Virus record (IMG/VR): IMGVR_UViG_3300028901_000135
Span: 1-37,376 of that record
Origin: a virus
DNA length: 37,376 nucleotides
Direction: 5' to 3' (one strand)
Under the pieces are notes generated by a model. That model was not told the DNA's origin and did not search any database. It was given only the letters and a program-made list of their open reading frames with translations. The position numbers and the translations under genes were made by a program. Below, piece by piece: positions 1 to 37,376 of this stretch. Within the stretch, counting starts at the first letter, position 1; the number at the start of each line of letters is the position of its first letter.

Positions 1-141
1 GTTTGCCCAGGAGGTGAATGAGACTACCTGGAACCTGCTGCGGGAGAGCCTGGCGGCCGGGTTGGAAGACGGAGACGGTTTGCAGAAGCTGATGGAGCGG
101 GTTGAAAGCGTAATGGGGGAGCGGATCCAAAGTTCGAGCGA
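1..141. repeat. Terminal redundancy: 1-141 is identical to 37236-37376, so the genome is circular or circularly permuted with a 37,235-bp unit
   Basis: Read directly: gtttgcccaggaggtgaatgag...ccaaagttcgagcga occurs at both window ends. The portal-MuF reading frame is continuous across the junction. Confidence 0.95.
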
Positions 142-442
142 GACGATCGCGCGGACGGAGGCGGTGGGGGCGATGAACGGAGGAAAGTTGGAGGCGTGGA
201 AGCAGGCAGATCAGTTGTATGGTACGCGCACCAAAAAGACCTGGCTGGCTGAGCTGGACGATCGCACCAGGGAGAGCCACGTGGAGGCGCACCGGCGGTA
301 CCAGGCGGAGCCGATTGATAAGGACGAGGATTTCGAGGTGGGCGGAGTGTTTGGGCCTGGGCCGGGAGAGTTGGGCGATCCGGGTGAAGACATCAACTGC
401 CGGTGCACGATGCAACCAGTCGTGGAAGAAGAAGAGATTTAA
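2..442 (+). CDS. 3' part of the portal-MuF fusion gene (continues 35419..37376 across the junction); SPP1 gp7 / Mu F-like head-morphogenesis domain
   Basis: Same frame as the 35419 ORF once 37236 is mapped to position 1. The C-terminal DINCRCTM motif is typical of the gp7/MuF family. Stop TAA 440-442 lies inside a family-K repeat. Confidence 0.8.
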   Translation, partial: FAQEVNETTWNLLRESLAAGLEDGDGLQKLMERVESVMGERIQSSSETIARTEAVGAMNGGKLEAWKQADQLYGTRTKKTWLAELDDRTRESHVEAHRRYQAEPIDKDEDFEVGGVFGPGPGELGDPGEDINCRCTMQPVVEEEEI

Positions 443-470
443 CCACGAAACACACGAAAGACACGAAAGG
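435..470 (+). repeat. Family-K repeat, copy 1 (ATTTAACCACGAAA-CACACGAAA-GACACGAAAGG: three tandem CACGAAANN 9-mers)
   Basis: Its TAA (440-442) terminates the portal-MuF gene. 435-468 is identical to 19085-19118. It is followed by aagagaag and ATG 482. Confidence 0.9.
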
Positions 471-481
471 AAGAGAAGAAA

Positions 482-688
482 ATGCCTAGCACGACGATCA
501 AATGGTTTGAAAACGCACATTTGCCGGAACACTTGCGAAAGGTGAGCAAGCCGGTTTGCGATCTGGCGGTATTGATGGAGAAAATGCTACCGGATGGGCC
601 AGAGAAGAGCGCGGGAATGCGCAAGCTGCTGGAGGCGAAGGATTGCTTCGTGCGGGCGGAGCTGGAAGCGAAGCCCAAGGAGGTGTGA
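482..688 (+). CDS. Hypothetical protein, 68 aa
   Basis: ATG 482 follows a purine-rich tract just after family-K copy 1. Stop TGA 686-688 abuts GTG 690 of the protease gene. No motif recognised. Confidence 0.5.
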   Translation: MPSTTIKWFENAHLPEHLRKVSKPVCDLAVLMEKMLPDGPEKSAGMRKLLEAKDCFVRAELEAKPKEV

Positions 689-689
689 G

Positions 690-1682
690 GTGAGCAAGCA
701 ATTTTTGAGGATGTATCGCTCGGAGGATGTGTCGCAGGAGATGGGGACGCCGATCCGGTATACGATCGCGACGGAGGGGATCAAGCGCGACGGTTTGAAT
801 TTGAAGGTGGCCGGGGCGCGGGTGGATAACTATCTGCGCAACCCGATTGTTACCTGGGTGCACGATTTCATGGGGCAGCGGCTGCCGATCGGGCGGGCGG
901 CGCTGATCATCGGGGCGGACAGCATCGATGCGGAGATCACCTTCGACCAGGAAGACGAATTCGCGCGCCAGGTGGAGAGCAAGTACCGCCGGGGTTATTT
1001 GAACGCGGTCAGTGTGAGCTGGAACCCGCTGCAAATGAACGGGCGTGATGTGGATGAGTGGGAGTTCCTGGAGCTGGCCGCGGTGCCGGTGCCGGGGGAT
1101 CCGGATGCGTTGATCAAGCGCCAGTATGAGGCGCTGGGTGAGTTGCTGGGAGAAACCTCTCTCCCGGCCTCTCCCCTAGAGGGGAGAGGGGCGGAAGGAG
1201 CCGAGGGCCTGTGGGAGGAATTGGCGGCCGAGATGGTCGACGTTTTCCTTCGGGGGTCTGATGAAAGCGGAAGTCGGGAGGGGCGTTATCGGGCGCTTTT
1301 GCCGAGGTACCGGAAGCTCGGGAAGGTTGCGCCGGAGTTCATCGACGATGAGGGTCTGAGGGGTTTGGGCAGCGCGGAGCTGCGCGGGTTGTTCCTGGAG
1401 GGCGAGTGGGGACTCGTTTTCCCCGAGGAACCTACCCCCCGCCCCTCGCTAAAGGGAGGGGAGAAGAGGAAGGGCGCGGTGCTGAGCAAGCGGAACCTGG
1501 ATGATCTGGGGCGGGCGGTGGAGCTGGTGAGCGGCGTGATCGAGCGGGCGAGGAAAGAGGATTCAACCGCGGAGGAAGAGGCGGGTAAGGATACCCGCCC
1601 TACCGATGAGGAGGAGGAGAGCCGGGCGGCGTTCGAGGGATTGAACCAATTTTTGGATAGGCTGAATAAGCTGGAGGTTTGA
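690..1682 (+). CDS. Prohead protease (HK97/S78-like) with a long acidic C-terminal tail
   Basis: Lies between the portal and major capsid genes. The N-terminal ~150 aa (NPIVTWVHDFMGQRLPIGRA, GYLNAVSVSW, ELAAVPVPGDP) fit the HK97 prohead protease pattern. SD aaggagg 677-683 precedes GTG 690 (ATG 711 is an alternative). The tail carries three in-frame repeat copies. Confidence 0.8.
   Translation: MSKQFLRMYRSEDVSQEMGTPIRYTIATEGIKRDGLNLKVAGARVDNYLRNPIVTWVHDFMGQRLPIGRAALIIGADSIDAEITFDQEDEFARQVESKYRRGYLNAVSVSWNPLQMNGRDVDEWEFLELAAVPVPGDPDALIKRQYEALGELLGETSLPASPLEGRGAEGAEGLWEELAAEMVDVFLRGSDESGSREGRYRALLPRYRKLGKVAPEFIDDEGLRGLGSAELRGLFLEGEWGLVFPEEPTPRPSLKGGEKRKGAVLSKRNLDDLGRAVELVSGVIERARKEDSTAEEEAGKDTRPTDEEEESRAAFEGLNQFLDRLNKLEV
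1156..1191 (+). repeat. Family-H hairpin repeat (C-rich arm / G-rich arm; consensus about CCTACCCCYGNCCCCTCCCTAAAGGGAGGGG)
   Basis: Stem cctctcccc/ggggagagg. In frame in the protease tail (SLPASPLEGRGAEG). Confidence 0.9.
1431..1461 (+). repeat. Family-H hairpin repeat
   Basis: In frame in the protease tail (EPTPRPSLKGGE). Confidence 0.9.
1580..1599. repeat. GGCGGGTA-agga-TACCCGCC hairpin (related to family G and to the 32055 terminator stem)
   Basis: In frame in the protease tail (EAGKDTRPT). A near-copy at 36834-36853 lies in the portal-MuF linker (AARDTRPT). Confidence 0.8.
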
Positions 1683-1683
1683 A

Positions 1684-3204
1684 ATGGCTGAGAATTTGAA
1701 TTTGGATGTCCTTTTGAAGGAGATCAACGATCGTTTGACGGTGATCGGGCAACAGGTCGATGAGACCAAGCTGCGCTCGATGGTGGAGGGGCAGTTCAAC
1801 CTGCTGATGCAGGATCAGGGTTTTGCGCGCAAGATGCGCTTTGGCGCGGGCGGCGGCGATAAGAAGCTGGTGGGCACGAAGTACGCGCGGTTTGGCCTGA
1901 GCGTGCAGGACATCGAGTTCCTGTATGACTTGCAGGAGAGCCTGCGCGGTCAGAAGCGGGTGAACGACACCGGCGTGTACGAAGGGCCGAGCGAGACGCT
2001 GCGCAATTCGTTTGCGGCGTTGTCCGAAGCCTATTACCTGCCGATGGAAGAGGTGCGGGCGATGGACCAGCGGGCGCTGGATAACCTGTTCCCGCGTATC
2101 CCGCTGAGCTATTTCCAGGGCAAGGATCTGGATCTGGCCAAGCGCGGGGCGTGGGAGCTGACCGAGGCTTACCAGCGTGCGGTGCGCGCGATGGACAGCG
2201 CGGAAAGCGGTTACGGCAACCAGTTGATCGGGGCGGGGTACGTCTCGGATCTGTGGGAGGGCGCGCGCGGCGAAAGCCGGGTGTTTGGGCTGATCGATAC
2301 GTTCGAGATGCGCAACCCGACCGAGTACCTGCCGGTGGAAGTGGATTTCCCGGAGCTGTTGTTCGTCTCGGAGAGCACGGCCAACAACTCGAGCAATTAC
2401 ACCACGGTAAAGACCGGGAGCCAGCGCGTGCAGGTGGACGCGAAGAAATTTGTCATCCACCAGATGTGGAGCGGCGAGCTGGAGGAAGATTCAATCCTGC
2501 CGTTCGTGCCGTTCTTGCGCCGGCAGCAGCAGCTCTCGATCGCGTATTACTCGGATAGCCTGGTGCTGAACGGGGATACGACCAACGCGGCGACGGGGAA
2601 CATCAACCTGGACGACGCGGACCCGGCCGATACCAAGCACTACCTGGCGTTCGACGGGATCCGGCACGCAGGGCTGGTGGACAACACGGCGAACAGCAAG
2701 GACCTGGCGGCTTCGATCAGCCTGGCCGCGCTGCGGGCGGCGAAGGGGCGCATGATCGACGCGACCAACAAGGTGGACTGGGGACACCCAAACAACCCGG
2801 ACGACCTGGTGTACGTGCAGGATCCGGAGCTGGCCGACCAGACCGCGACGCTGGACGAGATCATCAAGTTCAACCAGATTGGCCAGCGCGCTTTGCTCAA
2901 TGGCGAGGTGGCGCGGGCGCTGGGGCATCCGGTGATCAGCTCGATCGCGGTCTCGAAGACCGAGGCGGACGGGAAGGTTTCGACCACCGGCAGCAACAAC
3001 GTCAAGGGGCAGAACGTGACGTTCAACCGCCGGGCGTTCAAGGCCGGGTGGCGGCGCCGCGTGAAGGTGGAAAGCGAGCGCTTGCCCGCTACCGACCAGA
3101 CGCGGATCGTGCTGAGCATGCGCCTGGGCCTTGGCCGGTTCACGCCGAGCGGGGCGGCCTCGGGGATCGAGGGCGCGGATGTGATTTACGATATCTCGCT
3201 CTAG
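1684..3204 (+). CDS. Major capsid protein (HK97 fold expected), 506 aa
   Basis: Immediately follows the protease, with ATG 1684 two nt after that gene's stop. Size and N-terminal helical delta-like region fit; a hairpin follows the stop. Confidence 0.85.
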   Translation: MAENLNLDVLLKEINDRLTVIGQQVDETKLRSMVEGQFNLLMQDQGFARKMRFGAGGGDKKLVGTKYARFGLSVQDIEFLYDLQESLRGQKRVNDTGVYEGPSETLRNSFAALSEAYYLPMEEVRAMDQRALDNLFPRIPLSYFQGKDLDLAKRGAWELTEAYQRAVRAMDSAESGYGNQLIGAGYVSDLWEGARGESRVFGLIDTFEMRNPTEYLPVEVDFPELLFVSESTANNSSNYTTVKTGSQRVQVDAKKFVIHQMWSGELEEDSILPFVPFLRRQQQLSIAYYSDSLVLNGDTTNAATGNINLDDADPADTKHYLAFDGIRHAGLVDNTANSKDLAASISLAALRAAKGRMIDATNKVDWGHPNNPDDLVYVQDPELADQTATLDEIIKFNQIGQRALLNGEVARALGHPVISSIAVSKTEADGKVSTTGSNNVKGQNVTFNRRAFKAGWRRRVKVESERLPATDQTRIVLSMRLGLGRFTPSGAASGIEGADVIYDISL

Positions 3205-3211
3205 CGAGATC

Positions 3212-3245
3212 GTGATCAGTGAGCAGTAATCGGTAAATGGTGAAG
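3212..3245 (+). repeat. Family-S stop-proximal short tandem motif (gtgatcagtgagcagtaatcggtaaatggtgaag)
   Basis: Begins 8 nt after the capsid stop and is rich in out-of-frame TGA/TAA. Confidence 0.8.
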
Positions 3246-3247
3246 AA

Positions 3248-3283
3248 CCTCACCCCTGCCCCTCTCCTACGAGGAGAGGGGTG
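3248..3283 (+). repeat. Family-H hairpin repeat (10-bp stem cccctctcct/aggagagggg)
   Basis: Intergenic, 44 nt after the capsid gene stop. Confidence 0.9.
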
Positions 3284-3306
3284 GGAGGAGAGGAAAGGAG
3301 CAAGCG

Positions 3307-3717
3307 ATGCAGATCGAGAATGACATTTCGAAGGGGCAGCTGGTGCCGTTGACGTTCGTGCAGGCGAACGCGGCCGCCAGCCAGACGGACGTGGCACTGA
3401 CAGTGGCCGAGGTTTCGGACGCCTACGCGATGCCGTTCGCCGGCGAGGTGGTGGCGGTGACGGTGCGCAGCAACGCGGCGCGGACAGCGGGCACCCTGAC
3501 GGCGGATGCGCTGATCAACGGGACGGCCGCTGGGCTGACGGCGGTGCTGAACGCGACGGTGACCAACAACAAGGTCAGCAAACAGCCGCGCGGGTCGGAC
3601 GAGTTCGCGGCCGGAGCATATATCGGGGCCAAGGTGACGACGGACGCGAGCTGGGCGCCGGAGACGGGCGATATCGTGGTCACGGTGTGGGTCTTGCTGA
3701 AAGTGGAAGGGATTTGA
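3307..3717 (+). CDS. Hypothetical virion-module protein, 136 aa (possible head auxiliary/decoration protein)
   Basis: Position directly after the capsid gene; SD ggaaaggag upstream; Ala/Thr/Val-rich beta-type sequence. Function is inferred from position only. Confidence 0.5.
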   Translation: MQIENDISKGQLVPLTFVQANAAASQTDVALTVAEVSDAYAMPFAGEVVAVTVRSNAARTAGTLTADALINGTAAGLTAVLNATVTNNKVSKQPRGSDEFAAGAYIGAKVTTDASWAPETGDIVVTVWVLLKVEGI

Positions 3718-3727
3718 GCCGAAGCGG

Positions 3728-3763
3728 CAGTAATCAGTGAGTAGTAATCAGTAATCAGTGAAG
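3728..3763 (+). repeat. Family-S motif (cagtaatcagtgagtagtaatcagtaatcagtgaag)
   Basis: Begins 11 nt after the stop of 3307..3717. Confidence 0.85.
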
Positions 3764-3798
3764 AGGGGAGGCGGTGAGCCTCCCCCAGGAGGATCGAA

Positions 3799-4095
3799 AT
3801 GCCGAAGTACAGTGTGCAGTGGAAGTACACGTCGAGCCTGGGCGGGCCGTTTTTGGCGGGCGATGTGGTGGAGTTGGATGAGGTGAGGGCCGAGGCGATC
3901 AACCGGGACAGCCCGGGGGTGTTGAAACCTACCCCCAACCCCTCCCTAAATGGAGGGGGGAAGAAAGAGAAGGAGACGGTCGATGCGCAAACGATCCGGG
4001 ACCGGCAGGTGAAGGCGGCGGAGACGCGCGGACGGGGTGAACAGCAGGCCATGACCACGGAGAATTTTGCCGCGGTCAAGCCGAAGGAGGAGTGA
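3799..4095 (+). CDS. Hypothetical protein, 98 aa, with an in-frame family-H repeat
   Basis: SD caggagg upstream of ATG 3799. The repeat is read as KPTPNPSLNGGGK. Confidence 0.5.
   Translation: MPKYSVQWKYTSSLGGPFLAGDVVELDEVRAEAINRDSPGVLKPTPNPSLNGGGKKEKETVDAQTIRDRQVKAAETRGRGEQQAMTTENFAAVKPKEE
3928..3960 (+). repeat. Family-H hairpin repeat
   Basis: In frame in 3799..4095 (KPTPNPSLNGGG). Confidence 0.9.
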
Positions 4096-4096
4096 G

Positions 4097-4447
4097 ATGC
4101 ACAAGGACGTGATCAAGGCGACGATCGCGAACGGGCAGAGCGAGAGCGGTCCGATCGATTTGCGCGACGCGGCGGGCGACGCGGGGCTTGTGGGCATCCC
4201 GAGCGCGTGGACGGCGGCGGATTTGGGGTTCAAGGTGTCGGACACTTTGGCCGGGACGTACTCGCCGCTGCGGGATGAGAGTGGGGCGCTGGTGACGGTG
4301 AGTGGGATCATCACCAATGCGGCGGCGTGGTATAAGCTGCCGGAGGCGCTGCGTGGGGCTATGTTCGTAAAGTTGTGGAGCCAGAGTGCGGGAGTAGCGG
4401 CGAACCAGGGCGCGGATCGGGCGATCGCGGTGATGGTGAAGGGATGA
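4097..4447 (+). CDS. Hypothetical virion-module protein, 116 aa
   Basis: ATG 4097 is preceded by gaaggagg. The upstream extension of ORF 4067 (MPRSSRRRSE) looks non-native. Confidence 0.5.
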   Translation: MHKDVIKATIANGQSESGPIDLRDAAGDAGLVGIPSAWTAADLGFKVSDTLAGTYSPLRDESGALVTVSGIITNAAAWYKLPEALRGAMFVKLWSQSAGVAANQGADRAIAVMVKG

Positions 4448-5745
4448 ACGGGCTTTTGACTGGCGGTGGTCGATGGGTGGACGTAGCCGTGCCAGACGCG
4501 GCCTTTGCCTGGCTTCCGTTCACGGTGCAGCGCAGAGGCCGAAAGTTTCGAGCGAAGGGCTTCGACCTACGAACGCATGCCGCCATCCCTGTGACCAAGA
4601 CGTACTGGGTCAAGCCTGCCAGCGAGGGTGGAAGCGACGCGGCGAACGGTCTGAGTGAGGCCACGGCCTTTGCCAGCATCAACCGCGGGTTGAGCCGGGC
4701 GGATGTTGACCGGGTGATGGTAAAGGGGGCGTCGGGAGCAGGGGCTATATATGGTGTGACTGTTTACCCGTCATCGCGCAGTTGGAATAACCAATCACCA
4801 GCAAGAAACGTCGAGGTGATCGGCTATGGTGGGAAGGTGATCTCGACGAGCCATGTCGAGGCCGATAATCTAGTGTGGACGCCAGTCGATAGCCACTATG
4901 AGGCCAGTTACGGGACCGCGTTTTCTCAAGTACGAGATGGCGGCGTGCCCACGACATACGGAGATGCAAGCAAGTTGACCCAAGTGGCGAGTGTCGCCGC
5001 GGTGGACGCTACTCCAGGATCGTGGTACTACACCGGCGGGGTGCTGTCCGTGCACACCGCAGACAGCAGGGCGCCCGATGCAAACCTATATTGTTTTATC
5101 GGAGTAGCCCAAGGTCGAATTGATGACGGCGTGAAATATTACGTCGAGGGAATCGAATTCTGGGGTGGGTCGAATGCCTGGCTGGGCAGTACGACCAGCC
5201 CAGACGCGAAAGTCTATTTAAAAAATTGCACATTTCGCTACTCGACAAACGACTGCATATCGATCGCGGGATGCGGGGAGATTATCCTCCAGGGCTGTAC
5301 GGTGGCACGGGGAGATGCAGATGGGGTGCATATGGCGGTGAGTACGGCACAGGCGGCCAACCTGGTGATGATCGATTGCACCCTCCGCAATCATGGTCTT
5401 ACGGGTGCTACCAACAGCAACGCATACAGCCGCCACGGACCAGGGAGCACGGTTGTCATCGGCGGGCAGATGTATGAGTGTTATGGGCCGACGATCAACG
5501 ATATCACGGATGGAACTACTCTGTGGTGCCTGGGTGTTTATGCTCGAGATCCGGTGAGCGCGTCTGGACGGTTTAATTTTGGCGGCCAGAATACGACGCT
5601 GATCTGGCTAGATAGCTGCCGAAGTTCCGGCGGAGTTGACGGCGATGTGCGTGCCTACGATGCGGCGACAGTGATCAGACATCGGAAAATGAGCCCAAGT
5701 ATCCCAGTCGCTGCGACCGGGAGCGGGACAGTCACCACCTACTAG
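4444..5745 (+). CDS. Right-handed beta-helix (pectate-lyase-like) repeat protein, 433 aa; candidate depolymerase/spike
   Basis: ATGA overlap with the previous gene (ATG 4444, TGA 4445-4447). Periodic beta-helix-type segments: LKNCTFRYSTNDCISIAGCGEIILQGCTVARGDADGVHM, LVMIDCTLRNHG. Confidence 0.65.
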   Translation: MNGLLTGGGRWVDVAVPDAAFAWLPFTVQRRGRKFRAKGFDLRTHAAIPVTKTYWVKPASEGGSDAANGLSEATAFASINRGLSRADVDRVMVKGASGAGAIYGVTVYPSSRSWNNQSPARNVEVIGYGGKVISTSHVEADNLVWTPVDSHYEASYGTAFSQVRDGGVPTTYGDASKLTQVASVAAVDATPGSWYYTGGVLSVHTADSRAPDANLYCFIGVAQGRIDDGVKYYVEGIEFWGGSNAWLGSTTSPDAKVYLKNCTFRYSTNDCISIAGCGEIILQGCTVARGDADGVHMAVSTAQAANLVMIDCTLRNHGLTGATNSNAYSRHGPGSTVVIGGQMYECYGPTINDITDGTTLWCLGVYARDPVSASGRFNFGGQNTTLIWLDSCRSSGGVDGDVRAYDAATVIRHRKMSPSIPVAATGSGTVTTY

Positions 5746-5754
5746 GGAGGTTCG

Positions 5755-6753
5755 ATGCAACTATATTGTTCGGTTTCTGAGATCCTGGACGACCTGGATA
5801 AGCCGGGCGCGGACGAGGCCAAAACGCTGCGCAACATCCGGGATGCGAGCCGGTTCATCGCGGGGCTGTTCGAGTGGCCGATGCTGCCGGAGATCGCGAC
5901 CCGATCGTTCCGCGGGGGCGATGGCGACACGCTGTTTTTGCGCTCGCCGCTGCTGCGGGTGACGAGCCTCACGCATCTGGACGAGGCGCTGACGGCGGGC
6001 GTGGATTTCAGCCTGGAGCCGCAGGAGCGCTGGTGGACGGGCGGGCCGTACTCGCGGTTGGCAACGCTGCCGGATGGCAGCATCGGCGGCTGGGCGGACA
6101 CAGCCGGGGCGGTGGAGATCGCCGGCTGGTGGGGGCTGTATGACGAGGCTATCAGCTTACAGCTATCAACGGTCAGCCAGCTCATAGGGGCATCGACCAT
6201 TGAGGTATCGGACGGGAGCCAGGTTTCGCCGGGGATGCTGCTCAAGCTCAATGACGAGTGGGAGGAGGTGACCGGAGCGGCGCCGGCGAGCGCATCGGGC
6301 GCGACGCTCAACGGGGCGATCGATGAGACGGACGAGGAGATCACGCTGTCGGACGGGAGCCTGGTCAAGACAGGCGAGGTGATCAAGATCAACTTCGAGC
6401 GGATGCGCGTGCTGGATATCGCCGGAAACGACGTGGCGGTGAAGCGGGCCTATGCGCTCACGCGGCGGGCCAGCCATCTGACGGCGGCGGCGGTGTACGT
6501 GCAGCGATCGTACACGGTGAGCCGTGGCGCGAACGGATCCACGGCGGCGGCGCATTCGAGCGCGGCGGTATACAGGCAGGTCCCGCCGGGCGATGTCAAC
6601 TATCTGTGCCGGCAGATCGCGGCGCTGATGGGCATCAAGGCGGGGACGCAGTTCGCCGGGCGGCAAGGGACGGCGGACGGCGAGACGTTCTACTACAACG
6701 AGTTCCCGAGCGCGATCGAGAAGATCAAAGATAAATACAGGTTCGGCGTATGA
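5755..6753 (+). CDS. Head-tail connector/adaptor (gp6-like N-terminus) with a C-terminal extension, 332 aa
   Basis: N-terminus MQLYCSVSEILDDLDK...AKTLRNIRDASRFIAG resembles head-tail connector proteins. SD gggagg 5745-5750; the position fits by synteny. Confidence 0.55.
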   Translation: MQLYCSVSEILDDLDKPGADEAKTLRNIRDASRFIAGLFEWPMLPEIATRSFRGGDGDTLFLRSPLLRVTSLTHLDEALTAGVDFSLEPQERWWTGGPYSRLATLPDGSIGGWADTAGAVEIAGWWGLYDEAISLQLSTVSQLIGASTIEVSDGSQVSPGMLLKLNDEWEEVTGAAPASASGATLNGAIDETDEEITLSDGSLVKTGEVIKINFERMRVLDIAGNDVAVKRAYALTRRASHLTAAAVYVQRSYTVSRGANGSTAAAHSSAAVYRQVPPGDVNYLCRQIAALMGIKAGTQFAGRQGTADGETFYYNEFPSAIEKIKDKYRFGV

Positions 6754-7334
6754 GCTTCCAGGTCGAGATCGTACTCCAGGGCGATAAAAAGCTGCGCAAG
6801 GCGCTGGCGGGCAGCCAGGTCATCGTTGCCAAGCGATTGACCGAGGCGATGTGGCAGGGCGAGCTGACGCTGGTGCGGGCGATCCAGCCGAGGGTGCCGG
6901 TGGGCGTCTCGGGGCTGCTGCGCGGGAGCATCGAGGCGGAGCCGCCAACGCAGGCGGGGAGCACGATCGTGGGCAAGGTTGGATCGACGCTGCGCAGCGA
7001 GGAGTATCCGAAGGTGATGGAGTTCGGGCGCAAGCCAGGATCGTGGATCAGCGCGGAGGGGATGGAGAACCTGACGCTGTGGGTGCATCGCAAGCGGCTG
7101 GCGGGGAACTACTCGATCAAAACACACAGGCGGCTGGGAAAGAAGAGTATCCAGGCGGAGCAGGACCGGCGAGTAGCTTGGGCGATCGCGGTGAAGATTT
7201 TCCGCAAGGGGATCGAGGGACGGCATTTCATGAGCGGCGGCTACCAGGAAGCGAAGGAACGGATCAAGCAGATCTTCCGGCGGGCGTTGCGGCTGATCAA
7301 AAAGGACATACACGATGCTGGAAACGTGGATTGA
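6750..7334 (+). CDS. HK97 gp10-like head-tail joining protein
   Basis: ATGA overlap with the upstream gene. The N-terminal pattern VEIVLQGDKKLRKAL...VRAIQPRVPVGVSGLLRGSI resembles the gp10 family. Confidence 0.6.
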   Translation: MSFQVEIVLQGDKKLRKALAGSQVIVAKRLTEAMWQGELTLVRAIQPRVPVGVSGLLRGSIEAEPPTQAGSTIVGKVGSTLRSEEYPKVMEFGRKPGSWISAEGMENLTLWVHRKRLAGNYSIKTHRRLGKKSIQAEQDRRVAWAIAVKIFRKGIEGRHFMSGGYQEAKERIKQIFRRALRLIKKDIHDAGNVD

Positions 7335-7764
7335 CGCGCTGTGCGACGTGTGGGGCGAGGTGGAGGCCGGAAACGGGCGGCTGGTGACGAGCTATCCGCT
7401 GTTTCGGCGGCGCGAGTTCCCGGCGGCGATCAAGGTGTATCCGTGCGCGCTGACGTTCGTGGACCGGGTGCAGCCGCGGCACGTGGAGGGAGCGTTCCAC
7501 ACGTGGACCGGGCGCACCGAGTTCCACTTTTTCGAGAGCGCAGACCCGGCGCTGCTGCCGGACGTGGCGCGGTTTTACGAGCGGATTTTGCACGCGGCGG
7601 CGAGCCACGTGACGCTGGGCGGGCTGGTCGAGGTGTTCCGGATCGACCCGGAGGCGGGCGTGGCGGGATCGCTGCGGCTGCAATATGGGACTGAAACCCC
7701 GCACTGGGGAGCAATCATCGGCTGGTCGGTCATCGAAGAGGCCAGCGAGTTATATAGCGGGTAG
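7315..7764 (+). CDS. Tail completion/terminator-position protein, 149 aa
   Basis: Synteny only: it lies between the gp10-like gene and the major tail gene. Confidence 0.45.
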   Translation: MLETWIDALCDVWGEVEAGNGRLVTSYPLFRRREFPAAIKVYPCALTFVDRVQPRHVEGAFHTWTGRTEFHFFESADPALLPDVARFYERILHAAASHVTLGGLVEVFRIDPEAGVAGSLRLQYGTETPHWGAIIGWSVIEEASELYSG

Positions 7765-7767
7765 GAA

Positions 7768-7816
7768 CCTACCCCTGCCCCTCCCTAAACACCCTGACGG
7801 GTGCAGGTGGAGGGGG
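7768..7816 (+). repeat. Family-H composite variant with an inner caccc-tgac-gggtg hairpin
   Basis: Intergenic, just upstream of the major tail gene SD. Confidence 0.9.
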
Positions 7817-7827
7817 AAAGGAGAATC

Positions 7828-8841
7828 ATGGCTGGAGTGGATGTTGGACGGAAGGTGCAGTTTGGCGGCGAGACGGTCGCGGGGACGGCGGTGGCGGCTA
7901 CGGCGTACTGGCGCGGGCTGGCGGGGATGCCGGACGACCGGCGCAAGGTGGTCTTCCCGGAGGAGGACATCGCCAGCGCGAGCGGGAAGGACCGCACGTA
8001 CACGCCGATGCTGGAAGCCGGGCTGGAGCTGCCGGAAACCGAGGCGACGTTCGAGCAGTTGCCCTACGTGTTCGAGAGCGGGATCAAGGCGGTGGGCACG
8101 GGCGTGGCGGACGGAGCGGGCGGCGGGCGGCTGTACACCTACGCGATGCCGATCGACGTGGCGACGCTGAACACGGTCAAGACGCGGACGATCGAGGCGG
8201 GCGACAACCAGAGCGTCGAGGAGATGGAGTATAGCTTCATCGAGAGCTTCAAGCTGACGGGCAAGCAGAACGAGGCGCTGAAGGTCTCGAGCGTGTGGGG
8301 CGGGCGGCAGTGGACGGTGAGTTCGTTCACCGCGGGGCTGAGCCTGCCGAGCGTGGAGACGATCCTGTTCTCGAAGGGCAAGCTGTACATCGACAACGAG
8401 GGCGGGACGATCGGCGGGACGCAGGTCAGCTCTAGCCTGCTGGGGATGGAATTGAGCTGCAAGACCGGATGGCGGCGGGTATACACGGGCGACGGGAACC
8501 TGTTCTTCGGGGCGATCGAGTTCGTGCGGGAGCAGATGGAGATCCTGCTCCAGCTCACCTTCCGGCACAACGCGAGCGCCGTATCAGAGAAGGCCGGCTG
8601 GCGGGCGGAGACGGCGCGGCAGGTGCGGCTGCAATGGGATGGCAGCGCGGTGACGGCGGGGACGAAATACAGCGCCAAGGCGCTGAGGATCGACCTGGCG
8701 GGCAAGTGGGAGAAGTTCGAGCGGATCGCCAGCGAGGGCGGGATCCACACGAGCACGGGTGTGCTGCGGGTGCGGCACAACGCGACGGCGAACCTGTTCG
8801 CGGTGTTCGAGGCGTGCAATAGTTTGGCGAGTTTGGCTTGA
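7828..8841 (+). CDS. Major tail protein (non-contractile tail tube)
   Basis: ATG 7828 follows ggaaaggag. It sits directly upstream of the G/GT chaperone pair and tape measure. A strong palindrome follows the stop. Confidence 0.7.
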   Translation: MAGVDVGRKVQFGGETVAGTAVAATAYWRGLAGMPDDRRKVVFPEEDIASASGKDRTYTPMLEAGLELPETEATFEQLPYVFESGIKAVGTGVADGAGGGRLYTYAMPIDVATLNTVKTRTIEAGDNQSVEEMEYSFIESFKLTGKQNEALKVSSVWGGRQWTVSSFTAGLSLPSVETILFSKGKLYIDNEGGTIGGTQVSSSLLGMELSCKTGWRRVYTGDGNLFFGAIEFVREQMEILLQLTFRHNASAVSEKAGWRAETARQVRLQWDGSAVTAGTKYSAKALRIDLAGKWEKFERIASEGGIHTSTGVLRVRHNATANLFAVFEACNSLASLA

Positions 8842-8849
8842 TTATCGAT

Positions 8850-8873
8850 AGCCCCGGACTTAAGTCCGGGGCT
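8850..8873. repeat. Family-P palindrome agCCCCGGACTTAAGTCCGGGGct (perfect 24-nt dyad)
   Basis: Nine nt after the major tail gene stop; no T-run follows. Confidence 0.9.
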
Positions 8874-8891
8874 AAGGGGCGAGAGGGAGAT

Positions 8892-9134
8892 ATGGACAAA
8901 AAATTTACGGTCACGCAGCGGCAGTTCGAGCGGTTTTTTGAGGTGCTCGAGGAGCGCGAGGTGAAAGCGGAGAAGATGAGCACGGCGAAGTACAACGGGG
9001 AGCTGTGCCGGGCGGCGGTGGAGGCGGGGTGGCTGTCGGCCGACGTGGACGGGGCAGACCCGGAGTGGGTGACGGCGATGGCGCACGCGATCCGGCAGTA
9101 TGTCGGCGGTGTGCTGGAGATCCCAAAAAACTGA
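8892..9134 (+). CDS. Tail assembly chaperone G
   Basis: Small acidic ORF between the tail tube and tape measure genes, ending ...EIPKN* on the slippery site. ATG 8892 follows gggagagggaga. Confidence 0.8.
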   Translation: MDKKFTVTQRQFERFFEVLEEREVKAEKMSTAKYNGELCRAAVEAGWLSADVDGADPEWVTAMAHAIRQYVGGVLEIPKN

Positions 9135-9412
9135 TGCTGGCGGCGGCGCTGTGCGCGGAAGGGCAAGCGGAGCCGCCAGCGGAATTGGTGCTGGCCTGGC
9201 GCTGCGAGCGCTTCCGGGCGCTGCCGCTGGGGGGCGGTGTGCTGGACCAGCCGGCGGGGCTTCTGGACAAGATAGACGCGGCTTATGGGGCCTGGCATGC
9301 CTGGCGCAGCTGGCTGGGGCGGCAGGCGGGGCACGAGGCGGAGTGGAGCGAGCGGCACCCGGCGGAGTGGAAAACGGTGAACGAGATCCTGGAGATGAGG
9401 GAAAATGGCTGA
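8892..9412 (+). CDS. Tail assembly chaperone GT, made by -1 programmed frameshift at 9125-9131
   Basis: The -1 frame is open from the slip site (..KKLMLAAALCAEG..) to TGA 9410-9412, which overlaps the tape measure ATG 9405. Confidence 0.75.
9125..9131 (+). promoter_or_regulatory. -1 ribosomal frameshift slippery heptamer A_AAA_AAC
   Basis: Zero-frame codons are cca aaa aac tga, so the heptamer is phased X_XXY_YYZ three codons before the G stop. Confidence 0.8.
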
Positions 9413-10604
9413 CAACGAGAACCTGGATATCTTCCTGCGGGCGAAGAACGAGACCGATCCGGCGTTTAAGAAGGCGGGAGAGAATGTAAAGGGCTTAACG
9501 AGTAGTGCAGATTTGCTCAATGAGCGAACAAAACCATTAACACAGGGCATGGCGGATTTGTATGGGATGGTTTCGTTAGCTGGTCAAGCTGTGGAGGTTG
9601 CCGGAAGAGTATATGATGCTTTTATAACCAAGACTGTCGATCTGGCGATGAACGTTGAAGCATTATCCGATTTGATAGGAGCAAGCGCTGAAGAATCCTC
9701 AAAGTTAATCCAAACCGCAAAATTGTTGGGGGTTGAGTACTCAACTCTTACCTCCGCATTGGAGGTGGCGGTATCGAAGGGATTTGAACCATCCATTAGG
9801 GGGCTTGGGGAGATTGCCGATAAATATATTGCGATCCAGGACCCGATTGCCAGAAGCAGTTACCTGATGGAAATTTTTGGGCGTAGAGCAGGGCCTGAAA
9901 TGGAGGATCTGTTAAACAAGGGGAGCGCTGGGTTGGAGGAATACTACAAAAAGGTAGAACAAATCGGGTACGTAATGGATGAAAAGGCGATCGTGGCAGC
10001 AAAGGAATATCAAAAGGCTTTAGCCGAATTGGAAATCAGGCAAGATGCGGCCACCGCTCAGATTGGTCAAGAAGTAGTGCCTATTTGGTCTGATGTGATT
10101 CGGGTTGTCAGTGACAGTGTCCAGGCATTAGAGGATTTCAATATTGGTATTTTTCAAGGAATTCCACCGCTTGAAACCATAGCGGATGCTATCAGAACGG
10201 GCGCCAAGGCTTATGGCGATTTGAGAGATCAGGCCCTTGAGGCTGCCGGAGCTGTTGATACAGCAACGGCCTCAATGATTAATGCTGGTGGTCAGCGGCA
10301 TAGATATGCCTCCGACACGCAGCAAGGCACAGGTCGCCGCAACCTCTACACAGGAGAGGTCTACACTCCGCCGGGCCGGGCGGCAGGCGGGCCGGTGTGG
10401 CCGGGGCTGCCGCGGCCGGTGGGAGAGAACGGAATGGAGTGGTTCAACCCGGACCGCAGCGGTTCGATCAGCGATCAGCCGGCAGGCGGTGGGGGTGTGC
10501 GGATTGACCAGGTGGTCATCCAGATCCAGAGCAGCGAACCGCGGGCGGTGCGGCGCGAGGTGGAGCAGGCGCTGCGCGATCTGCAAGCGGTGGGGCGGTT
10601 ATGA
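9405..10604 (+). CDS. Tape measure protein, 399 aa (short)
   Basis: Follows G/GT. Long helical sequence (LIGASAEESSKLIQTAKLLGVEYSTLTSALEV...) typical of tape measure proteins. The central part is visibly lower in GC. Confidence 0.8.
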   Translation: MADNENLDIFLRAKNETDPAFKKAGENVKGLTSSADLLNERTKPLTQGMADLYGMVSLAGQAVEVAGRVYDAFITKTVDLAMNVEALSDLIGASAEESSKLIQTAKLLGVEYSTLTSALEVAVSKGFEPSIRGLGEIADKYIAIQDPIARSSYLMEIFGRRAGPEMEDLLNKGSAGLEEYYKKVEQIGYVMDEKAIVAAKEYQKALAELEIRQDAATAQIGQEVVPIWSDVIRVVSDSVQALEDFNIGIFQGIPPLETIADAIRTGAKAYGDLRDQALEAAGAVDTATASMINAGGQRHRYASDTQQGTGRRNLYTGEVYTPPGRAAGGPVWPGLPRPVGENGMEWFNPDRSGSISDQPAGGGGVRIDQVVIQIQSSEPRAVRREVEQALRDLQAVGRL

Positions 10605-12079
10605 GCCTGTTCGGGGCGGTCAAATATGGGACGCCTAAGTACGGCGCGTCCACGGCGACGGGGCTGCGCTGGGGGCTGATCGTCGATTGGGACGAGGACG
10701 GGGCCTATGACAGCAGCAACGAGGCTTTTTTTATGACCGGGTTGCAGATCGAGCGCGGGCGGACGGCCTACCTGGAGGAGCGCGGGGCGTTCGTGCCGAT
10801 CTCGATCGGGCGGGCGACGGTGACGCTGCGCAACCGGGACGGGCGCTACAACGCTTACAATACGAGCGGGGCGCTCTACCCCAACGTGGGGCCGGGAAAA
10901 TTCACGCAGATCGTGGCGCGGTCGGGGGCAACGACCTACACGGTTTTCAGCGGGGTGATCCAGGAGATCAATCCGGCGGGATATAACCAGGTTGTGGAAA
11001 TGGTGATCGAGGACGGGCTGCGCTGGCTGGCGGATCAAAACGTGGAAACGGCGATCTACGAACAGACGAGTGCGGACGAGGCGGTCGGGGCGATCCTGGA
11101 CGCGGCATACTGGCCGGCGCAGTGGGGCAGGGACCTGGGCGGCGGGGCGGACGTGCTGGATTATTGGTGGGCGAAAGGCCAGGCGGCATTCGACGAGATC
11201 CGCGAGCTGGCGGACAGCGAGATCGGGCGGTTCCACGTGGCGGCGGATGGGCGCCTGGTCTATCGCAGCCGGCACGCGAGCGAGAGCAGCACGCTGAGCG
11301 TGAGCCAGACCGAGCTGCTGGCCAACCCGACCATCCCGCAGCCGTGGTCGTTCCGGCGCAACGTGGTCAAGGTGCTGGCGCATCCGCTGCAAGCGCAAAC
11401 CGCCGGGCAGATCTGGCGCAGCAGCGCGGAACATGCGATCGGGCCGGGCGCGAGCGTGGAGGTGACGGCGGAATTTTCGGCGGCGGCGCTGGACCTGGTG
11501 ACGCCGGTGGCCACGACCGATTACACGGCTTACAGCCAGAGCAATGGGCGAGGGACGAACCTGACGGCAGCGATCACTGCGGCGGTGAGCAGCGCCCTGG
11601 CGGAATCGGCTACGATTACACTGACCAATACAGGCAGCCAGATGGCCTATGTCAACTTTTTGCAACTGCGGGCCACCGGGCTGGGAGAATCGACGGTTTC
11701 GGCGAGCGCGAACGGCAGCGGCTACGACCGCAGGCCGCGCACGCTGGAACTGGATTTGAGCTGGCAGCAGGACGCGAACAACCCGGCAGCGTTCGCCGAG
11801 CAGCTCGTGGCGTTCCTCAACGCGGCAAGCCCATTCCCCACGGTGCAGATCGAGCAGCGGCCGTCGATCCAGTTTGGCGCGGATTTGTTCGACCTGGTGA
11901 CGGTGAGCCTGGCAGCGATCGGGATTTCGGGCATCTACCGGTTGGGGTACATCGCCCATGAGTGGCTGAGCGAAAACGGCCAGGCAGTGCGCACGACCTG
12001 GAGCTTCGAGCCGCGCATGGAATACAACTATTGGCGTTTCAACGACGCGACTTTGGACAGTTCTTTGCTAGGATGGTGA
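10601..12079 (+). CDS. Distal tail protein-like tail component, 492 aa
   Basis: ATGA overlap with the tape measure gene. N-terminus (GLRWGLIVDWDEDGAYD...RATVTLRNRDGRYN) resembles siphovirus tail component proteins. Confidence 0.6.
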   Translation: MSLFGAVKYGTPKYGASTATGLRWGLIVDWDEDGAYDSSNEAFFMTGLQIERGRTAYLEERGAFVPISIGRATVTLRNRDGRYNAYNTSGALYPNVGPGKFTQIVARSGATTYTVFSGVIQEINPAGYNQVVEMVIEDGLRWLADQNVETAIYEQTSADEAVGAILDAAYWPAQWGRDLGGGADVLDYWWAKGQAAFDEIRELADSEIGRFHVAADGRLVYRSRHASESSTLSVSQTELLANPTIPQPWSFRRNVVKVLAHPLQAQTAGQIWRSSAEHAIGPGASVEVTAEFSAAALDLVTPVATTDYTAYSQSNGRGTNLTAAITAAVSSALAESATITLTNTGSQMAYVNFLQLRATGLGESTVSASANGSGYDRRPRTLELDLSWQQDANNPAAFAEQLVAFLNAASPFPTVQIEQRPSIQFGADLFDLVTVSLAAIGISGIYRLGYIAHEWLSENGQAVRTTWSFEPRMEYNYWRFNDATLDSSLLGW

Positions 12080-12082
12080 GAT

Positions 12083-12595
12083 ATGGCCTATAACGAACCT
12101 CCGACCTGGAGCGTGGGCGATCCGCTCACGGCGGCGCAGATGAACACGTATCTGCGCGATAACATGATCGAACTGGAGGCGCGGAAGGGGGTGTACGCGC
12201 GGTGCACCAACAGCGGTTCGCAGTCGATCAGCAACGATTCATTGACAGCACTTTCGAGCCTGGACACCGAGGAGCAGGATCCATTTGGCTTTCACAGCGG
12301 GAGCAACGGATATTTCACGGTGCCGGCGGGCAAGAGCGGGTTTTATATCATCGGCGCGACGGGATATTGGTCGTTCCATGCTGACGGGAGGCGGAGCATC
12401 GGGATCCGGATCAACGGGGTGGACAAGGACCGGCAAACCTCCGAATCGCCCAACAGTTCGGGCACACTGGATCAGCAGGTTGCCTGTGGAATATACCTCA
12501 ATGCGGGCGACACAGTCACCGCAAGCGTTTATCAAAACTCATTGACTACCCTGACATTCTCAGGCGCCACGCTGTGGCTGTTGTGCGTGGCATAG
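12083..12595 (+). CDS. Tail fibre/receptor-binding-like protein, 170 aa
   Basis: N-terminal PPTWSVGDPLTAAQMNTYLRDNMIELE resembles motifs common at tail fibre N-termini; position is in the tail module. Confidence 0.55.
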   Translation: MAYNEPPTWSVGDPLTAAQMNTYLRDNMIELEARKGVYARCTNSGSQSISNDSLTALSSLDTEEQDPFGFHSGSNGYFTVPAGKSGFYIIGATGYWSFHADGRRSIGIRINGVDKDRQTSESPNSSGTLDQQVACGIYLNAGDTVTASVYQNSLTTLTFSGATLWLLCVA

Positions 12596-12607
12596 GAAGG
12601 ATCCATT

Positions 12608-13471
12608 ATGGCAGCATCTTATCCGGCGGCGGTCAAGAGTTTTACGACGAAGGTCGACGGCGTGACCGATATTTTGGCGGAGCACATCAACAGCCCGCAA
12701 GAGGAGATCGTGGCGATCGAAACGGAGTTGGGGACCAACCCCAAGGGCACGGCGGCGAGCGTAGCTGCACTGCTCGCGGAGCTTACCACGTTTAGGACCA
12801 ACCTGCTGGCCGGCTGGATCTCACCGGGAGCAACGTGGACCTACGTCAGCGCGACACAATTCACGGAACCTGGAGACAAGACGGCGGTCTATAAAACCGG
12901 GACGAAGCTCAAGTGCACCAACAACGGCATCGTTAAATATTTTTCCGTTCTCAGCTCGTCCTACTCCGCGCCCAACACGGCGGTGACCATATCGGGCGGG
13001 AATGATTACTCGCTGGCCAACGCGGCGATCTCGAGCAATTTTTACTCGTATGCGGAGAACCCGCAGGGGTTCCCAGGATTTTTCAACTGGACGCCGACGT
13101 TTGTTTCGACGAGTGCCACCTTCGTCTACAATCTCCAATCGGGGACATTTTCCATTCGCGGGAGAGCGATCACGGTGCAAGGCTTCATCAACCTTACCGG
13201 GGCGCCTGGGGGTACCACCAGCAACGCACTGACGATCGCGCTGCCCTTCACGGCCGCCACCATCTCGGGATGGTCGATGTACTTCTCTAATTACTGGTCG
13301 ATCGTGACGTTGCCGGCCAATATGACGCAGCTGCTTTCGTATGTGAGTTCCGGTGGGGCGGCTGTCACGCTGCGATATACCGGGTCCGGGCAGACGGCGG
13401 GCAATCTACTGGCGAGCGCATTAGGCTCTAATGCCGTGATGGGTTTTGCCGGTCAGTACTGGCTTCCGTAG
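12608..13471 (+). CDS. Tail fibre protein, 287 aa
   Basis: N-terminal ...ILAEHINSPQEEIVAIETELGTNPKG... is a recurrent tail fibre motif. It is the last gene of the structural operon. Confidence 0.6.
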   Translation: MAASYPAAVKSFTTKVDGVTDILAEHINSPQEEIVAIETELGTNPKGTAASVAALLAELTTFRTNLLAGWISPGATWTYVSATQFTEPGDKTAVYKTGTKLKCTNNGIVKYFSVLSSSYSAPNTAVTISGGNDYSLANAAISSNFYSYAENPQGFPGFFNWTPTFVSTSATFVYNLQSGTFSIRGRAITVQGFINLTGAPGGTTSNALTIALPFTAATISGWSMYFSNYWSIVTLPANMTQLLSYVSSGGAAVTLRYTGSGQTAGNLLASALGSNAVMGFAGQYWLP

Positions 13472-15073
13472 GGGGAGGTAGATTTTATTGGTATGGTCGG
13501 AGACCCTCCCGGGGCACCTACCATACGCATAAAAACCCTCTTCGGTCGGCAGGAGCGAATAACACTCCACCAGGCCGAGGAGGGTTTTGTTTTCTACGTC
13601 CAGTTCGGCGGCGATGCGCTTGACCAGGCCCTGGAGGGCGGGTTTGATCTGGGCGGTGTCGCCGGAAGAGAGGGCCAGACGCAGGCGGGCGGCGCGACTT
13701 TTCATCTCCTCGAGGGCGGGCAGGGGGGCGGCCGGTTTATCGAGGGCGGCCAGGGTTGCAAGGTTGGCAGTCTCTTCGGCCTGGAGATCGTGCAGGCGGG
13801 TCATCATGGCGGGAGGTGCGCCGCGGCCAGCATCGGCCAGCAGGTCAAGGAGGTTGGAGATCTTCCGGCGCACGCCGCTGAGTTCGCGGGCGATCTTGTT
13901 GCGCCGTTTTTTGAGTGTGGCGGTCTCCTGTTCGCGCTCAAGGTGGAGGGCCAGCCAGCCGATGGATATGACCTCGTCGGTCAGGCCCTCGTCGATGACA
14001 GCATCGAGGACGGCGTTCTCGAGCTGGGCGCGTGGAATATTGCGGGCGTCGCAGCCGGTGTTGCGGGTGCGGCCGCTGCACGTGTAGTATTGGTAGCGGT
14101 AGCCGGAGGTGGTCTTGAACTGGACGGTTTCGGCGGTGAGCATGGCGCCGCAGCGGGCGCAGTGCACCAGGCCGGTGAGAAGGAATTCGCCGGTGCCGCG
14201 ACGAGGATGGTCGGGGCGGTCGGGTCCGGCGGCGACGCGGGCGCGCTGGGCATCCTGGACGAGCTGGACGGCGGTCCAGGTGGCGTTGTCGACAAGCGGG
14301 GTGCAGTAATCTTCGATGACCTGGTCGCCGAAGCGCAGGCGGCCGATGTAGATCTCGTTGCGAAAGAAGCGCTCGAAGCCTGGCGTGCTGCTGTAGAGGT
14401 GGGTGGCGGCGTTAATGGATTTGTAGGAAGCGCCGGCGGCGCGCATCTCGAACGCCTGGCGGACGAGGGGGACCATGGCCGGGTCGGGCTGCCAGCGGTG
14501 AACGACGTGGGGGCGGCCGTCGCGGTGGGCGCCGATGGTGAGAGGAACGCGGACGAAGCCGCGGGGCGGGGTGCCGCCGAGGGCGCCGTGCTGGTCCACG
14601 AGGTGGCGCAGACCGCGCTTGACATCGGCGCGGAGATCCTCGAGGAAGCGGGCGTTCATCCAGTCGATGGCGGCTTCGAAGAGGCGGCCGTCGAGACCCT
14701 CGGGGACGGAATCGTTGAGGGAATGGATGATCACGCCGCGGCGGCGCAGGTCGGCCTTGTAGAACTGGGCGTCATCGATGTCACGGGCGAAGCGGTTGTA
14801 CTTCCAGACGATGATGCCCTTCTCGGGGCAGTTGGGGGCGCGGAAGGCGCGGATCATCTCGAGGAAGGCTTCGCGGCCAACGGTGGAGGAGCCGGGGCGG
14901 GCGGCGTCGCGGTAGATGGCGGTGAGGAGGATGCCGGAGCGCTCGCACCAGGCGCGGATGGACTGTTCCTGCTGTTCGACGGAAAGCTCCTGGTCCTCGT
15001 GGCCGCTATCGCGGAGGTAGGCGGCGACGCGGGATCCGGAAGGGAATGGGCCGGAATTCCTATCCGTCATCAT
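13421..15073 (-). CDS. Large serine recombinase (integrase type)
   Basis: Resolvase-type N-terminus (VAAYLRDSGHEDQELSVEQQ, YRDAARPGSS, VWKYNRFARD), a recombinase domain, a Cys cluster (CARCG...YYTCSG...GC) and a coiled-coil tail. Start ATGATG at 15073 overlaps the stop of the upstream gene; the track's 15124 start is a less likely extension. Confidence 0.85.
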   Translation of the reverse strand: MMTDRNSGPFPSGSRVAAYLRDSGHEDQELSVEQQEQSIRAWCERSGILLTAIYRDAARPGSSTVGREAFLEMIRAFRAPNCPEKGIIVWKYNRFARDIDDAQFYKADLRRRGVIIHSLNDSVPEGLDGRLFEAAIDWMNARFLEDLRADVKRGLRHLVDQHGALGGTPPRGFVRVPLTIGAHRDGRPHVVHRWQPDPAMVPLVRQAFEMRAAGASYKSINAATHLYSSTPGFERFFRNEIYIGRLRFGDQVIEDYCTPLVDNATWTAVQLVQDAQRARVAAGPDRPDHPRRGTGEFLLTGLVHCARCGAMLTAETVQFKTTSGYRYQYYTCSGRTRNTGCDARNIPRAQLENAVLDAVIDEGLTDEVISIGWLALHLEREQETATLKKRRNKIARELSGVRRKISNLLDLLADAGRGAPPAMMTRLHDLQAEETANLATLAALDKPAAPLPALEEMKSRAARLRLALSSGDTAQIKPALQGLVKRIAAELDVENKTLLGLVECYSLLPTEEGFYAYGRCPGRVSDHTNKIYLPLRKPVLTGKTHHGIRA

Positions 15074-15470
15074 CGTCCTGGTCGTAAATATTATTTTCGT
15101 CGACCCAGGTTGGCCCCAGGGCAACAGGATGCTGCTGTTCGGCGTCCCAGTGATCGTAGCGAAATGTTTTTATTTGATGATAGCGGGAAAAATAGAAGAT
15201 CATGGCGGCGCAGGTGGCGCAGAATTTGATGCCTGATCCAAACGAGTCGTTGTAGCGGAAATAATACTCATCGGGGTGAATAGAGCAGCCACGAATACAT
15301 TCATGGGCTTTTCGCGCGCGAGGCATTTTCCAGAGATCAGGATTTCGAACGGATAGGCGGTTCTGGATTTCTTCCAGGGCCCAGAAATTTGAGTATTTTT
15401 GCGAATCGGTAAATTCTGGGTTGGCAAAAATATTGAAAAGGAAATCTTCGATGGGTATATGTTGGGCCAT
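15060..15470 (-). CDS. Hypothetical Cys/His-containing protein, 136 aa, acidic tail (DQDDDDG)
   Basis: Low-GC ORF with HECIRGC and CATC motifs. It appears translationally coupled to the serine recombinase (its stop lies inside ATGATGACGGATAG). Confidence 0.6.
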   Translation of the reverse strand: MAQHIPIEDFLFNIFANPEFTDSQKYSNFWALEEIQNRLSVRNPDLWKMPRARKAHECIRGCSIHPDEYYFRYNDSFGSGIKFCATCAAMIFYFSRYHQIKTFRYDHWDAEQQHPVALGPTWVDENNIYDQDDDDG

Positions 15471-15472
15471 GG

Positions 15473-15670
15473 TTATAAATTAAAAAAGACCTTTATTCCA
15501 TTCACCATCCAGTAGCCTGAAAAAATCAAGACCAAAACGAGGCCAAGAGCTATCATGCCTATATTGGTGTTGTTTTTCCTGTCTTTAGTGGTCATAAATC
15601 TATAAAAAACGAAACAAAGCATCAGGAATACGACAATTCTGAGGATGACCAGGCTAAATATAGGTGGCAT
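15473..15670 (-). CDS. Small membrane protein, ~65 aa, two predicted TM helices
   Basis: MPPIFSLVILRIVVFLMLCFVFY...IGMIALGLVLVLIFSGYW. ATG 15670 avoids overlap with the upstream gene; the region is low-GC. Confidence 0.5.
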   Translation of the reverse strand: MPPIFSLVILRIVVFLMLCFVFYRFMTTKDRKNNTNIGMIALGLVLVLIFSGYWMVNGIKVFFNL

Positions 15671-15678
15671 AGAAATTC

Positions 15679-16110
15679 CTATTGGCAAGCGCAACCAGGC
15701 GCTTTATGGCAGGTTTTAGATTTCGAGATGCACGAATCGCCGCACGCCTGGCTGTCCGAGCCGCAAACTTTGCAGCACGTTTTGGACGGATCCGCGTTCG
15801 ATCCGCCACCAAGATCGATCGTGGCCATGCGCACAGGAACGTCTGTGAAGGTGGGCACGGTGGTGCTCGATGGGCGCAGGGTCGCCGTGGCCGGAACTCG
15901 GGTTGTGGCGACGGTCGTGAAAGTCGGCTGTGGTGATGGAGTGACCGTTGCAGGTGCGGTTGTTGCTGAGGGTACTGTCGCCGCGAGAATCGTTGGCGTG
16001 GGATCTGATTGGCTGCTGAGTGCGCCGGCGAATAACGCGATGGCGGCCAGGGCAATCCCGCCGGCGATCGCGAAGAGAGTGAAACGTCCGCGGCTGGAAT
16101 TTTTAGGCAT
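15679..16110 (-). CDS. Membrane-anchored/secreted protein with a Thr/Pro-rich linker and an 8-Cys C-terminal module
   Basis: MPKNSSRGRFTLFAIAGGIALAAIALFAG anchor, a TTAPATVTPSPQPT linker, then CCKVCGSDSQACGDSCISKSKTCHKAPGCAC. Confidence 0.6.
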   Translation of the reverse strand: MPKNSSRGRFTLFAIAGGIALAAIALFAGALSSQSDPTPTILAATVPSATTAPATVTPSPQPTFTTVATTRVPATATLRPSSTTVPTFTDVPVRMATIDLGGGSNADPSKTCCKVCGSDSQACGDSCISKSKTCHKAPGCACQ

Positions 16111-16600
16111 CGCTGCGAGCCCTCGTAAAAAATGGGAGAAACAAAGCAACGATCATCCCATCGAGCGCCAGGAACGTGACCAGGCCGAGGATGGCCGTGA
16201 CCGTCTCGCCGGGCTGGAAAGCGGAGATCAGCGGGCAGGCGATGAGCAGGGCGCCGCAGATGGTTTGCGCGCGGGCGCTGGCCGGCGATTCTTCGTATGG
16301 CGTGGATGCGGGCAGCGGTTGGGCTGGGTGCCGGGCGGCGTATTCCTGCTGCCATTGGACGAAACGAGCCTGGTTGCGCTCATCCTCGAAGGCCTTGCGG
16401 CGCTTGCGATCCTCGAGGGCGGGCTGGTCATAAGGCATGACCAGGGCAACGATCAGCGATATCACCGGCAGGAATATTCCTAGTGCAGCCCCGAGAATTC
16501 CAGATTGTCCCTTGCGATAAAACGTGTTGGCTGTGATGACGAGACAGGAAAAATAAAAAACTATGCTTGCGAGAGCGACGAACAATTCCATTTTTTTCAT
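16103..16600 (-). CDS. Integral membrane protein, 165 aa (about 4 TM helices)
   Basis: Hydrophobic segments flank a charged loop (EDRKRRKAFEDERNQARF). It is the first gene downstream of the repressor on the - strand. Confidence 0.6.
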   Translation of the reverse strand: MKKMELFVALASIVFYFSCLVITANTFYRKGQSGILGAALGIFLPVISLIVALVMPYDQPALEDRKRRKAFEDERNQARFVQWQQEYAARHPAQPLPASTPYEESPASARAQTICGALLIACPLISAFQPGETVTAILGLVTFLALDGMIVALFLPFFTRARSDA

Positions 16601-16718
16601 CCCCTTTGGGGTGATCCCCCATGTTTCACCGTATATTGGTCGGATGGGTGATTTTGTTTGTTGAATTAATGTTCTATAATTATCGCATGAACGATAGCGA
16701 TAGAGTTTTGTGGTTCGC

Positions 16719-17141
16719 CTACCCGGGCTGTTCGGATTTCTTGGTATCGATCCATTTGAAGCCGTGTTTTTCGAGCACTTCCACTGTCAGCGCCTCGCCC
16801 TCGGGAGATGCGGGATTGATCTTGTACGAGGCGAGGGTATCGGCCAGCTCGTGCGTGGCCTCGAAGAGCGCTTTGCGCATCTCGGGCGGCAGGGCGTCGA
16901 AGGGAAGATCGAAGCTGGGACGGGGCAGGCCGAGCACGTCATAAACATCGGAGCCGAGTTTCGCAAGGGCGGTAATGTATTTATGATGCCTTGGGGTCTT
17001 CCCTCCCTTCTTCATCCACTGCGACATGAGCGACTGTGGTACGCCAAGCATGGCGGCAAATTCGGTGATGGAGCGATCGTTCCCGATCGCGTCTCCGCGC
17101 CATTCTACGTATTTTTTCTGTATCCAGTCCGAAAAAATCAT
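16719..17141 (-). CDS. CI-like HTH transcriptional repressor, 140 aa
   Basis: XRE-type HTH SITEFAAMLGVPQSLMSQWMKKGG. Divergent from the Cro-like gene. ATG 17141 lies about 8 nt downstream of an extended -10, suggesting a leaderless mRNA. The track's TTG 17165 start would lie upstream of that promoter. Confidence 0.7.
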   Translation of the reverse strand: MIFSDWIQKKYVEWRGDAIGNDRSITEFAAMLGVPQSLMSQWMKKGGKTPRHHKYITALAKLGSDVYDVLGLPRPSFDLPFDALPPEMRKALFEATHELADTLASYKINPASPEGEALTVEVLEKHGFKWIDTKKSEQPG

Positions 17142-17149
17142 TTGGTTAT

Positions 17150-17158
17150 ATTTTAGCA
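17150..17158 (-). promoter_or_regulatory. Extended -10 promoter element (TGcTAAAAT on the - strand) for the repressor
   Basis: Reverse complement of attttagca. No SD lies between it and ATG 17141. Confidence 0.45.
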
Positions 17159-17184
17159 CTTTCAAGAATTATTCAGCTAAGTTC

Positions 17185-17213
17185 TTGACAAAATAATAAG
17201 CCCGTGCTATTCT
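17185..17213 (+). promoter_or_regulatory. Rightward early promoter: TTGACA (17185-17190), 17-nt spacer, TATTCT (17208-17213)
   Basis: Read directly; about 40 nt upstream of the RHH gene. Confidence 0.55.
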
Positions 17214-17238
17214 ATTACCAAGTAATAATTAATTACTT
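17214..17238. promoter_or_regulatory. Operator-like overlapping dyads built from GTAAT/ATTAC half-sites
   Basis: ATTAC-caa-GTAAT (17214-17226) and AAGTAAT-aatta-ATTACTT (17220-17238) lie at the expected early transcript start. A further dyad CAAGAA..TTCTTG lies at 17163-17187. Confidence 0.5.
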
Positions 17239-17253
17239 AGTAACGGAGAGGCC

Positions 17254-17454
17254 ATGGGAGATAAAGTCAAATTGAATTTCTATGTGGAAGCCAGCACCGA
17301 GCGCAAGCTCGAGGACCTGGCACGTTTGACGTTTCGCGGGAAAAACGGAACGATCGATTGGCTGGTCGATGAGGCGTGGAAGCGACTGGCCGCGAATTTT
17401 GATAAAGAAGCGATCGTGGTCGAGCCATGTGAGAAGCCAGAGGAACCGGCATGA
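17254..17454 (+). CDS. Ribbon-helix-helix (Arc/CopG-like) DNA-binding protein, Cro analogue by position
   Basis: N-terminal KVKLNFYVEASTERKLEDLA fits the RHH beta-strand plus helix pattern. It is the first gene of the rightward operon. Confidence 0.65.
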   Translation: MGDKVKLNFYVEASTERKLEDLARLTFRGKNGTIDWLVDEAWKRLAANFDKEAIVVEPCEKPEEPA

Positions 17455-17534
17455 GCATCATCGGAATGGTTGTTCTAGGCATCGGGTTGGTGGGGATGGC
17501 GCTGATCGGGACCGCTTACATCCTGTGGGGCTAA
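17451..17534 (+). CDS. Possible 27-aa single-TM peptide (MSIIGMVVLGIGLVGMALIGTAYILWG)
   Basis: ATGA overlap with the RHH gene stop; below the ORF-track size cutoff. Confidence 0.35.
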   Translation: MSIIGMVVLGIGLVGMALIGTAYILWG

Positions 17535-17681
17535 GGCAAAGAACAGAAAAGGAGGCCGAAGTGAACGAATACGTTTGGTCGGGATAGATGTGGTCACCAC
17601 CTTGGGTGGTGATGGTGGCGCGCGCGAGAAGGTCATGCGCACAGAATAGCACGGACTAGCGGAAAACGGGATTTCGGGGAA

Positions 17682-17714
17682 CCTAACCCCCGCCCTTCCC
17701 TAGAGGGAAGGGAG
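17682..17714 (+). repeat. Family-H hairpin repeat
   Basis: Intergenic, upstream of 17745. Confidence 0.9.
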
Positions 17715-17744
17715 CGGATCAAACCAAACAATAAGGAAAAAATA

Positions 17745-18095
17745 ATGAACATGGTGATCGACCGGGAAACATTGGCCAAGGTGCTGGCGGCGGAGCCAAC
17801 CGTCGCGATGGCGCCGGACGTGCTGAGCAAAATCGTGGTGAAGGCCCTCGAACACGAGACGTTGAACCCGCTGTACGCGGTGGTGGTCTCGGCGGAAACG
17901 GGGGTCTTTTCGATGCTGGTGAAGGACCTGACGCGGCGGGTGCAGGAACGCTACCAGAGCCTGGAGATCTCACCGGCGCGGGTGGGGCGGGTGGTGACGC
18001 AGTTGGGGCTGCGGTCGTTGCGCACGCGCGACGGTTACCGTCTGTGGTGGAACCGGTCGCAGTTGGTGCTGCTGAAGAACGCGCTGGGGGTGTGA
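17745..18095 (+). CDS. Hypothetical protein, 116 aa, upstream of and coupled to the tyrosine recombinase
   Basis: A-rich SD-like tract upstream; its stop TGA 18093-18095 is one nt before ATG 18097. Confidence 0.55.
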   Translation: MNMVIDRETLAKVLAAEPTVAMAPDVLSKIVVKALEHETLNPLYAVVVSAETGVFSMLVKDLTRRVQERYQSLEISPARVGRVVTQLGLRSLRTRDGYRLWWNRSQLVLLKNALGV

Positions 18096-18096
18096 G

Positions 18097-19092
18097 ATGG
18101 AAGCTAACAGCTATCAGCTAACAGCTATCAGCCAGAAACAGCGTGTAGAACGGCCCTGGGTGGAAAACTTCTTTGAGTTTCTGAGAGAAGAACGGGCTGA
18201 GAAGACTGTGGCGGCTTACGCGCAGGATTTGAAGCATTTTTGCGCGTGGTTCAAGCGGGCAAACGCGGAGGTCTTCGCGCCTGGACTTTTGAATACCAGG
18301 GATCTCCGGGATTATCGCACCTGGTGCCTGGAAGTGGAGCACGCGGCGCCGGCGACGTGGAACCGGCGGCGGGCGACGCTGCGCATCTTGTGTTCCTGGG
18401 TAGAGACGCACGAGGTAGAGACGCAAAATCTTGCGTCTCTACGGGTGGCCTGCGAGAAGGCGCTGAAACCTGCCGACGAGGTGGAACAGGCGCCGCGGTG
18501 GCTGGAGCCGTGGGAGGAGCGCAAGGTGCTGCGCCAGGTGGAGATCAACGTCAACGCGGCCAGGACCGTGCTCCAGCGAGAGCGGGCGCTGCGCGACGCG
18601 GCCATGGTCGCTCTGATGCGCTATGCGGGGCTGCGGGTGGACGAGGTGGCGAACCTCGAGGCGGGGGACGTGCAGATCTCGGAGCGCAAGGGGGAAGTGA
18701 CGGTGCGGCAGGGGAAGCGGGAGAAGACGCGGCGGGTGCCGTTGTCCAGTTCGGCGCGGGAGGCGATCTGTGCATGGATCGCTGTCCGCTGTCCGCTGTC
18801 CGCCGAGGCGCTGTTCTCGGACAAAAGCGGATCGCGGATCGCGGACCGCTCCATTCAGAAGCGTGTGGAGCTGCTGGCTGAGCAGACGGGGATCGATGAG
18901 CTGACCTGTCACGCGCTGCGGCACACGTGCGCGAAATCGATGGTCGATGCCGGGCGGCCGCTGACCGAAGTGCAGCGGATCCTGGGGCACGAGAAGCTGG
19001 AGACAACGGCGAGGTACGTGCAGCCGGGGCGGGAAGACCTGGCGGAGGCGGTCGAGGCGGGCGAACTTGGGAAGATGAGGAAGAAGATTTAA
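18097..19092 (+). CDS. Tyrosine recombinase (XerC/D-phage integrase family)
   Basis: SAM-like N-domain (TVAAYAQDLKHFCAWF) and a catalytic region with LRVDEV, HALRHTCAKSMV, LGHEKLETTARY. It carries in-frame repeats at 18103-18130, 18400-18442 and 18781-18801. Its stop is supplied by family-K copy 2. Confidence 0.85.
   Translation: MEANSYQLTAISQKQRVERPWVENFFEFLREERAEKTVAAYAQDLKHFCAWFKRANAEVFAPGLLNTRDLRDYRTWCLEVEHAAPATWNRRRATLRILCSWVETHEVETQNLASLRVACEKALKPADEVEQAPRWLEPWEERKVLRQVEINVNAARTVLQRERALRDAAMVALMRYAGLRVDEVANLEAGDVQISERKGEVTVRQGKREKTRRVPLSSSAREAICAWIAVRCPLSAEALFSDKSGSRIADRSIQKRVELLAEQTGIDELTCHALRHTCAKSMVDAGRPLTEVQRILGHEKLETTARYVQPGREDLAEAVEAGELGKMRKKI
18103..18130 (+). repeat. Tandem 14-mer x2 (gctaacagctatca)
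   Basis: Codons 3-11 of the annotated tyrosine recombinase (ANSYQLTAISQ). Confidence 0.9.
18400..18442. repeat. Family-V hairpin GTAGAGACGCAA-aatc-TTGCGTCTCTAC, preceded by a partial direct copy
   Basis: 12-bp stem at 18415-18442. In frame in the tyrosine recombinase (VETHEVETQNLASLRV). Confidence 0.9.
18781..18801 (+). repeat. Tandem 7-mer x3 (gctgtcc)
   Basis: In frame in the tyrosine recombinase (AVRCPLS). Confidence 0.9.
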
Positions 19093-19121
19093 CCACGAAA
19101 CACACGAAAGACACGAAAAGG
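19085..19121 (+). repeat. Family-K repeat, copy 2
   Basis: Its TAA (19090-19092) terminates the tyrosine recombinase. It is followed by aggagg and GTG 19129. Confidence 0.9.
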
Positions 19122-19128
19122 AGGAAAT

Positions 19129-19320
19129 GTGGAAGAAAAAGGGAAAGAGAGGGCGGTGGTCCACGTGCGGGTGACGACGGACCGGGTGTTGGTGGAGAGC
19201 GTGGCGACGCGGATCAGCGAGATCCTGGAAGCGGAGGGCTACGAGATCATCGAGCAAACCGGGCTGCGGGCGGACCGCGAGGATCCGCTCAACGGCAAGG
19301 TATTTATCACGGCGAGATAG
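19129..19320 (+). CDS. Hypothetical protein, 63 aa
   Basis: GTG 19129 follows aggagg. Confidence 0.45.
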   Translation: MEEKGKERAVVHVRVTTDRVLVESVATRISEILEAEGYEIIEQTGLRADREDPLNGKVFITAR

Positions 19321-19339
19321 ACCAGAAAGGGAATGAAAG

Positions 19340-20020
19340 ATGAGCGTTGAACAGTATATCGAGAGCGCCTACGAGGCGCGGCGGGCCGCGATGGCCGAGG
19401 AAGCGGTGAAAGAGGTGGCGCGCAAGCAGGAGCAGGCGGAGAAGGAAGCGCTGCAACTGGCGAAGCTGCGTGAGTTTATGGCGCAGCACATGCCCGAGGA
19501 GATGCTGGACTTCGTGGAGTGGCTGAAAGGGTATGACCTGTTCCAAAGCCAGCAGCTCGTTGTACGCGCGCCCGGGTGCGTGCCGGTGGCGCTGATTTTG
19601 TACGTTGGTGCGCGGGACGCGGAATATCACACACACGATAAGGGTTCTTTGTGGATCGTGCCATCGCTGTACATCAGCAAGCCGCACTGGGATGCGGAGG
19701 AGAACGAGATTTTCGCGGGAAGAGCCGAATGGAGTTGGGGGCATTCCCCGAAGCCCTATGACTGGCTCTATGCGAACGATTTCCGCGAAGCGATCGGGCA
19801 CGCGCGCGAACGATGGCTGCGCCTGGCCGAAGCCGAGGCGGAGAACAAACGGCTGTACGACGAGCTGACGGTCAAGAACCGCGAGGCGATGGCGCGTAAA
19901 GACGTTGAGGCCGAGTATGTGCCGGTGCTCGAAGAGGTCAACCCGGAGCACGTGCTGGTCCAGGCGCTGCGCGAGTACGTGTGGCGGCTGGTCGATGCGC
20001 GGATGATCGGGGCGGAATAG
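19340..20020 (+). CDS. Hypothetical protein, 226 aa
   Basis: ATG follows gggaatgaaag. Coding-like composition; no motif recognised. Confidence 0.6.
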   Translation: MSVEQYIESAYEARRAAMAEEAVKEVARKQEQAEKEALQLAKLREFMAQHMPEEMLDFVEWLKGYDLFQSQQLVVRAPGCVPVALILYVGARDAEYHTHDKGSLWIVPSLYISKPHWDAEENEIFAGRAEWSWGHSPKPYDWLYANDFREAIGHARERWLRLAEAEAENKRLYDELTVKNREAMARKDVEAEYVPVLEEVNPEHVLVQALREYVWRLVDARMIGAE

Positions 20021-20126
20021 GTGCAGTACGCCGCACAGATCCGCGTGGTGCACGTGCCCTGCCCGCCCGAGAAGGAGCGGCGGTTTCGGGCAGCCTGCGC
20101 GGCTCTGGTGCGGTTGTTGGAGGAAT

Positions 20127-20486
20127 ATGGCCAATCACGAATGGATGAAATGGGTGGGGATCGCGCTGTGCGCGACGACGACGGCGATGATCCTGCTGGC
20201 GCAGCACTACTGGCTGCGCGGGCGGCGGCTGCACCCGACGCTGAACTACATCCTGGGGACGCTGGCGATCTACCTGCCGCTGACGGGGCTGTTTTTGCTT
20301 TGGCACTCGTACCTGGTCGTGGCGGCGCTGTGGATCGTGACAGCGCTGGGCGGCGGGGCAGTGATCGCTTCGTACCTCGTCGACGGATGGTTAGGCGTGC
20401 GGGCCAGGTTGGAGGCGGCGGAAAACGAGAGCGGGTTGCTGAGGGAGGCGCTGCATGACGCGGGGCAGACTGGCGAGCTGGATTGA
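20127..20486 (+). CDS. Membrane protein, 119 aa (3 TM helices)
   Basis: Clear hydrophobic helices in this frame; the overlapping frame 20021..20458 turns into Ala/Gly/Arg/Asp-rich off-frame sequence. Confidence 0.6.
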   Translation: MANHEWMKWVGIALCATTTAMILLAQHYWLRGRRLHPTLNYILGTLAIYLPLTGLFLLWHSYLVVAALWIVTALGGGAVIASYLVDGWLGVRARLEAAENESGLLREALHDAGQTGELD

Positions 20487-20715
20487 GACGGCGCGCGAGC
20501 GGGTGGAGGGGGAGCTGGCCAGCCTGGGGACGGCGCGGGTTTTGATCGGGCTGGCGGCGGAGCGCGTGGAGAGCGCCTGGCTGAGCGGGCAGACGAGCGC
20601 GCTGGGGCCTGTGGGCGAGGACCTGGACCGGGCCGATGAGTTGATTCACCGGGTGCAATCCCGGATAAAAAATCGATTTGAAAGGGAATGCGGAAATGAA
20701 AACGATCGGATTTAG
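20455..20715 (+). CDS. Hypothetical protein, 86 aa
   Basis: Overlaps both neighbouring genes; helical sequence. Confidence 0.45.
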   Translation: MTRGRLASWIETARERVEGELASLGTARVLIGLAAERVESAWLSGQTSALGPVGEDLDRADELIHRVQSRIKNRFERECGNENDRI

Positions 20716-21307
20716 GCTGGAAGTGGAATTTTTGACCCCAGTTTTGGGGTCGCAGCCGGCGAATAAGGCGCTGGCCAGCGAGTTCATCGCCAAGCGCAAG
20801 GGCCTGGAGAGCCTGCCGGAGAACGAGGACGAGCTGCTGCCGGAGGCGGTGGAGAAGGGCACGACGGTTTTTTATCGCTGGCCGAAGGATGAGAATATTC
20901 CGGCGCTGCTGAATTACCAGGTGCTGGGTTTTCTGAAAGCCTCCGCGCAGGTGCAGAACGGGCGCGTCGAGGGTGGCGTGAAGGCGCTGAAGAGCAAGGT
21001 GGAGAACAATATTTTCGTTTCGCCGCGGGTGATCCCGCTGGAGCTGCCGGAGGGCGGCGAGATGGACTACCTGGAGCGACCGCTGCGGGCAGAGACGATG
21101 CAAGGGCCGCGGGTGACGCTGGCGCGGAGCGAGATGCTGCCCGAGGGAACGCGCTTCTCCTGCGGGGTGGAGATCCTGGACGGCGGGGCGATCAACGAGG
21201 GCGTGCTGCGGGATCTGCTGGACTACGGCTATTACCGCGGGTTAGGTCAGTGGCACAACAGCGGGAGTTACGGGACGTTCCGCTACACGCTGACGCGGGA
21301 AGACTGA
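20696..21307 (+). CDS. Hypothetical protein, 203 aa, with RAMP (Cas7/Csm3/Cmr-like) hallmark motifs
   Basis: ATG 20696. Ordered motifs: FRLEVEFLTPVLGS, IPALLNYQVLGFLKAS, SEMLPEGTRFSCGVEIL, and a C-terminal glycine-rich loop YYRGLGQWHNSGSYGTFRY. The assignment is pattern-based only. Confidence 0.6.
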   Translation: MKTIGFRLEVEFLTPVLGSQPANKALASEFIAKRKGLESLPENEDELLPEAVEKGTTVFYRWPKDENIPALLNYQVLGFLKASAQVQNGRVEGGVKALKSKVENNIFVSPRVIPLELPEGGEMDYLERPLRAETMQGPRVTLARSEMLPEGTRFSCGVEILDGGAINEGVLRDLLDYGYYRGLGQWHNSGSYGTFRYTLTRED

Positions 21308-22129
21308 GCGAGGGCGTTGCGCTGCTGGGCGGTGCTTTGATCTGCTTGGCGATGGATCGGCATAGTTGACCTCAGTTGAGCTGGGCGGCGGGAAGGCGTT
21401 GTAGGGCTGACCAATGAGGTGAAGCGATGGAACAGTCCCGTTCTGCGGCGGCATGGAGTGGTCAAGCAAGGCAGTGTGAAGGCAAAGTCGGGCCATGAGT
21501 GGCAAGGAAGTGTGACGGCAAAGTCGGGCCATGAGTGGCAAGGAAGTGTGACGGCTGGGCATCGTTTGGCACCCAAGGGAAACGCAGGGGAAGGGCGGAG
21601 CAGTTGGCTGCGGAGCAAGGGCAGGGATCGGTGATGAAAAGTATCGCATCGCGATGGCAAGGAGTTGTAGCGTGACACCAGGCAATGTTTGGCAAGGGCA
21701 TAGCAGAGCAGGGAACGATGTGCATGGGCTGGGCCACGAAAAGCCTTGCGCTGCCCGGCGAGGGTTGCGCATAGCACCGCTGTGACAAGCGAGAGCGTGG
21801 AGCTGCGGCGCGGGGCGTGGTTGCGGATAGCAATGGCAAGGAGAAGCTGTGAGATGTAGTGCGAAGGCTGTGAATGGATCGGAGTTGTGTTGTCGCGAGG
21901 GGCGAGGGCAAAGCAATGTGTTGCGCAGTCAAGTCTTGTAGAGGCTAAGTTTGTCTAAGCTATGTCTTGTGTCGGCCTTGAACAGCAGCGCGCTGAAGGG
22001 ATCCGTGAAGGTTAGGCAGTGCTAGGAAATGTCCGGCAACTGATTAGCGCAGTTAGGTTCGTTTGGCGAAGGCTATGGATAGCCTTGTTCAGAAAAGCAA
22101 AGGCAAAGTGCGGATTGAAGGGACATGCA
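21308..22129 (+). other. ~0.82-kb region with no credible ORF; repeat-containing, candidate non-coding RNA or protein-binding array
   Basis: All three + frames are dense with stops. The - strand ORFs are Pro/Ser/Cys/His-rich shadows. TGGCAAGGA recurs five times. Confidence 0.55.
21481..21552 (+). repeat. Two perfect tandem copies of a 36-nt unit (ggcaaagtcgggccatgagtggcaaggaagtgtgac), plus a degenerate partial copy at 21463-21480
   Basis: Read directly. Related 36-nt-spaced TGGCAAGG units occur at 21654 and 21690. Confidence 0.9.
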
Positions 22130-22402
22130 ATGGCAACGATTTGTGAAGCATGCGGCGAAGAGCCAGGCACGCACCACGTTACGCTGAGCGTGAGCGTGGT
22201 GGGGCCGAAGAGCGATAAGCGCAAGCTGGTCCAGTTCTGGCTGGGCGAGCGCTGCGTCAAGGCGCTGGCGCAAACCATGGAGCGCGGGCCGTCGCAGCGC
22301 ATGCGCGTGGCGCGGCGGATGACCGAATTCCCGGAGTATTTGAGCCATTGGAAGGATTGGCGTAACCGCACATGGCCGGATCGGGCGGAGGCCAGGCCGT
22401 GA
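22130..22402 (+). CDS. Hypothetical protein, 90 aa, N-terminal CxxC (MATICEACGEE...)
   Basis: ATG 22130 follows gaaggga. The upstream part of track ORF 22019 looks non-coding. Confidence 0.5.
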   Translation: MATICEACGEEPGTHHVTLSVSVVGPKSDKRKLVQFWLGERCVKALAQTMERGPSQRMRVARRMTEFPEYLSHWKDWRNRTWPDRAEARP

Positions 22403-22560
22403 GGGCGCACCCCTCCCCCATCCGCGGCGCGCGGGTATTTCTGAAATTAGTAGCAATGAAATTCCCGAAGTTCACCTATTCATACCCAAATCCTGCCCCG
22501 GGCGGGCATGCGCCAAGATTCGCGGGCGGGTGGTCTGGGGCGAGTGCGTGTAATGTCCGA

Positions 22561-22640
22561 TTATGCGCCCTGTTTGGGGCGATTGGGCGGTTTTTAGCCG
22601 GTTTTTCGAGGTTTTAGCGCGGGTTTTTTAGGGCGCATAA
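22561..22640. promoter_or_regulatory. 11-bp perfect inverted repeat (ttatgcgccct / agggcgcataa) enclosing four ~11-nt-phased GGTTTTTAG-type T-tracts, directly upstream of the primase SD
   Basis: Arms at 22561-22571 and 22630-22640. T-tract units start at 22589, 22600, 22610 and 22621. Confidence 0.6.
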
Positions 22641-22647
22641 CAGGAGT

Positions 22648-25521
22648 GTGACCGTGGATGACATCGTAGAGCAGATCAAGGCGCGGTTGCGGATCGAGGA
22701 CGTGATCGAGCAGGACGGGTATCCACTGCCAAGGCGCGGTGGGTATCGCAAGTGCACGACGCCTCACATCGGCGGGTTGATCGTGAACGTCAACAAGCAG
22801 ATGTACTACTGGAACGGGCAAGCGGAGTGGGGGGACATCATCGGGTGGGTGCAACGGCGCAAGGGGATGGATTTCAAGGGGGCGGTAGAGGAGCTGTGCA
22901 TGCGGGCAGGCCTGCCGGCGCCGGAATGGCGGGGCGAGGACCAGTCGCAGCGGCTTGCGGCGCGGGCCAGGGAAGAGGCGCTCGACGTGGCGCAGCGGGT
23001 TTTTGTGCGCTGGTTTTGGAGGAGCGCGGAGGCGCAGGTGTATGCGAGGGGGCGCGGGTGGACGGATGACCAACCTACCCCTGACCCCTCCCTAAAGGGA
23101 GGGGACGAAGAGGCGGAACCAGGGACGCTGCGCGTGGCGATGCTGGGCTACAGCGGGGAGGGGACGGAGGCGGAGCGGGCGGAGATGCGGCGGGAGCTGG
23201 AGGCGGGCGGGGTGGATCTCGACAGCCCGGCGGCGGTGGCCATCCTGGGGATGCGCGGGGGCGTGCATGACTGGGCGAAACGGCACGGGATCCAGCTCAA
23301 TGACGACTGGCTGGCGAACGGGTATATCCCGGGGATGATCGGGCGGAAGCGCTTGGTTTACCCGCACGTGCACAACGGGCGGGTGCGCTATCTGAGCGGG
23401 CGGGGGATCGTGGAGAAGTTCCACTACAACCTGCCCGAGGCGCTGGTGGGGAAACGCCAGGTCTTTTACAACCAGGCGTACAGCTTCGCGGCGAAGGAAG
23501 TGGTGGTGGTCGAAGGGCAGGCGGACGCGATCAGCCTGGGGCAGTTGGGGATTGCGGCGGTGGCGCTGGCGGGTGTGGCGCCGGACGAGACCATGGCCGA
23601 GTCGCTGCGGCATCACCAGGTGGTGTATGTGGGGCTGGATGCGGACACGGCGGGCGACAAGAACCGCTGGCGGGTGGCCGAGGCGATCGGGCCAACGGTG
23701 CGGATGGTGCGCTGGGACGGCCTGGCGGAGTATCGCACATGGGGGGAAGGCAAGGAAGTCAAGGACGCGAACGACCTGCTGCGGGCGATGATCGGCGGGA
23801 AGCTGAGCGAGGAGGCGCAGGCTGCGCAGGTGCGCGGGATGCTTGAGAAGGCAGCGACCTACGTGGAGTCGATCTGCGCGTGGGCCGGGATGCAGCGGGG
23901 CGCGGAGCGGGACCAGGCGCAGGTGCAGGCGCTGCGGGTTGTGGGCAGGTTGGACAAGATGCGGCTGAGCCAGTACAGGACCGCGCTGGCCAAGAGCCTG
24001 GGGGTGAGCGTGCGCGAGCTGGATGGGATGCTCAAGGCGCTGGCCGAGGAGGCTAAAGCGGATAAGGCGCGGGGCGAGCCGGTCTATACGTGGGGCGGGC
24101 TGGTCGACGGGTGGCTGCTGGAATATCTGTACGATATTGAGGAAGACGAGGCCAGCCTGGCATGGCGGGATCCACAGGGACGGATCGACAGCGGGAACAG
24201 CGTGAACATCGAAGGGCGCTGCTACCTGCCATATCCACCCACCGAGACGCTGCGGACGGGGTCGATTTTGTTTCCCAGCGCACTGGGGGAGCGGAAGAGC
24301 CTGATGGAGCTGATCACTTACATCAAGATGTACGTGAACTCGGTGTATATCCTGCCCTCTGAGGAGACGGCGGGATTGGTGGCGTACTGGGTGATCAGCA
24401 CGTGGGTGTACGACTGCTTCGAGACGGTGGTCTATCTACGCGCAATGGGCGGGGCAGGCAGCGGAAAGACGGAATTCCTGTACCGGGTGGGGATGATCGC
24501 ATACCGGACGCTGAGTAGCTCGGGGGCCAGCTCCACCTCTGCGCTCTTCCGCAGCGCGGAACGTTATAAGGGGGTGGTGGCGATCGACGAGGCCGACATC
24601 GAGCAGAGCGACACGGCCAGCGAGATGGTGAAGTTCTACAACCAGGGGGCGATGAAGGGGCATCCGATCTGGCGGACGGTCGAGGTGACCGGGCCTAACG
24701 GTGAGAAGACCTTCGAAGAGGTGGGGTTCCAAACGTTCTGTCCGAAGATGATCGGGATGCGGAAGGACTTCAAGGACGACGCAGTGGGAACCAGGTCGAT
24801 CACGCTGCGATTGAACCCGCGGGAGATGACCGAGCTGAAGGCGGCGGGGGTGCCGCTGACGGTAAACCAGGAGATCCGGGCCAGGGCGCAGGCGCTGCGC
24901 AATCTGCTGTGCCGGTGGCGGCTGGAGACCTGGCAGGCGGAGATCCCGGTGGATTTCGATCTGTACGACATGGAGATCAGCGCTCGTTTAAACCAGGTGG
25001 CCGGGCCATTGATGGCGATCGCGCGCGACGACCCGATCCAACAGGAGGACATTCAAAAGACGCTGCGCGAATATTACCGGGAAACGATCCTCAACCAGAA
25101 CATGACGATCGCGGCGCGGGTGCTCGAGGCGATGTGGAAGATCTACCAGTACCCAGACCTGCGCCAGAAGATGGTGAAGCTGGAACCGGACGGGAGCGAA
25201 ACGATCAAGGTAGGGGACCTGACGCGGATCACGAACGACATCATCAACGAAATGAACGAATCGGGCGAGGAAGACGAGGAAAAGAAGGCGGCGCGAGAGC
25301 TCTCATCGCAGAGGATCGGGAAGATCCTGCGGGGGGAATTGAATTTGAAAATCGGCGAGCGAACGCGGGACGGTTACCGGGTGTACTGGAACGGGCCGCG
25401 GATCGACGGGCTTTCGAAGCGGTTCGGTATCAAGCCGGAGGATTTCAAGCCGATGGGAAACCCTCACCCTACCCTCTCCCAGGAAGGGAGAGGGAAAGAG
25501 AAGCAGGGAGAGATGCTATGA
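22648..25521 (+). CDS. DNA primase (DnaG-like N-terminal region plus TOPRIM) fused to a P-loop NTPase (putative helicase) domain, 957 aa
   Basis: TOPRIM motifs VVVVEGQADAISL and VGLDADTAGDK; Walker A GGAGSGKTEF and Walker B VVAIDEAD. GTG 22648 follows caggag. Two family-H repeats lie in frame. Confidence 0.85.
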   Translation: MTVDDIVEQIKARLRIEDVIEQDGYPLPRRGGYRKCTTPHIGGLIVNVNKQMYYWNGQAEWGDIIGWVQRRKGMDFKGAVEELCMRAGLPAPEWRGEDQSQRLAARAREEALDVAQRVFVRWFWRSAEAQVYARGRGWTDDQPTPDPSLKGGDEEAEPGTLRVAMLGYSGEGTEAERAEMRRELEAGGVDLDSPAAVAILGMRGGVHDWAKRHGIQLNDDWLANGYIPGMIGRKRLVYPHVHNGRVRYLSGRGIVEKFHYNLPEALVGKRQVFYNQAYSFAAKEVVVVEGQADAISLGQLGIAAVALAGVAPDETMAESLRHHQVVYVGLDADTAGDKNRWRVAEAIGPTVRMVRWDGLAEYRTWGEGKEVKDANDLLRAMIGGKLSEEAQAAQVRGMLEKAATYVESICAWAGMQRGAERDQAQVQALRVVGRLDKMRLSQYRTALAKSLGVSVRELDGMLKALAEEAKADKARGEPVYTWGGLVDGWLLEYLYDIEEDEASLAWRDPQGRIDSGNSVNIEGRCYLPYPPTETLRTGSILFPSALGERKSLMELITYIKMYVNSVYILPSEETAGLVAYWVISTWVYDCFETVVYLRAMGGAGSGKTEFLYRVGMIAYRTLSSSGASSTSALFRSAERYKGVVAIDEADIEQSDTASEMVKFYNQGAMKGHPIWRTVEVTGPNGEKTFEEVGFQTFCPKMIGMRKDFKDDAVGTRSITLRLNPREMTELKAAGVPLTVNQEIRARAQALRNLLCRWRLETWQAEIPVDFDLYDMEISARLNQVAGPLMAIARDDPIQQEDIQKTLREYYRETILNQNMTIAARVLEAMWKIYQYPDLRQKMVKLEPDGSETIKVGDLTRITNDIINEMNESGEEDEEKKAARELSSQRIGKILRGELNLKIGERTRDGYRVYWNGPRIDGLSKRFGIKPEDFKPMGNPHPTLSQEGRGKEKQGEML
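23074..23104 (+). repeat. Family-H hairpin repeat
   Basis: In frame in the primase, between the N-terminal and TOPRIM regions (QPTPDPSLKGGD). Confidence 0.9.
25462..25494 (+). repeat. Family-H hairpin repeat
   Basis: In frame at the primase C-terminus (NPHPTLSQEGRGK). Confidence 0.85.
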
Positions 25522-25553
25522 AAAACGAACGAGATTCCAACCTTAAAAGGTCT

Positions 25554-25686
25554 GTGAACATGGTGAACTTGATGAACTTCTTCCGGCTGGCGGGATTTGT
25601 TTTGCGCGAACGGGCGGGGAAAGAGGAAGAAGAGGAAATAACATTTCCCTCCCCCCCAAATAAGTTCACAAAGTTCATAAGTTCAC
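25554..25686. repeat. Iteron-like clusters: three direct GTGAAC(A/T)T 9-nt-spaced units (25554-25579) facing three inverted units (25662-25686)
   Basis: tgtgaacatggtgaacttgatgaactt versus aagttcacaaagttcataagttcac. Confidence 0.7.
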
Positions 25687-25781
25687 CGGGTTTTTTAAGG
25701 TTTGAATCAGGGTTTTTGGGGGGTGTTTTAAGGCAAATCTGGGGGGTGCGGGGGGAAATAAGGGTGATTTTGGCCAAGAAG

Positions 25782-25805
25782 AGAGACGCAAGATATTGCG
25801 TCTCT
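25782..25805. repeat. Family-V hairpin AGAGACGCAA-gata-TTGCGTCTCT
   Basis: In the region downstream of the primase gene. Confidence 0.9.
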
Positions 25806-25897
25806 ACCGATACGCGTGAATATATTGAACATTTGTTAACTTATATGATCGCGAGGCGGGTTTTTGCTATGGGGCTATTAGAGACCAGGCCCCAAAA

Positions 25898-25946
25898 GTG
25901 TGAACTTCTCATAAAAGTGTGAACTTCCATTTTTAGAAGTTCACAC
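25898..25946. repeat. Three copies of the 11-mer GTGTGAACTTC (two direct, one inverted) at 19-nt spacing; the last two form an 11-bp hairpin
   Basis: Copies at 25898-25908 and 25917-25927, inverted copy at 25936-25946. Confidence 0.8.
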
Positions 25947-25991
25947 CTTTCGAGGCAGTTGGAATTCGTTAAGGTTCGGAAGGAGGCAGGC

Positions 25992-26282
25992 ATGTTTGGG
26001 TTGATCGATGGACGGGTATTGGAGAGCTACCGGCGCTACCAGGGGATCCGAGCAGGGGTGGAAGTGGAGACGCCAGGCGGGCCTGGCAAGGTGGCGGGGA
26101 AGCAGATCTGGCAGGGGCAGTTCCAGGTGCTGGTGGACCATGGAGAGCGGGCAGGCGGCTGCGTGGTGGTGATGGCGTATGCGATGGGGATGGTAAAAGA
26201 GACCTATCCCCGGCCCTTCCCTAACACCCTGACGGGTGCAGGCGGGAAGGGAGCAGAGGGGGCGGAGGTGGAGCATGTTTGA
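25992..26282 (+). CDS. Hypothetical protein, 96 aa
   Basis: ATG 25992 follows ggaaggagg. The C-terminus contains a composite family-H repeat (YPRPFPNTLTGAGGKG). Confidence 0.55.
   Translation: MFGLIDGRVLESYRRYQGIRAGVEVETPGGPGKVAGKQIWQGQFQVLVDHGERAGGCVVVMAYAMGMVKETYPRPFPNTLTGAGGKGAEGAEVEHV
26203..26251 (+). repeat. Family-H composite variant
   Basis: In frame at the C-terminus of 25992..26282. Confidence 0.9.
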
Positions 26283-26415
26283 GTGGCCGTGGTACGTGTG
26301 GGCGGGGATTGGGGCGCTGCTGGCCGGGATCGGTTGGTTGTTTTGGGAGGCGGCGCATCCGAGCACGTTCGATGAGGATGTGTACCTGCGCAAGCAGCGA
26401 GAGGGGAAGAGATGA
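26275..26415 (+). CDS. Possible 46-aa single-TM protein (MFEWPWYVWAGIGALLAGIGWLFWEAA...)
   Basis: Overlaps the upstream stop, and its own stop overlaps the next ATG (ATGA at 26412). Below the track's size cutoff. Confidence 0.4.
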   Translation: MFEWPWYVWAGIGALLAGIGWLFWEAAHPSTFDEDVYLRKQREGKR

Positions 26416-26933
26416 GCAAGGCAGCGGGATGCAGCGGGTTGCTGGGGCTGGCGGGGATGGCTGTGGCGGGTGTCGCGCTGGTGTCGATGACCAGGGGCGA
26501 GGGGTTGGATACCTGGCCGATGCTGTGCGGGGGAGGGCTGGCGGGGCTTTTGTTTGGGAGTATTGCCATCGGAATGATGGCGCCAAAGGGGAGAAAGAAT
26601 TTTAACCACGAAACACACGAAACACACGAAAGGGGAGAAAGAAAAGAAGAATTTGTAGATACGCGGCAGACCCATGAGCGGGTGGTGCTGTCGAGGGGGT
26701 ACACCTGGCAGGAGGGCGGGAAAATTATGTCGGACAGGAGCCGGGAGTACCTGATTTATGAGGGGTACGCGATCGGGGTGCCGGGAGTGGATTATCCGGG
26801 CGAAGCGCCGGTGCTGCTGCCCGAGGCGGATGGGTGCTATCACCTGCCGGGAGTGGTGCTACACGGGGTGGAGCTGGGTGGGGCTATCCTGGCGCCGGAG
26901 TTTTTCAACCAATGGAGGGATGGAGATGCCTGA
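26412..26933 (+). CDS. Hypothetical protein, 173 aa: a 2-TM N-terminal part and a soluble C-terminal part joined through a family-K repeat
   Basis: The continuous ORF reads ...APKGRKNFNHETHETHERGERKEE.... An internal SD (caggaggg) plus ATG 26727 could also start the second part independently. Confidence 0.5.
   Translation: MSKAAGCSGLLGLAGMAVAGVALVSMTRGEGLDTWPMLCGGGLAGLLFGSIAIGMMAPKGRKNFNHETHETHERGERKEEFVDTRQTHERVVLSRGYTWQEGGKIMSDRSREYLIYEGYAIGVPGVDYPGEAPVLLPEADGCYHLPGVVLHGVELGGAILAPEFFNQWRDGDA
26599..26633 (+). repeat. Family-K repeat, copy 3
   Basis: Read through in frame as NFNHETHETHERG inside 26412..26933. Confidence 0.9.
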
Positions 26934-27204
26934 GATCGTGGTGATGATGACGCAAGATGAGTACCGGGAGCTCTTCGAGAAGGAGCGGCACCTGGCGTAT
27001 GAGTGCCTGGAGAGCGGGGAGGCTGAGCTGGTCAAGATCGGCCAGGTGATGCTGGGGAGGCGGTGGGCGGTGGATGACGAGGAGAACGCGCGGATCGAGG
27101 CGGAGATGGAGAGGATGTGGGCGTGGTTGAGAAGAGATCTTAACCACGAAATACACGAAACACACGAAATTGAGGAAAAGCAAAAGGAAGAGAAGGGAAA
27201 TTGA
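26920..27204 (+). CDS. Hypothetical protein, ~94 aa, C-terminal tail encoded by family-K copy 4
   Basis: ATG 26920 or 26926 follows ggaggga; overlaps the upstream stop. Confidence 0.5.
   Translation: MEMPEIVVMMTQDEYRELFEKERHLAYECLESGEAELVKIGQVMLGRRWAVDDEENARIEAEMERMWAWLRRDLNHEIHETHEIEEKQKEEKGN
27136..27169 (+). repeat. Family-K repeat, copy 4
   Basis: Read as DLNHEIHETHEI near the C-terminus of 26920..27204. It is followed by a purine-rich tract and ATG 27206. Confidence 0.9.
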
Positions 27205-27205
27205 G

Positions 27206-27457
27206 ATGTGTCCGTGCGGTGATTTGGCCGGTCTGGATTTGAGCATGTTGGTGCGGCCAGAGGTGCGGCCGTTGTTTTGGACGGTGGTGGCGATGGTCTG
27301 GATGACCGTGCTGTTTGCGATGGCCAAGACGGGCAAGCGCCAGGCGATTAGAAAGCATAGGGAGCCAGGCGTGGCGGATATCGTGCAGGCGATCGCGGAG
27401 GATAACGCGAAGCTGCGGAAAGAGCTGGAACGGAACAAGCCGCGGTGGAGGTTTTGA
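27206..27457 (+). CDS. Small membrane protein, 83 aa
   Basis: ATG 27206; one TM helix (RPLFWTVVAMVWMTVLFAMA). Confidence 0.5.
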   Translation: MCPCGDLAGLDLSMLVRPEVRPLFWTVVAMVWMTVLFAMAKTGKRQAIRKHREPGVADIVQAIAEDNAKLRKELERNKPRWRF

Positions 27458-28038
27458 TGAACAATCCATACATTTTTCCTCCTCATAACAGGGCCTTCTG
27501 GACGCCGGTTGTGGATGGGCTGACGGCGGGGCTGCTGGCGTTCTTGCTGGGGCTGACGTGGACGGACGATGCGGGGGTGGGGCTGGGCTGGGGGGTGATC
27601 GCGGGCGGGTTGGTGTGGGCAGTGGCCAGGGTGGCTTGGTTGCGGTTGATCTGGCGGTACTATGCGGAGCGGCCGGTGGAGGTGGAGCCGCCCGAGGAGC
27701 CGGTGGAGGAGGGTGATCCGCCGAAGCTATCGACGCGGAATGAGGACGGGACACGGATCCTTGTGCTGGACCCGCCATGCCGGGATATGCAGCTGGCCAG
27801 GTGGTGCAAGGGGATGGTTGGTGAGTCGCCGACTACGTTCGCGTTCTGGGTGACACAGGAGCGTGAGTTCAGCCAGGCGGAGTACAGCGAGTTCCGTGAG
27901 TGGCTGTTCCGGCGGGGGTATGCGGAGCCGGTCAACGGGAATGCGCTGCGGTTGACGGCTGAGGGGATGAACCTGGCGAAATGGGTGCATGACCAGGGGT
28001 TGAGAGAGTACTCACCCACCAAAAACTTCGTATGGTGA
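27457..28038 (+). CDS. Membrane protein with a cytoplasmic C-terminal domain, 193 aa
   Basis: ATG 27457 overlaps the upstream TGA by one nt. Two TM helices, a Pro/Glu linker, then a soluble domain. Confidence 0.55.
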   Translation: MNNPYIFPPHNRAFWTPVVDGLTAGLLAFLLGLTWTDDAGVGLGWGVIAGGLVWAVARVAWLRLIWRYYAERPVEVEPPEEPVEEGDPPKLSTRNEDGTRILVLDPPCRDMQLARWCKGMVGESPTTFAFWVTQEREFSQAEYSEFREWLFRRGYAEPVNGNALRLTAEGMNLAKWVHDQGLREYSPTKNFVW

Positions 28039-28095
28039 GGAATATGCCGGATGGGGCATATGCGTATGTGGGCGGTGGGGGAGGGGTTGAAGAGA

Positions 28096-28133
28096 AGATT
28101 ATTAACCACTAAACACACGAAATACACGAAAGG
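28096..28133 (+). repeat. Family-K repeat, copy 5 (variant aaccacTaaa)
   Basis: Intergenic; followed by ggaagagaggagg and ATG 28149. Confidence 0.9.
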
Positions 28134-28148
28134 AAGAGAGGAGGAATC

Positions 28149-29162
28149 ATGGGCAAGAAGACGGGGATCAGCTGGTGCGACCACACGTTTAATCCGTGGT
28201 GGGGGTGCGTGAGGGTTAGCGCGGGGTGCGAGCGGTGTTATGCGGAGACGTTCGCGAGGCGGTTGGGGTTCGATGTGTGGGGGGAGAATCGTCCGCGACG
28301 GTTTTTTGGTGAGAAGCATTGGAACGAGCCGTTGCATTGGAACCGGCAGGCGGAGATGGAAGGAGTTCGAAGGCGGGTTTTTTGTGCTTCGATGGCGGAC
28401 GTGTTCGAAAATCCTCCCCTGGCGTTTTTGTTGAATGAGCGGTACAGGCTTTGGGAACTCGTCGAAAAGACGCCACAATTGGATTGGCTGGTGCTGACGA
28501 AGCGGCCGGAGAATATCAAGCCGTTCGTGCCGGAGAAATGGCTGAACTATGGCGGACCGGATCACGTGTTTATGGGGACGACGATCGAGCACCAGAACGT
28601 GGCGAAGAAGCGGCTGACTGATTTGTTCCGGTGGCCGGGGAGGAATTTTGTCAGCGTGGAGCCGATGCTGTCGCCGGTGAGCCTGGCGGAGGCGATCGAG
28701 CCGGAGGATGAGGATTGGGAGGCGGTGAACGCGATCAACGACGACCCAGAACCGGAGGAGTTCGAGGAAGAGTGCGAGGTGGAGTGCGACTGGGTCAATT
28801 ATGGGCATGACCTGGTGCCGAACCCGGAGCATTACGAGTGGGCGAGCTGGCGGCGATGGCGGGCGGGTTTGTTCGCGCTGGGGCGGCTGGTGGATTGGGT
28901 AATCATCGGGGGGGAGAGCGGGGCCGGTTGCAGGCCGATGGAGACCCGGTGGGTAGAGGCGCTGATGGATGAGTGCCTGATTGCGAAGGTGCCGGTGTTT
29001 GTGAAGCAGTTGGGGGGGCATCCGGATAAGCGAGACAGGATGGAGGAGTGGCCGGTGGCGTTGAGGAAGCAGGAGTTTCCGAGGAGCGGCGAGGATCTGA
29101 CCAGGTGGCTGATGTATGGGGATGAAGAGGGCGGGTCTACGGGTCAACATAGTCGCGGGTAG
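28149..29162 (+). CDS. Phage Gp37/Gp68 family (DUF5131)-like protein with an acidic insertion
   Basis: The N-terminal GISWCDHTFNPWWGCVRVSAGCERCYAE signature matches my recollection of DUF5131. ATG follows gaggagg. Confidence 0.75.
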   Translation: MGKKTGISWCDHTFNPWWGCVRVSAGCERCYAETFARRLGFDVWGENRPRRFFGEKHWNEPLHWNRQAEMEGVRRRVFCASMADVFENPPLAFLLNERYRLWELVEKTPQLDWLVLTKRPENIKPFVPEKWLNYGGPDHVFMGTTIEHQNVAKKRLTDLFRWPGRNFVSVEPMLSPVSLAEAIEPEDEDWEAVNAINDDPEPEEFEEECEVECDWVNYGHDLVPNPEHYEWASWRRWRAGLFALGRLVDWVIIGGESGAGCRPMETRWVEALMDECLIAKVPVFVKQLGGHPDKRDRMEEWPVALRKQEFPRSGEDLTRWLMYGDEEGGSTGQHSRG

Positions 29163-29184
29163 ATGCAGGAGACCCGCCCGAACC
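29130..29184 (+). repeat. Family-G element (~55 nt; GGCGGGTCT ... AGACCCGCC stem, then CGAACC)
   Basis: Spans the DUF5131 stop codon. Homologous to 31501-31556, including an identical 20-mer gcaggagacccgcccgaacc. Confidence 0.85.
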
Positions 29185-29207
29185 ACAATACCCGCCCGAA
29201 CCACAAT
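29172..29207 (+). repeat. Tandem 18-mer x2 (acccgcccgaaccacaat)
   Basis: Intergenic, between the DUF5131 gene and 29224. Confidence 0.9.
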
Positions 29208-29223
29208 ACAGGAGGTTAGAAGG

Positions 29224-29733
29224 ATGTTAGAGAACAAAACGCAGGCTAAGCCAGTACTTATGACCTATGCGGCCAAAATGGGGCTGGAAGAGGTTATTAC
29301 CATGTTAGGCCATGATCCACGGCTGGTGGGGGTGGCGGAGCTGGAGGACGTGGCGCGGCGGTTGTGCGATGCGGCGGAGCACAATGGGCTGGAGCGGCCG
29401 AGCTGGGGCTGGCGCTATTTGCGGAATGTGCTGAACGGGAAGCTGGAGGCGAGCAAGCGGTTGACGGATGCGATCCTGCGTTTGGGGGCGCTGTTGGATG
29501 GGGCACCGGCTGAGGCGATCGCGGGGGAGCGGGTGACGATCCTTGCGCTGGGGCGTGTGGCGGCGGGGGCGGTGGTCTTGGCTGATTCGCGGCCGTGCGG
29601 GAACCCGGGGTGCAGGGTGGAGTTTGTGCCGCGGGTGCCGTGGCAGAGGTTTCATTCGCGGGAGTGCGGAAAGATCGTAAGAAATTTAAACCACGAAATA
29701 CACGAAAAACACGAAAGGGGAAAGAAGAGGTGA
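29224..29733 (+). CDS. Hypothetical protein, 169 aa, with a C-terminal Cys cluster (CGNPGCRVEF...FHSRECG) and a family-K-encoded tail
   Basis: ATG 29224 follows caggagg. The track's upstream extension runs through tandem repeats. Confidence 0.55.
   Translation: MLENKTQAKPVLMTYAAKMGLEEVITMLGHDPRLVGVAELEDVARRLCDAAEHNGLERPSWGWRYLRNVLNGKLEASKRLTDAILRLGALLDGAPAEAIAGERVTILALGRVAAGAVVLADSRPCGNPGCRVEFVPRVPWQRFHSRECGKIVRNLNHEIHEKHERGKKR
29681..29718 (+). repeat. Family-K repeat, copy 6
   Basis: Read as NLNHEIHEKHERG at the C-terminus of 29224..29733. Confidence 0.9.
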
Positions 29734-29826
29734 AAAAAAAGTGGCGGTTTATTCGGGCGCAGTATGCGACGAGCTGGTGGCAGGCGGTGCTGATCTGGTT
29801 GATGGAGAGAGGAGGCGGTTTTTACC

Positions 29827-29856
29827 GCAGATGAACGCAGATGAACGCAGATGAAA
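29827..29856 (+). repeat. Tandem 10-mer x3 (cgcagatgaa)
   Basis: Provides ATGs at 29831, 29841 and 29851; only 29841 is in frame with the ASCH-like ORF. Confidence 0.9.
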
Positions 29857-30500
29857 AGAAGGGCAAGGAAAGGCCGATTTTGTTTTCGGGTGAGATGGTG
29901 CGGGCGATTTTGGAGGGGCGGAAGACGCAGACGCGGCGGGTGATCAAGCCGCAGCCGCATGCGATCATCAAGGATTGGCCCTACGTGGATGATCCACATG
30001 AGGTTGTCGACGAGCAAAAAGGGCGAATCAAGAAGGTTTTTTCGGACGATAACATGAACCGGTTTGTACGGCCGCTCAAGTGCCCGTATGGACAGCCTGG
30101 CGACCGGCTGTGGGTCAGGGAGACGTTTATGGTAAAGGATGGGAAATCGGGAAAACCATGCCTGTTTTACAAGGCAAATGGCCCCGCCGATTTTTACCCC
30201 GGTGAATTGGCGTATTTTGCGGCAACGTGGCAGCCGTCCATCCACATGCCACGGGGATATTCCCGCATCAACCTGAAGATTACCGGCGTGCGGGTGGAGA
30301 GGGTGCAGGGGATCAGCTATGCGGATGCACTGGCGGAGGGGGTTTGGCGGCCGGGGCCTGACGCGGATCCAGACCAGGTTGACCGAGAGTATGATGCGAT
30401 CGATCAGTATATCCGCGTGTGGAATGAGATCAACACGAAGCGCGGGTATGGGTGGGAGAGCAATCCCTATGTGTGGGTTATTGAGTTAAAGAGGATATAG
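29841..30500 (+). CDS. ASCH/PUA-like domain protein, 219 aa
   Basis: ILFSGEMVRAILEGRKTQTRRV...YGQPGDRLWVRETF resembles phage ASCH-domain proteins. The start lies in a 10-nt tandem repeat that offers ATGs in all frames. Confidence 0.6.
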   Translation: MNADEKKGKERPILFSGEMVRAILEGRKTQTRRVIKPQPHAIIKDWPYVDDPHEVVDEQKGRIKKVFSDDNMNRFVRPLKCPYGQPGDRLWVRETFMVKDGKSGKPCLFYKANGPADFYPGELAYFAATWQPSIHMPRGYSRINLKITGVRVERVQGISYADALAEGVWRPGPDADPDQVDREYDAIDQYIRVWNEINTKRGYGWESNPYVWVIELKRI

Positions 30501-30503
30501 CCT

Positions 30504-31028
30504 ATGGACCAGGAGGTGATGCTGGAAAACTATATGAGCCGGGAGGGGGTGTGGTCGGTGCACCTGGTGCGGATGGGGGGGCCGGTGGATCGGGATGGGT
30601 GGCTGGGGAGGCTTCCGTCGTTCGCGGCGGGGACGGTGGAGGCGCGGCGGTGGGTGGAGGACGGTTTGGGGGTGCATCACCTGCACCTGGTGGGGCAGAT
30701 CCAGGATGTGATCGAGATGCGGTGGCCGGATGGAGCCAGCGAAAAGGCGGCGTTCTGGTGGGCGAGGGAGGTAGGACTGCGCGAGGCGGCGAGGCAGGCG
30801 GCGGAGGCATTTTGGTTCAAGGTGGGGGTGCGGCCGGTGGTGGCACTGGTGCGGCAGGCGGTGGAGAGGCAGGTGGTTTGCAAGGCGGAGACGGTTTCGA
30901 TGGGGCTGGCGGAGGTGTACCTGGAGCGGGCATACTGGGCGCCGCTGGGGTACGTGGTGGTGAAGGCCCTCACCCCTGCCCCTCTCCCAGGGGGAGAGGG
31001 GTGCCGAATGGAGGAGTTGGCAGGATGA
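30504..31028 (+). CDS. Hypothetical protein, 174 aa
   Basis: Follows the ASCH-like gene by 3 nt. There is a family-H copy near the C-terminus. Confidence 0.5.
   Translation: MDQEVMLENYMSREGVWSVHLVRMGGPVDRDGWLGRLPSFAAGTVEARRWVEDGLGVHHLHLVGQIQDVIEMRWPDGASEKAAFWWAREVGLREAARQAAEAFWFKVGVRPVVALVRQAVERQVVCKAETVSMGLAEVYLERAYWAPLGYVVVKALTPAPLPGGEGCRMEELAG
30968..31002 (+). repeat. Family-H hairpin repeat
   Basis: In frame at the C-terminus of 30504..31028 (ALTPAPLPGGEGC). Confidence 0.9.
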
Positions 31029-31348
31029 GCGAGATGGTGGCTTGGCGATGCCCGAGGGGGCATGTGCTGGGGCAGGTGCGGCGGAACGGGAGTAAGCGGC
31101 AGCGGCTCCTATTGTATAGGCTGGCCGTCGACCTCTCCCCCATCCCCTCCCCTAAAGGGGAGGGGAGTCTTGAGGAGGTTGACGTGATGGCGGTGGTGGA
31201 GGGGTTGGTGCTGGATGTGCGGTGCAGTATCTGCGGGGGGATCCGGACGTGGCGCCCCGGACTAAAGTCCGGGGCTAGCAAAAACGAAGCCGGGGCTACC
31301 AAAAACGAAGCCGGGGCTACAAAAAGAGAAGAGAGAGAGGAGCTATGA
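31025..31348 (+). CDS. Hypothetical zinc-ribbon-like protein, 107 aa (CPRGH...CSICGG)
   Basis: ATGA overlap at 31025. Contains family-H and family-P copies and a 21-nt tandem repeat, all in frame. Confidence 0.5.
   Translation: MSEMVAWRCPRGHVLGQVRRNGSKRQRLLLYRLAVDLSPIPSPKGEGSLEEVDVMAVVEGLVLDVRCSICGGIRTWRPGLKSGASKNEAGATKNEAGATKREEREEL
31132..31167 (+). repeat. Family-H hairpin repeat
   Basis: In frame in 31025..31348 (DLSPIPSPKGEGS). Confidence 0.9.
31254..31275. repeat. Family-P palindrome gCCCCGGACTAAAGTCCGGGGc
   Basis: In frame in 31025..31348 (RPGLKSGA). Confidence 0.9.
31271..31325 (+). repeat. Tandem 21-mer x2.6 (ggggctaNcaaaaacgaagcc)
   Basis: In frame as GASKNEA GATKNEA GATKRE at the C-terminus of 31025..31348. 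Confidence 0.9.
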
Positions 31349-31839
31349 AAGAAGAAAATGCGGGGGTGTTTTGGGTGGCGGTGTTTTTGCTGGCGCTGTT
31401 GGTGCTGGGGGTTGTGCTGGGGATGGGCAAGAAGGGAGAGGGGGCACCAGTGCTGCCGACGGCTTCGGCGAGGCCGGTGGCCAGCGCGACGGGGCAAGAG
31501 GGCGGGTCTGCGGGTACGCTTGAGGTGCGGGTTGATGCAGGAGACCCGCCCGAACCGCGCGAACAAGAACCTACCCCTGGCCCCTCCCTAAACACCCTGA
31601 CGGGTGCCGGTGGAGGGGTGTTGCCGCCGGGGTTGGAGGTGACGGGGGTGGAGGTGGTGACGTATGTGTACCGGCTGGACGAGTGGGGGGTGCGGGTTTG
31701 GAGCGAGGCGGGGGTGATTCCGGCGGGGCGGTTGGTGAAGGTGCAGGGGTGCATAGCAGGGTTCCGCCAGGTGGAGTATCAACCGGATATGGAAGATCCA
31801 GGGTGGTGGAGGGTGGAATGGATACGTTGCACCCCATAA
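31345..31839 (+). CDS. Membrane-anchored protein, 164 aa
   Basis: ATGA overlap. N-terminal TM helix VFWVAVFLLALLVLGVVLG; family-G and composite family-H repeats in the linker; a beta-rich C-terminal domain. Confidence 0.55.
   Translation: MKEENAGVFWVAVFLLALLVLGVVLGMGKKGEGAPVLPTASARPVASATGQEGGSAGTLEVRVDAGDPPEPREQEPTPGPSLNTLTGAGGGVLPPGLEVTGVEVVTYVYRLDEWGVRVWSEAGVIPAGRLVKVQGCIAGFRQVEYQPDMEDPGWWRVEWIRCTP
31501..31556 (+). repeat. Family-G element, second copy
   Basis: In frame in 31345..31839 (GGSAGTLEVRVDAGDPPEP). Confidence 0.85.
31570..31618 (+). repeat. Family-H composite variant
   Basis: In frame in 31345..31839 (EPTPGPSLNTLTGAGGG). Confidence 0.9.
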
Positions 31840-31840
31840 A

Positions 31841-31860
31841 CCCCAGACTAAAGTCTGGGG
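31841..31860. repeat. Family-P palindrome CCCCAGACTAAAGTCTGGGG
   Basis: Starts 2 nt after the stop of 31345..31839. Confidence 0.9.
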
Positions 31861-31871
31861 CCAGGGAAGAG

Positions 31872-32048
31872 ATGTTCGGGCTGCAAGGGATGGATCGGAA
31901 GATCCGGAGGTTGCAGCGGGAGCTGGTGGTGAAGGTGCGGCGGAGGCTGTTGGAACGGGAGGCGGGGCGGTATCCGCTGTTGAAGGAGGAGATGATCCGG
32001 GAGGAGCTGGAGAGGCGGCCGGGTTATTATGCGGGGGAGGAGGAGTAG
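31872..32048 (+). CDS. Possible basic 58-aa protein
   Basis: ATG 31872 within track ORF 31683..32048. It is the last ORF before the terminator. Confidence 0.4.
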   Translation: MFGLQGMDRKIRRLQRELVVKVRRRLLEREAGRYPLLKEEMIREELERRPGYYAGEEE

Positions 32049-32054
32049 AAGGAG

Positions 32055-32085
32055 GGGCGGGAGTGATACCCGCCCTTTTGTTTTT
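32055..32085 (+). terminator. Rho-independent terminator
   Basis: gggcggg (32055-32061), loop agtgata, cccgccc (32069-32075), then ttttgttttt. Confidence 0.8.
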
Positions 32086-32263
32086 GGAAAACTCTAATGT
32101 AATGTTCTAGTTATATAGAACTTTGGGGACTTTTAATTTTTTGAGCATCGATGTATACTAAATTTTGAAGTTAGCACGTACTAATAACATGCGGCCCCCG
32201 GTGGGTGGGGCATTGGTTCGGAGATGAGCGCCCGGCGAGTGATCGTTGGGCGTTTTTGATTCA

Positions 32264-32295
32264 CCTAACCCTGCCCTTCCCTATAGGGAAGGGTG
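32264..32295 (+). repeat. Family-H hairpin repeat
   Basis: Intergenic, upstream of the holin-like gene. Confidence 0.9.
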
Positions 32296-32316
32296 GGAAA
32301 AGAAAGGGAGGGTTCC

Positions 32317-32712
32317 GTGATCGAGGTTAATTTGACGGCGGCGGTTTTGATGGGGATCGTGGGGGCGCTGCTCTCGGTGGTGTTTACCTGGTTCCCAGGG
32401 CTGAACACGTGGTACGCGGGGCTGGGAAAAGACGCGCAGAGCGGGGTGATGGTGGGGCTGCTGGTGGGGGCCGGGGTGATCATCATCGTGATGGGGTGCA
32501 CGGGGCTGATCGTGGTGGTCGGGCTGGTGTGCACACAGCAGGGAATTTTTTCAATGGTTGTCAACCTGGTGATCGGGCTGGTGACGGCGATGGCAACGAA
32601 CCAGGGAACGTATGGGTTGACGAAGAACCTGGCGCCGAAGGCGGTGAAGCTGGCGAAGATGCAGCGGGTCACGGCGCCGTTGAAACTATACCAGGTTGAG
32701 CGGAGAGAATAA
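32317..32712 (+). CDS. Holin-like small membrane protein, 131 aa (3-4 TM helices)
   Basis: GTG 32317 follows gggaggg. The protein is hydrophobic with a charged C-terminus. The function is a guess from architecture and position before the terminase genes. Confidence 0.5.
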   Translation: MIEVNLTAAVLMGIVGALLSVVFTWFPGLNTWYAGLGKDAQSGVMVGLLVGAGVIIIVMGCTGLIVVVGLVCTQQGIFSMVVNLVIGLVTAMATNQGTYGLTKNLAPKAVKLAKMQRVTAPLKLYQVERRE

Positions 32713-33086
32713 TGCCACCGGTCGATACGTGGGCGCAGTACCCACTCATCGCTGTAATTGCGCTGGTCATCATCCTGCTGGCGACCGGGGTGCGTAAATT
32801 TTGGATCGAGTTTACAGCCTGGCAAGACCGGCAGGATGCGAAGCGAGACGAGGAACGGGAGAAACAGCGCGCATGGCAAGAGCGGCTGTTAGAAAAGCAG
32901 GAGCAGGTTAACGAGAAACGTGAGCTGCGCTGGCAGGAGATCTACCGCGAGATGATGCTCGAGGTGACGAATGAATTGAAATGCCTGCGGAACGATCTGG
33001 GGGATCACCACCAGGTGGCGGTGCAGATCAAGGCGCAGCTGGATCAACAGGTGACGAAGCCGGTTGGACGAAAAAGGGCTGAGTGA
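32712..33086 (+). CDS. N-terminal TM plus coiled-coil protein, 124 aa (lysis accessory candidate)
   Basis: ATG 32712 overlaps the upstream stop. TM helix PLIAVIALVIILLATGV, then a charged helical region. Confidence 0.45.
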   Translation: MPPVDTWAQYPLIAVIALVIILLATGVRKFWIEFTAWQDRQDAKRDEEREKQRAWQERLLEKQEQVNEKRELRWQEIYREMMLEVTNELKCLRNDLGDHHQVAVQIKAQLDQQVTKPVGRKRAE

Positions 33087-33796
33087 TGGCAGGAAAATTC
33101 GAGCGGCAGGACCCGGGTTATTATGAGCAGCTTGCGCTGGGGCTGAACCTCGAGGAGGCGGACCGGGAGCAGGCGGGTTTCGTTTCGCCGGAGGAGGCGC
33201 GGCGGCGGAGCCAGTTGGCGCGGTTGGCGCTAAAGAACCTCTCCCCCAGCCCCTCCCCTGAACCCTCTGGCGAGGGCAGGTGGGAGGGAGAGGAGAATAC
33301 AGCGGAATGGGTGGAGCGGTATCGGGAGCTGCTGAACGCGGGGTGGCCGTGGCGGGTGGCGTGTTATATCGCGTGGGCGTCGTCGCCGCGGATCGGGCGG
33401 TGGCCGGAGACGCAGGATGAGCTGGCGCGGGGGGTTTTGGGGCTGACCTCTGACCGGGTGATCGCGACGTGGAGGAAGAAGAACCCGACGATCGACCAGC
33501 TGGTGGCGGACTGGCAGGCGCTGCCGCTGCTGGAGCACCGGGCGGACGTGCTGCGGGCGCTGGCGAGGAGCGCGAGCAACCCGGACCATCGGCACAACCC
33601 AGACCGGAAAGTGTTCCTGGAGATGACGGGGGATTACACGCCGAAGGCGCAGCTTAACATCCGGAATACGGATGTGGAAGATCTGTCGGGGATGAGCGAC
33701 GCGGAGCTGGATAAGATTGCGCGGCAGGCGAGGGGGGAACCTACCCCCGACCCCTCCCTAAAGGGAGGGGAGACTGACGAAGAGGGTGAGGCGTAA
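33083..33796 (+). CDS. Terminase small subunit candidate, 237 aa
   Basis: Immediately upstream of and overlapping TerL. HTH-like TQDELARGVLGLTSDRVIATWRKK. Two family-H repeats lie in frame. Confidence 0.65.
   Translation: MMAGKFERQDPGYYEQLALGLNLEEADREQAGFVSPEEARRRSQLARLALKNLSPSPSPEPSGEGRWEGEENTAEWVERYRELLNAGWPWRVACYIAWASSPRIGRWPETQDELARGVLGLTSDRVIATWRKKNPTIDQLVADWQALPLLEHRADVLRALARSASNPDHRHNPDRKVFLEMTGDYTPKAQLNIRNTDVEDLSGMSDAELDKIARQARGEPTPDPSLKGGETDEEGEA
33238..33293 (+). repeat. Family-H composite variant
   Basis: In frame in TerS (NLSPSPSPEPSGEGRWEGE). Confidence 0.85.
33740..33770 (+). repeat. Family-H hairpin repeat
   Basis: In frame at the TerS C-terminus (EPTPDPSLKGGE). Confidence 0.9.
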
Positions 33797-35325
33797 TGCC
33801 AGCAAGGATTACACCGGATGCGGCGCTGGCGGAGCGGGCACGGCGAGAGCTGGCGCGGCGCGGGCTGATCGCGTTTTCGGAGTACGTGGCGCCATGGTAC
33901 CGGACGGGGCGGCATCACCGGCTGGTGGCGGAGAAGCTGGAGCTGGTGCTGCGGTATATCGAGACGAAGGGCAAGGAGGGGATCGGGCGGCTGATCATCT
34001 CGGAGCCGCCGCGGCATGGGAAGACGGAGCAGGTGAGCCGGTTGTTCCCGGCGTATCTGCTGGGACGGCTGCCCGATTCGCGGGTGATCGTGACCTCATA
34101 CGGCGCCGACCTGGCGCAGGACGATTCCAGGGCGGTGCGGCAGTACGTGACGAGCGACCGGTACAGCGCGCTGTTTGGGCAGCAGAGCGCGGTGGACGAC
34201 GCGGTGGAGCTGGCCTATGACGCGAGGGCGCGTGCGAACTGGAACCTGGCGGAGCCGCACCGGGGCGGGGTGGTGGCGGCTGGCGTGGGCGGCGGTATCA
34301 CGGGTAAAGGCGCGCACCTGCTGATCGTGGACGACCCTTTCAAGAACCGGGACGAGGCGGAGAGCGAGGCCTACCGCAAGCGGGTGGTGAGCTGGTGGAC
34401 GAGCTCAGCGTATACCCGCCTGGAAGAGGGGGCGGCGATCGTGATCACGCATACGCGGTGGAACCGGGACGACCTGGCGGGGTATCTGTTGCAGCAGATG
34501 GTGCAGGACCCACTGCTGGCGGACCAGTACGAGGTGCTTTACCTGCCCGCGCTGGCGCTGGAGGAGGACGAGTACTGCCGGGACGAGGCGGATTTTCTGA
34601 AAAATCTGGAGCGGGGGCTGTTCGTTCCGGCTGCCGATCCGCTGGGGAGGGCGCCAGGCGAGGCGCTGTGGCCGGAGAAGTATACGCGGGAGGCGCTGGC
34701 GCGAATCCGGGCGAACGTGCTGGATTTTGAGTTTACCTGTTTGTACCAGCAGCTGCCCAGACCTCAAACGGGTGGATTTTTCGATGAGGCAGACCTGGTG
34801 GTAGTAGATCGCGCGCCGGAGGGGTTGCGTTGGTTCCGGTATGTGGACCTGGCGCTGGGTAAAACGAAAACGGCAGACTGGAACACAACGGTGGCCACCG
34901 CGCTGGACCAGGCGACGGGTGACGTTTATTTCCGGGATCTGCTGCATGTGCACGAGCTGGGCGATTTCGAGGACCAGGTCGTGGAGCTGATCAAGGCCGA
35001 TTCGGAGATGGGGACGATCTGGGGGTTCGAGGATGTGAGCTTCCAGGAGCTGTTTATGCTGGACCTGCTGAAGAAGCCGGAGCTGGCGAACAAGAACATC
35101 GTGCCGGTGGCACCGATCGGGGATAAGGTGAGTCGTGCGCGGCCTCTGCAACTGAGGGCGAAGCAGGGGAAGGTGAAGTTGGTGAGAGGGCCGTGGAACC
35201 GGACGTTCATCAATGAGTGCCTGGGTTTCCCGGCGGGGAAGCACGACGATATCGTGGACACGGCGAGCATGGGTTTGCAGATGGTGGCGAGCCCGATTGT
35301 GATCGGTGAGGATGCAGTCGTGTGA
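33796..35325 (+). CDS. Terminase large subunit
   Basis: Walker A ISEPPRHGKTE, Walker B HLLIVDDPFKN, and a C-terminal nuclease-type region. The order terminase-portal-protease-capsid is the classical one. Confidence 0.9.
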   Translation: MPARITPDAALAERARRELARRGLIAFSEYVAPWYRTGRHHRLVAEKLELVLRYIETKGKEGIGRLIISEPPRHGKTEQVSRLFPAYLLGRLPDSRVIVTSYGADLAQDDSRAVRQYVTSDRYSALFGQQSAVDDAVELAYDARARANWNLAEPHRGGVVAAGVGGGITGKGAHLLIVDDPFKNRDEAESEAYRKRVVSWWTSSAYTRLEEGAAIVITHTRWNRDDLAGYLLQQMVQDPLLADQYEVLYLPALALEEDEYCRDEADFLKNLERGLFVPAADPLGRAPGEALWPEKYTREALARIRANVLDFEFTCLYQQLPRPQTGGFFDEADLVVVDRAPEGLRWFRYVDLALGKTKTADWNTTVATALDQATGDVYFRDLLHVHELGDFEDQVVELIKADSEMGTIWGFEDVSFQELFMLDLLKKPELANKNIVPVAPIGDKVSRARPLQLRAKQGKVKLVRGPWNRTFINECLGFPAGKHDDIVDTASMGLQMVASPIVIGEDAVV

Positions 35326-35404
35326 ACAGTGAACAGTGAGCGGTGAGCAGTAATGAGTAACCCCCACCCGGGGTGAGGGTAACTGGAAACTGGTAACTGG
35401 TGAG
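35322..35404 (+). repeat. Family-S motif block (gtgaacagtgaacagtgagcggtgagcagtaatgagtaac ... ggtaactggaaactggtaactggtgag)
   Basis: Begins at the TerL stop codon and fills the TerL-portal spacer. Confidence 0.85.
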
Positions 35405-35418
35405 AGCAAAGAGGCAGC

Positions 35419-37376
35419 ATGGGTATAGCTGATACATTCGGAAAACTTGCGGGGCGGTTTGAGGCGGCGCGGCGGGCGTTCGTGCTGGGGCCGGGGGTGG
35501 TGGACCCATACGAGACGGCGATGGGGCACGACACCTCGAAATTCACGGACGAGGCGTATGGGGATTACATCGTTACCTCGAGCGCGGTGTATTCGTGCGT
35601 GACGCTGAAAGCCAACCTGTTTAAAGGGTTGAACTTCAAGCCGTATAAGCTGGGGGCGGATGGGACGAAGGTGGAGGTGACGAAGGGGAACCTGGTCAAT
35701 CTTTTACGTAAGTTCAATCCGTTCTGGTCGATGCGGCGCGCGCTGGAGATGTATTCCAAGTCGATGGGGTTATGGGGGAAAAACTTCTGGTTCTGCGAGC
35801 GGGGTGAGAGCGGAAAGATGCCGCCGCGGGAAATCTGGTGGGGGAGGCCGGACCGGGTGAAGATCGTGCCGGATGAGGTGAATTACATCAAGAAATTTCT
35901 GTACTACCCGGTGAATTCTACGGTGCCGCTGGTGTTCGACCCGTGGGAGGTGATCTGGTTCCGCTATGGAAACCCACTGGACGAGTACGAGGGGCTGGCG
36001 CCGGTGGCGGCGGCGCGGATCGCGGCAGACCTGCGCAGCTCCGCGTTTCAGAGCAACAAGAAGTTGTTCGACCAGGGGATGCAACTGGGCGGGGCGATTA
36101 CGCCGCCGAAGGGAAGCACGCTGGAGAAGGAGCAGGCGCGGGAGATCGAGGAGATGGTCAATAAGCGCTTTACCGGGGTGGAGAGGGCGCACCGGTGGGC
36201 GGTGTTCCGCTACGAGTTCGATATGAAGCAGCAGGGGATCAACGCGCGAGACGCGGAGTTCTTGGGGACGCTCAATCTGACGCTGGAGGAGGTGGCGAGG
36301 GTTTACGGTATCCCGCTAGACCTGGTTGGAGGGGAGCGGACCTATGAGAACGTGGAGGCGAGCGAGCGGGCGATCTGGACGCGGACATTGAAACCGGAGG
36401 CGGAGGATTTCGCGGCCGAGCTGACCGAGCAGCTGCTGCCGATGTTCCCGGGCGAGGCGGACATCATCGAGCCGGATCTGAGCGAGGTGGAGGTTCTGCA
36501 CGAGAGCGAGACGGCGGCCTGGGAGCGAGACAAGGGGAAGATCGAGACGGGGGCGAAGAAGATCAACGAGTGGCGGAAGGAGCAGGGATTAGAGCCGGTG
36601 CCGTGGGGGGATGTGTGGTGGGCGCAGGGGACGCTGAGGCCGGTGAAGGAGGCGGAGGAGGAATTCACCGCAGAGGACCCAGAGAACACTGAGGGAGAAG
36701 AGGAAAATTTAACCACGAAAAACACGAAAGGCACGAAAGGGGAAGAAGAGGAAAACGCGGACGAGGAAGATAACGCGGACGAGGAAGGAACCTCTCCCCC
36801 ACCCTCCCCTAAAGGGAAGGGAGCGGAGGAAGAGGCGGCTAGGGATACCCGCCCTACGCGGACCAGAGCATGGGTGGGAATGAAGTTTGGGAGCGAGGAG
36901 CATGCGCGGGCGTGGCGGGCGTTCGAGCGTAAGGCGGTGAAGTGGGAACGGCGGACGCGGGAGATGGTGGTGGACTTGTTCCGACGTCAGAAGGAGAGCG
37001 TGTTGGCGCGGATGGGCGACCAGCGGGCCGCGCGGACGGCGGATGAGGCGGCGAAGGAACCGTTCAACCGGAAGGAATGGATTCGTAAATTTCGCATCGA
37101 GATGCGGGCTTTATTGGAGGATTTATTGGAGGAGGTAGGGGAAGATGCGTTCGACGAGATCCCCGGAGGTAATGGTGGCACGTTCGATGTGAAGGCGCCG
37201 GCAGTAAGGCGGTTTATGGAGCGGCGGGCGCAGCGGTTTGCCCAGGAGGTGAATGAGACTACCTGGAACCTGCTGCGGGAGAGCCTGGCGGCCGGGTTGG
37301 AAGACGGAGACGGTTTGCAGAAGCTGATGGAGCGGGTTGAAAGCGTAATGGGGGAGCGGATCCAAAGTTCGAGCGA
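35419..37376 (+). CDS. Portal protein (HK97 family) fused in frame to a MuF/gp7-like domain; runs off the window and continues at 2..442 (752 aa in total)
   Basis: Not in the ORF track because there is no stop in the window. ATG 35419. Portal-type sequence (SAVYSCVTLKANL..., GLAPVAAARIAADL, EEVARVYGIPLDLVGG). A repeat-built linker at ~36700-36860 leads into the MuF-like region. Confidence 0.85.
   Translation, partial: MGIADTFGKLAGRFEAARRAFVLGPGVVDPYETAMGHDTSKFTDEAYGDYIVTSSAVYSCVTLKANLFKGLNFKPYKLGADGTKVEVTKGNLVNLLRKFNPFWSMRRALEMYSKSMGLWGKNFWFCERGESGKMPPREIWWGRPDRVKIVPDEVNYIKKFLYYPVNSTVPLVFDPWEVIWFRYGNPLDEYEGLAPVAAARIAADLRSSAFQSNKKLFDQGMQLGGAITPPKGSTLEKEQAREIEEMVNKRFTGVERAHRWAVFRYEFDMKQQGINARDAEFLGTLNLTLEEVARVYGIPLDLVGGERTYENVEASERAIWTRTLKPEAEDFAAELTEQLLPMFPGEADIIEPDLSEVEVLHESETAAWERDKGKIETGAKKINEWRKEQGLEPVPWGDVWWAQGTLRPVKEAEEEFTAEDPENTEGEEENLTTKNTKGTKGEEEENADEEDNADEEGTSPPPSPKGKGAEEEAARDTRPTRTRAWVGMKFGSEEHARAWRAFERKAVKWERRTREMVVDLFRRQKESVLARMGDQRAARTADEAAKEPFNRKEWIRKFRIEMRALLEDLLEEVGEDAFDEIPGGNGGTFDVKAPAVRRFMERRAQRFAQEVNETTWNLLRESLAAGLEDGDGLQKLMERVESVMGERIQSSS
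36703..36740 (+). repeat. Family-K repeat, copy 7
   Basis: Read in a different frame (ENLTTKNTKGTKG) in the portal-MuF linker. Confidence 0.9.
36791..36822 (+). repeat. Family-H hairpin repeat
   Basis: In frame in the portal-MuF linker (GTSPPPSPKGKGA). Confidence 0.9.
37236..37376. repeat. Second copy of the 141-bp terminal redundancy
   Basis: Identical to 1-141. Confidence 0.95.

Follow-up and report, generated by a model that had tools for sequence, protein, structure and literature searches.

A short interspersed DNA element of three tandem 9-mers, apparently undescribed, at gene junctions and within reading frames of a phage genome

The window analyzed here, i.e. the whole 37,376-nt stretch of phage DNA, carries seven copies, all in one orientation, of what is apparently an undescribed short interspersed DNA element, consisting of a head followed by three tandem 9-mers. 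Judging from its matches elsewhere, the element is not specific to this phage. We give an about even chance to the interpretation that it is a MITE/REP-like element, read by a putative sequence-specific factor, that colonizes permissive gene junctions, C-terminal tails and linkers, and that the stop codon in its head and its A-rich tail are incidental.

Results

Seven copies in the phage genome

In the window, CACGAAAnnCACGAAAnnCACGAAA starts at 444, 19094, 26607, 27145, 28107, 29692 and 36714, in all seven cases on the + strand and with a single mismatch in the copy at 28107 (CACTAAA), where zero copies are expected by chance (100 shuffles); the seven same-orientation copies described in an earlier note on this DNA were all found. 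The whole genome has 21 CACGAAA heptamers, every one of them on the + strand, and 20 of the 21 are inside the seven elements. The copies, along with a sister element with a different unit, are as follows:

Copy 1, 438..468, + strand: head TTTAAC and (CACGAAAnn)x3; its TAA (440-442) is the stop codon of the portal-MuF ORF, and the ATG of the next gene is at 482.
Copy 2, 19088..19118, + strand: no difference from copy 1 across 34 nt; a XerC/D-like tyrosine recombinase gene ends at its TAA (19090-19092), and AGGAGG and a start at 19129 come next.
Copy 3, 26601..26631, + strand: within ORF 26412..26933, with in-frame read-through as NFNHETHETHE; a perfect 12-nt direct repeat, GGGGAGAAAGAA, stands on either side.
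Copy 4, 27139..27169, + strand: head CTTAAC; C-terminal tail (...DLNHEIHETHEIEEK...) of ORF 26926..27204, with the ATG of the following gene at 27206.
Copy 5, 28101..28131, + strand: head ATTAAC, with CACTAAA as its first heptad; between genes, a DUF5131 gene starting 17 nt downstream (28149).
Copy 6, 29685..29716, + strand: head TTTAAAC; C-terminal tail (...NLNHEIHEKHERGKKR) of ORF 29224..29733.
Copy 7, 36708..36738, + strand: translated as NLTTKNTKGTKG within the portal-MuF fusion's disordered linker; on both sides there is a 15/17-nt direct repeat (G[A/G]GG[G/A]AGAAGAGGAAAA).
Sister element, 29819..29855, + strand: head TTTTTAC and (CGCAGATGAA)x3, of the CGCAGAT type; its second unit contains the ATG of gene 29841..30500.

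The junctions of copies 1 and 2 are unrelated to each other, yet the identity over 34 nt that had been pointed out between these two copies is real. Scanning the window revealed no partner arm at any of the seven copies.

Reading frames and neighboring genes

In the first frame, the TAA of the TTTAAC head ends both ORF 14..442 and the tyrosine recombinase ORF 18097..19092, and is thus the actual stop codon of two genes, as had been claimed. ORF 14..442 is the end of the portal-MuF ORF, which wraps round the 141-bp terminal overlap; the genome is therefore a 37,235-bp circle. In the second frame the element is read through as NHE(T/I)HE(T/K)HE in ORFs 26412..26933, 26926..27204 and 29224..29733 (copies 3, 4 and 6), which is backed by coding potential on either side of copy 3 and by independent gene calls, and the third frame gives LTTKNTKGTKG in the portal-MuF linker; both readings agree with the earlier note. 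The antisense translations are FRVFRVFRG, FVSFVCFVV or SCLSCVSW. Altogether, four of the seven copies are inside ORFs. Starts with good coding scores follow the element at 482, 19129, 27206 and 28149, at distances of 13, 10, 36 and 17 nt, respectively, as proposed; the fifth proposed start, GTG 29730, is doubtful, with a coding score of about zero and the next solid gene beginning at 29841, and no start codon follows copies 3 and 7.

Copy 3 together with one of its flanking repeats comes to 44 nt, and taking out these 44 nt would split ORF 26412..26933, whose protein has no homologue besides itself among the matches found, into two frames. In the case of copy 7, the element together with the repeat is 48 nt long, so that the portal-MuF frame is kept. 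The suggestion that portal and MuF might be separate genes in relatives lacking the element is not borne out, since both domains were present in 120 of 120 portal-MuF homologues, and a fusion made by the element is ruled out on the same ground; the linker segment TTKNTKGTKG was seen in this phage only among these homologues. Judged by this distribution, the fusion is ancestral.

Sequence constraint

The unit has a head (a K-rich run and AAC), then C and (CACGAAAnR)x3. Over 158 bacterial and 65 viral copies, the heptads have near-maximal information and the 8th position has almost none; among the window copies, about 2 of some 175 constrained positions deviate, and the 14 free positions are scrambled. 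The CAC and GAA codons never vary synonymously, each 9-mer being free only at its 8th base. Because the heptads hardly vary, in contrast to the 8th base, and synonymous variation is lacking, the constraint is on the nucleotide sequence and not on the protein, which upholds the earlier view that the conservation has no protein-level explanation. The near-invariance of three heptads beside a freely varying 8th base also implies that a candidate sequence-specific factor reads the three tandem units.

The conserved unit is limited to the head and three heptads, and the earlier proposal of a dedicated cassette of the form stop - 3x9-mer - SD did not hold up. The TAA is not an intrinsic part, as the heads outside this phage are often GGAACC or TGAACC and only two of the seven window copies use it as a stop; nor is the purine-rich SD, which is the ordinary SD of this genome and is present in relatives without the element. 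Moreover, the same genes in more distant relatives abut with zero spacer.

The single arm has no dyad symmetry, as previously stated, and its local folds are not better than those of shuffled sequences, barring unrelated adjacent hairpins or a short upstream pairing, CGTGG(TT)/(AA)CCACG. Structured RNA, tRNA and riboswitch were rejected accordingly, there being no Rfam or ARAGORN match either; in Rfam, the window and 20 bacterial loci gave nothing at the gathering score and only generic hairpins far below threshold. A -10-like TAAAWT is found on the reverse strand only if the head has a T-run, i.e. in about half of the copies. A scan of 26-30 kb revealed no sigma-70 promoter on either strand, and by eye the spacings do not fit ECF, sigma-54 or extended -10 promoters. 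A Rho rut site was also rejected: an excess of C and shortage of G, as in the A-type unit, is not seen in the sister types. To our knowledge, Mu-type end sites, Spo0A boxes, parS, DnaA and LexA boxes, rrn boxA and dif arms have a few bases in common with the unit, and none fits the whole of it.

Relatives at the same junctions

Two syntenic relatives, L286 and L287, have portal identities of 69% and 74%, and an A-type copy is absent from the compared 21 kb and 6.7 kb, respectively. At the same or neighboring junctions, these relatives have sister elements (CCACGAATGGACACGAATGGGCACGAATGG; TTTTCCGCGAATGGTCGCGAATGAACACGAAT; GTTAACCGCAGATATCGCAGATTTGCGCAGAT) or other short repeats; for example, the L286 orthologue of 29224..29733 has a different short repeat, GTCAGC x2, at the place of copy 6. 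The junction content thus turns over rapidly between relatives. Many further short tandem repeats of 7-10 nt are found at gene junctions in the phage and its relatives.

Distribution in bacteria and viruses

The element was rightly called portable, as it is found in many other genomes. The exact 28-mer is present at at least 120 bacterial loci with GC contents from 35 to 69%, which among the matches listed are mostly from Verrucomicrobiota, Planctomycetota, Acidobacteriota and Spirochaetota, and at about 50 IMG/VR loci, in phages without any protein common to this phage; about 0.004 chance matches are expected in 596 Gb. The proteins of the window have no homologues in the other element-carrying phages, and 79 of 80 TerL relatives are without the element, the remaining one having a partial, two-heptad match only. 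No real match was found among 50,697 GenBank phages and 72,556 plasmids (PLSDB), and full-text literature searches by sequence (CACGAAA, TTTCGTG and sister motifs) returned nothing relevant, in line with the earlier remark that no described function was known for such an element in phages.

The element belongs to a superfamily with a common head, (T)TTAAC-C, and three copies of a varying 9-10-nt unit, in which the sister types have the same head with other units (CACGAAT, CGCAGAT, CGCTAAT, CACGGAA and others). Two of the sister types were found at 42 and 24 viral loci, with the AAC-C head kept and in both solo and paired forms. Several unit types can be present within one genome, and mosaics of types stand side by side (L087, L108, L161).

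Form, orientation and insertion signatures

In bacteria, the elements are mostly inverted pairs, with 62 convergent pairs and spacers mostly of 7-130 bp, usually at one pair per 8 kb, and the paired elements make imperfect hairpins that are 60-190 bp long and vary in the loop. A unit of ~200 bp is >90% identical at L089, L150, L197 and L201, two of these loci being in one MAG, with unrelated flanks, and at least one bacterial family thus appears to behave in a MITE-like manner. One bacterial locus is conserved in three related genomes with only the repeat number changing, and orthologous bacterial copies have two, three or four 9-mers. In some cases, one gene stands between two arms whose heads point inward (L153, L186, L107).

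Phage copies are solo and sense. The stop upstream is usually no more than 13 nt away and the next start often at 0-30 nt, sometimes without an intervening SD, the element standing directly before the SD or even the ATG at L020, L079, L036 and L033. The order stop-element-start that had been proposed thus holds as a sense placement between a stop and the next start. Paired elements are symmetric in orientation relative to the flanking genes (20:21 and 6:6), whereas the solo elements favor sense in phages (19:4) and antisense in bacteria (21:5), the bacterial solos standing 7-28 nt ahead of housekeeping-gene start codons. The wider distribution (a 28-mer across phyla, mostly inverted pairs, MITE-like copies at unrelated sites) comes close to the outcome that the earlier note had named as its refutation, a host-type MITE/REP-like passenger placed at random, with the one difference that phage copies are clearly not placed or oriented at random.

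At the in-ORF copies 3 and 7, with their flanking repeats of 12 nt and 15/17 nt, the two flanks of one copy match better than flanks that are cross-paired (permutation p = 0.011). There is no consistent target-site duplication at the bacterial pairs or other viral solos, and such duplication was rejected as a general feature outside this window. No transposase was found between distant arms or near the elements (~200 loci), none of the 8-kb loci showed a RAYT-like gene, and clustering of flanking ORFs and of all ORFs at ~180 loci revealed no general conserved neighbor. Genes for GxxExxY nucleases are near six to seven loci, in an inconsistent arrangement and at a frequency that is roughly that of chance.

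Discussion

In the interpretation that we favor, the seven copies would be solo arms of a widespread short interspersed element, and the phage lineage would have been colonized at sites that tolerate ~30-50 extra bases, namely junctions, C-terminal tails and a disordered linker. The candidate reader could be trimeric or have three domains; it would most likely be encoded by the host, and may be the enzyme that mobilizes the element. The stop TAA, the hydrophilic NHE... and TTK... tails, the bridge between ORFs and the A-rich spacer before the SD would then be opportunistic outcomes of the landing site and frame. The sense-only orientation in gene-dense phages may be best explained by selection, because the sense strand gives hydrophilic, low-complexity peptides and at most one stop frame, while the reverse gives FRVFRVFRG and the like.

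Several observations stand against this interpretation. Neither a transposase nor a conserved gene is near the elements, the carrier phages have no protein in common, and target-site duplication is not general outside this window. Solo arms are not the usual leftover of a classical MITE, and selfish repeats are normally lineage-specific, so that heptad identity across phyla is unusual for such repeats. The cross-phylum identity and the one conserved locus would also fit a host-beneficial function. Moreover, the stop-adjacent, start-near placement in phages could reflect a real role in translation, and the sister elements at the same junctions could mean that the junctions need, and do not merely tolerate, an element of this sort. 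A broader reading, to which we give well under an even chance, is that the elements with a head and three units are recognition sites of a widespread, putative sequence-reading machinery in Verrucomicrobiota, Planctomycetota, Acidobacteriota, Spirochaetota and their phages; the phages would exploit the sites, or put up with them, as oriented punctuation of their cistrons. Such a machinery could be a mobilizing enzyme or a regulator that reads three tandem heptads, diversified into several specificities.

A genuine cis-regulatory site, at which the heptads at cistron boundaries would be bound on mRNA or DNA by the translation machinery or by a protein that is trimeric or has three domains, seems rather unlikely to us. 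Such a site would control the downstream gene in one of several ways: as an unstructured, A/C-rich stretch that enhances translation or serves as a standby site, by coupling, or by blocking elongation in the manner of a stoperator. The strong conservation of the heptads with a free 8th base would suit such a site, as would the sense bias of the phage solos just after stops and directly before an SD or ATG, the bacterial solos just upstream of housekeeping starts and the sister elements at the same junctions in relatives; oriented intergenic motifs also have precedents in phages, in the SAS/ESAS of Cluster K (PMC3203893) and the stoperators of Cluster A mycobacteriophages (PMC9283540). However, the bacterial solos are oriented oppositely to the phage solos, so that one reader at the RNA level cannot serve both, and most bacterial copies, being inverted pairs, would be base-paired and not unstructured. 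In addition, several unit types coexist in one genome, more than half of the window copies are inside ORFs, two of these (copies 3 and 7) have no start after them, and distant relatives manage the same genes without a spacer. A binding protein encoded by the phages was rejected as well, since no candidate is common to the carriers.

A role in recombination is very unlikely. Here the paired arms would act like integron attC or XerC/D-type sites, and the solo arms in the phage would be half-sites, either remnants of recombination or substrates for it, with a tyrosine recombinase shuffling gene modules. The attC inverse-core and core consensus is RYYYAAC / GTTRRRY, to which TTTTAAC...GTTAAAA conforms, and an attC hairpin measures 57-141 bp, compared with the imperfect, variably looped hairpins of the pairs; the genes bracketed by inward heads, the position of copy 2 next to a XerC/D-like recombinase gene and the fast turnover of junction content also point in this direction. 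Against it, that recombinase scores 54 bits where the cut-off of the integron-integrase family is 265, and it was rejected as an integron integrase; the bacterial loci usually have one pair and no cassette arrays, no recombinase gene is consistently near the elements, and solo arms cannot fold like attC. We know of no attC with a triple direct-repeat build or conservation across phyla. Finally, local replication slippage in purine-rich, low-complexity junctions, with neither mobility nor function, is hardly credible: other 7-10 nt tandem repeats are present at junctions of the phage and its relatives and the number of 9-mers varies among bacterial orthologues, but slippage cannot make the same 28-mer with an AAC-C head at at least 120 loci of different phyla and in unrelated phages, and leaves the invariant heptads beside a free 8th base unexplained.

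An identical 28-nt motif across phyla and unrelated phages, along with sister families in which the unit is changed and the architecture kept, suggests that some factor reads the motif, and the candidate, be it a mobilizing enzyme or a regulator, would be in lineages with almost no genetics. The elements also matter for annotation, as they create spurious or extended ORFs (NHEKHEKHE..., FRVFRVFRG...), fuse neighboring genes, donate stop and start codons, and break assemblies. Recognizing them would allow metagenomic phages and MAGs to be better annotated, and they could mark lineage links between phages and hosts.

Among known systems, Correia elements of Neisseria and the Rickettsia palindromic elements (RPE) are MITEs that insert in or next to genes. 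Like these, the present element is short, non-autonomous and in many copies, its arms form terminal inverted repeats in bacteria, one and the same unit recurs at unrelated loci, and parts of it can be co-opted as signals; as with RPE, translated in-frame insertions into ORFs are tolerated (copies 3, 4, 6 and 7). Unlike in MITEs, the arm consists of three direct 9-mers, is conserved across phyla and has sister unit types, the phage copies are solo arms, and neither a cognate transposase nor a consistent target-site duplication was found. REP/BIME/REPIN sequences are mobilized by RAYT transposases (IS200-like Y1), and the REP unit is imperfectly palindromic, 20-40 bp long and tagged by GTAG or CGTC. 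These are likewise extragenic, often in inverted, hairpin-capable doublets, with mosaics of types and also singlets; the present element differs in that the single arm is not palindromic, has an AAC-C head and no GTAG/CGTC tag, is not lineage-specific and has no RAYT-like gene in view. MIRU are direct repeats of 46-101 bp confined to mycobacteria. They resemble the present element in being intercistronic and oriented with the operon and in that they may supply or overlap the flanking stop and start codons, but our element is ~31 bp long, extends across phyla and takes a paired form in bacteria.

In the mycobacteriophages of Cluster K, SAS/ESAS is a motif of one orientation and unknown function upstream of a subset of genes, the SAS being a single motif that adjoins the start and is conserved with particular gene families within one cluster (PMC3203893). 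Both are oriented, conserved motifs, sometimes with inverted repeats and a variable spacer. The present element, however, is not bound to gene families, adjoins stops, enters ORFs and is also found in bacteria; its distance to the start is 10-36 nt, and syntenic relatives are without it at the same genes. In Cluster A, a stoperator is a single site to which the immunity repressor of the phage itself binds, and the stoperators co-vary with this repressor (PMC9283540). Like the present element, they are asymmetric sites at many positions of the genome in one orientation relative to transcription, whereas the present element has three tandem units and no cognate phage protein, and is found with the same sequence in unrelated phages and in bacteria.

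Copies of the element in the window

The seven copies are best read as solo arms, that is, arms without an inverted partner, of a widespread MITE/REP-like superfamily of interspersed elements, settled at positions where the phage tolerates them. A search of the window for CACGAAAnnCACGAAAnnCACGAAA with up to three mismatches gave matches at 444, 19094, 26607, 27145, 28107, 29692 and 36714 (copies 1 to 7), all on the + strand, where 100 shuffles gave an expectation of 0, so the seven same-orientation copies claimed in the earlier note hold. Each comes after a stretch of purines and the sequence (A)TTTAAC, or a close variant of it, and leads into purine-rich sequence downstream, and of the 21 CACGAAA heptamers in the genome, all on the + strand, 20 lie inside these elements. 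The last 141 bases of the window (37236-37376) repeat bases 1-141 exactly, so the genome closes into a circle of 37,235 bp once this terminal overlap of 141 bp is counted only once; the portal and Mu-F domains share one ORF (about 35419 to 442) that crosses the circle junction. Other features referred to below are:

13421-15070, - strand, large serine recombinase with weak matches to the CcrB and XisF families (overlapped by a spurious 578-aa + strand ORF)
18097-19092, + strand, XerC/D-like tyrosine recombinase
29819-29855, sister element of three CGCAGATGAA units, with the start codon of gene 29841 provided by the second

As proposed earlier, the head TAA is the stop codon of the portal-MuF ORF (440-442) and of the tyrosine recombinase (19090-19092), a second frame encodes NHE(T/I)HE(T/K)HE in 26412..26933, 26926..27204 and 29224..29733, and the third is read as NLTTKNTKGTKG within the portal-MuF linker. 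The read-through frames are backed by codon-usage score, in the case of copy 3 on either side of the element, and independent gene calls concur. Of the five downstream starts that had been claimed, those at 482, 19129, 27206 and 28149 are sound, but the GTG at 29730 carries no coding signal. The head of copy 7 and the preceding A-run form A_AAT_TTA in the portal frame (36705-36711), which is shaped like a -1 slippery heptamer. It is pure speculation that a -1 shift there would lead into NHEKHERHE... with a stop about 20 codons further on, or that a +1 shift would meet TAA immediately, either giving a portal-only protein.

Constraint on the conserved unit

Aligning 158 bacterial and 65 viral copies gave a consensus of a K-rich run (T or G), AAC, C and three CACGAAA heptads with two-base separators, the first separator base being free and the second mostly A. 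Across all seven window copies there are about two deviations at constrained positions, while the free positions are scrambled and CAC or GAA is never changed to a synonymous codon. The constraint therefore acts on nucleotides, and the earlier view that no protein-level explanation accounts for the conservation is borne out. The single arm likewise lacks dyad symmetry, as had been noted, and its folds are unremarkable.

Distribution and form in viruses and bacteria

The comparison with other phage and bacterial genomes proposed earlier places the element well outside this phage lineage, of which it is not a feature. In IMG/VR the pattern is present at 85 loci, about 50 of them with the AAC-C head (GC 41-69%), and a scan of one bacterial genome per species gave at least 120 loci, where about 0.004 chance matches are expected in 596 Gb. 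The 80 listed bacterial records include Verrucomicrobiota (about 22), Planctomycetota (about 13), Acidobacteriota (about 6), Spirochaetota (about 4), Kiritimatiellae or Lentisphaeria (about 4), Bacteroidota (about 5), Proteobacteria or Desulfobacterota (about 9) and singles from other phyla. Among TerL relatives of the phage, 79 of 80 lack the element and one has a partial two-heptad match only, and beyond a few distant matches no protein families are common to the window and the other element-carrying phages. GenBank phages (50,697 records) and plasmids (72,556) held no real match, no Rfam family matched, and a literature search by sequence found nothing relevant.

At least two copies are present in over half of the 8-kb bacterial loci. 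Adjacent convergent pairs (element, spacer, reversed element) number 62, with spacers mostly of 7-130 bp; their arms differ at free positions and are thus independent versions, not exact palindromes. Tandem arrays also occur, as in L143 (12 exact copies, 14 with near matches, at a 37-39-bp period), as do mosaics of A-type (CACGAAA) and sister-type units (L087, L108 and L161). Four loci, two of them in one MAG, share an arm-bounded unit of about 200 bp at more than 90% identity while their flanks are unrelated, which is MITE-like behaviour. Another set of loci is orthologous in three genomes with the number of 9-mers varying from 2 to 4, and one pair directly follows a 5S rRNA gene.

We found no recurring transposase or other gene adjoining the elements. 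Genes for GxxExxY-type PD-(D/E)XK nucleases adjoin A-type arms at L153 (2898-3456), L145, L144 and L203, and that of L153 is bracketed by them. As a partner of the element this nuclease was rejected, its arrangement being inconsistent and the cases near chance level in genomes rich in such genes.

The same head also precedes three copies of other units, namely CACGAAT(nnn), CGCGAAT, CGCAGAT(nnn), CGCTAAT, CACGGAA and CACGGAT, both beside bacterial A-type copies and at gene junctions of the closest relatives of the phage. Scans gave 42 viral loci of the CACGAAT type and 24 of the CGCAGAT type, mostly with the AAC-C head, with many copies per contig and in both solo and paired form. At L002 / L074 (IMGVR_UViG_3300044477_000284), a GAACCG(C/A)AACCGAT repeat precedes every A-type copy; this suggests composite elements that differ between genomes.

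Syntenic relatives and signs of insertion

Two phages with the gene order and base composition of the window have portal-MuF proteins of 74% (L287) and 69% (L286) identity, and in the sequence compared (6.7 kb of L287; 21 kb of the 37-kb L286 contig) there is no A-type copy. Their junction from portal to next gene carries GTGAGCAG repeats, which are also present in the portal linker of L287, so that a different repeat stands at the places of both copy 1 and copy 7. Between TerL and portal the relatives have triple repeats of CACGAAT or CGCGAAT, and a GTCAGC repeat closes the orthologue of 29224..29733 at the place of copy 6. In more distant relatives the corresponding genes abut without a spacer. 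Taken together, these comparisons show that short repeats at permissive positions turn over rapidly, and no conserved need for this element. The idea that portal and MuF might be separate genes in element-free relatives fails, both domains being present in all 120 listed homologues; the fusion is ancestral. Across these 120, the linker is hypervariable and the TTKNTKGTKG segment is found in this phage only.

Direct repeats flank copy 3 (perfect, 12 nt) and copy 7 (15/17 nt), and over the seven copies the left and right flanks of a copy resemble each other more than cross-paired flanks do (permutation p = 0.011). In copy 7, element plus repeat make 48 nt and the frame is kept. In copy 3 they make 44 nt, so that before insertion the two parts of 26412..26933 would not have shared a frame, which fits the fusion ORF suspected earlier; its protein gave no homologues. 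As insertion marks the repeats are only suggestive, since they are not seen as a general trait at elements in other genomes and the flanking sequence is of low complexity and rich in purines.

Orientation and alternative roles

Orientation was counted with a crude but strand-symmetric ORF caller, gene calls in the compared loci being approximate. Paired elements, which serve as a control, show no strand preference relative to the genes beside them (bacteria 20:21, viral contigs 6:6), whereas viral solos are mostly sense to co-directional neighbours (19:4) and bacterial solos antisense (21:5). For each of these two biases the two-sided binomial test gives p of about 0.003, but copies in one contig are not independent. 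Another 13 bacterial solos fall "inside" ORFs of the opposite strand, at least some of which are N-terminal over-extensions, e.g. upstream of guaB (L092). The phage head usually lies 0-13 nt past the upstream stop, and the bacterial head often 7-28 nt before the start of ordinary housekeeping genes. Sense frames give peptides such as NHEKHE..., TTKNTK... and PRKTRK..., and reverse frames FRVFRVFRG, FVSFVCFVV and SCLSCVSW; translation may be the simplest filter behind the sense bias in dense phage genomes.

Such non-random placement and orientation, with sister elements recurring at corresponding junctions, make a real regulatory role at cistron boundaries possible, but the case for it is weakened by the copies within ORFs, by the relatives without any spacer, by the paired form and by the reversed orientation of the bacterial solos. 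The likeness of the head to RYYYAAC / GTTRRRY, generally known features of attC, suggests an attC-like or Xer-like recombination role, against which stand the lack of cassette arrays in the 8-kb bacterial loci and of an integron integrase. Pure slippage is ruled out by the distribution of the element.

Other repeats in the window

Further repeats lie at the following positions:

3205-3245, 3728-3759, 18102-18132, 35322-35351 and 35378-35401, 7-nt-period tandem repeats after or flanking major genes
about 3249-3290, 7765-7830, 17690-17730, 32270-32300 and 36795-36830, recurring hairpin CCTCACCCCTGCCCCTCTCC...GGAGAGGGG behind several genes
21466-21555, 2.5 tandem copies of a 36-nt repeat, within a non-coding stretch of 822 nt (21308-22129)
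29172-29209, 18-nt repeat ACCCGCCCGAACCACAAT (2.1 copies) between the DUF5131 gene and the one that follows

The 7-nt units (GTGAnCA / GTAATCG, CAGTAAT, AGCTAAC, GTGAACA and GGTAACT) each contain TGA or TAA, and as 7 is not divisible by 3, a run of three puts a stop in every frame; similar repeats in relatives include CTGTGAnC and the junction repeat described for the syntenic phages. The hairpin looks like a second interspersed element family. Its copy in the portal linker (about 36795-36830) is translated in frame as TSPPPSPKGKG, and relatives have this hairpin there too. The non-coding stretch may be an origin or control region.

Comparison with known systems

If the copies are solo arms of an interspersed superfamily, the phage would be using the TAA of the element, the hydrophilic peptides read through it and its A-rich tail incidentally. 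The preservation of three heptads across phyla implies a sequence-specific reader; we infer that this reader is host-encoded. The MITE/REP-like label, like the comparisons with RPE, MIRU and attC, draws on the generally known features of these systems.

Follow-up and report, generated by a model that had tools for sequence, protein, structure and literature searches.

The Hairpin Repeat and Its Detection

The window, by which we mean the whole 37,376-nt stretch analysed (IMG/VR record IMGVR_UViG_3300028901_000135), derives from a phage whose genome is ~90% coding and encodes both a tyrosine integrase and a serine recombinase. One relative (L135) is integrated in a 192-kb bacterial contig from NCBI, and the phage itself is temperate. 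Its + strand carries 16 copies of a short repeat, here termed family H, whose unit comprises, from 5' to 3', an ACCTnnCCCC tag, a short spacer, a C-arm, a loop and a G-arm. The tag is asymmetric and C-rich (ACCT-A/C-CCCC type), with CCTAC present in only six of the 16 copies. Units measure ~32–36 nt, or ~54 nt when the loop holds a second small hairpin, as is the case for the copies at 7778, 26214, 31581 and 33251; summed, they occupy ~650 nt of the 37,235-bp circle (1.7%). Stems are 7–10 bp long, with RNA folding energies from -12 to -28.5 kcal/mol. Six distinct stem sequences occur, every one perfectly self-complementary, and at least four stem subfamilies are present instead of a single repeat sequence.

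The core 20-mer CCCCTCCCTAAAGGGAGGGG, at up to three mismatches, matched the window 12 times, against no match in 100 dinucleotide-preserving shuffles. A scan for perfect-stem hairpins recovered 14 of the 16 C-arm/G-arm hairpins in their places; those at 1442 and 36802, with one stem mismatch each, were caught by other sequence searches. A covariance model trained on seven copies returned exactly 16 full-length + strand matches (E <= 0.007), found only the palindromic core on the minus strand, at the same 16 sites, and gave no further match in the window with E < 0.1. Rfam held no match for the family. As an independent Logan assembly (SRR10823749) is 100% identical across 7.9 kb containing seven copies, the repeats are not an assembly artefact.

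These results bear out an initial annotation of the window, which had counted 16 copies, 12 of them in ORFs and all on the + strand, and had put their share of the genome at ~1.6%. Its observation that the C-rich arm always comes first is correct as stated, but carries no signal, because any C/G palindrome reads in this way on both strands; the scan found a single pure G-arm-first hairpin, at 3765. Orientation is marked by the 5' tag and the TAAA-type loop, which agree in 16/16 copies. The minus-strand cassette (~4 kb) is indeed free of copies, but this absence is not significant, because the expected number is only about 1.7. The window also holds heptamer repeats and hairpin-in-hairpin composites.

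Positions of the Copies and Their State in Related Phages

Twelve copies lie within continuous ORFs and four (3259, 7778, 17693 and 32274) are intergenic. Two copies each occur in a protease-like gene (690–1682; a call based on weak PHROG matches), the primase gene (22654–25521) and a putative TerS gene (33083–33796; named by gene position only), and one each in the portal-MuF linker and ORFs 3799–4095, 25992–26282, 30504–31028, 31025–31348 and 31345–31839; domain matches are found on both sides of insertions, through which the ORFs run uninterrupted. The comparison of copies covered ~273 kb of related phages, some of them syntenic with the window and 79–81% identical in the primase; those lacking copies comprise six IMG/VR relatives and L133, L134 and L138 (79–81% identity). 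All coordinates below refer to the + strand.

Copy 1 (1157..1189; tag ACCTCTCTCCCGG, hairpin CCTCTCCCC-TAGA-GGGGAGAGG) lies in frame in the protease-like gene, past the protease domain (PHROG match to aa 24–150), where it encodes TSLPASPLEGRG, and is missing from the L122, L138 and L139 orthologues. Copy 2 (1432..1461; CCTACCCCCCG, hairpin CCCCTCGC-TAAA-GGGAGGGG, one stem mismatch) encodes EPTPRPSLKGGE in frame in the same gene, at a site represented by a 30-nt gap in L138 and by another hairpin (CCCCGGAATAAATTCCGGGG) in L139. The intergenic copy 3 (3247..3281; CCTCACCCCTG, hairpin CCCCTCTCCT-ACG-AGGAGAGGGG) lies 3' of the major head gene (1684–3204) and ends 25 nt before the ATG at 3307; it is missing from L138 and L139, both of which have other GC hairpins there. 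Copy 4 (3929..3958; CCTACCCCCAA, hairpin CCCCTCC-CTAAAT-GGAGGGG) is in frame in ORF 3799–4095, and is intact in L138 and absent from L139. Two further intergenic copies follow: the nested copy 5 (7766..7815; CCTACCCCTG, CCCCTCC...GGAGGGG with the loop hairpin CACCC-TGAC-GGGTG), which ends 12 nt before the ATG at 7828 and is missing from L138, and copy 6 (17683..17712; CCTAACCCCCG, hairpin CCCTTCCC-TAGA-GGGAAGGG), which ends 32 nt before the ATG at 17745 and is missing from L133 and L134.

In the primase, copy 7 (23075..23104; CCTACCCCTGA, hairpin CCCCTCCC-TAAA-GGGAGGGG) contributes the in-frame peptide QPTPDPSLKGGD to the linker between the Zn ribbon (aa 4–89) and Toprim (aa 284–349) domains, the linkers of orthologous primases being shorter and unrelated. 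Copy 8 (25461..25494; CCCTCACCCTA, hairpin CCCTCTCCC-AGGAA-GGGAGAGGG) is in frame in the C-terminal tail, a region that is different in every relative, with the stop codon 27 nt on and the ATG at 25518 23 nt on. Nested copy 9 (26204..26251; CCTATCCCCGG, CCCTTCCC...GGGAAGGG with the inner hairpin) is translated in frame at the C-terminal end of ORF 25992–26282 (protein P0241), ends 23 nt before the ATG at 26275, and faces gaps of 37 nt in both L133 and L134. Copy 10 (30967..31001; CCTCACCCCTG, hairpin CCCCTCTCCC-AGG-GGGAGAGGGG), which is translated in frame as the C-terminal peptide ALTPAPLPGGEG of ORF 30504–31028 and ends 23 nt before the ATG at 31025, adds 15 residues that five orthologues lack; copy 11 (31133..31166; CCTCTCCCCCA, hairpin TCCCCTCCCC-TAAA-GGGGAGGGGA), in frame in ORF 31025–31348 (peptide DLSPIPSPKGEG), adds 7 residues, likewise missing from five orthologues. 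Nested copy 12 (31571..31618; CCTACCCCTGG, CCCCTCC...GGAGGGG with the inner hairpin) encodes EPTPGPSLNTLTGAGGG in frame in ORF 31345–31839 and is missing from L134 and L138.

The intergenic copy 13 (32264..32293; CCTAACCCTG, hairpin CCCTTCCC-TATA-GGGAAGGG) ends 23 nt before a GTG at 32317; L134 has a clean gap at this site, and L138 two unrelated hairpins. In the putative TerS gene, copy 14 (33239..33288), a nested variant (CCTCTCCCCCAG, CCCTCCC...GGGAGGG with the inner hairpin CCCTC-TGGC-GAGGG), encodes NLSPSPSPEPSGEGRWEG in frame and makes the product 14 residues longer at this point than four orthologues, with a different hairpin (CCGCGGAATGAATTCCGCGG) there in L134. Copy 15 (33741..33770; CCTACCCCCGA, hairpin CCCCTCCC-TAAA-GGGAGGGG) contributes the in-frame peptide EPTPDPSLKGGE to the C-terminus of the same product; the TerL ATG at 33796 follows 25 nt after the end of the copy, which aligns to a 48-nt gap in L138. 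Finally, copy 16 (36792..36821; CCTCTCCCCCA, hairpin CCCTCCCC-TAAA-GGGAAGGG, one mismatch) is in frame at aa ~458–468 of the portal-MuF linker (portal domain 55–389, Mu_F 619–743); L138 has a decayed copy at this site, and in L139 the linker holds a separate copy close by.

Overall, protein and nucleotide alignments revealed clean gaps in orthologues at 14/16 sites, amounting to 7–15 residues in the protease-like gene, primase, putative TerS and small ORFs, with intergenic sites behaving alike. Only two sites are common to the closest relative, L138, namely 3929 (intact) and 36792 (decayed), and neither is filled in L139; the insertions thus differ in age, these two being the older. The initial annotation had proposed comparing orthologues on the grounds that an ordinary protein linker would be present in them as well; the alignments show that the peptide segments are lacking. 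The anticipated absence from relatives holds at nearly all sites, but relatives are not devoid of the family, as the covariance model returned 16 copies in the 37-kb window versus 8–9 weaker matches in the 273 kb of relatives. Filled and empty sites alike have flanks that are collinear and orthologous on either side, so the insertions are simple indels rather than module swaps. Comparison of filled with empty sites, the boundaries of which are blurred at ~70% nucleotide identity, revealed no readable target-site duplication or defined target.

All 16 window copies, and all 8–9 matches in relatives, are co-directional with local genes. For eight copies, a start codon follows 12–32 nt beyond the end of the repeat, four or five of them at exactly 23 nt, and the remaining eight are mid-gene. 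Unrelated hairpins or short tandem repeats occupy the very same sites in relatives.

Reading Frames

Both stop-free frames of the loop (cta aag and cct aaa) are used in the window, as was initially described, and the copy at 3929 that is common to the window and L138 is read in different frames, as KPTPNPSLNGGG and KNLPLPLPKGKGK, respectively. Because of this shared copy, the use of two frames within the window and the self-complementarity of the stems, family H is conserved as nucleotide sequence and not as protein; the Pro/Ser/Gly/Lys/Glu-rich peptides are by-products of translated C-runs and G-runs, and not selected motifs. The four intergenic copies, which are untranslated, have the same DNA sequence as those in genes, and this, together with the clean gaps and the use of two frames, supports the earlier proposal of in-frame insertion at the nucleotide level. 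A protein-level linker motif, suggested by the resemblance of the peptides to flexible linkers between domains, is refuted by frame use, the untranslated copies and the orthologues that lack the segments.

Family H outside the Phage

Family H is not phage-specific. The tag and hairpin were found in IMG/VR contigs, sediment metagenomes and genomes of many phyla or groups, including Chloroflexota, Bacteroidota, Planctomycetota, Binatia, Fraserbacteria, Armatimonadota and Firmicutes; among the matches listed, the 5' tag is common to most of the 120 genome stretches. A loose pattern matched 74 IMG/VR stretches, 32 of which hold a tagged copy, and an exact phage-type 32-mer was present in 22 JGI contigs. 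The initial annotation had regarded absence from plausible hosts as a reason for doubt, and had suggested that the family might itself point to the host. The element is present in Chloroflexota MAGs, which account for 31/120 genome matches among the matches listed, and the named homologues of phage proteins are from Anaerolineae and Dehalococcoidia; as the family spans many phyla, however, the repeat alone is no pointer to the host.

In bacterial genes, family H occurs in both orientations, unlike in the phage. An in-frame copy in LigA inserts ~14 residues that the E. coli enzyme does not have, other in-frame copies lie in ORFs that are GlgB- and RecQ-like by eye, and ORFs resembling Tgt, HypE and GH92 hold in-frame copies in the reverse orientation. 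A PDB match confirmed the identity of an Lpd homologue that carries two copies with little or no net change in length. Inverted doublets occur at bacterial loci L041, L055, L070 and L085. The nested composite was found nowhere beyond this phage. No mobilising enzyme was found near the copies in 120 bacterial loci, and a scan of 40 window ORFs, ten of them covered twice, gave no transposase-type domain.

Discussion

We consider it probable that family H is a non-autonomous palindromic mobile element of the REP/RPE/MITE type, which originated in bacteria and colonised a temperate phage, where tolerated copies remain. As the phage is temperate, a prophage phase would expose it to whichever host machinery spreads the family. 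The phage lineage then probably gained at least 14 insertions after its split from the closest sampled relatives, in addition to two older ones, with selection sparing only copies in intergenic spacers or gene junctions, inter-domain linkers, C-terminal tails and stop-free frames. The GTAG-containing tag, hairpin-in-hairpin insertions, lack of target duplications and uniform strand together suggest movement by a host HUH/RAYT-type enzyme acting on single-stranded hairpin DNA, and part of the copying may have taken place within the phage genome itself, given that the nested composite occurs nowhere else. Three regularities nonetheless exceed a pure junk-plus-filter model: the single orientation, the start-codon spacing, and the reuse of sites in relatives.

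Those regularities might be accounted for if the hairpins were cis-acting elements kept by the phage, for which the element family merely supplied raw material for co-option; proposed roles, exerted as RNA stem-loops between cistrons and at the borders of domains, include stabilisation or processing of the polycistronic mRNA, insulating or tuning downstream translation initiation, and ribosome pausing between domains. The alignment of every copy with transcription, in the window and relatives alike, is compatible with such roles, as are the stability of the hairpins, the eight copies just before the Shine-Dalgarno region of the next start codon, and the different hairpins or short tandem repeats that relatives carry in these junctions and linkers, exemplified by the copy at 3259, where relatives carry a GC hairpin 3' of the major head gene. 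Yet syntenic relatives manage without 14/16 copies, with several sites plainly empty, and the 36792 hairpin has decayed in L138 with nothing in its place. Moreover, eight copies are mid-gene, bacterial genes harbour both orientations, T-runs follow none of the copies, and those between 22 and 37 kb are not called terminator-like on the + strand. Site reuse and spacing can also be explained by a very narrow permissive zone between a conserved C-terminus and the next ribosome-binding site, and we therefore regard retention for a cis-acting role as unlikely.

As has been proposed for the promoter-stem-loops of T4-type phages, copies of family H could act as recombination cassettes, their short shared boundary sequences promoting homologous module exchange between co-infecting phages or prophages; they would then have spread through this recombination and not by transposition. 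The phage group is mosaic, the same relative having 81% primase and 69% portal identity, and copies of family H, like other short repeat families, lie at module boundaries (gene junctions and the primase Zn-ribbon/Toprim and portal-MuF linkers). This role is very improbable here, however, as collinear flanks indicate indels, single insertions in bacterial housekeeping genes have no relevance to module exchange, and homologous recombination is poorly served by a 30-nt repeat. Hardly credible at all is a selected Pro/Ser/Gly-rich linker, for the reasons of frame and orthology given above, or the related notion, raised in the initial annotation, of solitary CRISPR repeats acting as RNA anti-CRISPR decoys: an 8-bp stem with a 4-nt loop does resemble some CRISPR repeat hairpins, but at least four stem subfamilies exist, Rfam gives nothing, and the family occurs singly in bacterial genes across phyla and not in arrays with spacers.

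Under our preferred reading of a bacterial mobile element, the parallel previously drawn with Rickettsia palindromic elements (RPEs) is apt. In the account of work by Ogata, Claverie and co-workers cited in PMC3733652, RPEs are ~100–150 bp long, contribute tens of residues, have a CGTC end, and are described as confined to Rickettsia and relatives. Both families are palindromic and translated in frame at permissive surface or linker positions of genes left intact, but family H is shorter (32–54 nt), has an ACCTAC-type tag, and extends to a phage and to bacteria of many phyla. REPs and REPINs are GTAG-tagged and mobilised by RAYT tyrosine (HUH) transposases (PMC3733652, PMC3116915); REPs are reported from Chloroflexi, PVC bacteria and cyanobacteria, some lying within genes and some inserted in other palindromes (PMC3733652). 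Family H resembles REPs as a 20–40-nt GC-rich stem-loop with an asymmetric conserved tag containing GTAG (CCTAC on the + strand) and with subfamilies showing compensatory stem changes, and its inverted doublets at some bacterial loci are REPIN-like. The E. coli REP consensus, however, places GTAG on the other side of the hairpin, whereas the family H tag stands 6–7 nt from the stem; only 6/16 copies have CCTAC, all window copies are one-way singletons, no RAYT gene was found, and family H is near-identical across phyla where REPs are normally species-specific.

Bacterial MITEs also occur in genes, as in the QMITEs of Coxiella (PMC5896051; reviewed in PMC10969869). They share with family H a non-autonomous, inverted-repeat structure and, in some cases, in-frame read-through that adds peptide segments, but are 70–400 bp long and IS-derived, with terminal inverted repeats and target-site duplications, whereas no duplication was seen for the far shorter family H. 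The SDRs of Nostoc and other cyanobacteria, reportedly described by Elhai et al. in 2008 (Genome Res), are said to be mostly intergenic mobile repeats of 21–27 nt, often inside other repeats or hairpins and beside heptamer tandem repeats. Family H is similarly a very small mobile repeat with hairpin-in-hairpin arrangements, and the window holds heptamer repeats, but the sequences differ, and we know of no SDR in a phage and no cross-phylum SDR family. Among phages, the PeSLs of T4-type phages are intergenic promoter-plus-hairpin cassettes, and the MPMEs of mycobacteriophages are ~440 bp long and ORF-bearing; although neither is known to be read in frame inside genes for structural or replication proteins, both resemble family H as short repeated or mobile sequences that are distributed across a phage genome, often at gene boundaries.

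Family H in a compact, probably temperate phage genome

The window is a tailed-phage genome, which encodes a large terminase, a portal-MuF fusion (portal domain at residues 55-389, Mu_F at residues 619-743), two proteins assigned by weak PHROG matches (a major head protein and a protease-like one), a 955-residue primase (Zn ribbon plus Toprim domain), a DUF5131 protein and, for integration, a tyrosine integrase, together with a serine recombinase on the minus strand. Its coding share is approximately 90%, and a tRNA scan of the window returned no tRNA genes. The contig begins and ends with the same 141 bases and thus represents either a circle of 37,235 bp or a terminally redundant genome, assembled at k=141. 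G strongly and uniformly exceeds C on the + strand (1-37376; skew 0.09-0.37), and the cumulative skew has no inflection; this monotonic pattern fits one-directional replication, transcription or both, and all repeat families noted in the window sit on the G-rich + strand.

The initial annotation counted 16 hairpin repeats, termed family H, and this count was borne out by a covariance model searched with filters off, which returned exactly 16 full-length matches on the + strand (E 6.5e-13 to 7e-3) and nothing else in the window under E = 0.1. Matches on the minus strand comprised only the palindromic core of the same 16 sites, at far lower scores. The model was built from seven copies of equal length (A2), because a MAFFT alignment of the 12 simple copies (A1) fell out of register at the longer stems. 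A 20-mer core with up to three mismatches gave 12 matches in the window versus none in 100 shuffles, and a perfect-stem scan recovered 14 of the 16 hairpins originally named, the remaining two (1442 and 36802) having one stem mismatch each. The units are 32-54 nt long and make up 1.7% of the 37-kb phage. Stems of 7-10 bp, in six different sequences that are each self-complementary, enclose loops of 3-6 nt, or of 22-24 nt in the four copies in which a second small hairpin (CACCC-TGAC-GGGTG or a variant) is nested, and RNA folding energies range from -12 to -28.5 kcal/mol. Direct-repeat analysis extended the similarity 5' past the hairpin into a C-rich tag, with consensus GAACCTACCCCYGN. This tag is important to orientation, which had been argued from the C-rich arm always preceding the G-rich arm on the + strand: in such a palindrome the C arm comes first whichever strand is read, and arm order alone is therefore uninformative. 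Orientation is given instead by the loop (TAAA or TAGA) and the 5' tag, which agree in every copy. All 16 copies are singletons in one orientation, and a single pure G-arm-first hairpin (3765) was found in the window.

Insertion into open genes

Twelve copies lie within ORFs that are open throughout, as originally proposed, and four are intergenic. The protease-like ORF (690-1682) carries two copies after its protease domain; the primase (22654-25521) carries two, of which one separates the Zn ribbon from the Toprim domain and the other lies within the final 20 residues; the ORF directly upstream of TerL (33083-33796), a TerS by position only, also carries two. One copy lies in the portal-MuF linker, and five small ORFs have one each. 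Predicted peptides that span the inserts include EPTPDPSLKGGE and DLSPIPSPKGEG. Reading the copies in their gene context likewise confirmed that both stop-free loop frames are in use, and that a TGA in the tag, or a TAA or TAG in the loop, is always bypassed by the frame used.

Relatives were gathered via IMG/VR, and via protein searches followed by contig look-ups. The closest are two syntenic JGI contigs, with primase identities of 81% (L133 plus L138) and 79% (L134), and a Logan contig with a portal identity of 73% (L139). According to the initial annotation, orthologue alignments would reveal clean presence/absence indels if the hairpins were nucleotide-level insertions as opposed to a conserved linker, and such gaps were indeed obtained. 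In protein alignments, the H-encoded residues are clean insertions of 7-15 residues in the window version of the primase, the protease-like protein, the putative TerS, and ORFs 30504, 31025 and 31345, and nucleotide alignments likewise show the intergenic copies and that in ORF 25992 to be insertions. At 14 of the 16 sites, all relatives either lack an insert or carry a different one; at site 3929 the copy is intact in the closest relative (L138) and absent from L139, and at site 36792 L138 retains a decayed copy. Taken together, the empty and filled sites, and the intact and decayed shared copies, identify these segments as nucleotide-level insertions of different ages. The alternative, that the H peptide is a conserved protein linker motif, was rejected, as orthologues lack the segment, the same DNA is read in two frames, and the copy at site 3929 is shared with L138 as DNA yet translated there in another frame (KPTPNPSLNGGG in the window versus KNLPLPLPKGKGK). 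Between filled and empty sites, whose boundaries are blurred at approximately 70% identity, no target-site duplication is visible. The covariance model found 8-9 weaker matches in 273 kb of relatives versus 16 in the 37-kb window, a density difference of approximately 15-fold, and an independent Logan assembly (run SRR10823749) matches the window without a difference across 7,874 bases, seven copies included. These results show repeated and recent entry of family H into this phage lineage.

Selfish repeats are generally assumed to find no room in compact phage genomes, and family H is a counter-case, having lengthened the primase, the portal-MuF fusion, the putative TerS and the protease-like/scaffold protein with peptide segments without breaking any of them. 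Such insertion constitutes a route for the birth and turnover of linkers and tails in phage proteins. Dated insertions could serve as markers of very recent phage lineages, and H segments can mislead gene callers, the placement of domain boundaries, and alignments.

Distribution in bacteria and other viruses

A loose 20-mer pattern matched at least 120 stretches in GTDB species genomes. Among the matches listed, most have the 5' tag (G)ACCTA(A/C)CCCC, and tag type tracks stem type, CCTAA occurring with CCCTTCCC and CCTAC with CCCCTCCC. By record title, the listed matches comprise approximately 31 from Chloroflexota, 40 from Bacteroidota and 7 from Planctomycetota (the last an exact count), in addition to Fraserbacteria, Binatia, Armatimonadota, Firmicutes, 'delta proteobacterium' MAGs and others. 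Complete Chloroflexota chromosomes with the family include OY759972.1, OZ250185.1 and OZ243944.1. Some bacterial copies are full palindromes of 44 nt, and some are arranged as inverted doublets or tandem arrays. Within the stretches listed, 47 of 109 tagged copies lie in long ORFs, 25 in the same orientation as the gene and 22 opposite; as the opposite class consists in part of shadow ORFs in high-GC DNA, only hand-checked cases are used here, and long 'opposite-strand' ORFs in several IMG/VR contigs, which look spurious, were dropped. Forward in-frame copies occur in GlgB- and RecQ-like ORFs (named by eye), and in two genes whose identity was confirmed against solved structures: in LigA the copy adds approximately 14 residues when compared with the E. 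coli protein, and an Lpd homologue holds two copies with little or no length change. Reverse in-frame copies, which encode PLPFREGVGV-type peptides, occur in GH92-, Tgt-, ELP3- and HypE-like ORFs (named by eye), the HypE-like gene bearing a forward-plus-reverse doublet. The bacterial genes with in-frame copies lie at 2003-4237 (L102), 3018-4409 (L032), 1429-3540 (L030), 1463-4375 (L092) and 5025-6419 (L008) on the minus strand of the respective genome stretches, and at 1092-3020 (L082) and 3440-4669 (L070) on the plus strand; their hosts include Bacteroidales, Fraserbacteria and other groups, with both orientations represented. The in-frame occurrence of family H in housekeeping genes from distant phyla argues for a mobile element of wide distribution, which the literature searched apparently does not describe. 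If so, it poses a testable question as to what spreads a 35-nt hairpin across phyla, and why it is tolerated within genes.

Among viruses, the loose pattern matched 74 stretches in IMG/VR, of which 32 have a tagged copy, mostly one to five each and some in frame. The exact phage-type 32-mer was found in 22 JGI sediment and wetland contigs (46-62% G+C). An exact 32-mer had no match in IMG/VR, so that the window is absent from the collection searched. A 43-nt consensus gave no real match among GenBank phages (50,697 records), and Rfam 15 returned no family at gathering score, with sub-threshold chance matches only. The named homologues of the phage primase and portal belong to MAGs of Anaerolineaceae, Anaerolinea and Dehalococcoidia, as well as to one 'Clostridiales' bin, and the Anaerolineaceae, Anaerolinea and Dehalococcoidia homologues suggest that the host is likely to belong to Chloroflexota. 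A related prophage with 69% primase identity (L135, 81-3844; GCA_029975055.1, JARKPU010000077.1) resides in a bacterial contig of 192 kb, has an MmeI-type restriction-modification gene and an AbiJ-like gene beside its lysogeny module, and carries two H-like copies of 39 nt in a 163-nt direct repeat (15530-15731).

Affinities with known palindromic elements

Family H is best classed as an in-frame palindromic element of REP/RPE-like character, found here in a phage and belonging to a cross-phylum family. Like the REPs of REPIN-RAYT systems, it is a short (20-40 nt in REPs), GC-rich, imperfect palindrome that forms a stem-loop. The conserved GTAG at one end of the REP palindrome may have a counterpart in the CCTAC (equivalent to GTAGG) of 6 of the 16 window copies and many bacterial copies, the others having CCTAA, CCTAT, CCTCT or CCTCA; the H tag sits 6-7 nt from the stem. 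Its polarity is opposite to that of the E. coli REP consensus. REPIN-RAYT repeats flank a RAYT (Y1/HUH transposase) gene, whereas none was found with family H among 40 window ORFs and 120 bacterial loci; and where the replicative unit of a REPIN is an inverted doublet, the window copies are singletons, doublets being present in some bacterial H loci. RAYTs act on GTAG-tagged REPs, and REPs also occur inside genes in several bacteria (PMC3733652), a location shared by Coxiella MITEs (PMC5896051).

The parallel drawn previously with the RPE of Rickettsia is sound with respect to in-frame insertion that leaves the gene open, which is observed for 12 H copies with orthologues that lack the segment. 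It does not extend to size or ends: RPEs are approximately 100-150 bp long with a CGTC terminus and are confined to Rickettsia-like bacteria, whereas H is 32-54 nt long, has no CGTC end, and occurs in a phage and many phyla. MITEs are IS-derived elements of 70-400 bp with terminal inverted repeats and a target-site duplication; H is far smaller, with no visible duplication, and no parent IS was found. The literature searched, which was incomplete, contained only bacterial precedents for in-frame palindromes and for REPIN/RAYT systems, with no prior report of such elements translated in phage structural or replication genes, or of the H sequence family. Elhai reportedly described small dispersed repeats of cyanobacteria in 2008.

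Mobilization

The evidence shows family H to be mobile or formerly mobile DNA, the conserved property of which is the hairpin plus tag. The 40 window ORFs scanned contain no Y1_Tnp or other transposase domain, and ORF clustering across 120 bacterial loci revealed no recurrent protein family beside H copies. We propose that the phage is temperate and gained H copies during prophage residence, and that those now seen are the remainder after purifying selection in a 90%-coding genome. More weakly, movement may depend on a host enzyme that acts on single-stranded hairpin DNA in RAYT-like fashion, as suggested by the GTAG-containing tag, the lack of visible target duplications, hairpin-in-hairpin composites (present in the window and in L134), and uniform strand use coupled with monotonic GC skew. 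Part of the amplification may have taken place within the phage itself, since the nested composite in four window copies is found nowhere else: the nested variant had no match in a scan of JGI metagenomes (a collection that lacks the source sample, the window itself included), and a search of the translated nested element against 5.8 billion proteins retrieved nothing but the protein of the window itself.

An isolate genome yielded a viral or prophage contig of 77.5 kb (IMGVR_UViG_2836862175_000007) that bears densely arrayed H-like hairpins, spaced at approximately 44-84 nt (L189 9783-11886, and L202 1301-1779 and 6925-7264). The arrays flank a ParB/HTH-like gene, which lies between the two L189 arrays, and adjoin a bacteriophytochrome kinase; searches with Pfam and NCBIfam for a transposase between the arrays of both stretches found only the ParB/HTH-like protein, the phytochrome kinase and a D5-type primase. 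They may be REP clusters or centromere-like sites.

Orientation, spacing and site reuse

Several features do not fit a model in which H copies are pure junk, filtered solely against stop codons. Reverse copies are translatable in one frame and are present in bacterial genes, yet all 16 window copies, and all matches in relatives, point along the local genes. Approximately two thirds of copies would be expected to be forward after a stop-codon filter, and the chance of all being forward is approximately 5e-4 (an estimate from the window alone), so uniform orientation is unlikely to have arisen by chance under this model. Half of the copies end 12-32 nt ahead of the next gene's start codon, just upstream of the ribosome-binding site, the spacing being exactly 23 nt in five and 25 nt in two. 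Further, sites that hold H in the window are occupied in relatives by hairpins of unrelated sequence or by tandem heptamers or octamers, for example protease site 1432 in L139, TerS site 33239 in L134 and junction 32264 in L138. The orientation, the 23-nt spacing and the site reuse can be accounted for in three ways: each junction may tolerate insertion only in a very narrow zone, new elements may home to hairpins already in place, or the junction hairpin may have a real role. The last of these, whereby the hairpin is a functional cis-element, ranks second to insertion as an explanation of family H and seems to us improbable; the two are compatible, as a copy could be co-opted after insertion. 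Copy 8 (25461..25494) ends 23 nt upstream of ATG 25518, the start of a likely gene (25518-25922) that overlaps the primase stop and is called in relatives (12838-13251 in L134).

A solitary CRISPR repeat or RNA anti-CRISPR, which would match the repeat of a host array, is argued against by the multiple stem subfamilies and by single copies dispersed inside bacterial genes. The copies do not qualify as intrinsic (rho-independent) terminators, in which a T/U run directly adjoins the GC-rich hairpin: the 3' flanks are purine-rich (as in AGAAGAGG) and none of the 16 copies is followed by a T-run; no H copy in the 22-37 kb region coincides with a terminator-like call on the + strand. The tag (ACCTAAC / GTTAGGT) was also considered as an integron attC core (RYYYAAC / GTTRRRY) and rejected, given a unit that is too short, the lack of cassette context and the location inside housekeeping genes, and triplex, i-motif and G-quadruplex readings of the tag were dropped as speculation.

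Extending the insertion reading, it is conceivable, if on balance doubtful, that family H belongs to a bacteria-wide superfamily of tiny tagged hairpins that colonize coding DNA, their sequence being adapted to survival within genes, with phages as both targets and carriers, and with new copies homing to hairpins or junction hot spots. A C-run followed by a G-run encodes a flexible loop rich in Pro and Gly when read in either of two forward frames or in one of the reverse frames, and homing of this kind would account for the different hairpin families at the same sites in sister phages. If true, the range of such a superfamily would run from housekeeping genes of several phyla to structural and replication genes of temperate phages.

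Other repeats in the phage genome

A second repeat family has seven copies, all on the + strand (439-469, 19089-19119, 26602-26632, 27140-27170, 28102-28132, 29687-29717 and 36709-36739), in which TTAACC-ACGAAAnACACGAAAnnCACGAAAG is followed by a purine-rich ribosome-binding site and start codon. The TAA within TTAACC terminates both the portal-MuF and the integrase gene, and the copy at 36709, which shortly precedes H copy 16 (36792..36821), is read in frame as part of the portal-MuF linker. This family may represent an intercistronic cassette or a site bound by a protein. Tandem heptamers (CAGTRAN) occupy intergenic positions after the major head gene (3212-3246), before ORF 3799 (3730-3764) and after TerL (35322-35356), and are replaced at the same junctions in relatives by different heptamers (CAGCTNA in L134, CGCAGAT in L138, CTGTGAN in L139); in this they are reminiscent of the heptamers known as STRR in filamentous cyanobacteria.

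A third hairpin family, GCCCCGGAC-TWAA-GTCCGGGGC, occurs once between genes (8849-8874) and once in frame (31254-31275) in ORF 31025-31348, where it is read as RPGLKSGAS and followed by a tandem KNEAGAT duplication. A related hairpin, CCCCAGAC-TAAA-GTCTGGGG, is located at 31841-31860, and similar CCCCGGAAT...ATTCCGGGG hairpins are in frame in genes of L139 and L134. Finally, a hairpin of 10-12 bp, GTAGAGACGCAA-loop-TTGCGTCTCTAC, has two copies, the first in the integrase gene region (18400-18442), with a partial direct duplication of its left arm, and the second after the primase-adjacent ORF (25782-25805).

What the first reader, a model, noticed from the sequence alone, without database searches (positions are those of the whole stretch)
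20696..21307. Lone RAMP (Cas7/Csm3/Cmr-like) candidate protein in a phage early operon with no other cas genes
The 203-aa product carries, in the canonical order and spacing, four segments I associate with RAMP-superfamily proteins.
- An N-terminal strand ending in a Gly turn (FRLEVEFLTPVLGS; compare the ...TgLHIGgg start of Csm3).
- An IP....G.LK segment (IPALLNYQVLGFLKAS; compare IPGSSIKGKMR).
- An E-x-L-x-x-G-T-x-F-x-x-x-V-x-I strand pair (SEMLPEGTRFSCGVEIL).
- About 20 residues later, a C-terminal glycine-rich loop (YYRGLGQWHNSGSYGTFRY; compare YLGGGGTRGNGRIQF).

No Cas10, Cas5, Cas6 or Cas1 and no CRISPR array is present in this complete genome. The gene is the last cistron of the early operon and abuts an 0.8-kb ORF-free repeat region. 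The genome also carries 16 same-orientation ~32-nt hairpin repeats (family H) that are CRISPR-repeat-like in size and shape.

Possible roles, all speculative:
- an RNA-binding or RNA-processing factor for phage transcripts;
- a decoy or anti-CRISPR that captures host crRNA or Cas partners;
- an effector guided by the adjacent RNA.
Basis: partly seen in the sequence, partly recalled or inferred. Interest (0 to 1): 0.72.

Follow-up and report, generated by a model that had tools for sequence, protein, structure and literature searches.

The report
Phage VIPR system: lone RAMP plus guide array
The 203-aa protein really is a stand-alone Cas7-like RAMP, and with the 0.8-kb stretch of 5-base repeats next to it forms a VIPR system, a phage RNA-guided DNA-binding system first described in 2026 preprints.

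Summary
ORF 20696-21307 encodes a conserved 203-aa protein with no Pfam, PHROG or PADLOC hit. A confident AlphaFold model (pLDDT 84) matches only Cas7-type RAMPs among its top 50 PDB hits. A family profile aligns its glycine loop to type VII Cas7 and Csm4.

The adjacent "ORF-free repeat region" is the other half of the system. All 12 strongest period-5 windows in the genome lie at 21.3-22.1 kb. Close relatives (79-89% protein identity) keep only a G at every fifth base there. In 59 of 76 related viral loci the strongest period-5 signal lies within 800 nt of the homologue (12.8 expected).

This is the signature of VIPR (Vipr RAMP plus vrRNA pentamer repeats; bioRxiv 10.64898/2026.04.26.720920). 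A profile-profile comparison with the validated SUSP1 Vipr clade gives a full-length alignment (E 5e-6).

This clade is a variant. Its repeat is G-Y-N-N-N rather than G-G-Y-N-N, and the two G1-reading residues are replaced. The array is continuous, about 22 segments of 6-8 pentamers, with +1-nt slips between them. It is followed by a small Zn-ribbon ORF.

Targets were not found. Verdict: a new member of a recently described kind.

The parts
20696..21307 (+). vipr gene: 203-aa single-RRM RAMP. Predicted beta1 at 3-12 with the LGSQP loop; alpha-helical bundle insertion at about 22-56; helix 1 at 73-86; thumb beta-hairpin at 124-148; G-loop at 181-194 (GLGQWHNSGSYG); last strand at 195-202.
   Evidence: ORF and translation. 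Family alignment A1. AF2 model with pLDDT 84, pTM 0.77. Foldseek top 50 hits all Cas7/Csm3/Cmr4/Cas7-11. Profile hit to type VII Cas7 and Csm4. hhalign to the SUSP1 Vipr clade: E 5.3e-6 over 192 columns.
21314..22132 (+). Candidate vrRNA array: about 160 pentamers of form x-G-Y-n-n with the G ladder on the gene strand. They form about 22 consecutive segments of mostly 31, 36 or 41 nt (6-8 pentamers plus 1), each followed by a +1-nt register slip whose junction reads xGGYNN. It fills the whole interval from the vipr stop to the next ORF's ATG.
   Evidence: All 12 top period-5 windows of the genome lie here. Pentamer layout. Viterbi segmentation. In close relatives only a G at every 5th base is invariant; conservation autocorrelation peaks at lags 5, 10 and 15. 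The same architecture occurs downstream of homologues across the family.
21466..21555 (+). It is a recent duplication of one array segment (7 pentamers + 1 nt).
   Evidence: Tandem Repeats Finder. Segments 21482-21517 and 21518-21553 differ only in their last unit (CGGCA versus CGGCT).
22130..22402 (+). 90-aa CxxC...CxxC (zinc-ribbon-like) ORF directly after the array. Candidate clade-specific accessory (vap-like) gene; function unassigned. The second CxxC is degenerate in this genome (GERC).
   Evidence: Most widely shared neighbour: 13 of 79 loci, same strand, median 600 nt downstream of the RAMP gene. Only 8 database homologues. No informative Pfam, PDB or fold match; AF2 pLDDT 63.
20455..20715 (+). 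86-aa ORF whose 3' end overlaps the vipr start by 20 nt, suggesting translational coupling. Second, weaker candidate for an accessory gene; function unknown.
   Evidence: ORF list. Conserved at the same position in 5 close relatives. No Pfam or PHROG hit.

Best explanation
This is a VIPR (Viral Interference Programmable Repeat) system carried by a temperate phage, probably of Chloroflexota. It has two parts: a vipr gene (20696-21307) encoding a minimal single-RRM RAMP, and, on the same strand, an 820-nt array of pentamer repeats (21314-22132) that most likely encodes its guide RNAs (vrRNAs).

The mechanism is inferred from the experimentally characterised type II homologue in phage SUSP1. Vipr protomers polymerise along the repeat RNA, one per pentamer. 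The G-loop Trp and the thumb sequester the conserved G-Y of each repeat. The variable bases are presented to pair non-contiguously with double-stranded DNA. The bound filament then represses transcription of the target, most plausibly a competing phage or prophage.

Shown here: the RAMP fold, homology to Vipr, the period-5 G-ladder array with hypervariable interstitial bases, and its family-wide linkage to the gene.

Inferred: transcription of the array (probably by read-through from the vipr operon, since no sigma-70-like promoter consensus was found in the region and the terminator-like hits do not exceed the shuffled expectation), processing into units of about 31-41 nt, RNP formation, DNA binding, and the biological target.

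This clade differs from SUSP1 in four ways. Its repeat is G-Y-N-N-N. The two residues that read the first G are replaced (H17 to Ser19, D177 to Gln185), while the G2-stacking Trp is invariant. The array is continuous and staggered, with no 3' tails. The neighbouring small gene is a Zn-ribbon protein rather than vap1.
For: Fold: AF2 pLDDT 84. Foldseek PDB top 50 are all Cas7-type RAMPs, best E 2.6e-8. The BFVD best hit (37% identity) is already labelled 'Cas system-associated RAMP superfamily protein'.

Sequence: the A1 profile hits type VII Cas7 at E 0.0023 and Csm4 at E 0.017, aligned at the G-loop. hhalign of A1 against the SUSP1-clade profile gives probability 85.9%, E 5.3e-6, 192 collinear columns. 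Among ORFs of at least 60 aa in the fetched first 50 kb of SUSP1, the family profile's best hit is Vipr.

Array: the 12 strongest period-5 windows of the genome all lie in 21306-22140, with no enrichment there at periods 3, 4, 6 or 7. In relatives with 79-89% identical proteins the spacer is about 53% identical, and the invariant columns are a G every 5 nt.

Linkage: in 59 of 76 viral loci the strongest period-5 window lies within 800 nt of the gene (45 downstream, 14 upstream) against 12.8 expected. Control periods give 5, 10 and 11. Strict YNNGG runs lie almost exclusively on the gene strand.

Positive control: the same metric and segmentation recover the four published SUSP1 vrRNA tracts.

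Residue and repeat co-variation: Trp186 is invariant in the A1 family alignment (Phe or Asn in a few of the 87 loci), and the ladder G it would stack on is the conserved base in close relatives. Ser/Thr19 and Gln185 replace the G1 readers, and G1 sits at background frequency (0.25). Arg187 loci have Y3 at 0.78 and His187 loci at 0.65.

Context: phage hallmarks and no cas genes. VIPR is defined.
Against: No run of four or more strict YNNGG units occurs in the window, so the match is to the paper's 'related consensus' (YNNNG/NNNNG), which I could only read about, not see. The homology to SUSP1 Vipr rests on profile-profile comparison (probability 86%) and is not unambiguous. No conserved 3' tail or pseudoknot was found, and Rfam found no hammerhead or other family. 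There is no expression or binding data. No target was found under NN rules (skip 0-3) or NNN rules (skip 0-2), either in the phage itself or in the locally held related loci (0.78 Mb in the NN test, somewhat more in the NNN test). The accessory gene is unassigned. The residue and repeat correlations are phylogenetically non-independent.
Confidence: 0.85

Rival explanations
1. The 0.8-kb spacer is the phage replication origin (iterons or bent DNA) served by the adjacent primase, and the RAMP-fold protein is an origin-binding or single-strand-binding replication factor.
For: The spacer lies between the gene and a 957-aa primase (Toprim plus CHC2 zinc finger). It contains a 36-nt tandem repeat. 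The same synteny occurs in close relatives.
Against: Iterons are repeated, conserved words. Here everything except one G per 5 nt is hypervariable between near-identical phages. The primase neighbour is shared by only 6 of 79 loci, whereas the period-5 tract accompanies the gene in 59 of 76. The G ladder is strand-specific and on the gene strand. The homologous SUSP1 tracts are proven RNAs.
Confidence: 0.04
2. A lone Cas7 mimic acting as an anti-CRISPR or decoy that soaks up host crRNA or poisons host type III or type I complexes.
For: Cas7-like fold with an intact G-loop and thumb. Phage-encoded with no partner cas genes.
Against: The family is tightly linked to its own pentamer arrays rather than to CRISPR-repeat-like sequences. 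Its full-length profile match is to Vipr, whereas its sequence-profile match to CRISPR RAMPs covers only the G-loop. The family spans hosts from Chloroflexota to Firmicutes, Planctomycetota and archaea, which argues against mimicry of one host complex.
Confidence: 0.03
3. A Cas6-like RNA-processing or RNA-binding factor for the dispersed GC-rich hairpins (family H) or other phage transcripts.
For: RAMP fold. 11-15 same-sense hairpin repeats in the genome.
Against: The fold matches are to Cas7-type backbone subunits, not Cas6. The hairpins are dispersed and mostly inside ORFs. No linkage between the hairpins and the gene was seen. The conserved neighbour across the family is the pentamer array.
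Confidence: 0.03
4. A decaying VIPR remnant: the protein is intact but the array has degenerated and no longer yields functional guides.
For: No strict YNNGG run of four or more units. The Arg-to-His change at the Y3-contacting position. The degenerate second CxxC in the neighbouring ORF.
Against: The G ladder is maintained across about 160 pentamers and in relatives whose interstitial bases have turned over completely, which implies selection. The G-Y-N-N-N form is family-wide, not a local decay. The protein's invariant residues are all present.
Confidence: 0.05

Closest known systems
VIPR systems (Vipr RAMP + vrRNA), type II exemplar Escherichia phage SUSP1 (bioRxiv 10.64898/2026.04.26.720920 and 10.64898/2026.04.26.720927)
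   Same: Phage-encoded protein of about 200 aa with a single RRM, alpha-bundle insertion, thumb hairpin and G-loop. Full-length profile-profile alignment. Conserved G-loop Trp (W178 in SUSP1, W186 here). Same-strand intergenic pentamer repeats with a conserved G/Y and hypervariable other bases. No cas genes and no CRISPR array. No self-targets under the published rule.
   Different: The repeat is G-Y-N-N-N (first G not conserved) rather than G-G-Y-N-N. The G1-reading His17 and Asp177 are Ser/Thr and Gln here. The array is one continuous 820-nt tract of about 22 segments, mostly 5k+1 nt long, joined by +1 slips, rather than four discrete ~100-nt vrRNAs each with a 3' pseudoknot tail. The neighbouring small gene is a Zn-ribbon protein with no detected similarity to vap1. 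The paper mentions YNNNG repeats and 'staggered arrays with 1-nt overlapping vrRNAs' among its seven types. I could not see the figures or data tables, so I could not assign the type.
Type VII and type III CRISPR-Cas backbone subunits (Cas7, Csm3, Cmr4, Cas7-11 domains)
   Same: Best structural matches (TM 0.5-0.59, Foldseek probability 1.0). The G-loop aligns at sequence-profile level. Similar size to type VII Cas7 (about 200 aa).
   Different: No Cas10, Cas5, Cas14 or Cas6, and no CRISPR array. No hit to Pfam RAMP models. Sequence identity is 8-18%. It carries an alpha-bundle insertion that, per the VIPR structure paper, plays the small-subunit role. The cognate RNA is a pentamer repeat rather than a repeat-spacer unit.
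Uncharacterised viral RAMP-like proteins in BFVD (A0A8S5R426 'Cas system-associated RAMP superfamily protein', Siphoviridae sp. ctcMb1; Betalipothrixvirus A7WKN2)
   Same: Same fold. A0A8S5R426 is a true family member at 37% identity.
   Different: These carry only automated labels. No function or RNA partner was assigned to them.

Membership tests
VIPR system | Vipr protein: minimal RAMP with a single RRM core, glycine-rich loop and thumb, and no second RRM | tested here: met
   The AF2 model (pLDDT 84) has beta-alpha-beta...alpha-(G-loop)-beta topology with a long beta-hairpin at 124-148. All top 50 PDB fold hits are Cas7-type RAMPs. The G-loop aligns to Cas7 and Csm4. At 203 aa there is no room for a second RRM.
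VIPR system | Sequence homology to an experimentally validated Vipr (SUSP1) | tested here: met
   hhalign of A1 against the SUSP1-clade alignment A3: probability 85.9%, E 5.3e-6, 192 collinear columns. The A1 profile's best hit among the SUSP1 ORFs searched (first 50 kb) is Vipr (E 0.0064). This is moderate rather than overwhelming support.
VIPR system | Flanking intergenic tandem pentanucleotide repeats with conserved G(G)Y alternating with hypervariable bases (vrRNA) | tested here: met
   Period-5 power: the top 12 windows of the genome all lie in the spacer. The invariant G at every 5th base among relatives, with about 53% overall spacer identity. Family-wide linkage in 59 of 76 loci against 12.8 expected. 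Positive control on SUSP1.
VIPR system | Canonical YNNGG consensus, at least 4 consecutive units (the paper's search criterion) | tested here: not met
   There are no strict runs in the window. Family-wide, G1 is at background (mean 0.25) and Y3 at about 0.78, so the repeat is G-Y-N-N-N. The paper lists YNNNG, NNNGG and NNNNG as accepted alternatives, so this does not exclude membership.
VIPR system | Protein residues that read the repeat (SUSP1: H17 and D177 for G1; R138 and W178 for G2; R179 for Y3) | tested here: inconclusive
   Using the hhalign register: W178 maps to W186 (invariant in the A1 family alignment). R179 maps to R187 (R in 78 of 87 loci, His in the window). H17 maps to Ser/Thr19 and D177 to Gln185 in all loci. 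Thumb R138 could not be placed unambiguously; R144 is a candidate. The pattern matches the relaxed G1.
VIPR system | vrRNAs are expressed, co-purify with Vipr and guide dsDNA binding by a gapped code | not testable with these tools
   This needs small-RNA sequencing, pull-down and binding or reporter assays. In-silico target searches found nothing.
VIPR system | An accessory vap gene in the locus | tested here: inconclusive
   A conserved Zn-ribbon ORF follows the array in 13 of 79 loci but has no informative profile or fold match. The upstream overlapping 86-aa ORF is conserved only in 5 close relatives. Neither was compared with the published vap1-6 beyond SUSP1 vap1.
VIPR system | Non-CRISPR, mostly viral or proviral context | tested here: met
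   Circular 37.2-kb genome with terminase, Mu-F-like protein, integrase and primase. No Cas Pfam family and no CRISPR-like array. Homologues lie on viral contigs and in prophage-like regions of MAGs.
VIPR type II (SUSP1-like) | Discrete ~100-nt vrRNAs of 9-16 in-phase repeats, each capped by a conserved 3' tail or pseudoknot | tested here: not met
   The window's array is continuous, with a +1 slip after every 6-8 pentamers in most segments and no inter-unit tails. Relatives behave the same way: 719 of 796 slips are +1 and lengths peak at 5k+1. SUSP1 gives four separate tracts.
CRISPR-Cas type III/VII effector (Cas7/Csm3/Cmr4) | Encoded with Cas10 or Cas5 or Cas14 and a CRISPR array; matches curated RAMP profiles | tested here: not met
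   No Pfam hit at E<=10 for the protein, no PADLOC hit, no cas neighbours and no CRISPR array.

The most novel reading that the evidence does not exclude
This clade may use a recognition code different from the published GGY/NN, 1-nt-skip rule. Only G-Y is anchored, since the G1-reading His and Asp are replaced by Ser/Thr and Gln. That leaves three programmable bases per pentamer. The guides are short, 4-8 pentamers, packed head-to-tail in 1-nt-staggered register, and a 37-kb phage would carry more than 20 of them. If so, the pairing geometry (for example three contiguous target bases per protomer with no skip), the processing mechanism at the xGGYNN junctions, and the role of the Zn-ribbon partner would all be new.
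Probability: 0.3. Interest if true: 0.7.

Novelty: new member of a known kind. Interest (0 to 1): 0.5.

Why it matters
VIPR is a newly reported class of RNA-guided DNA recognition, proposed to be ancestral to CRISPR RAMPs. So far only type II systems (SUSP1 and P. fulva) have been dissected mechanistically.

This locus is a complete, compact example from an uncultured, probably Chloroflexota-infecting temperate phage. Its repeat consensus (G-Y-N-N-N) and array architecture (about 22 staggered short segments) differ from type II, and matching substitutions occur at the two protein positions that read the first G in SUSP1.

That makes it a natural test of how the protein and the RNA code co-vary, and of whether three bases per repeat can be programmed.

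It also shows that a simple period-5 spectral scan next to a small RAMP gene finds these systems reliably. The scan recovered the SUSP1 vrRNAs and flagged 59 of 76 related loci.

Tried and rejected
1. Single-sequence searches against Pfam, PHROGs, PADLOC and PDB gave nothing. Only the family profile and the fold search were informative.

2. Megablast of the region against GenBank phages found no match. tblastn found only unannotated gut-phage relatives.

3. Rfam at gathering threshold gave no family, so there is no hammerhead-interspersed array or known RNA.

4. A strict YNNGG regular expression found nothing in the spacer. I replaced it with spectral and Viterbi analyses.

5. Target prediction covered three dinucleotide registers, each with skips of 0-3, and NNN triplets with skips of 0-2. 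The searches ran against the phage itself and the locally held related loci (0.78 Mb for the dinucleotide rules). There were no self-hits and no excess over shuffled guides. I did not scan the public collections. A single 7-unit segment specifies only 14 bases, where chance hits would swamp real ones, and the collection scans accept exact matches only.

6. Zn-ribbon neighbour: profile search against PDB, Pfam on 12 members, AF2 (pLDDT 63) and Foldseek all gave nothing significant.

7. Type assignment from the paper's supplements was not possible because none are held. P0309 turned out to be X0TDZ5, not the paper's seed X1U2U4.

8. The promoter/terminator consensus scan of 20.3-22.75 kb found no promoter-like site, and terminator-like hits did not exceed the shuffled expectation.

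9. The origin-of-replication, anti-CRISPR decoy and hairpin-processing readings were considered and rejected, for the reasons given under the rival explanations.
Full report
**1. The observation**

The window is a circularly assembled phage genome of 37,235 bp; positions 1-141 repeat at 37236-37376. All genes are on the + strand and GC skew is strongly positive.

It has no hit in Pfam, PHROGs or PADLOC at E<=10, and no single-sequence PDB hit.

It nevertheless belongs to a large unannotated family. There are 423+ clusters at 90% identity, many on 35-39-kb contigs, and 1,978 clusters at 50% identity with E<=1e-3.

**2. Is it a RAMP?**

Yes. A profile of 51 family members finds, in the whole PDB sequence set, the type VII CRISPR Cas7 (E 0.0023) and Csm4 (E 0.017). 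Both align over the strand, helix, glycine loop and final strand at the C-terminus.

An AlphaFold2 model built from the alignment is confident (pLDDT 84, pTM 0.77). It has an RRM-like order of elements, a long beta-hairpin (124-148) and a glycine loop before the last strand.

Foldseek against the PDB returns 134 hits at E<=1e-3. The top 50 are all Cas7-type RAMPs: type VII Cas7, Csm3, Cmr4 and Cas7-11 (best E 2.6e-8, TM 0.5-0.59).

In the viral structure library the best hit (37% identity) already carries an automated label, 'Cas system-associated RAMP superfamily protein'.

About 45 ORFs of the genome scanned against Pfam give integrase, primase (Toprim plus CHC2 zinc finger), large terminase, Mu-F-like head protein, DUF5131 and a beta-helix protein. 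None is a Cas family. No CRISPR-like array exists.

**3.

A literature search turned up two 2026 bioRxiv preprints describing VIPR systems. These consist of a phage-encoded minimal RAMP (Vipr) and guide RNAs (vrRNAs) encoded in the flanking intergenic DNA. The vrRNAs are tandem pentamers in which a conserved GGY alternates with hypervariable NN.

Vipr polymerises one protomer per pentamer and flips out GGY. It presents NN for pairing to dsDNA with a one-base skip, and so represses competing phages.

I therefore tested the 0.8-kb spacer for period-5 structure.

- A strict YNNGG run of four or more units is absent.
- In a sliding 60-nt Fourier analysis, the 12 strongest period-5 windows of the entire genome all lie in 21306-22140. 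The maximum is 4.13 against a genome 99.5th percentile of 2.76. Periods 3, 4, 6 and 7 show no enrichment there.
- Written out in pentamers the tract reads x-G-Y-n-n.

Three relatives have proteins 89%, 87% and 79% identical to the window's. Their spacers align at only about 53% identity, and the invariant columns are a G at every fifth base.

The autocorrelation of conservation peaks at lags 5, 10 and 15. G is invariant at 32% of its positions, against 5% for C or T. A fixed scaffold base with fast-evolving interstitial bases is what the paper describes for vrRNAs.

**4. Family-wide linkage and controls**

I analysed 76 distinct IMG/VR loci encoding homologues at 33-79% identity. The strongest period-5 window of each ~10-kb locus lies within 800 nt of the gene in 59 loci (45 downstream, 14 upstream). 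Length alone predicts 12.8. The same test at periods 4, 6 and 7 gives 5, 10 and 11.

Strict YNNGG runs, where present, are almost all on the gene strand and mostly 67-510 nt downstream.

As a positive control I fetched Escherichia phage SUSP1. The same metric picks out exactly the intergenic regions flanking its vipr-vap1 pair. My ladder segmentation resolves four discrete in-phase tracts, one upstream and three downstream, as published.

**5. Homology to a validated Vipr**

Among ORFs of at least 60 aa in the fetched first 50 kb of SUSP1, the family profile's best hit is the 195-aa Vipr, aligned at GVGDWRPRFGRF against GLGQWRNGAYGRF.

A profile built from 44 SUSP1-clade proteins aligns to my family profile over 192 collinear columns. 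The probability is 85.9% and E is 5.3e-6. The alignment includes the helical insertion at about 22-56, which the structure paper calls the alpha-bundle.

**6. Anatomy of this array**

A Viterbi trace divides 21314-22132 into about 22 consecutive segments, mostly 31, 36 or 41 nt long (6-8 pentamers plus 1). The register advances by +1 nt between segments, and most junctions read xGGYNN.

This is a family property. Of 796 register changes in relatives' arrays, 719 are +1. Segment lengths peak at 21, 26, 31, 36, 41 and 46 nt. Control coding DNA shows almost no ladder.

The paper mentions 'staggered arrays' whose vrRNAs overlap by 1 nt. This is probably that architecture, but I could not view the figure or the data tables.

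The region has no sigma-70-like promoter consensus. Its terminator-like hits (3, one of them at the 5' edge of the array) do not exceed the shuffled expectation of 1.9. Read-through from the vipr operon is therefore the simplest transcription model, but this is an inference.

**7. Protein and RNA co-variation**

In SUSP1, G1 is read by H17 and D177. G2 is held by thumb R138 and stacks on W178. Y3 is held by R179.

Using the hhalign register, these map to Ser19, Gln185, Trp186 and His187 in the window. Across 87 distinct loci:

- Position 186 is Trp in nearly all loci and is invariant in the 51-sequence alignment A1. A few of the 87 loci have Phe or Asn there.
- Position 185 is always Gln.
- Position 19 is Ser or Thr in 85 of the 87 loci (Gly in the other two).
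- G1 sits at background frequency (mean 0.25).
- Y3 is 0.78 in the 78 Arg187 loci and 0.65 in the 8 His187 loci.

So the residue that stacks on the retained G is retained, and the residues that read the lost G are lost. This correlation is suggestive. It is phylogenetically non-independent and depends on a remote alignment.

**8. Other components and context**

The most widely shared neighbour is a small CxxC...CxxC ORF directly after the array (window 22130-22402). It is present in 13 of 79 loci, all from the window's sub-clade. It has only 8 database homologues and no informative profile or fold match. Calling it a vap is conjecture.

An 86-aa ORF overlaps the vipr start by 20 nt.

The closest cellular copies are in Anaerolinea/Anaerolineales and other Chloroflexota MAGs at 56% identity. 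More distant members occur in Planctomycetota, Firmicutes, Desulfobacterota and an archaeon.

**9. Targets**

I applied dinucleotide rules in three alternative registers, each with skips of 0-3 (this includes the published 1-nt-skip rule), and triplet rules suggested by the G-Y-N-N-N repeat.

I found no self-targets, which agrees with the paper's control. There was no excess over shuffled guides in the locally held related loci (0.78 Mb for the dinucleotide rules). The natural target is unknown.

**10. Verdict**

The system as a whole is a VIPR locus, a kind described in 2026 preprints. It is therefore a new member of a known kind rather than categorically new.

Its specific features are experimentally uncharacterised and leave room for a variant recognition code. 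These features are the G-Y-N-N-N repeats, the substituted G1 readers, a continuous staggered array of about 22 short segments, the Zn-ribbon neighbour and the probable Chloroflexota phage host.

Noticed in passing
window 1-141 and 37236-37376: Identical 141-nt terminal direct repeat, so the window is a circularly closed (or terminally redundant) 37,235-bp genome. All ORFs are on the + strand and GC skew is uniformly positive.
   Followed up: partly
window 430-491, 19080-19141, 26593-26654, 27131-27192, 28093-28142, 29678-29739, 36700-36761: Seven copies of TTTAACCACGAAACACACGAAAGACACGAAAGG (three CACGAAA words about 10 nt apart), mostly in intergenic DNA just upstream of ORF starts. This may be a phage-specific promoter, operator or leader element.
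   Followed up: no
10 of 15 lie inside ORFs, including the primase. They look like REP/MITE-like elements rather than CRISPR repeats, and no link to the RAMP gene was seen.
   Followed up: partly
window 3212-3236, 3730-3754, 35322-35360: A GTGAnCAGTGAGCAGTAAT motif (period-7 signal, rich in stop codons) sits immediately after the stops of three large genes, including the terminase. Function unknown.
   Followed up: no
window 31254-31331 (also 8851-8874, 31840-31863): Hairpin GCCCCGGACTAAAGTCCGGGGC followed by three tandem 21-nt units CCGGGGCTAnCAAAAACGAAG. Two further copies of the hairpin occur elsewhere.
   Followed up: no
proteins P0124 (458 aa) and P0127 (432 aa): Some family members are about twice the normal length and match the profile in two stretches. 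They may be tandem-fused Vipr-like proteins, reminiscent of Cas7 fusions.
   Followed up: no
BFVD hits A7WKN2 (Betalipothrixvirus) and A0A0A0P750 (Los Azufres archaeal virus 2): Archaeal virus proteins of about 160 aa share the fold at E 6e-5 to 4e-4. This agrees with the reported presence of Vipr-like RAMPs in archaeal viruses.
   Followed up: no
window 28149-29162: The 337-aa product is a strong DUF5131 (phage Gp37/Gp68) match (E 1e-58). It is one of the few annotatable genes in the late part of the early region.
   Followed up: no
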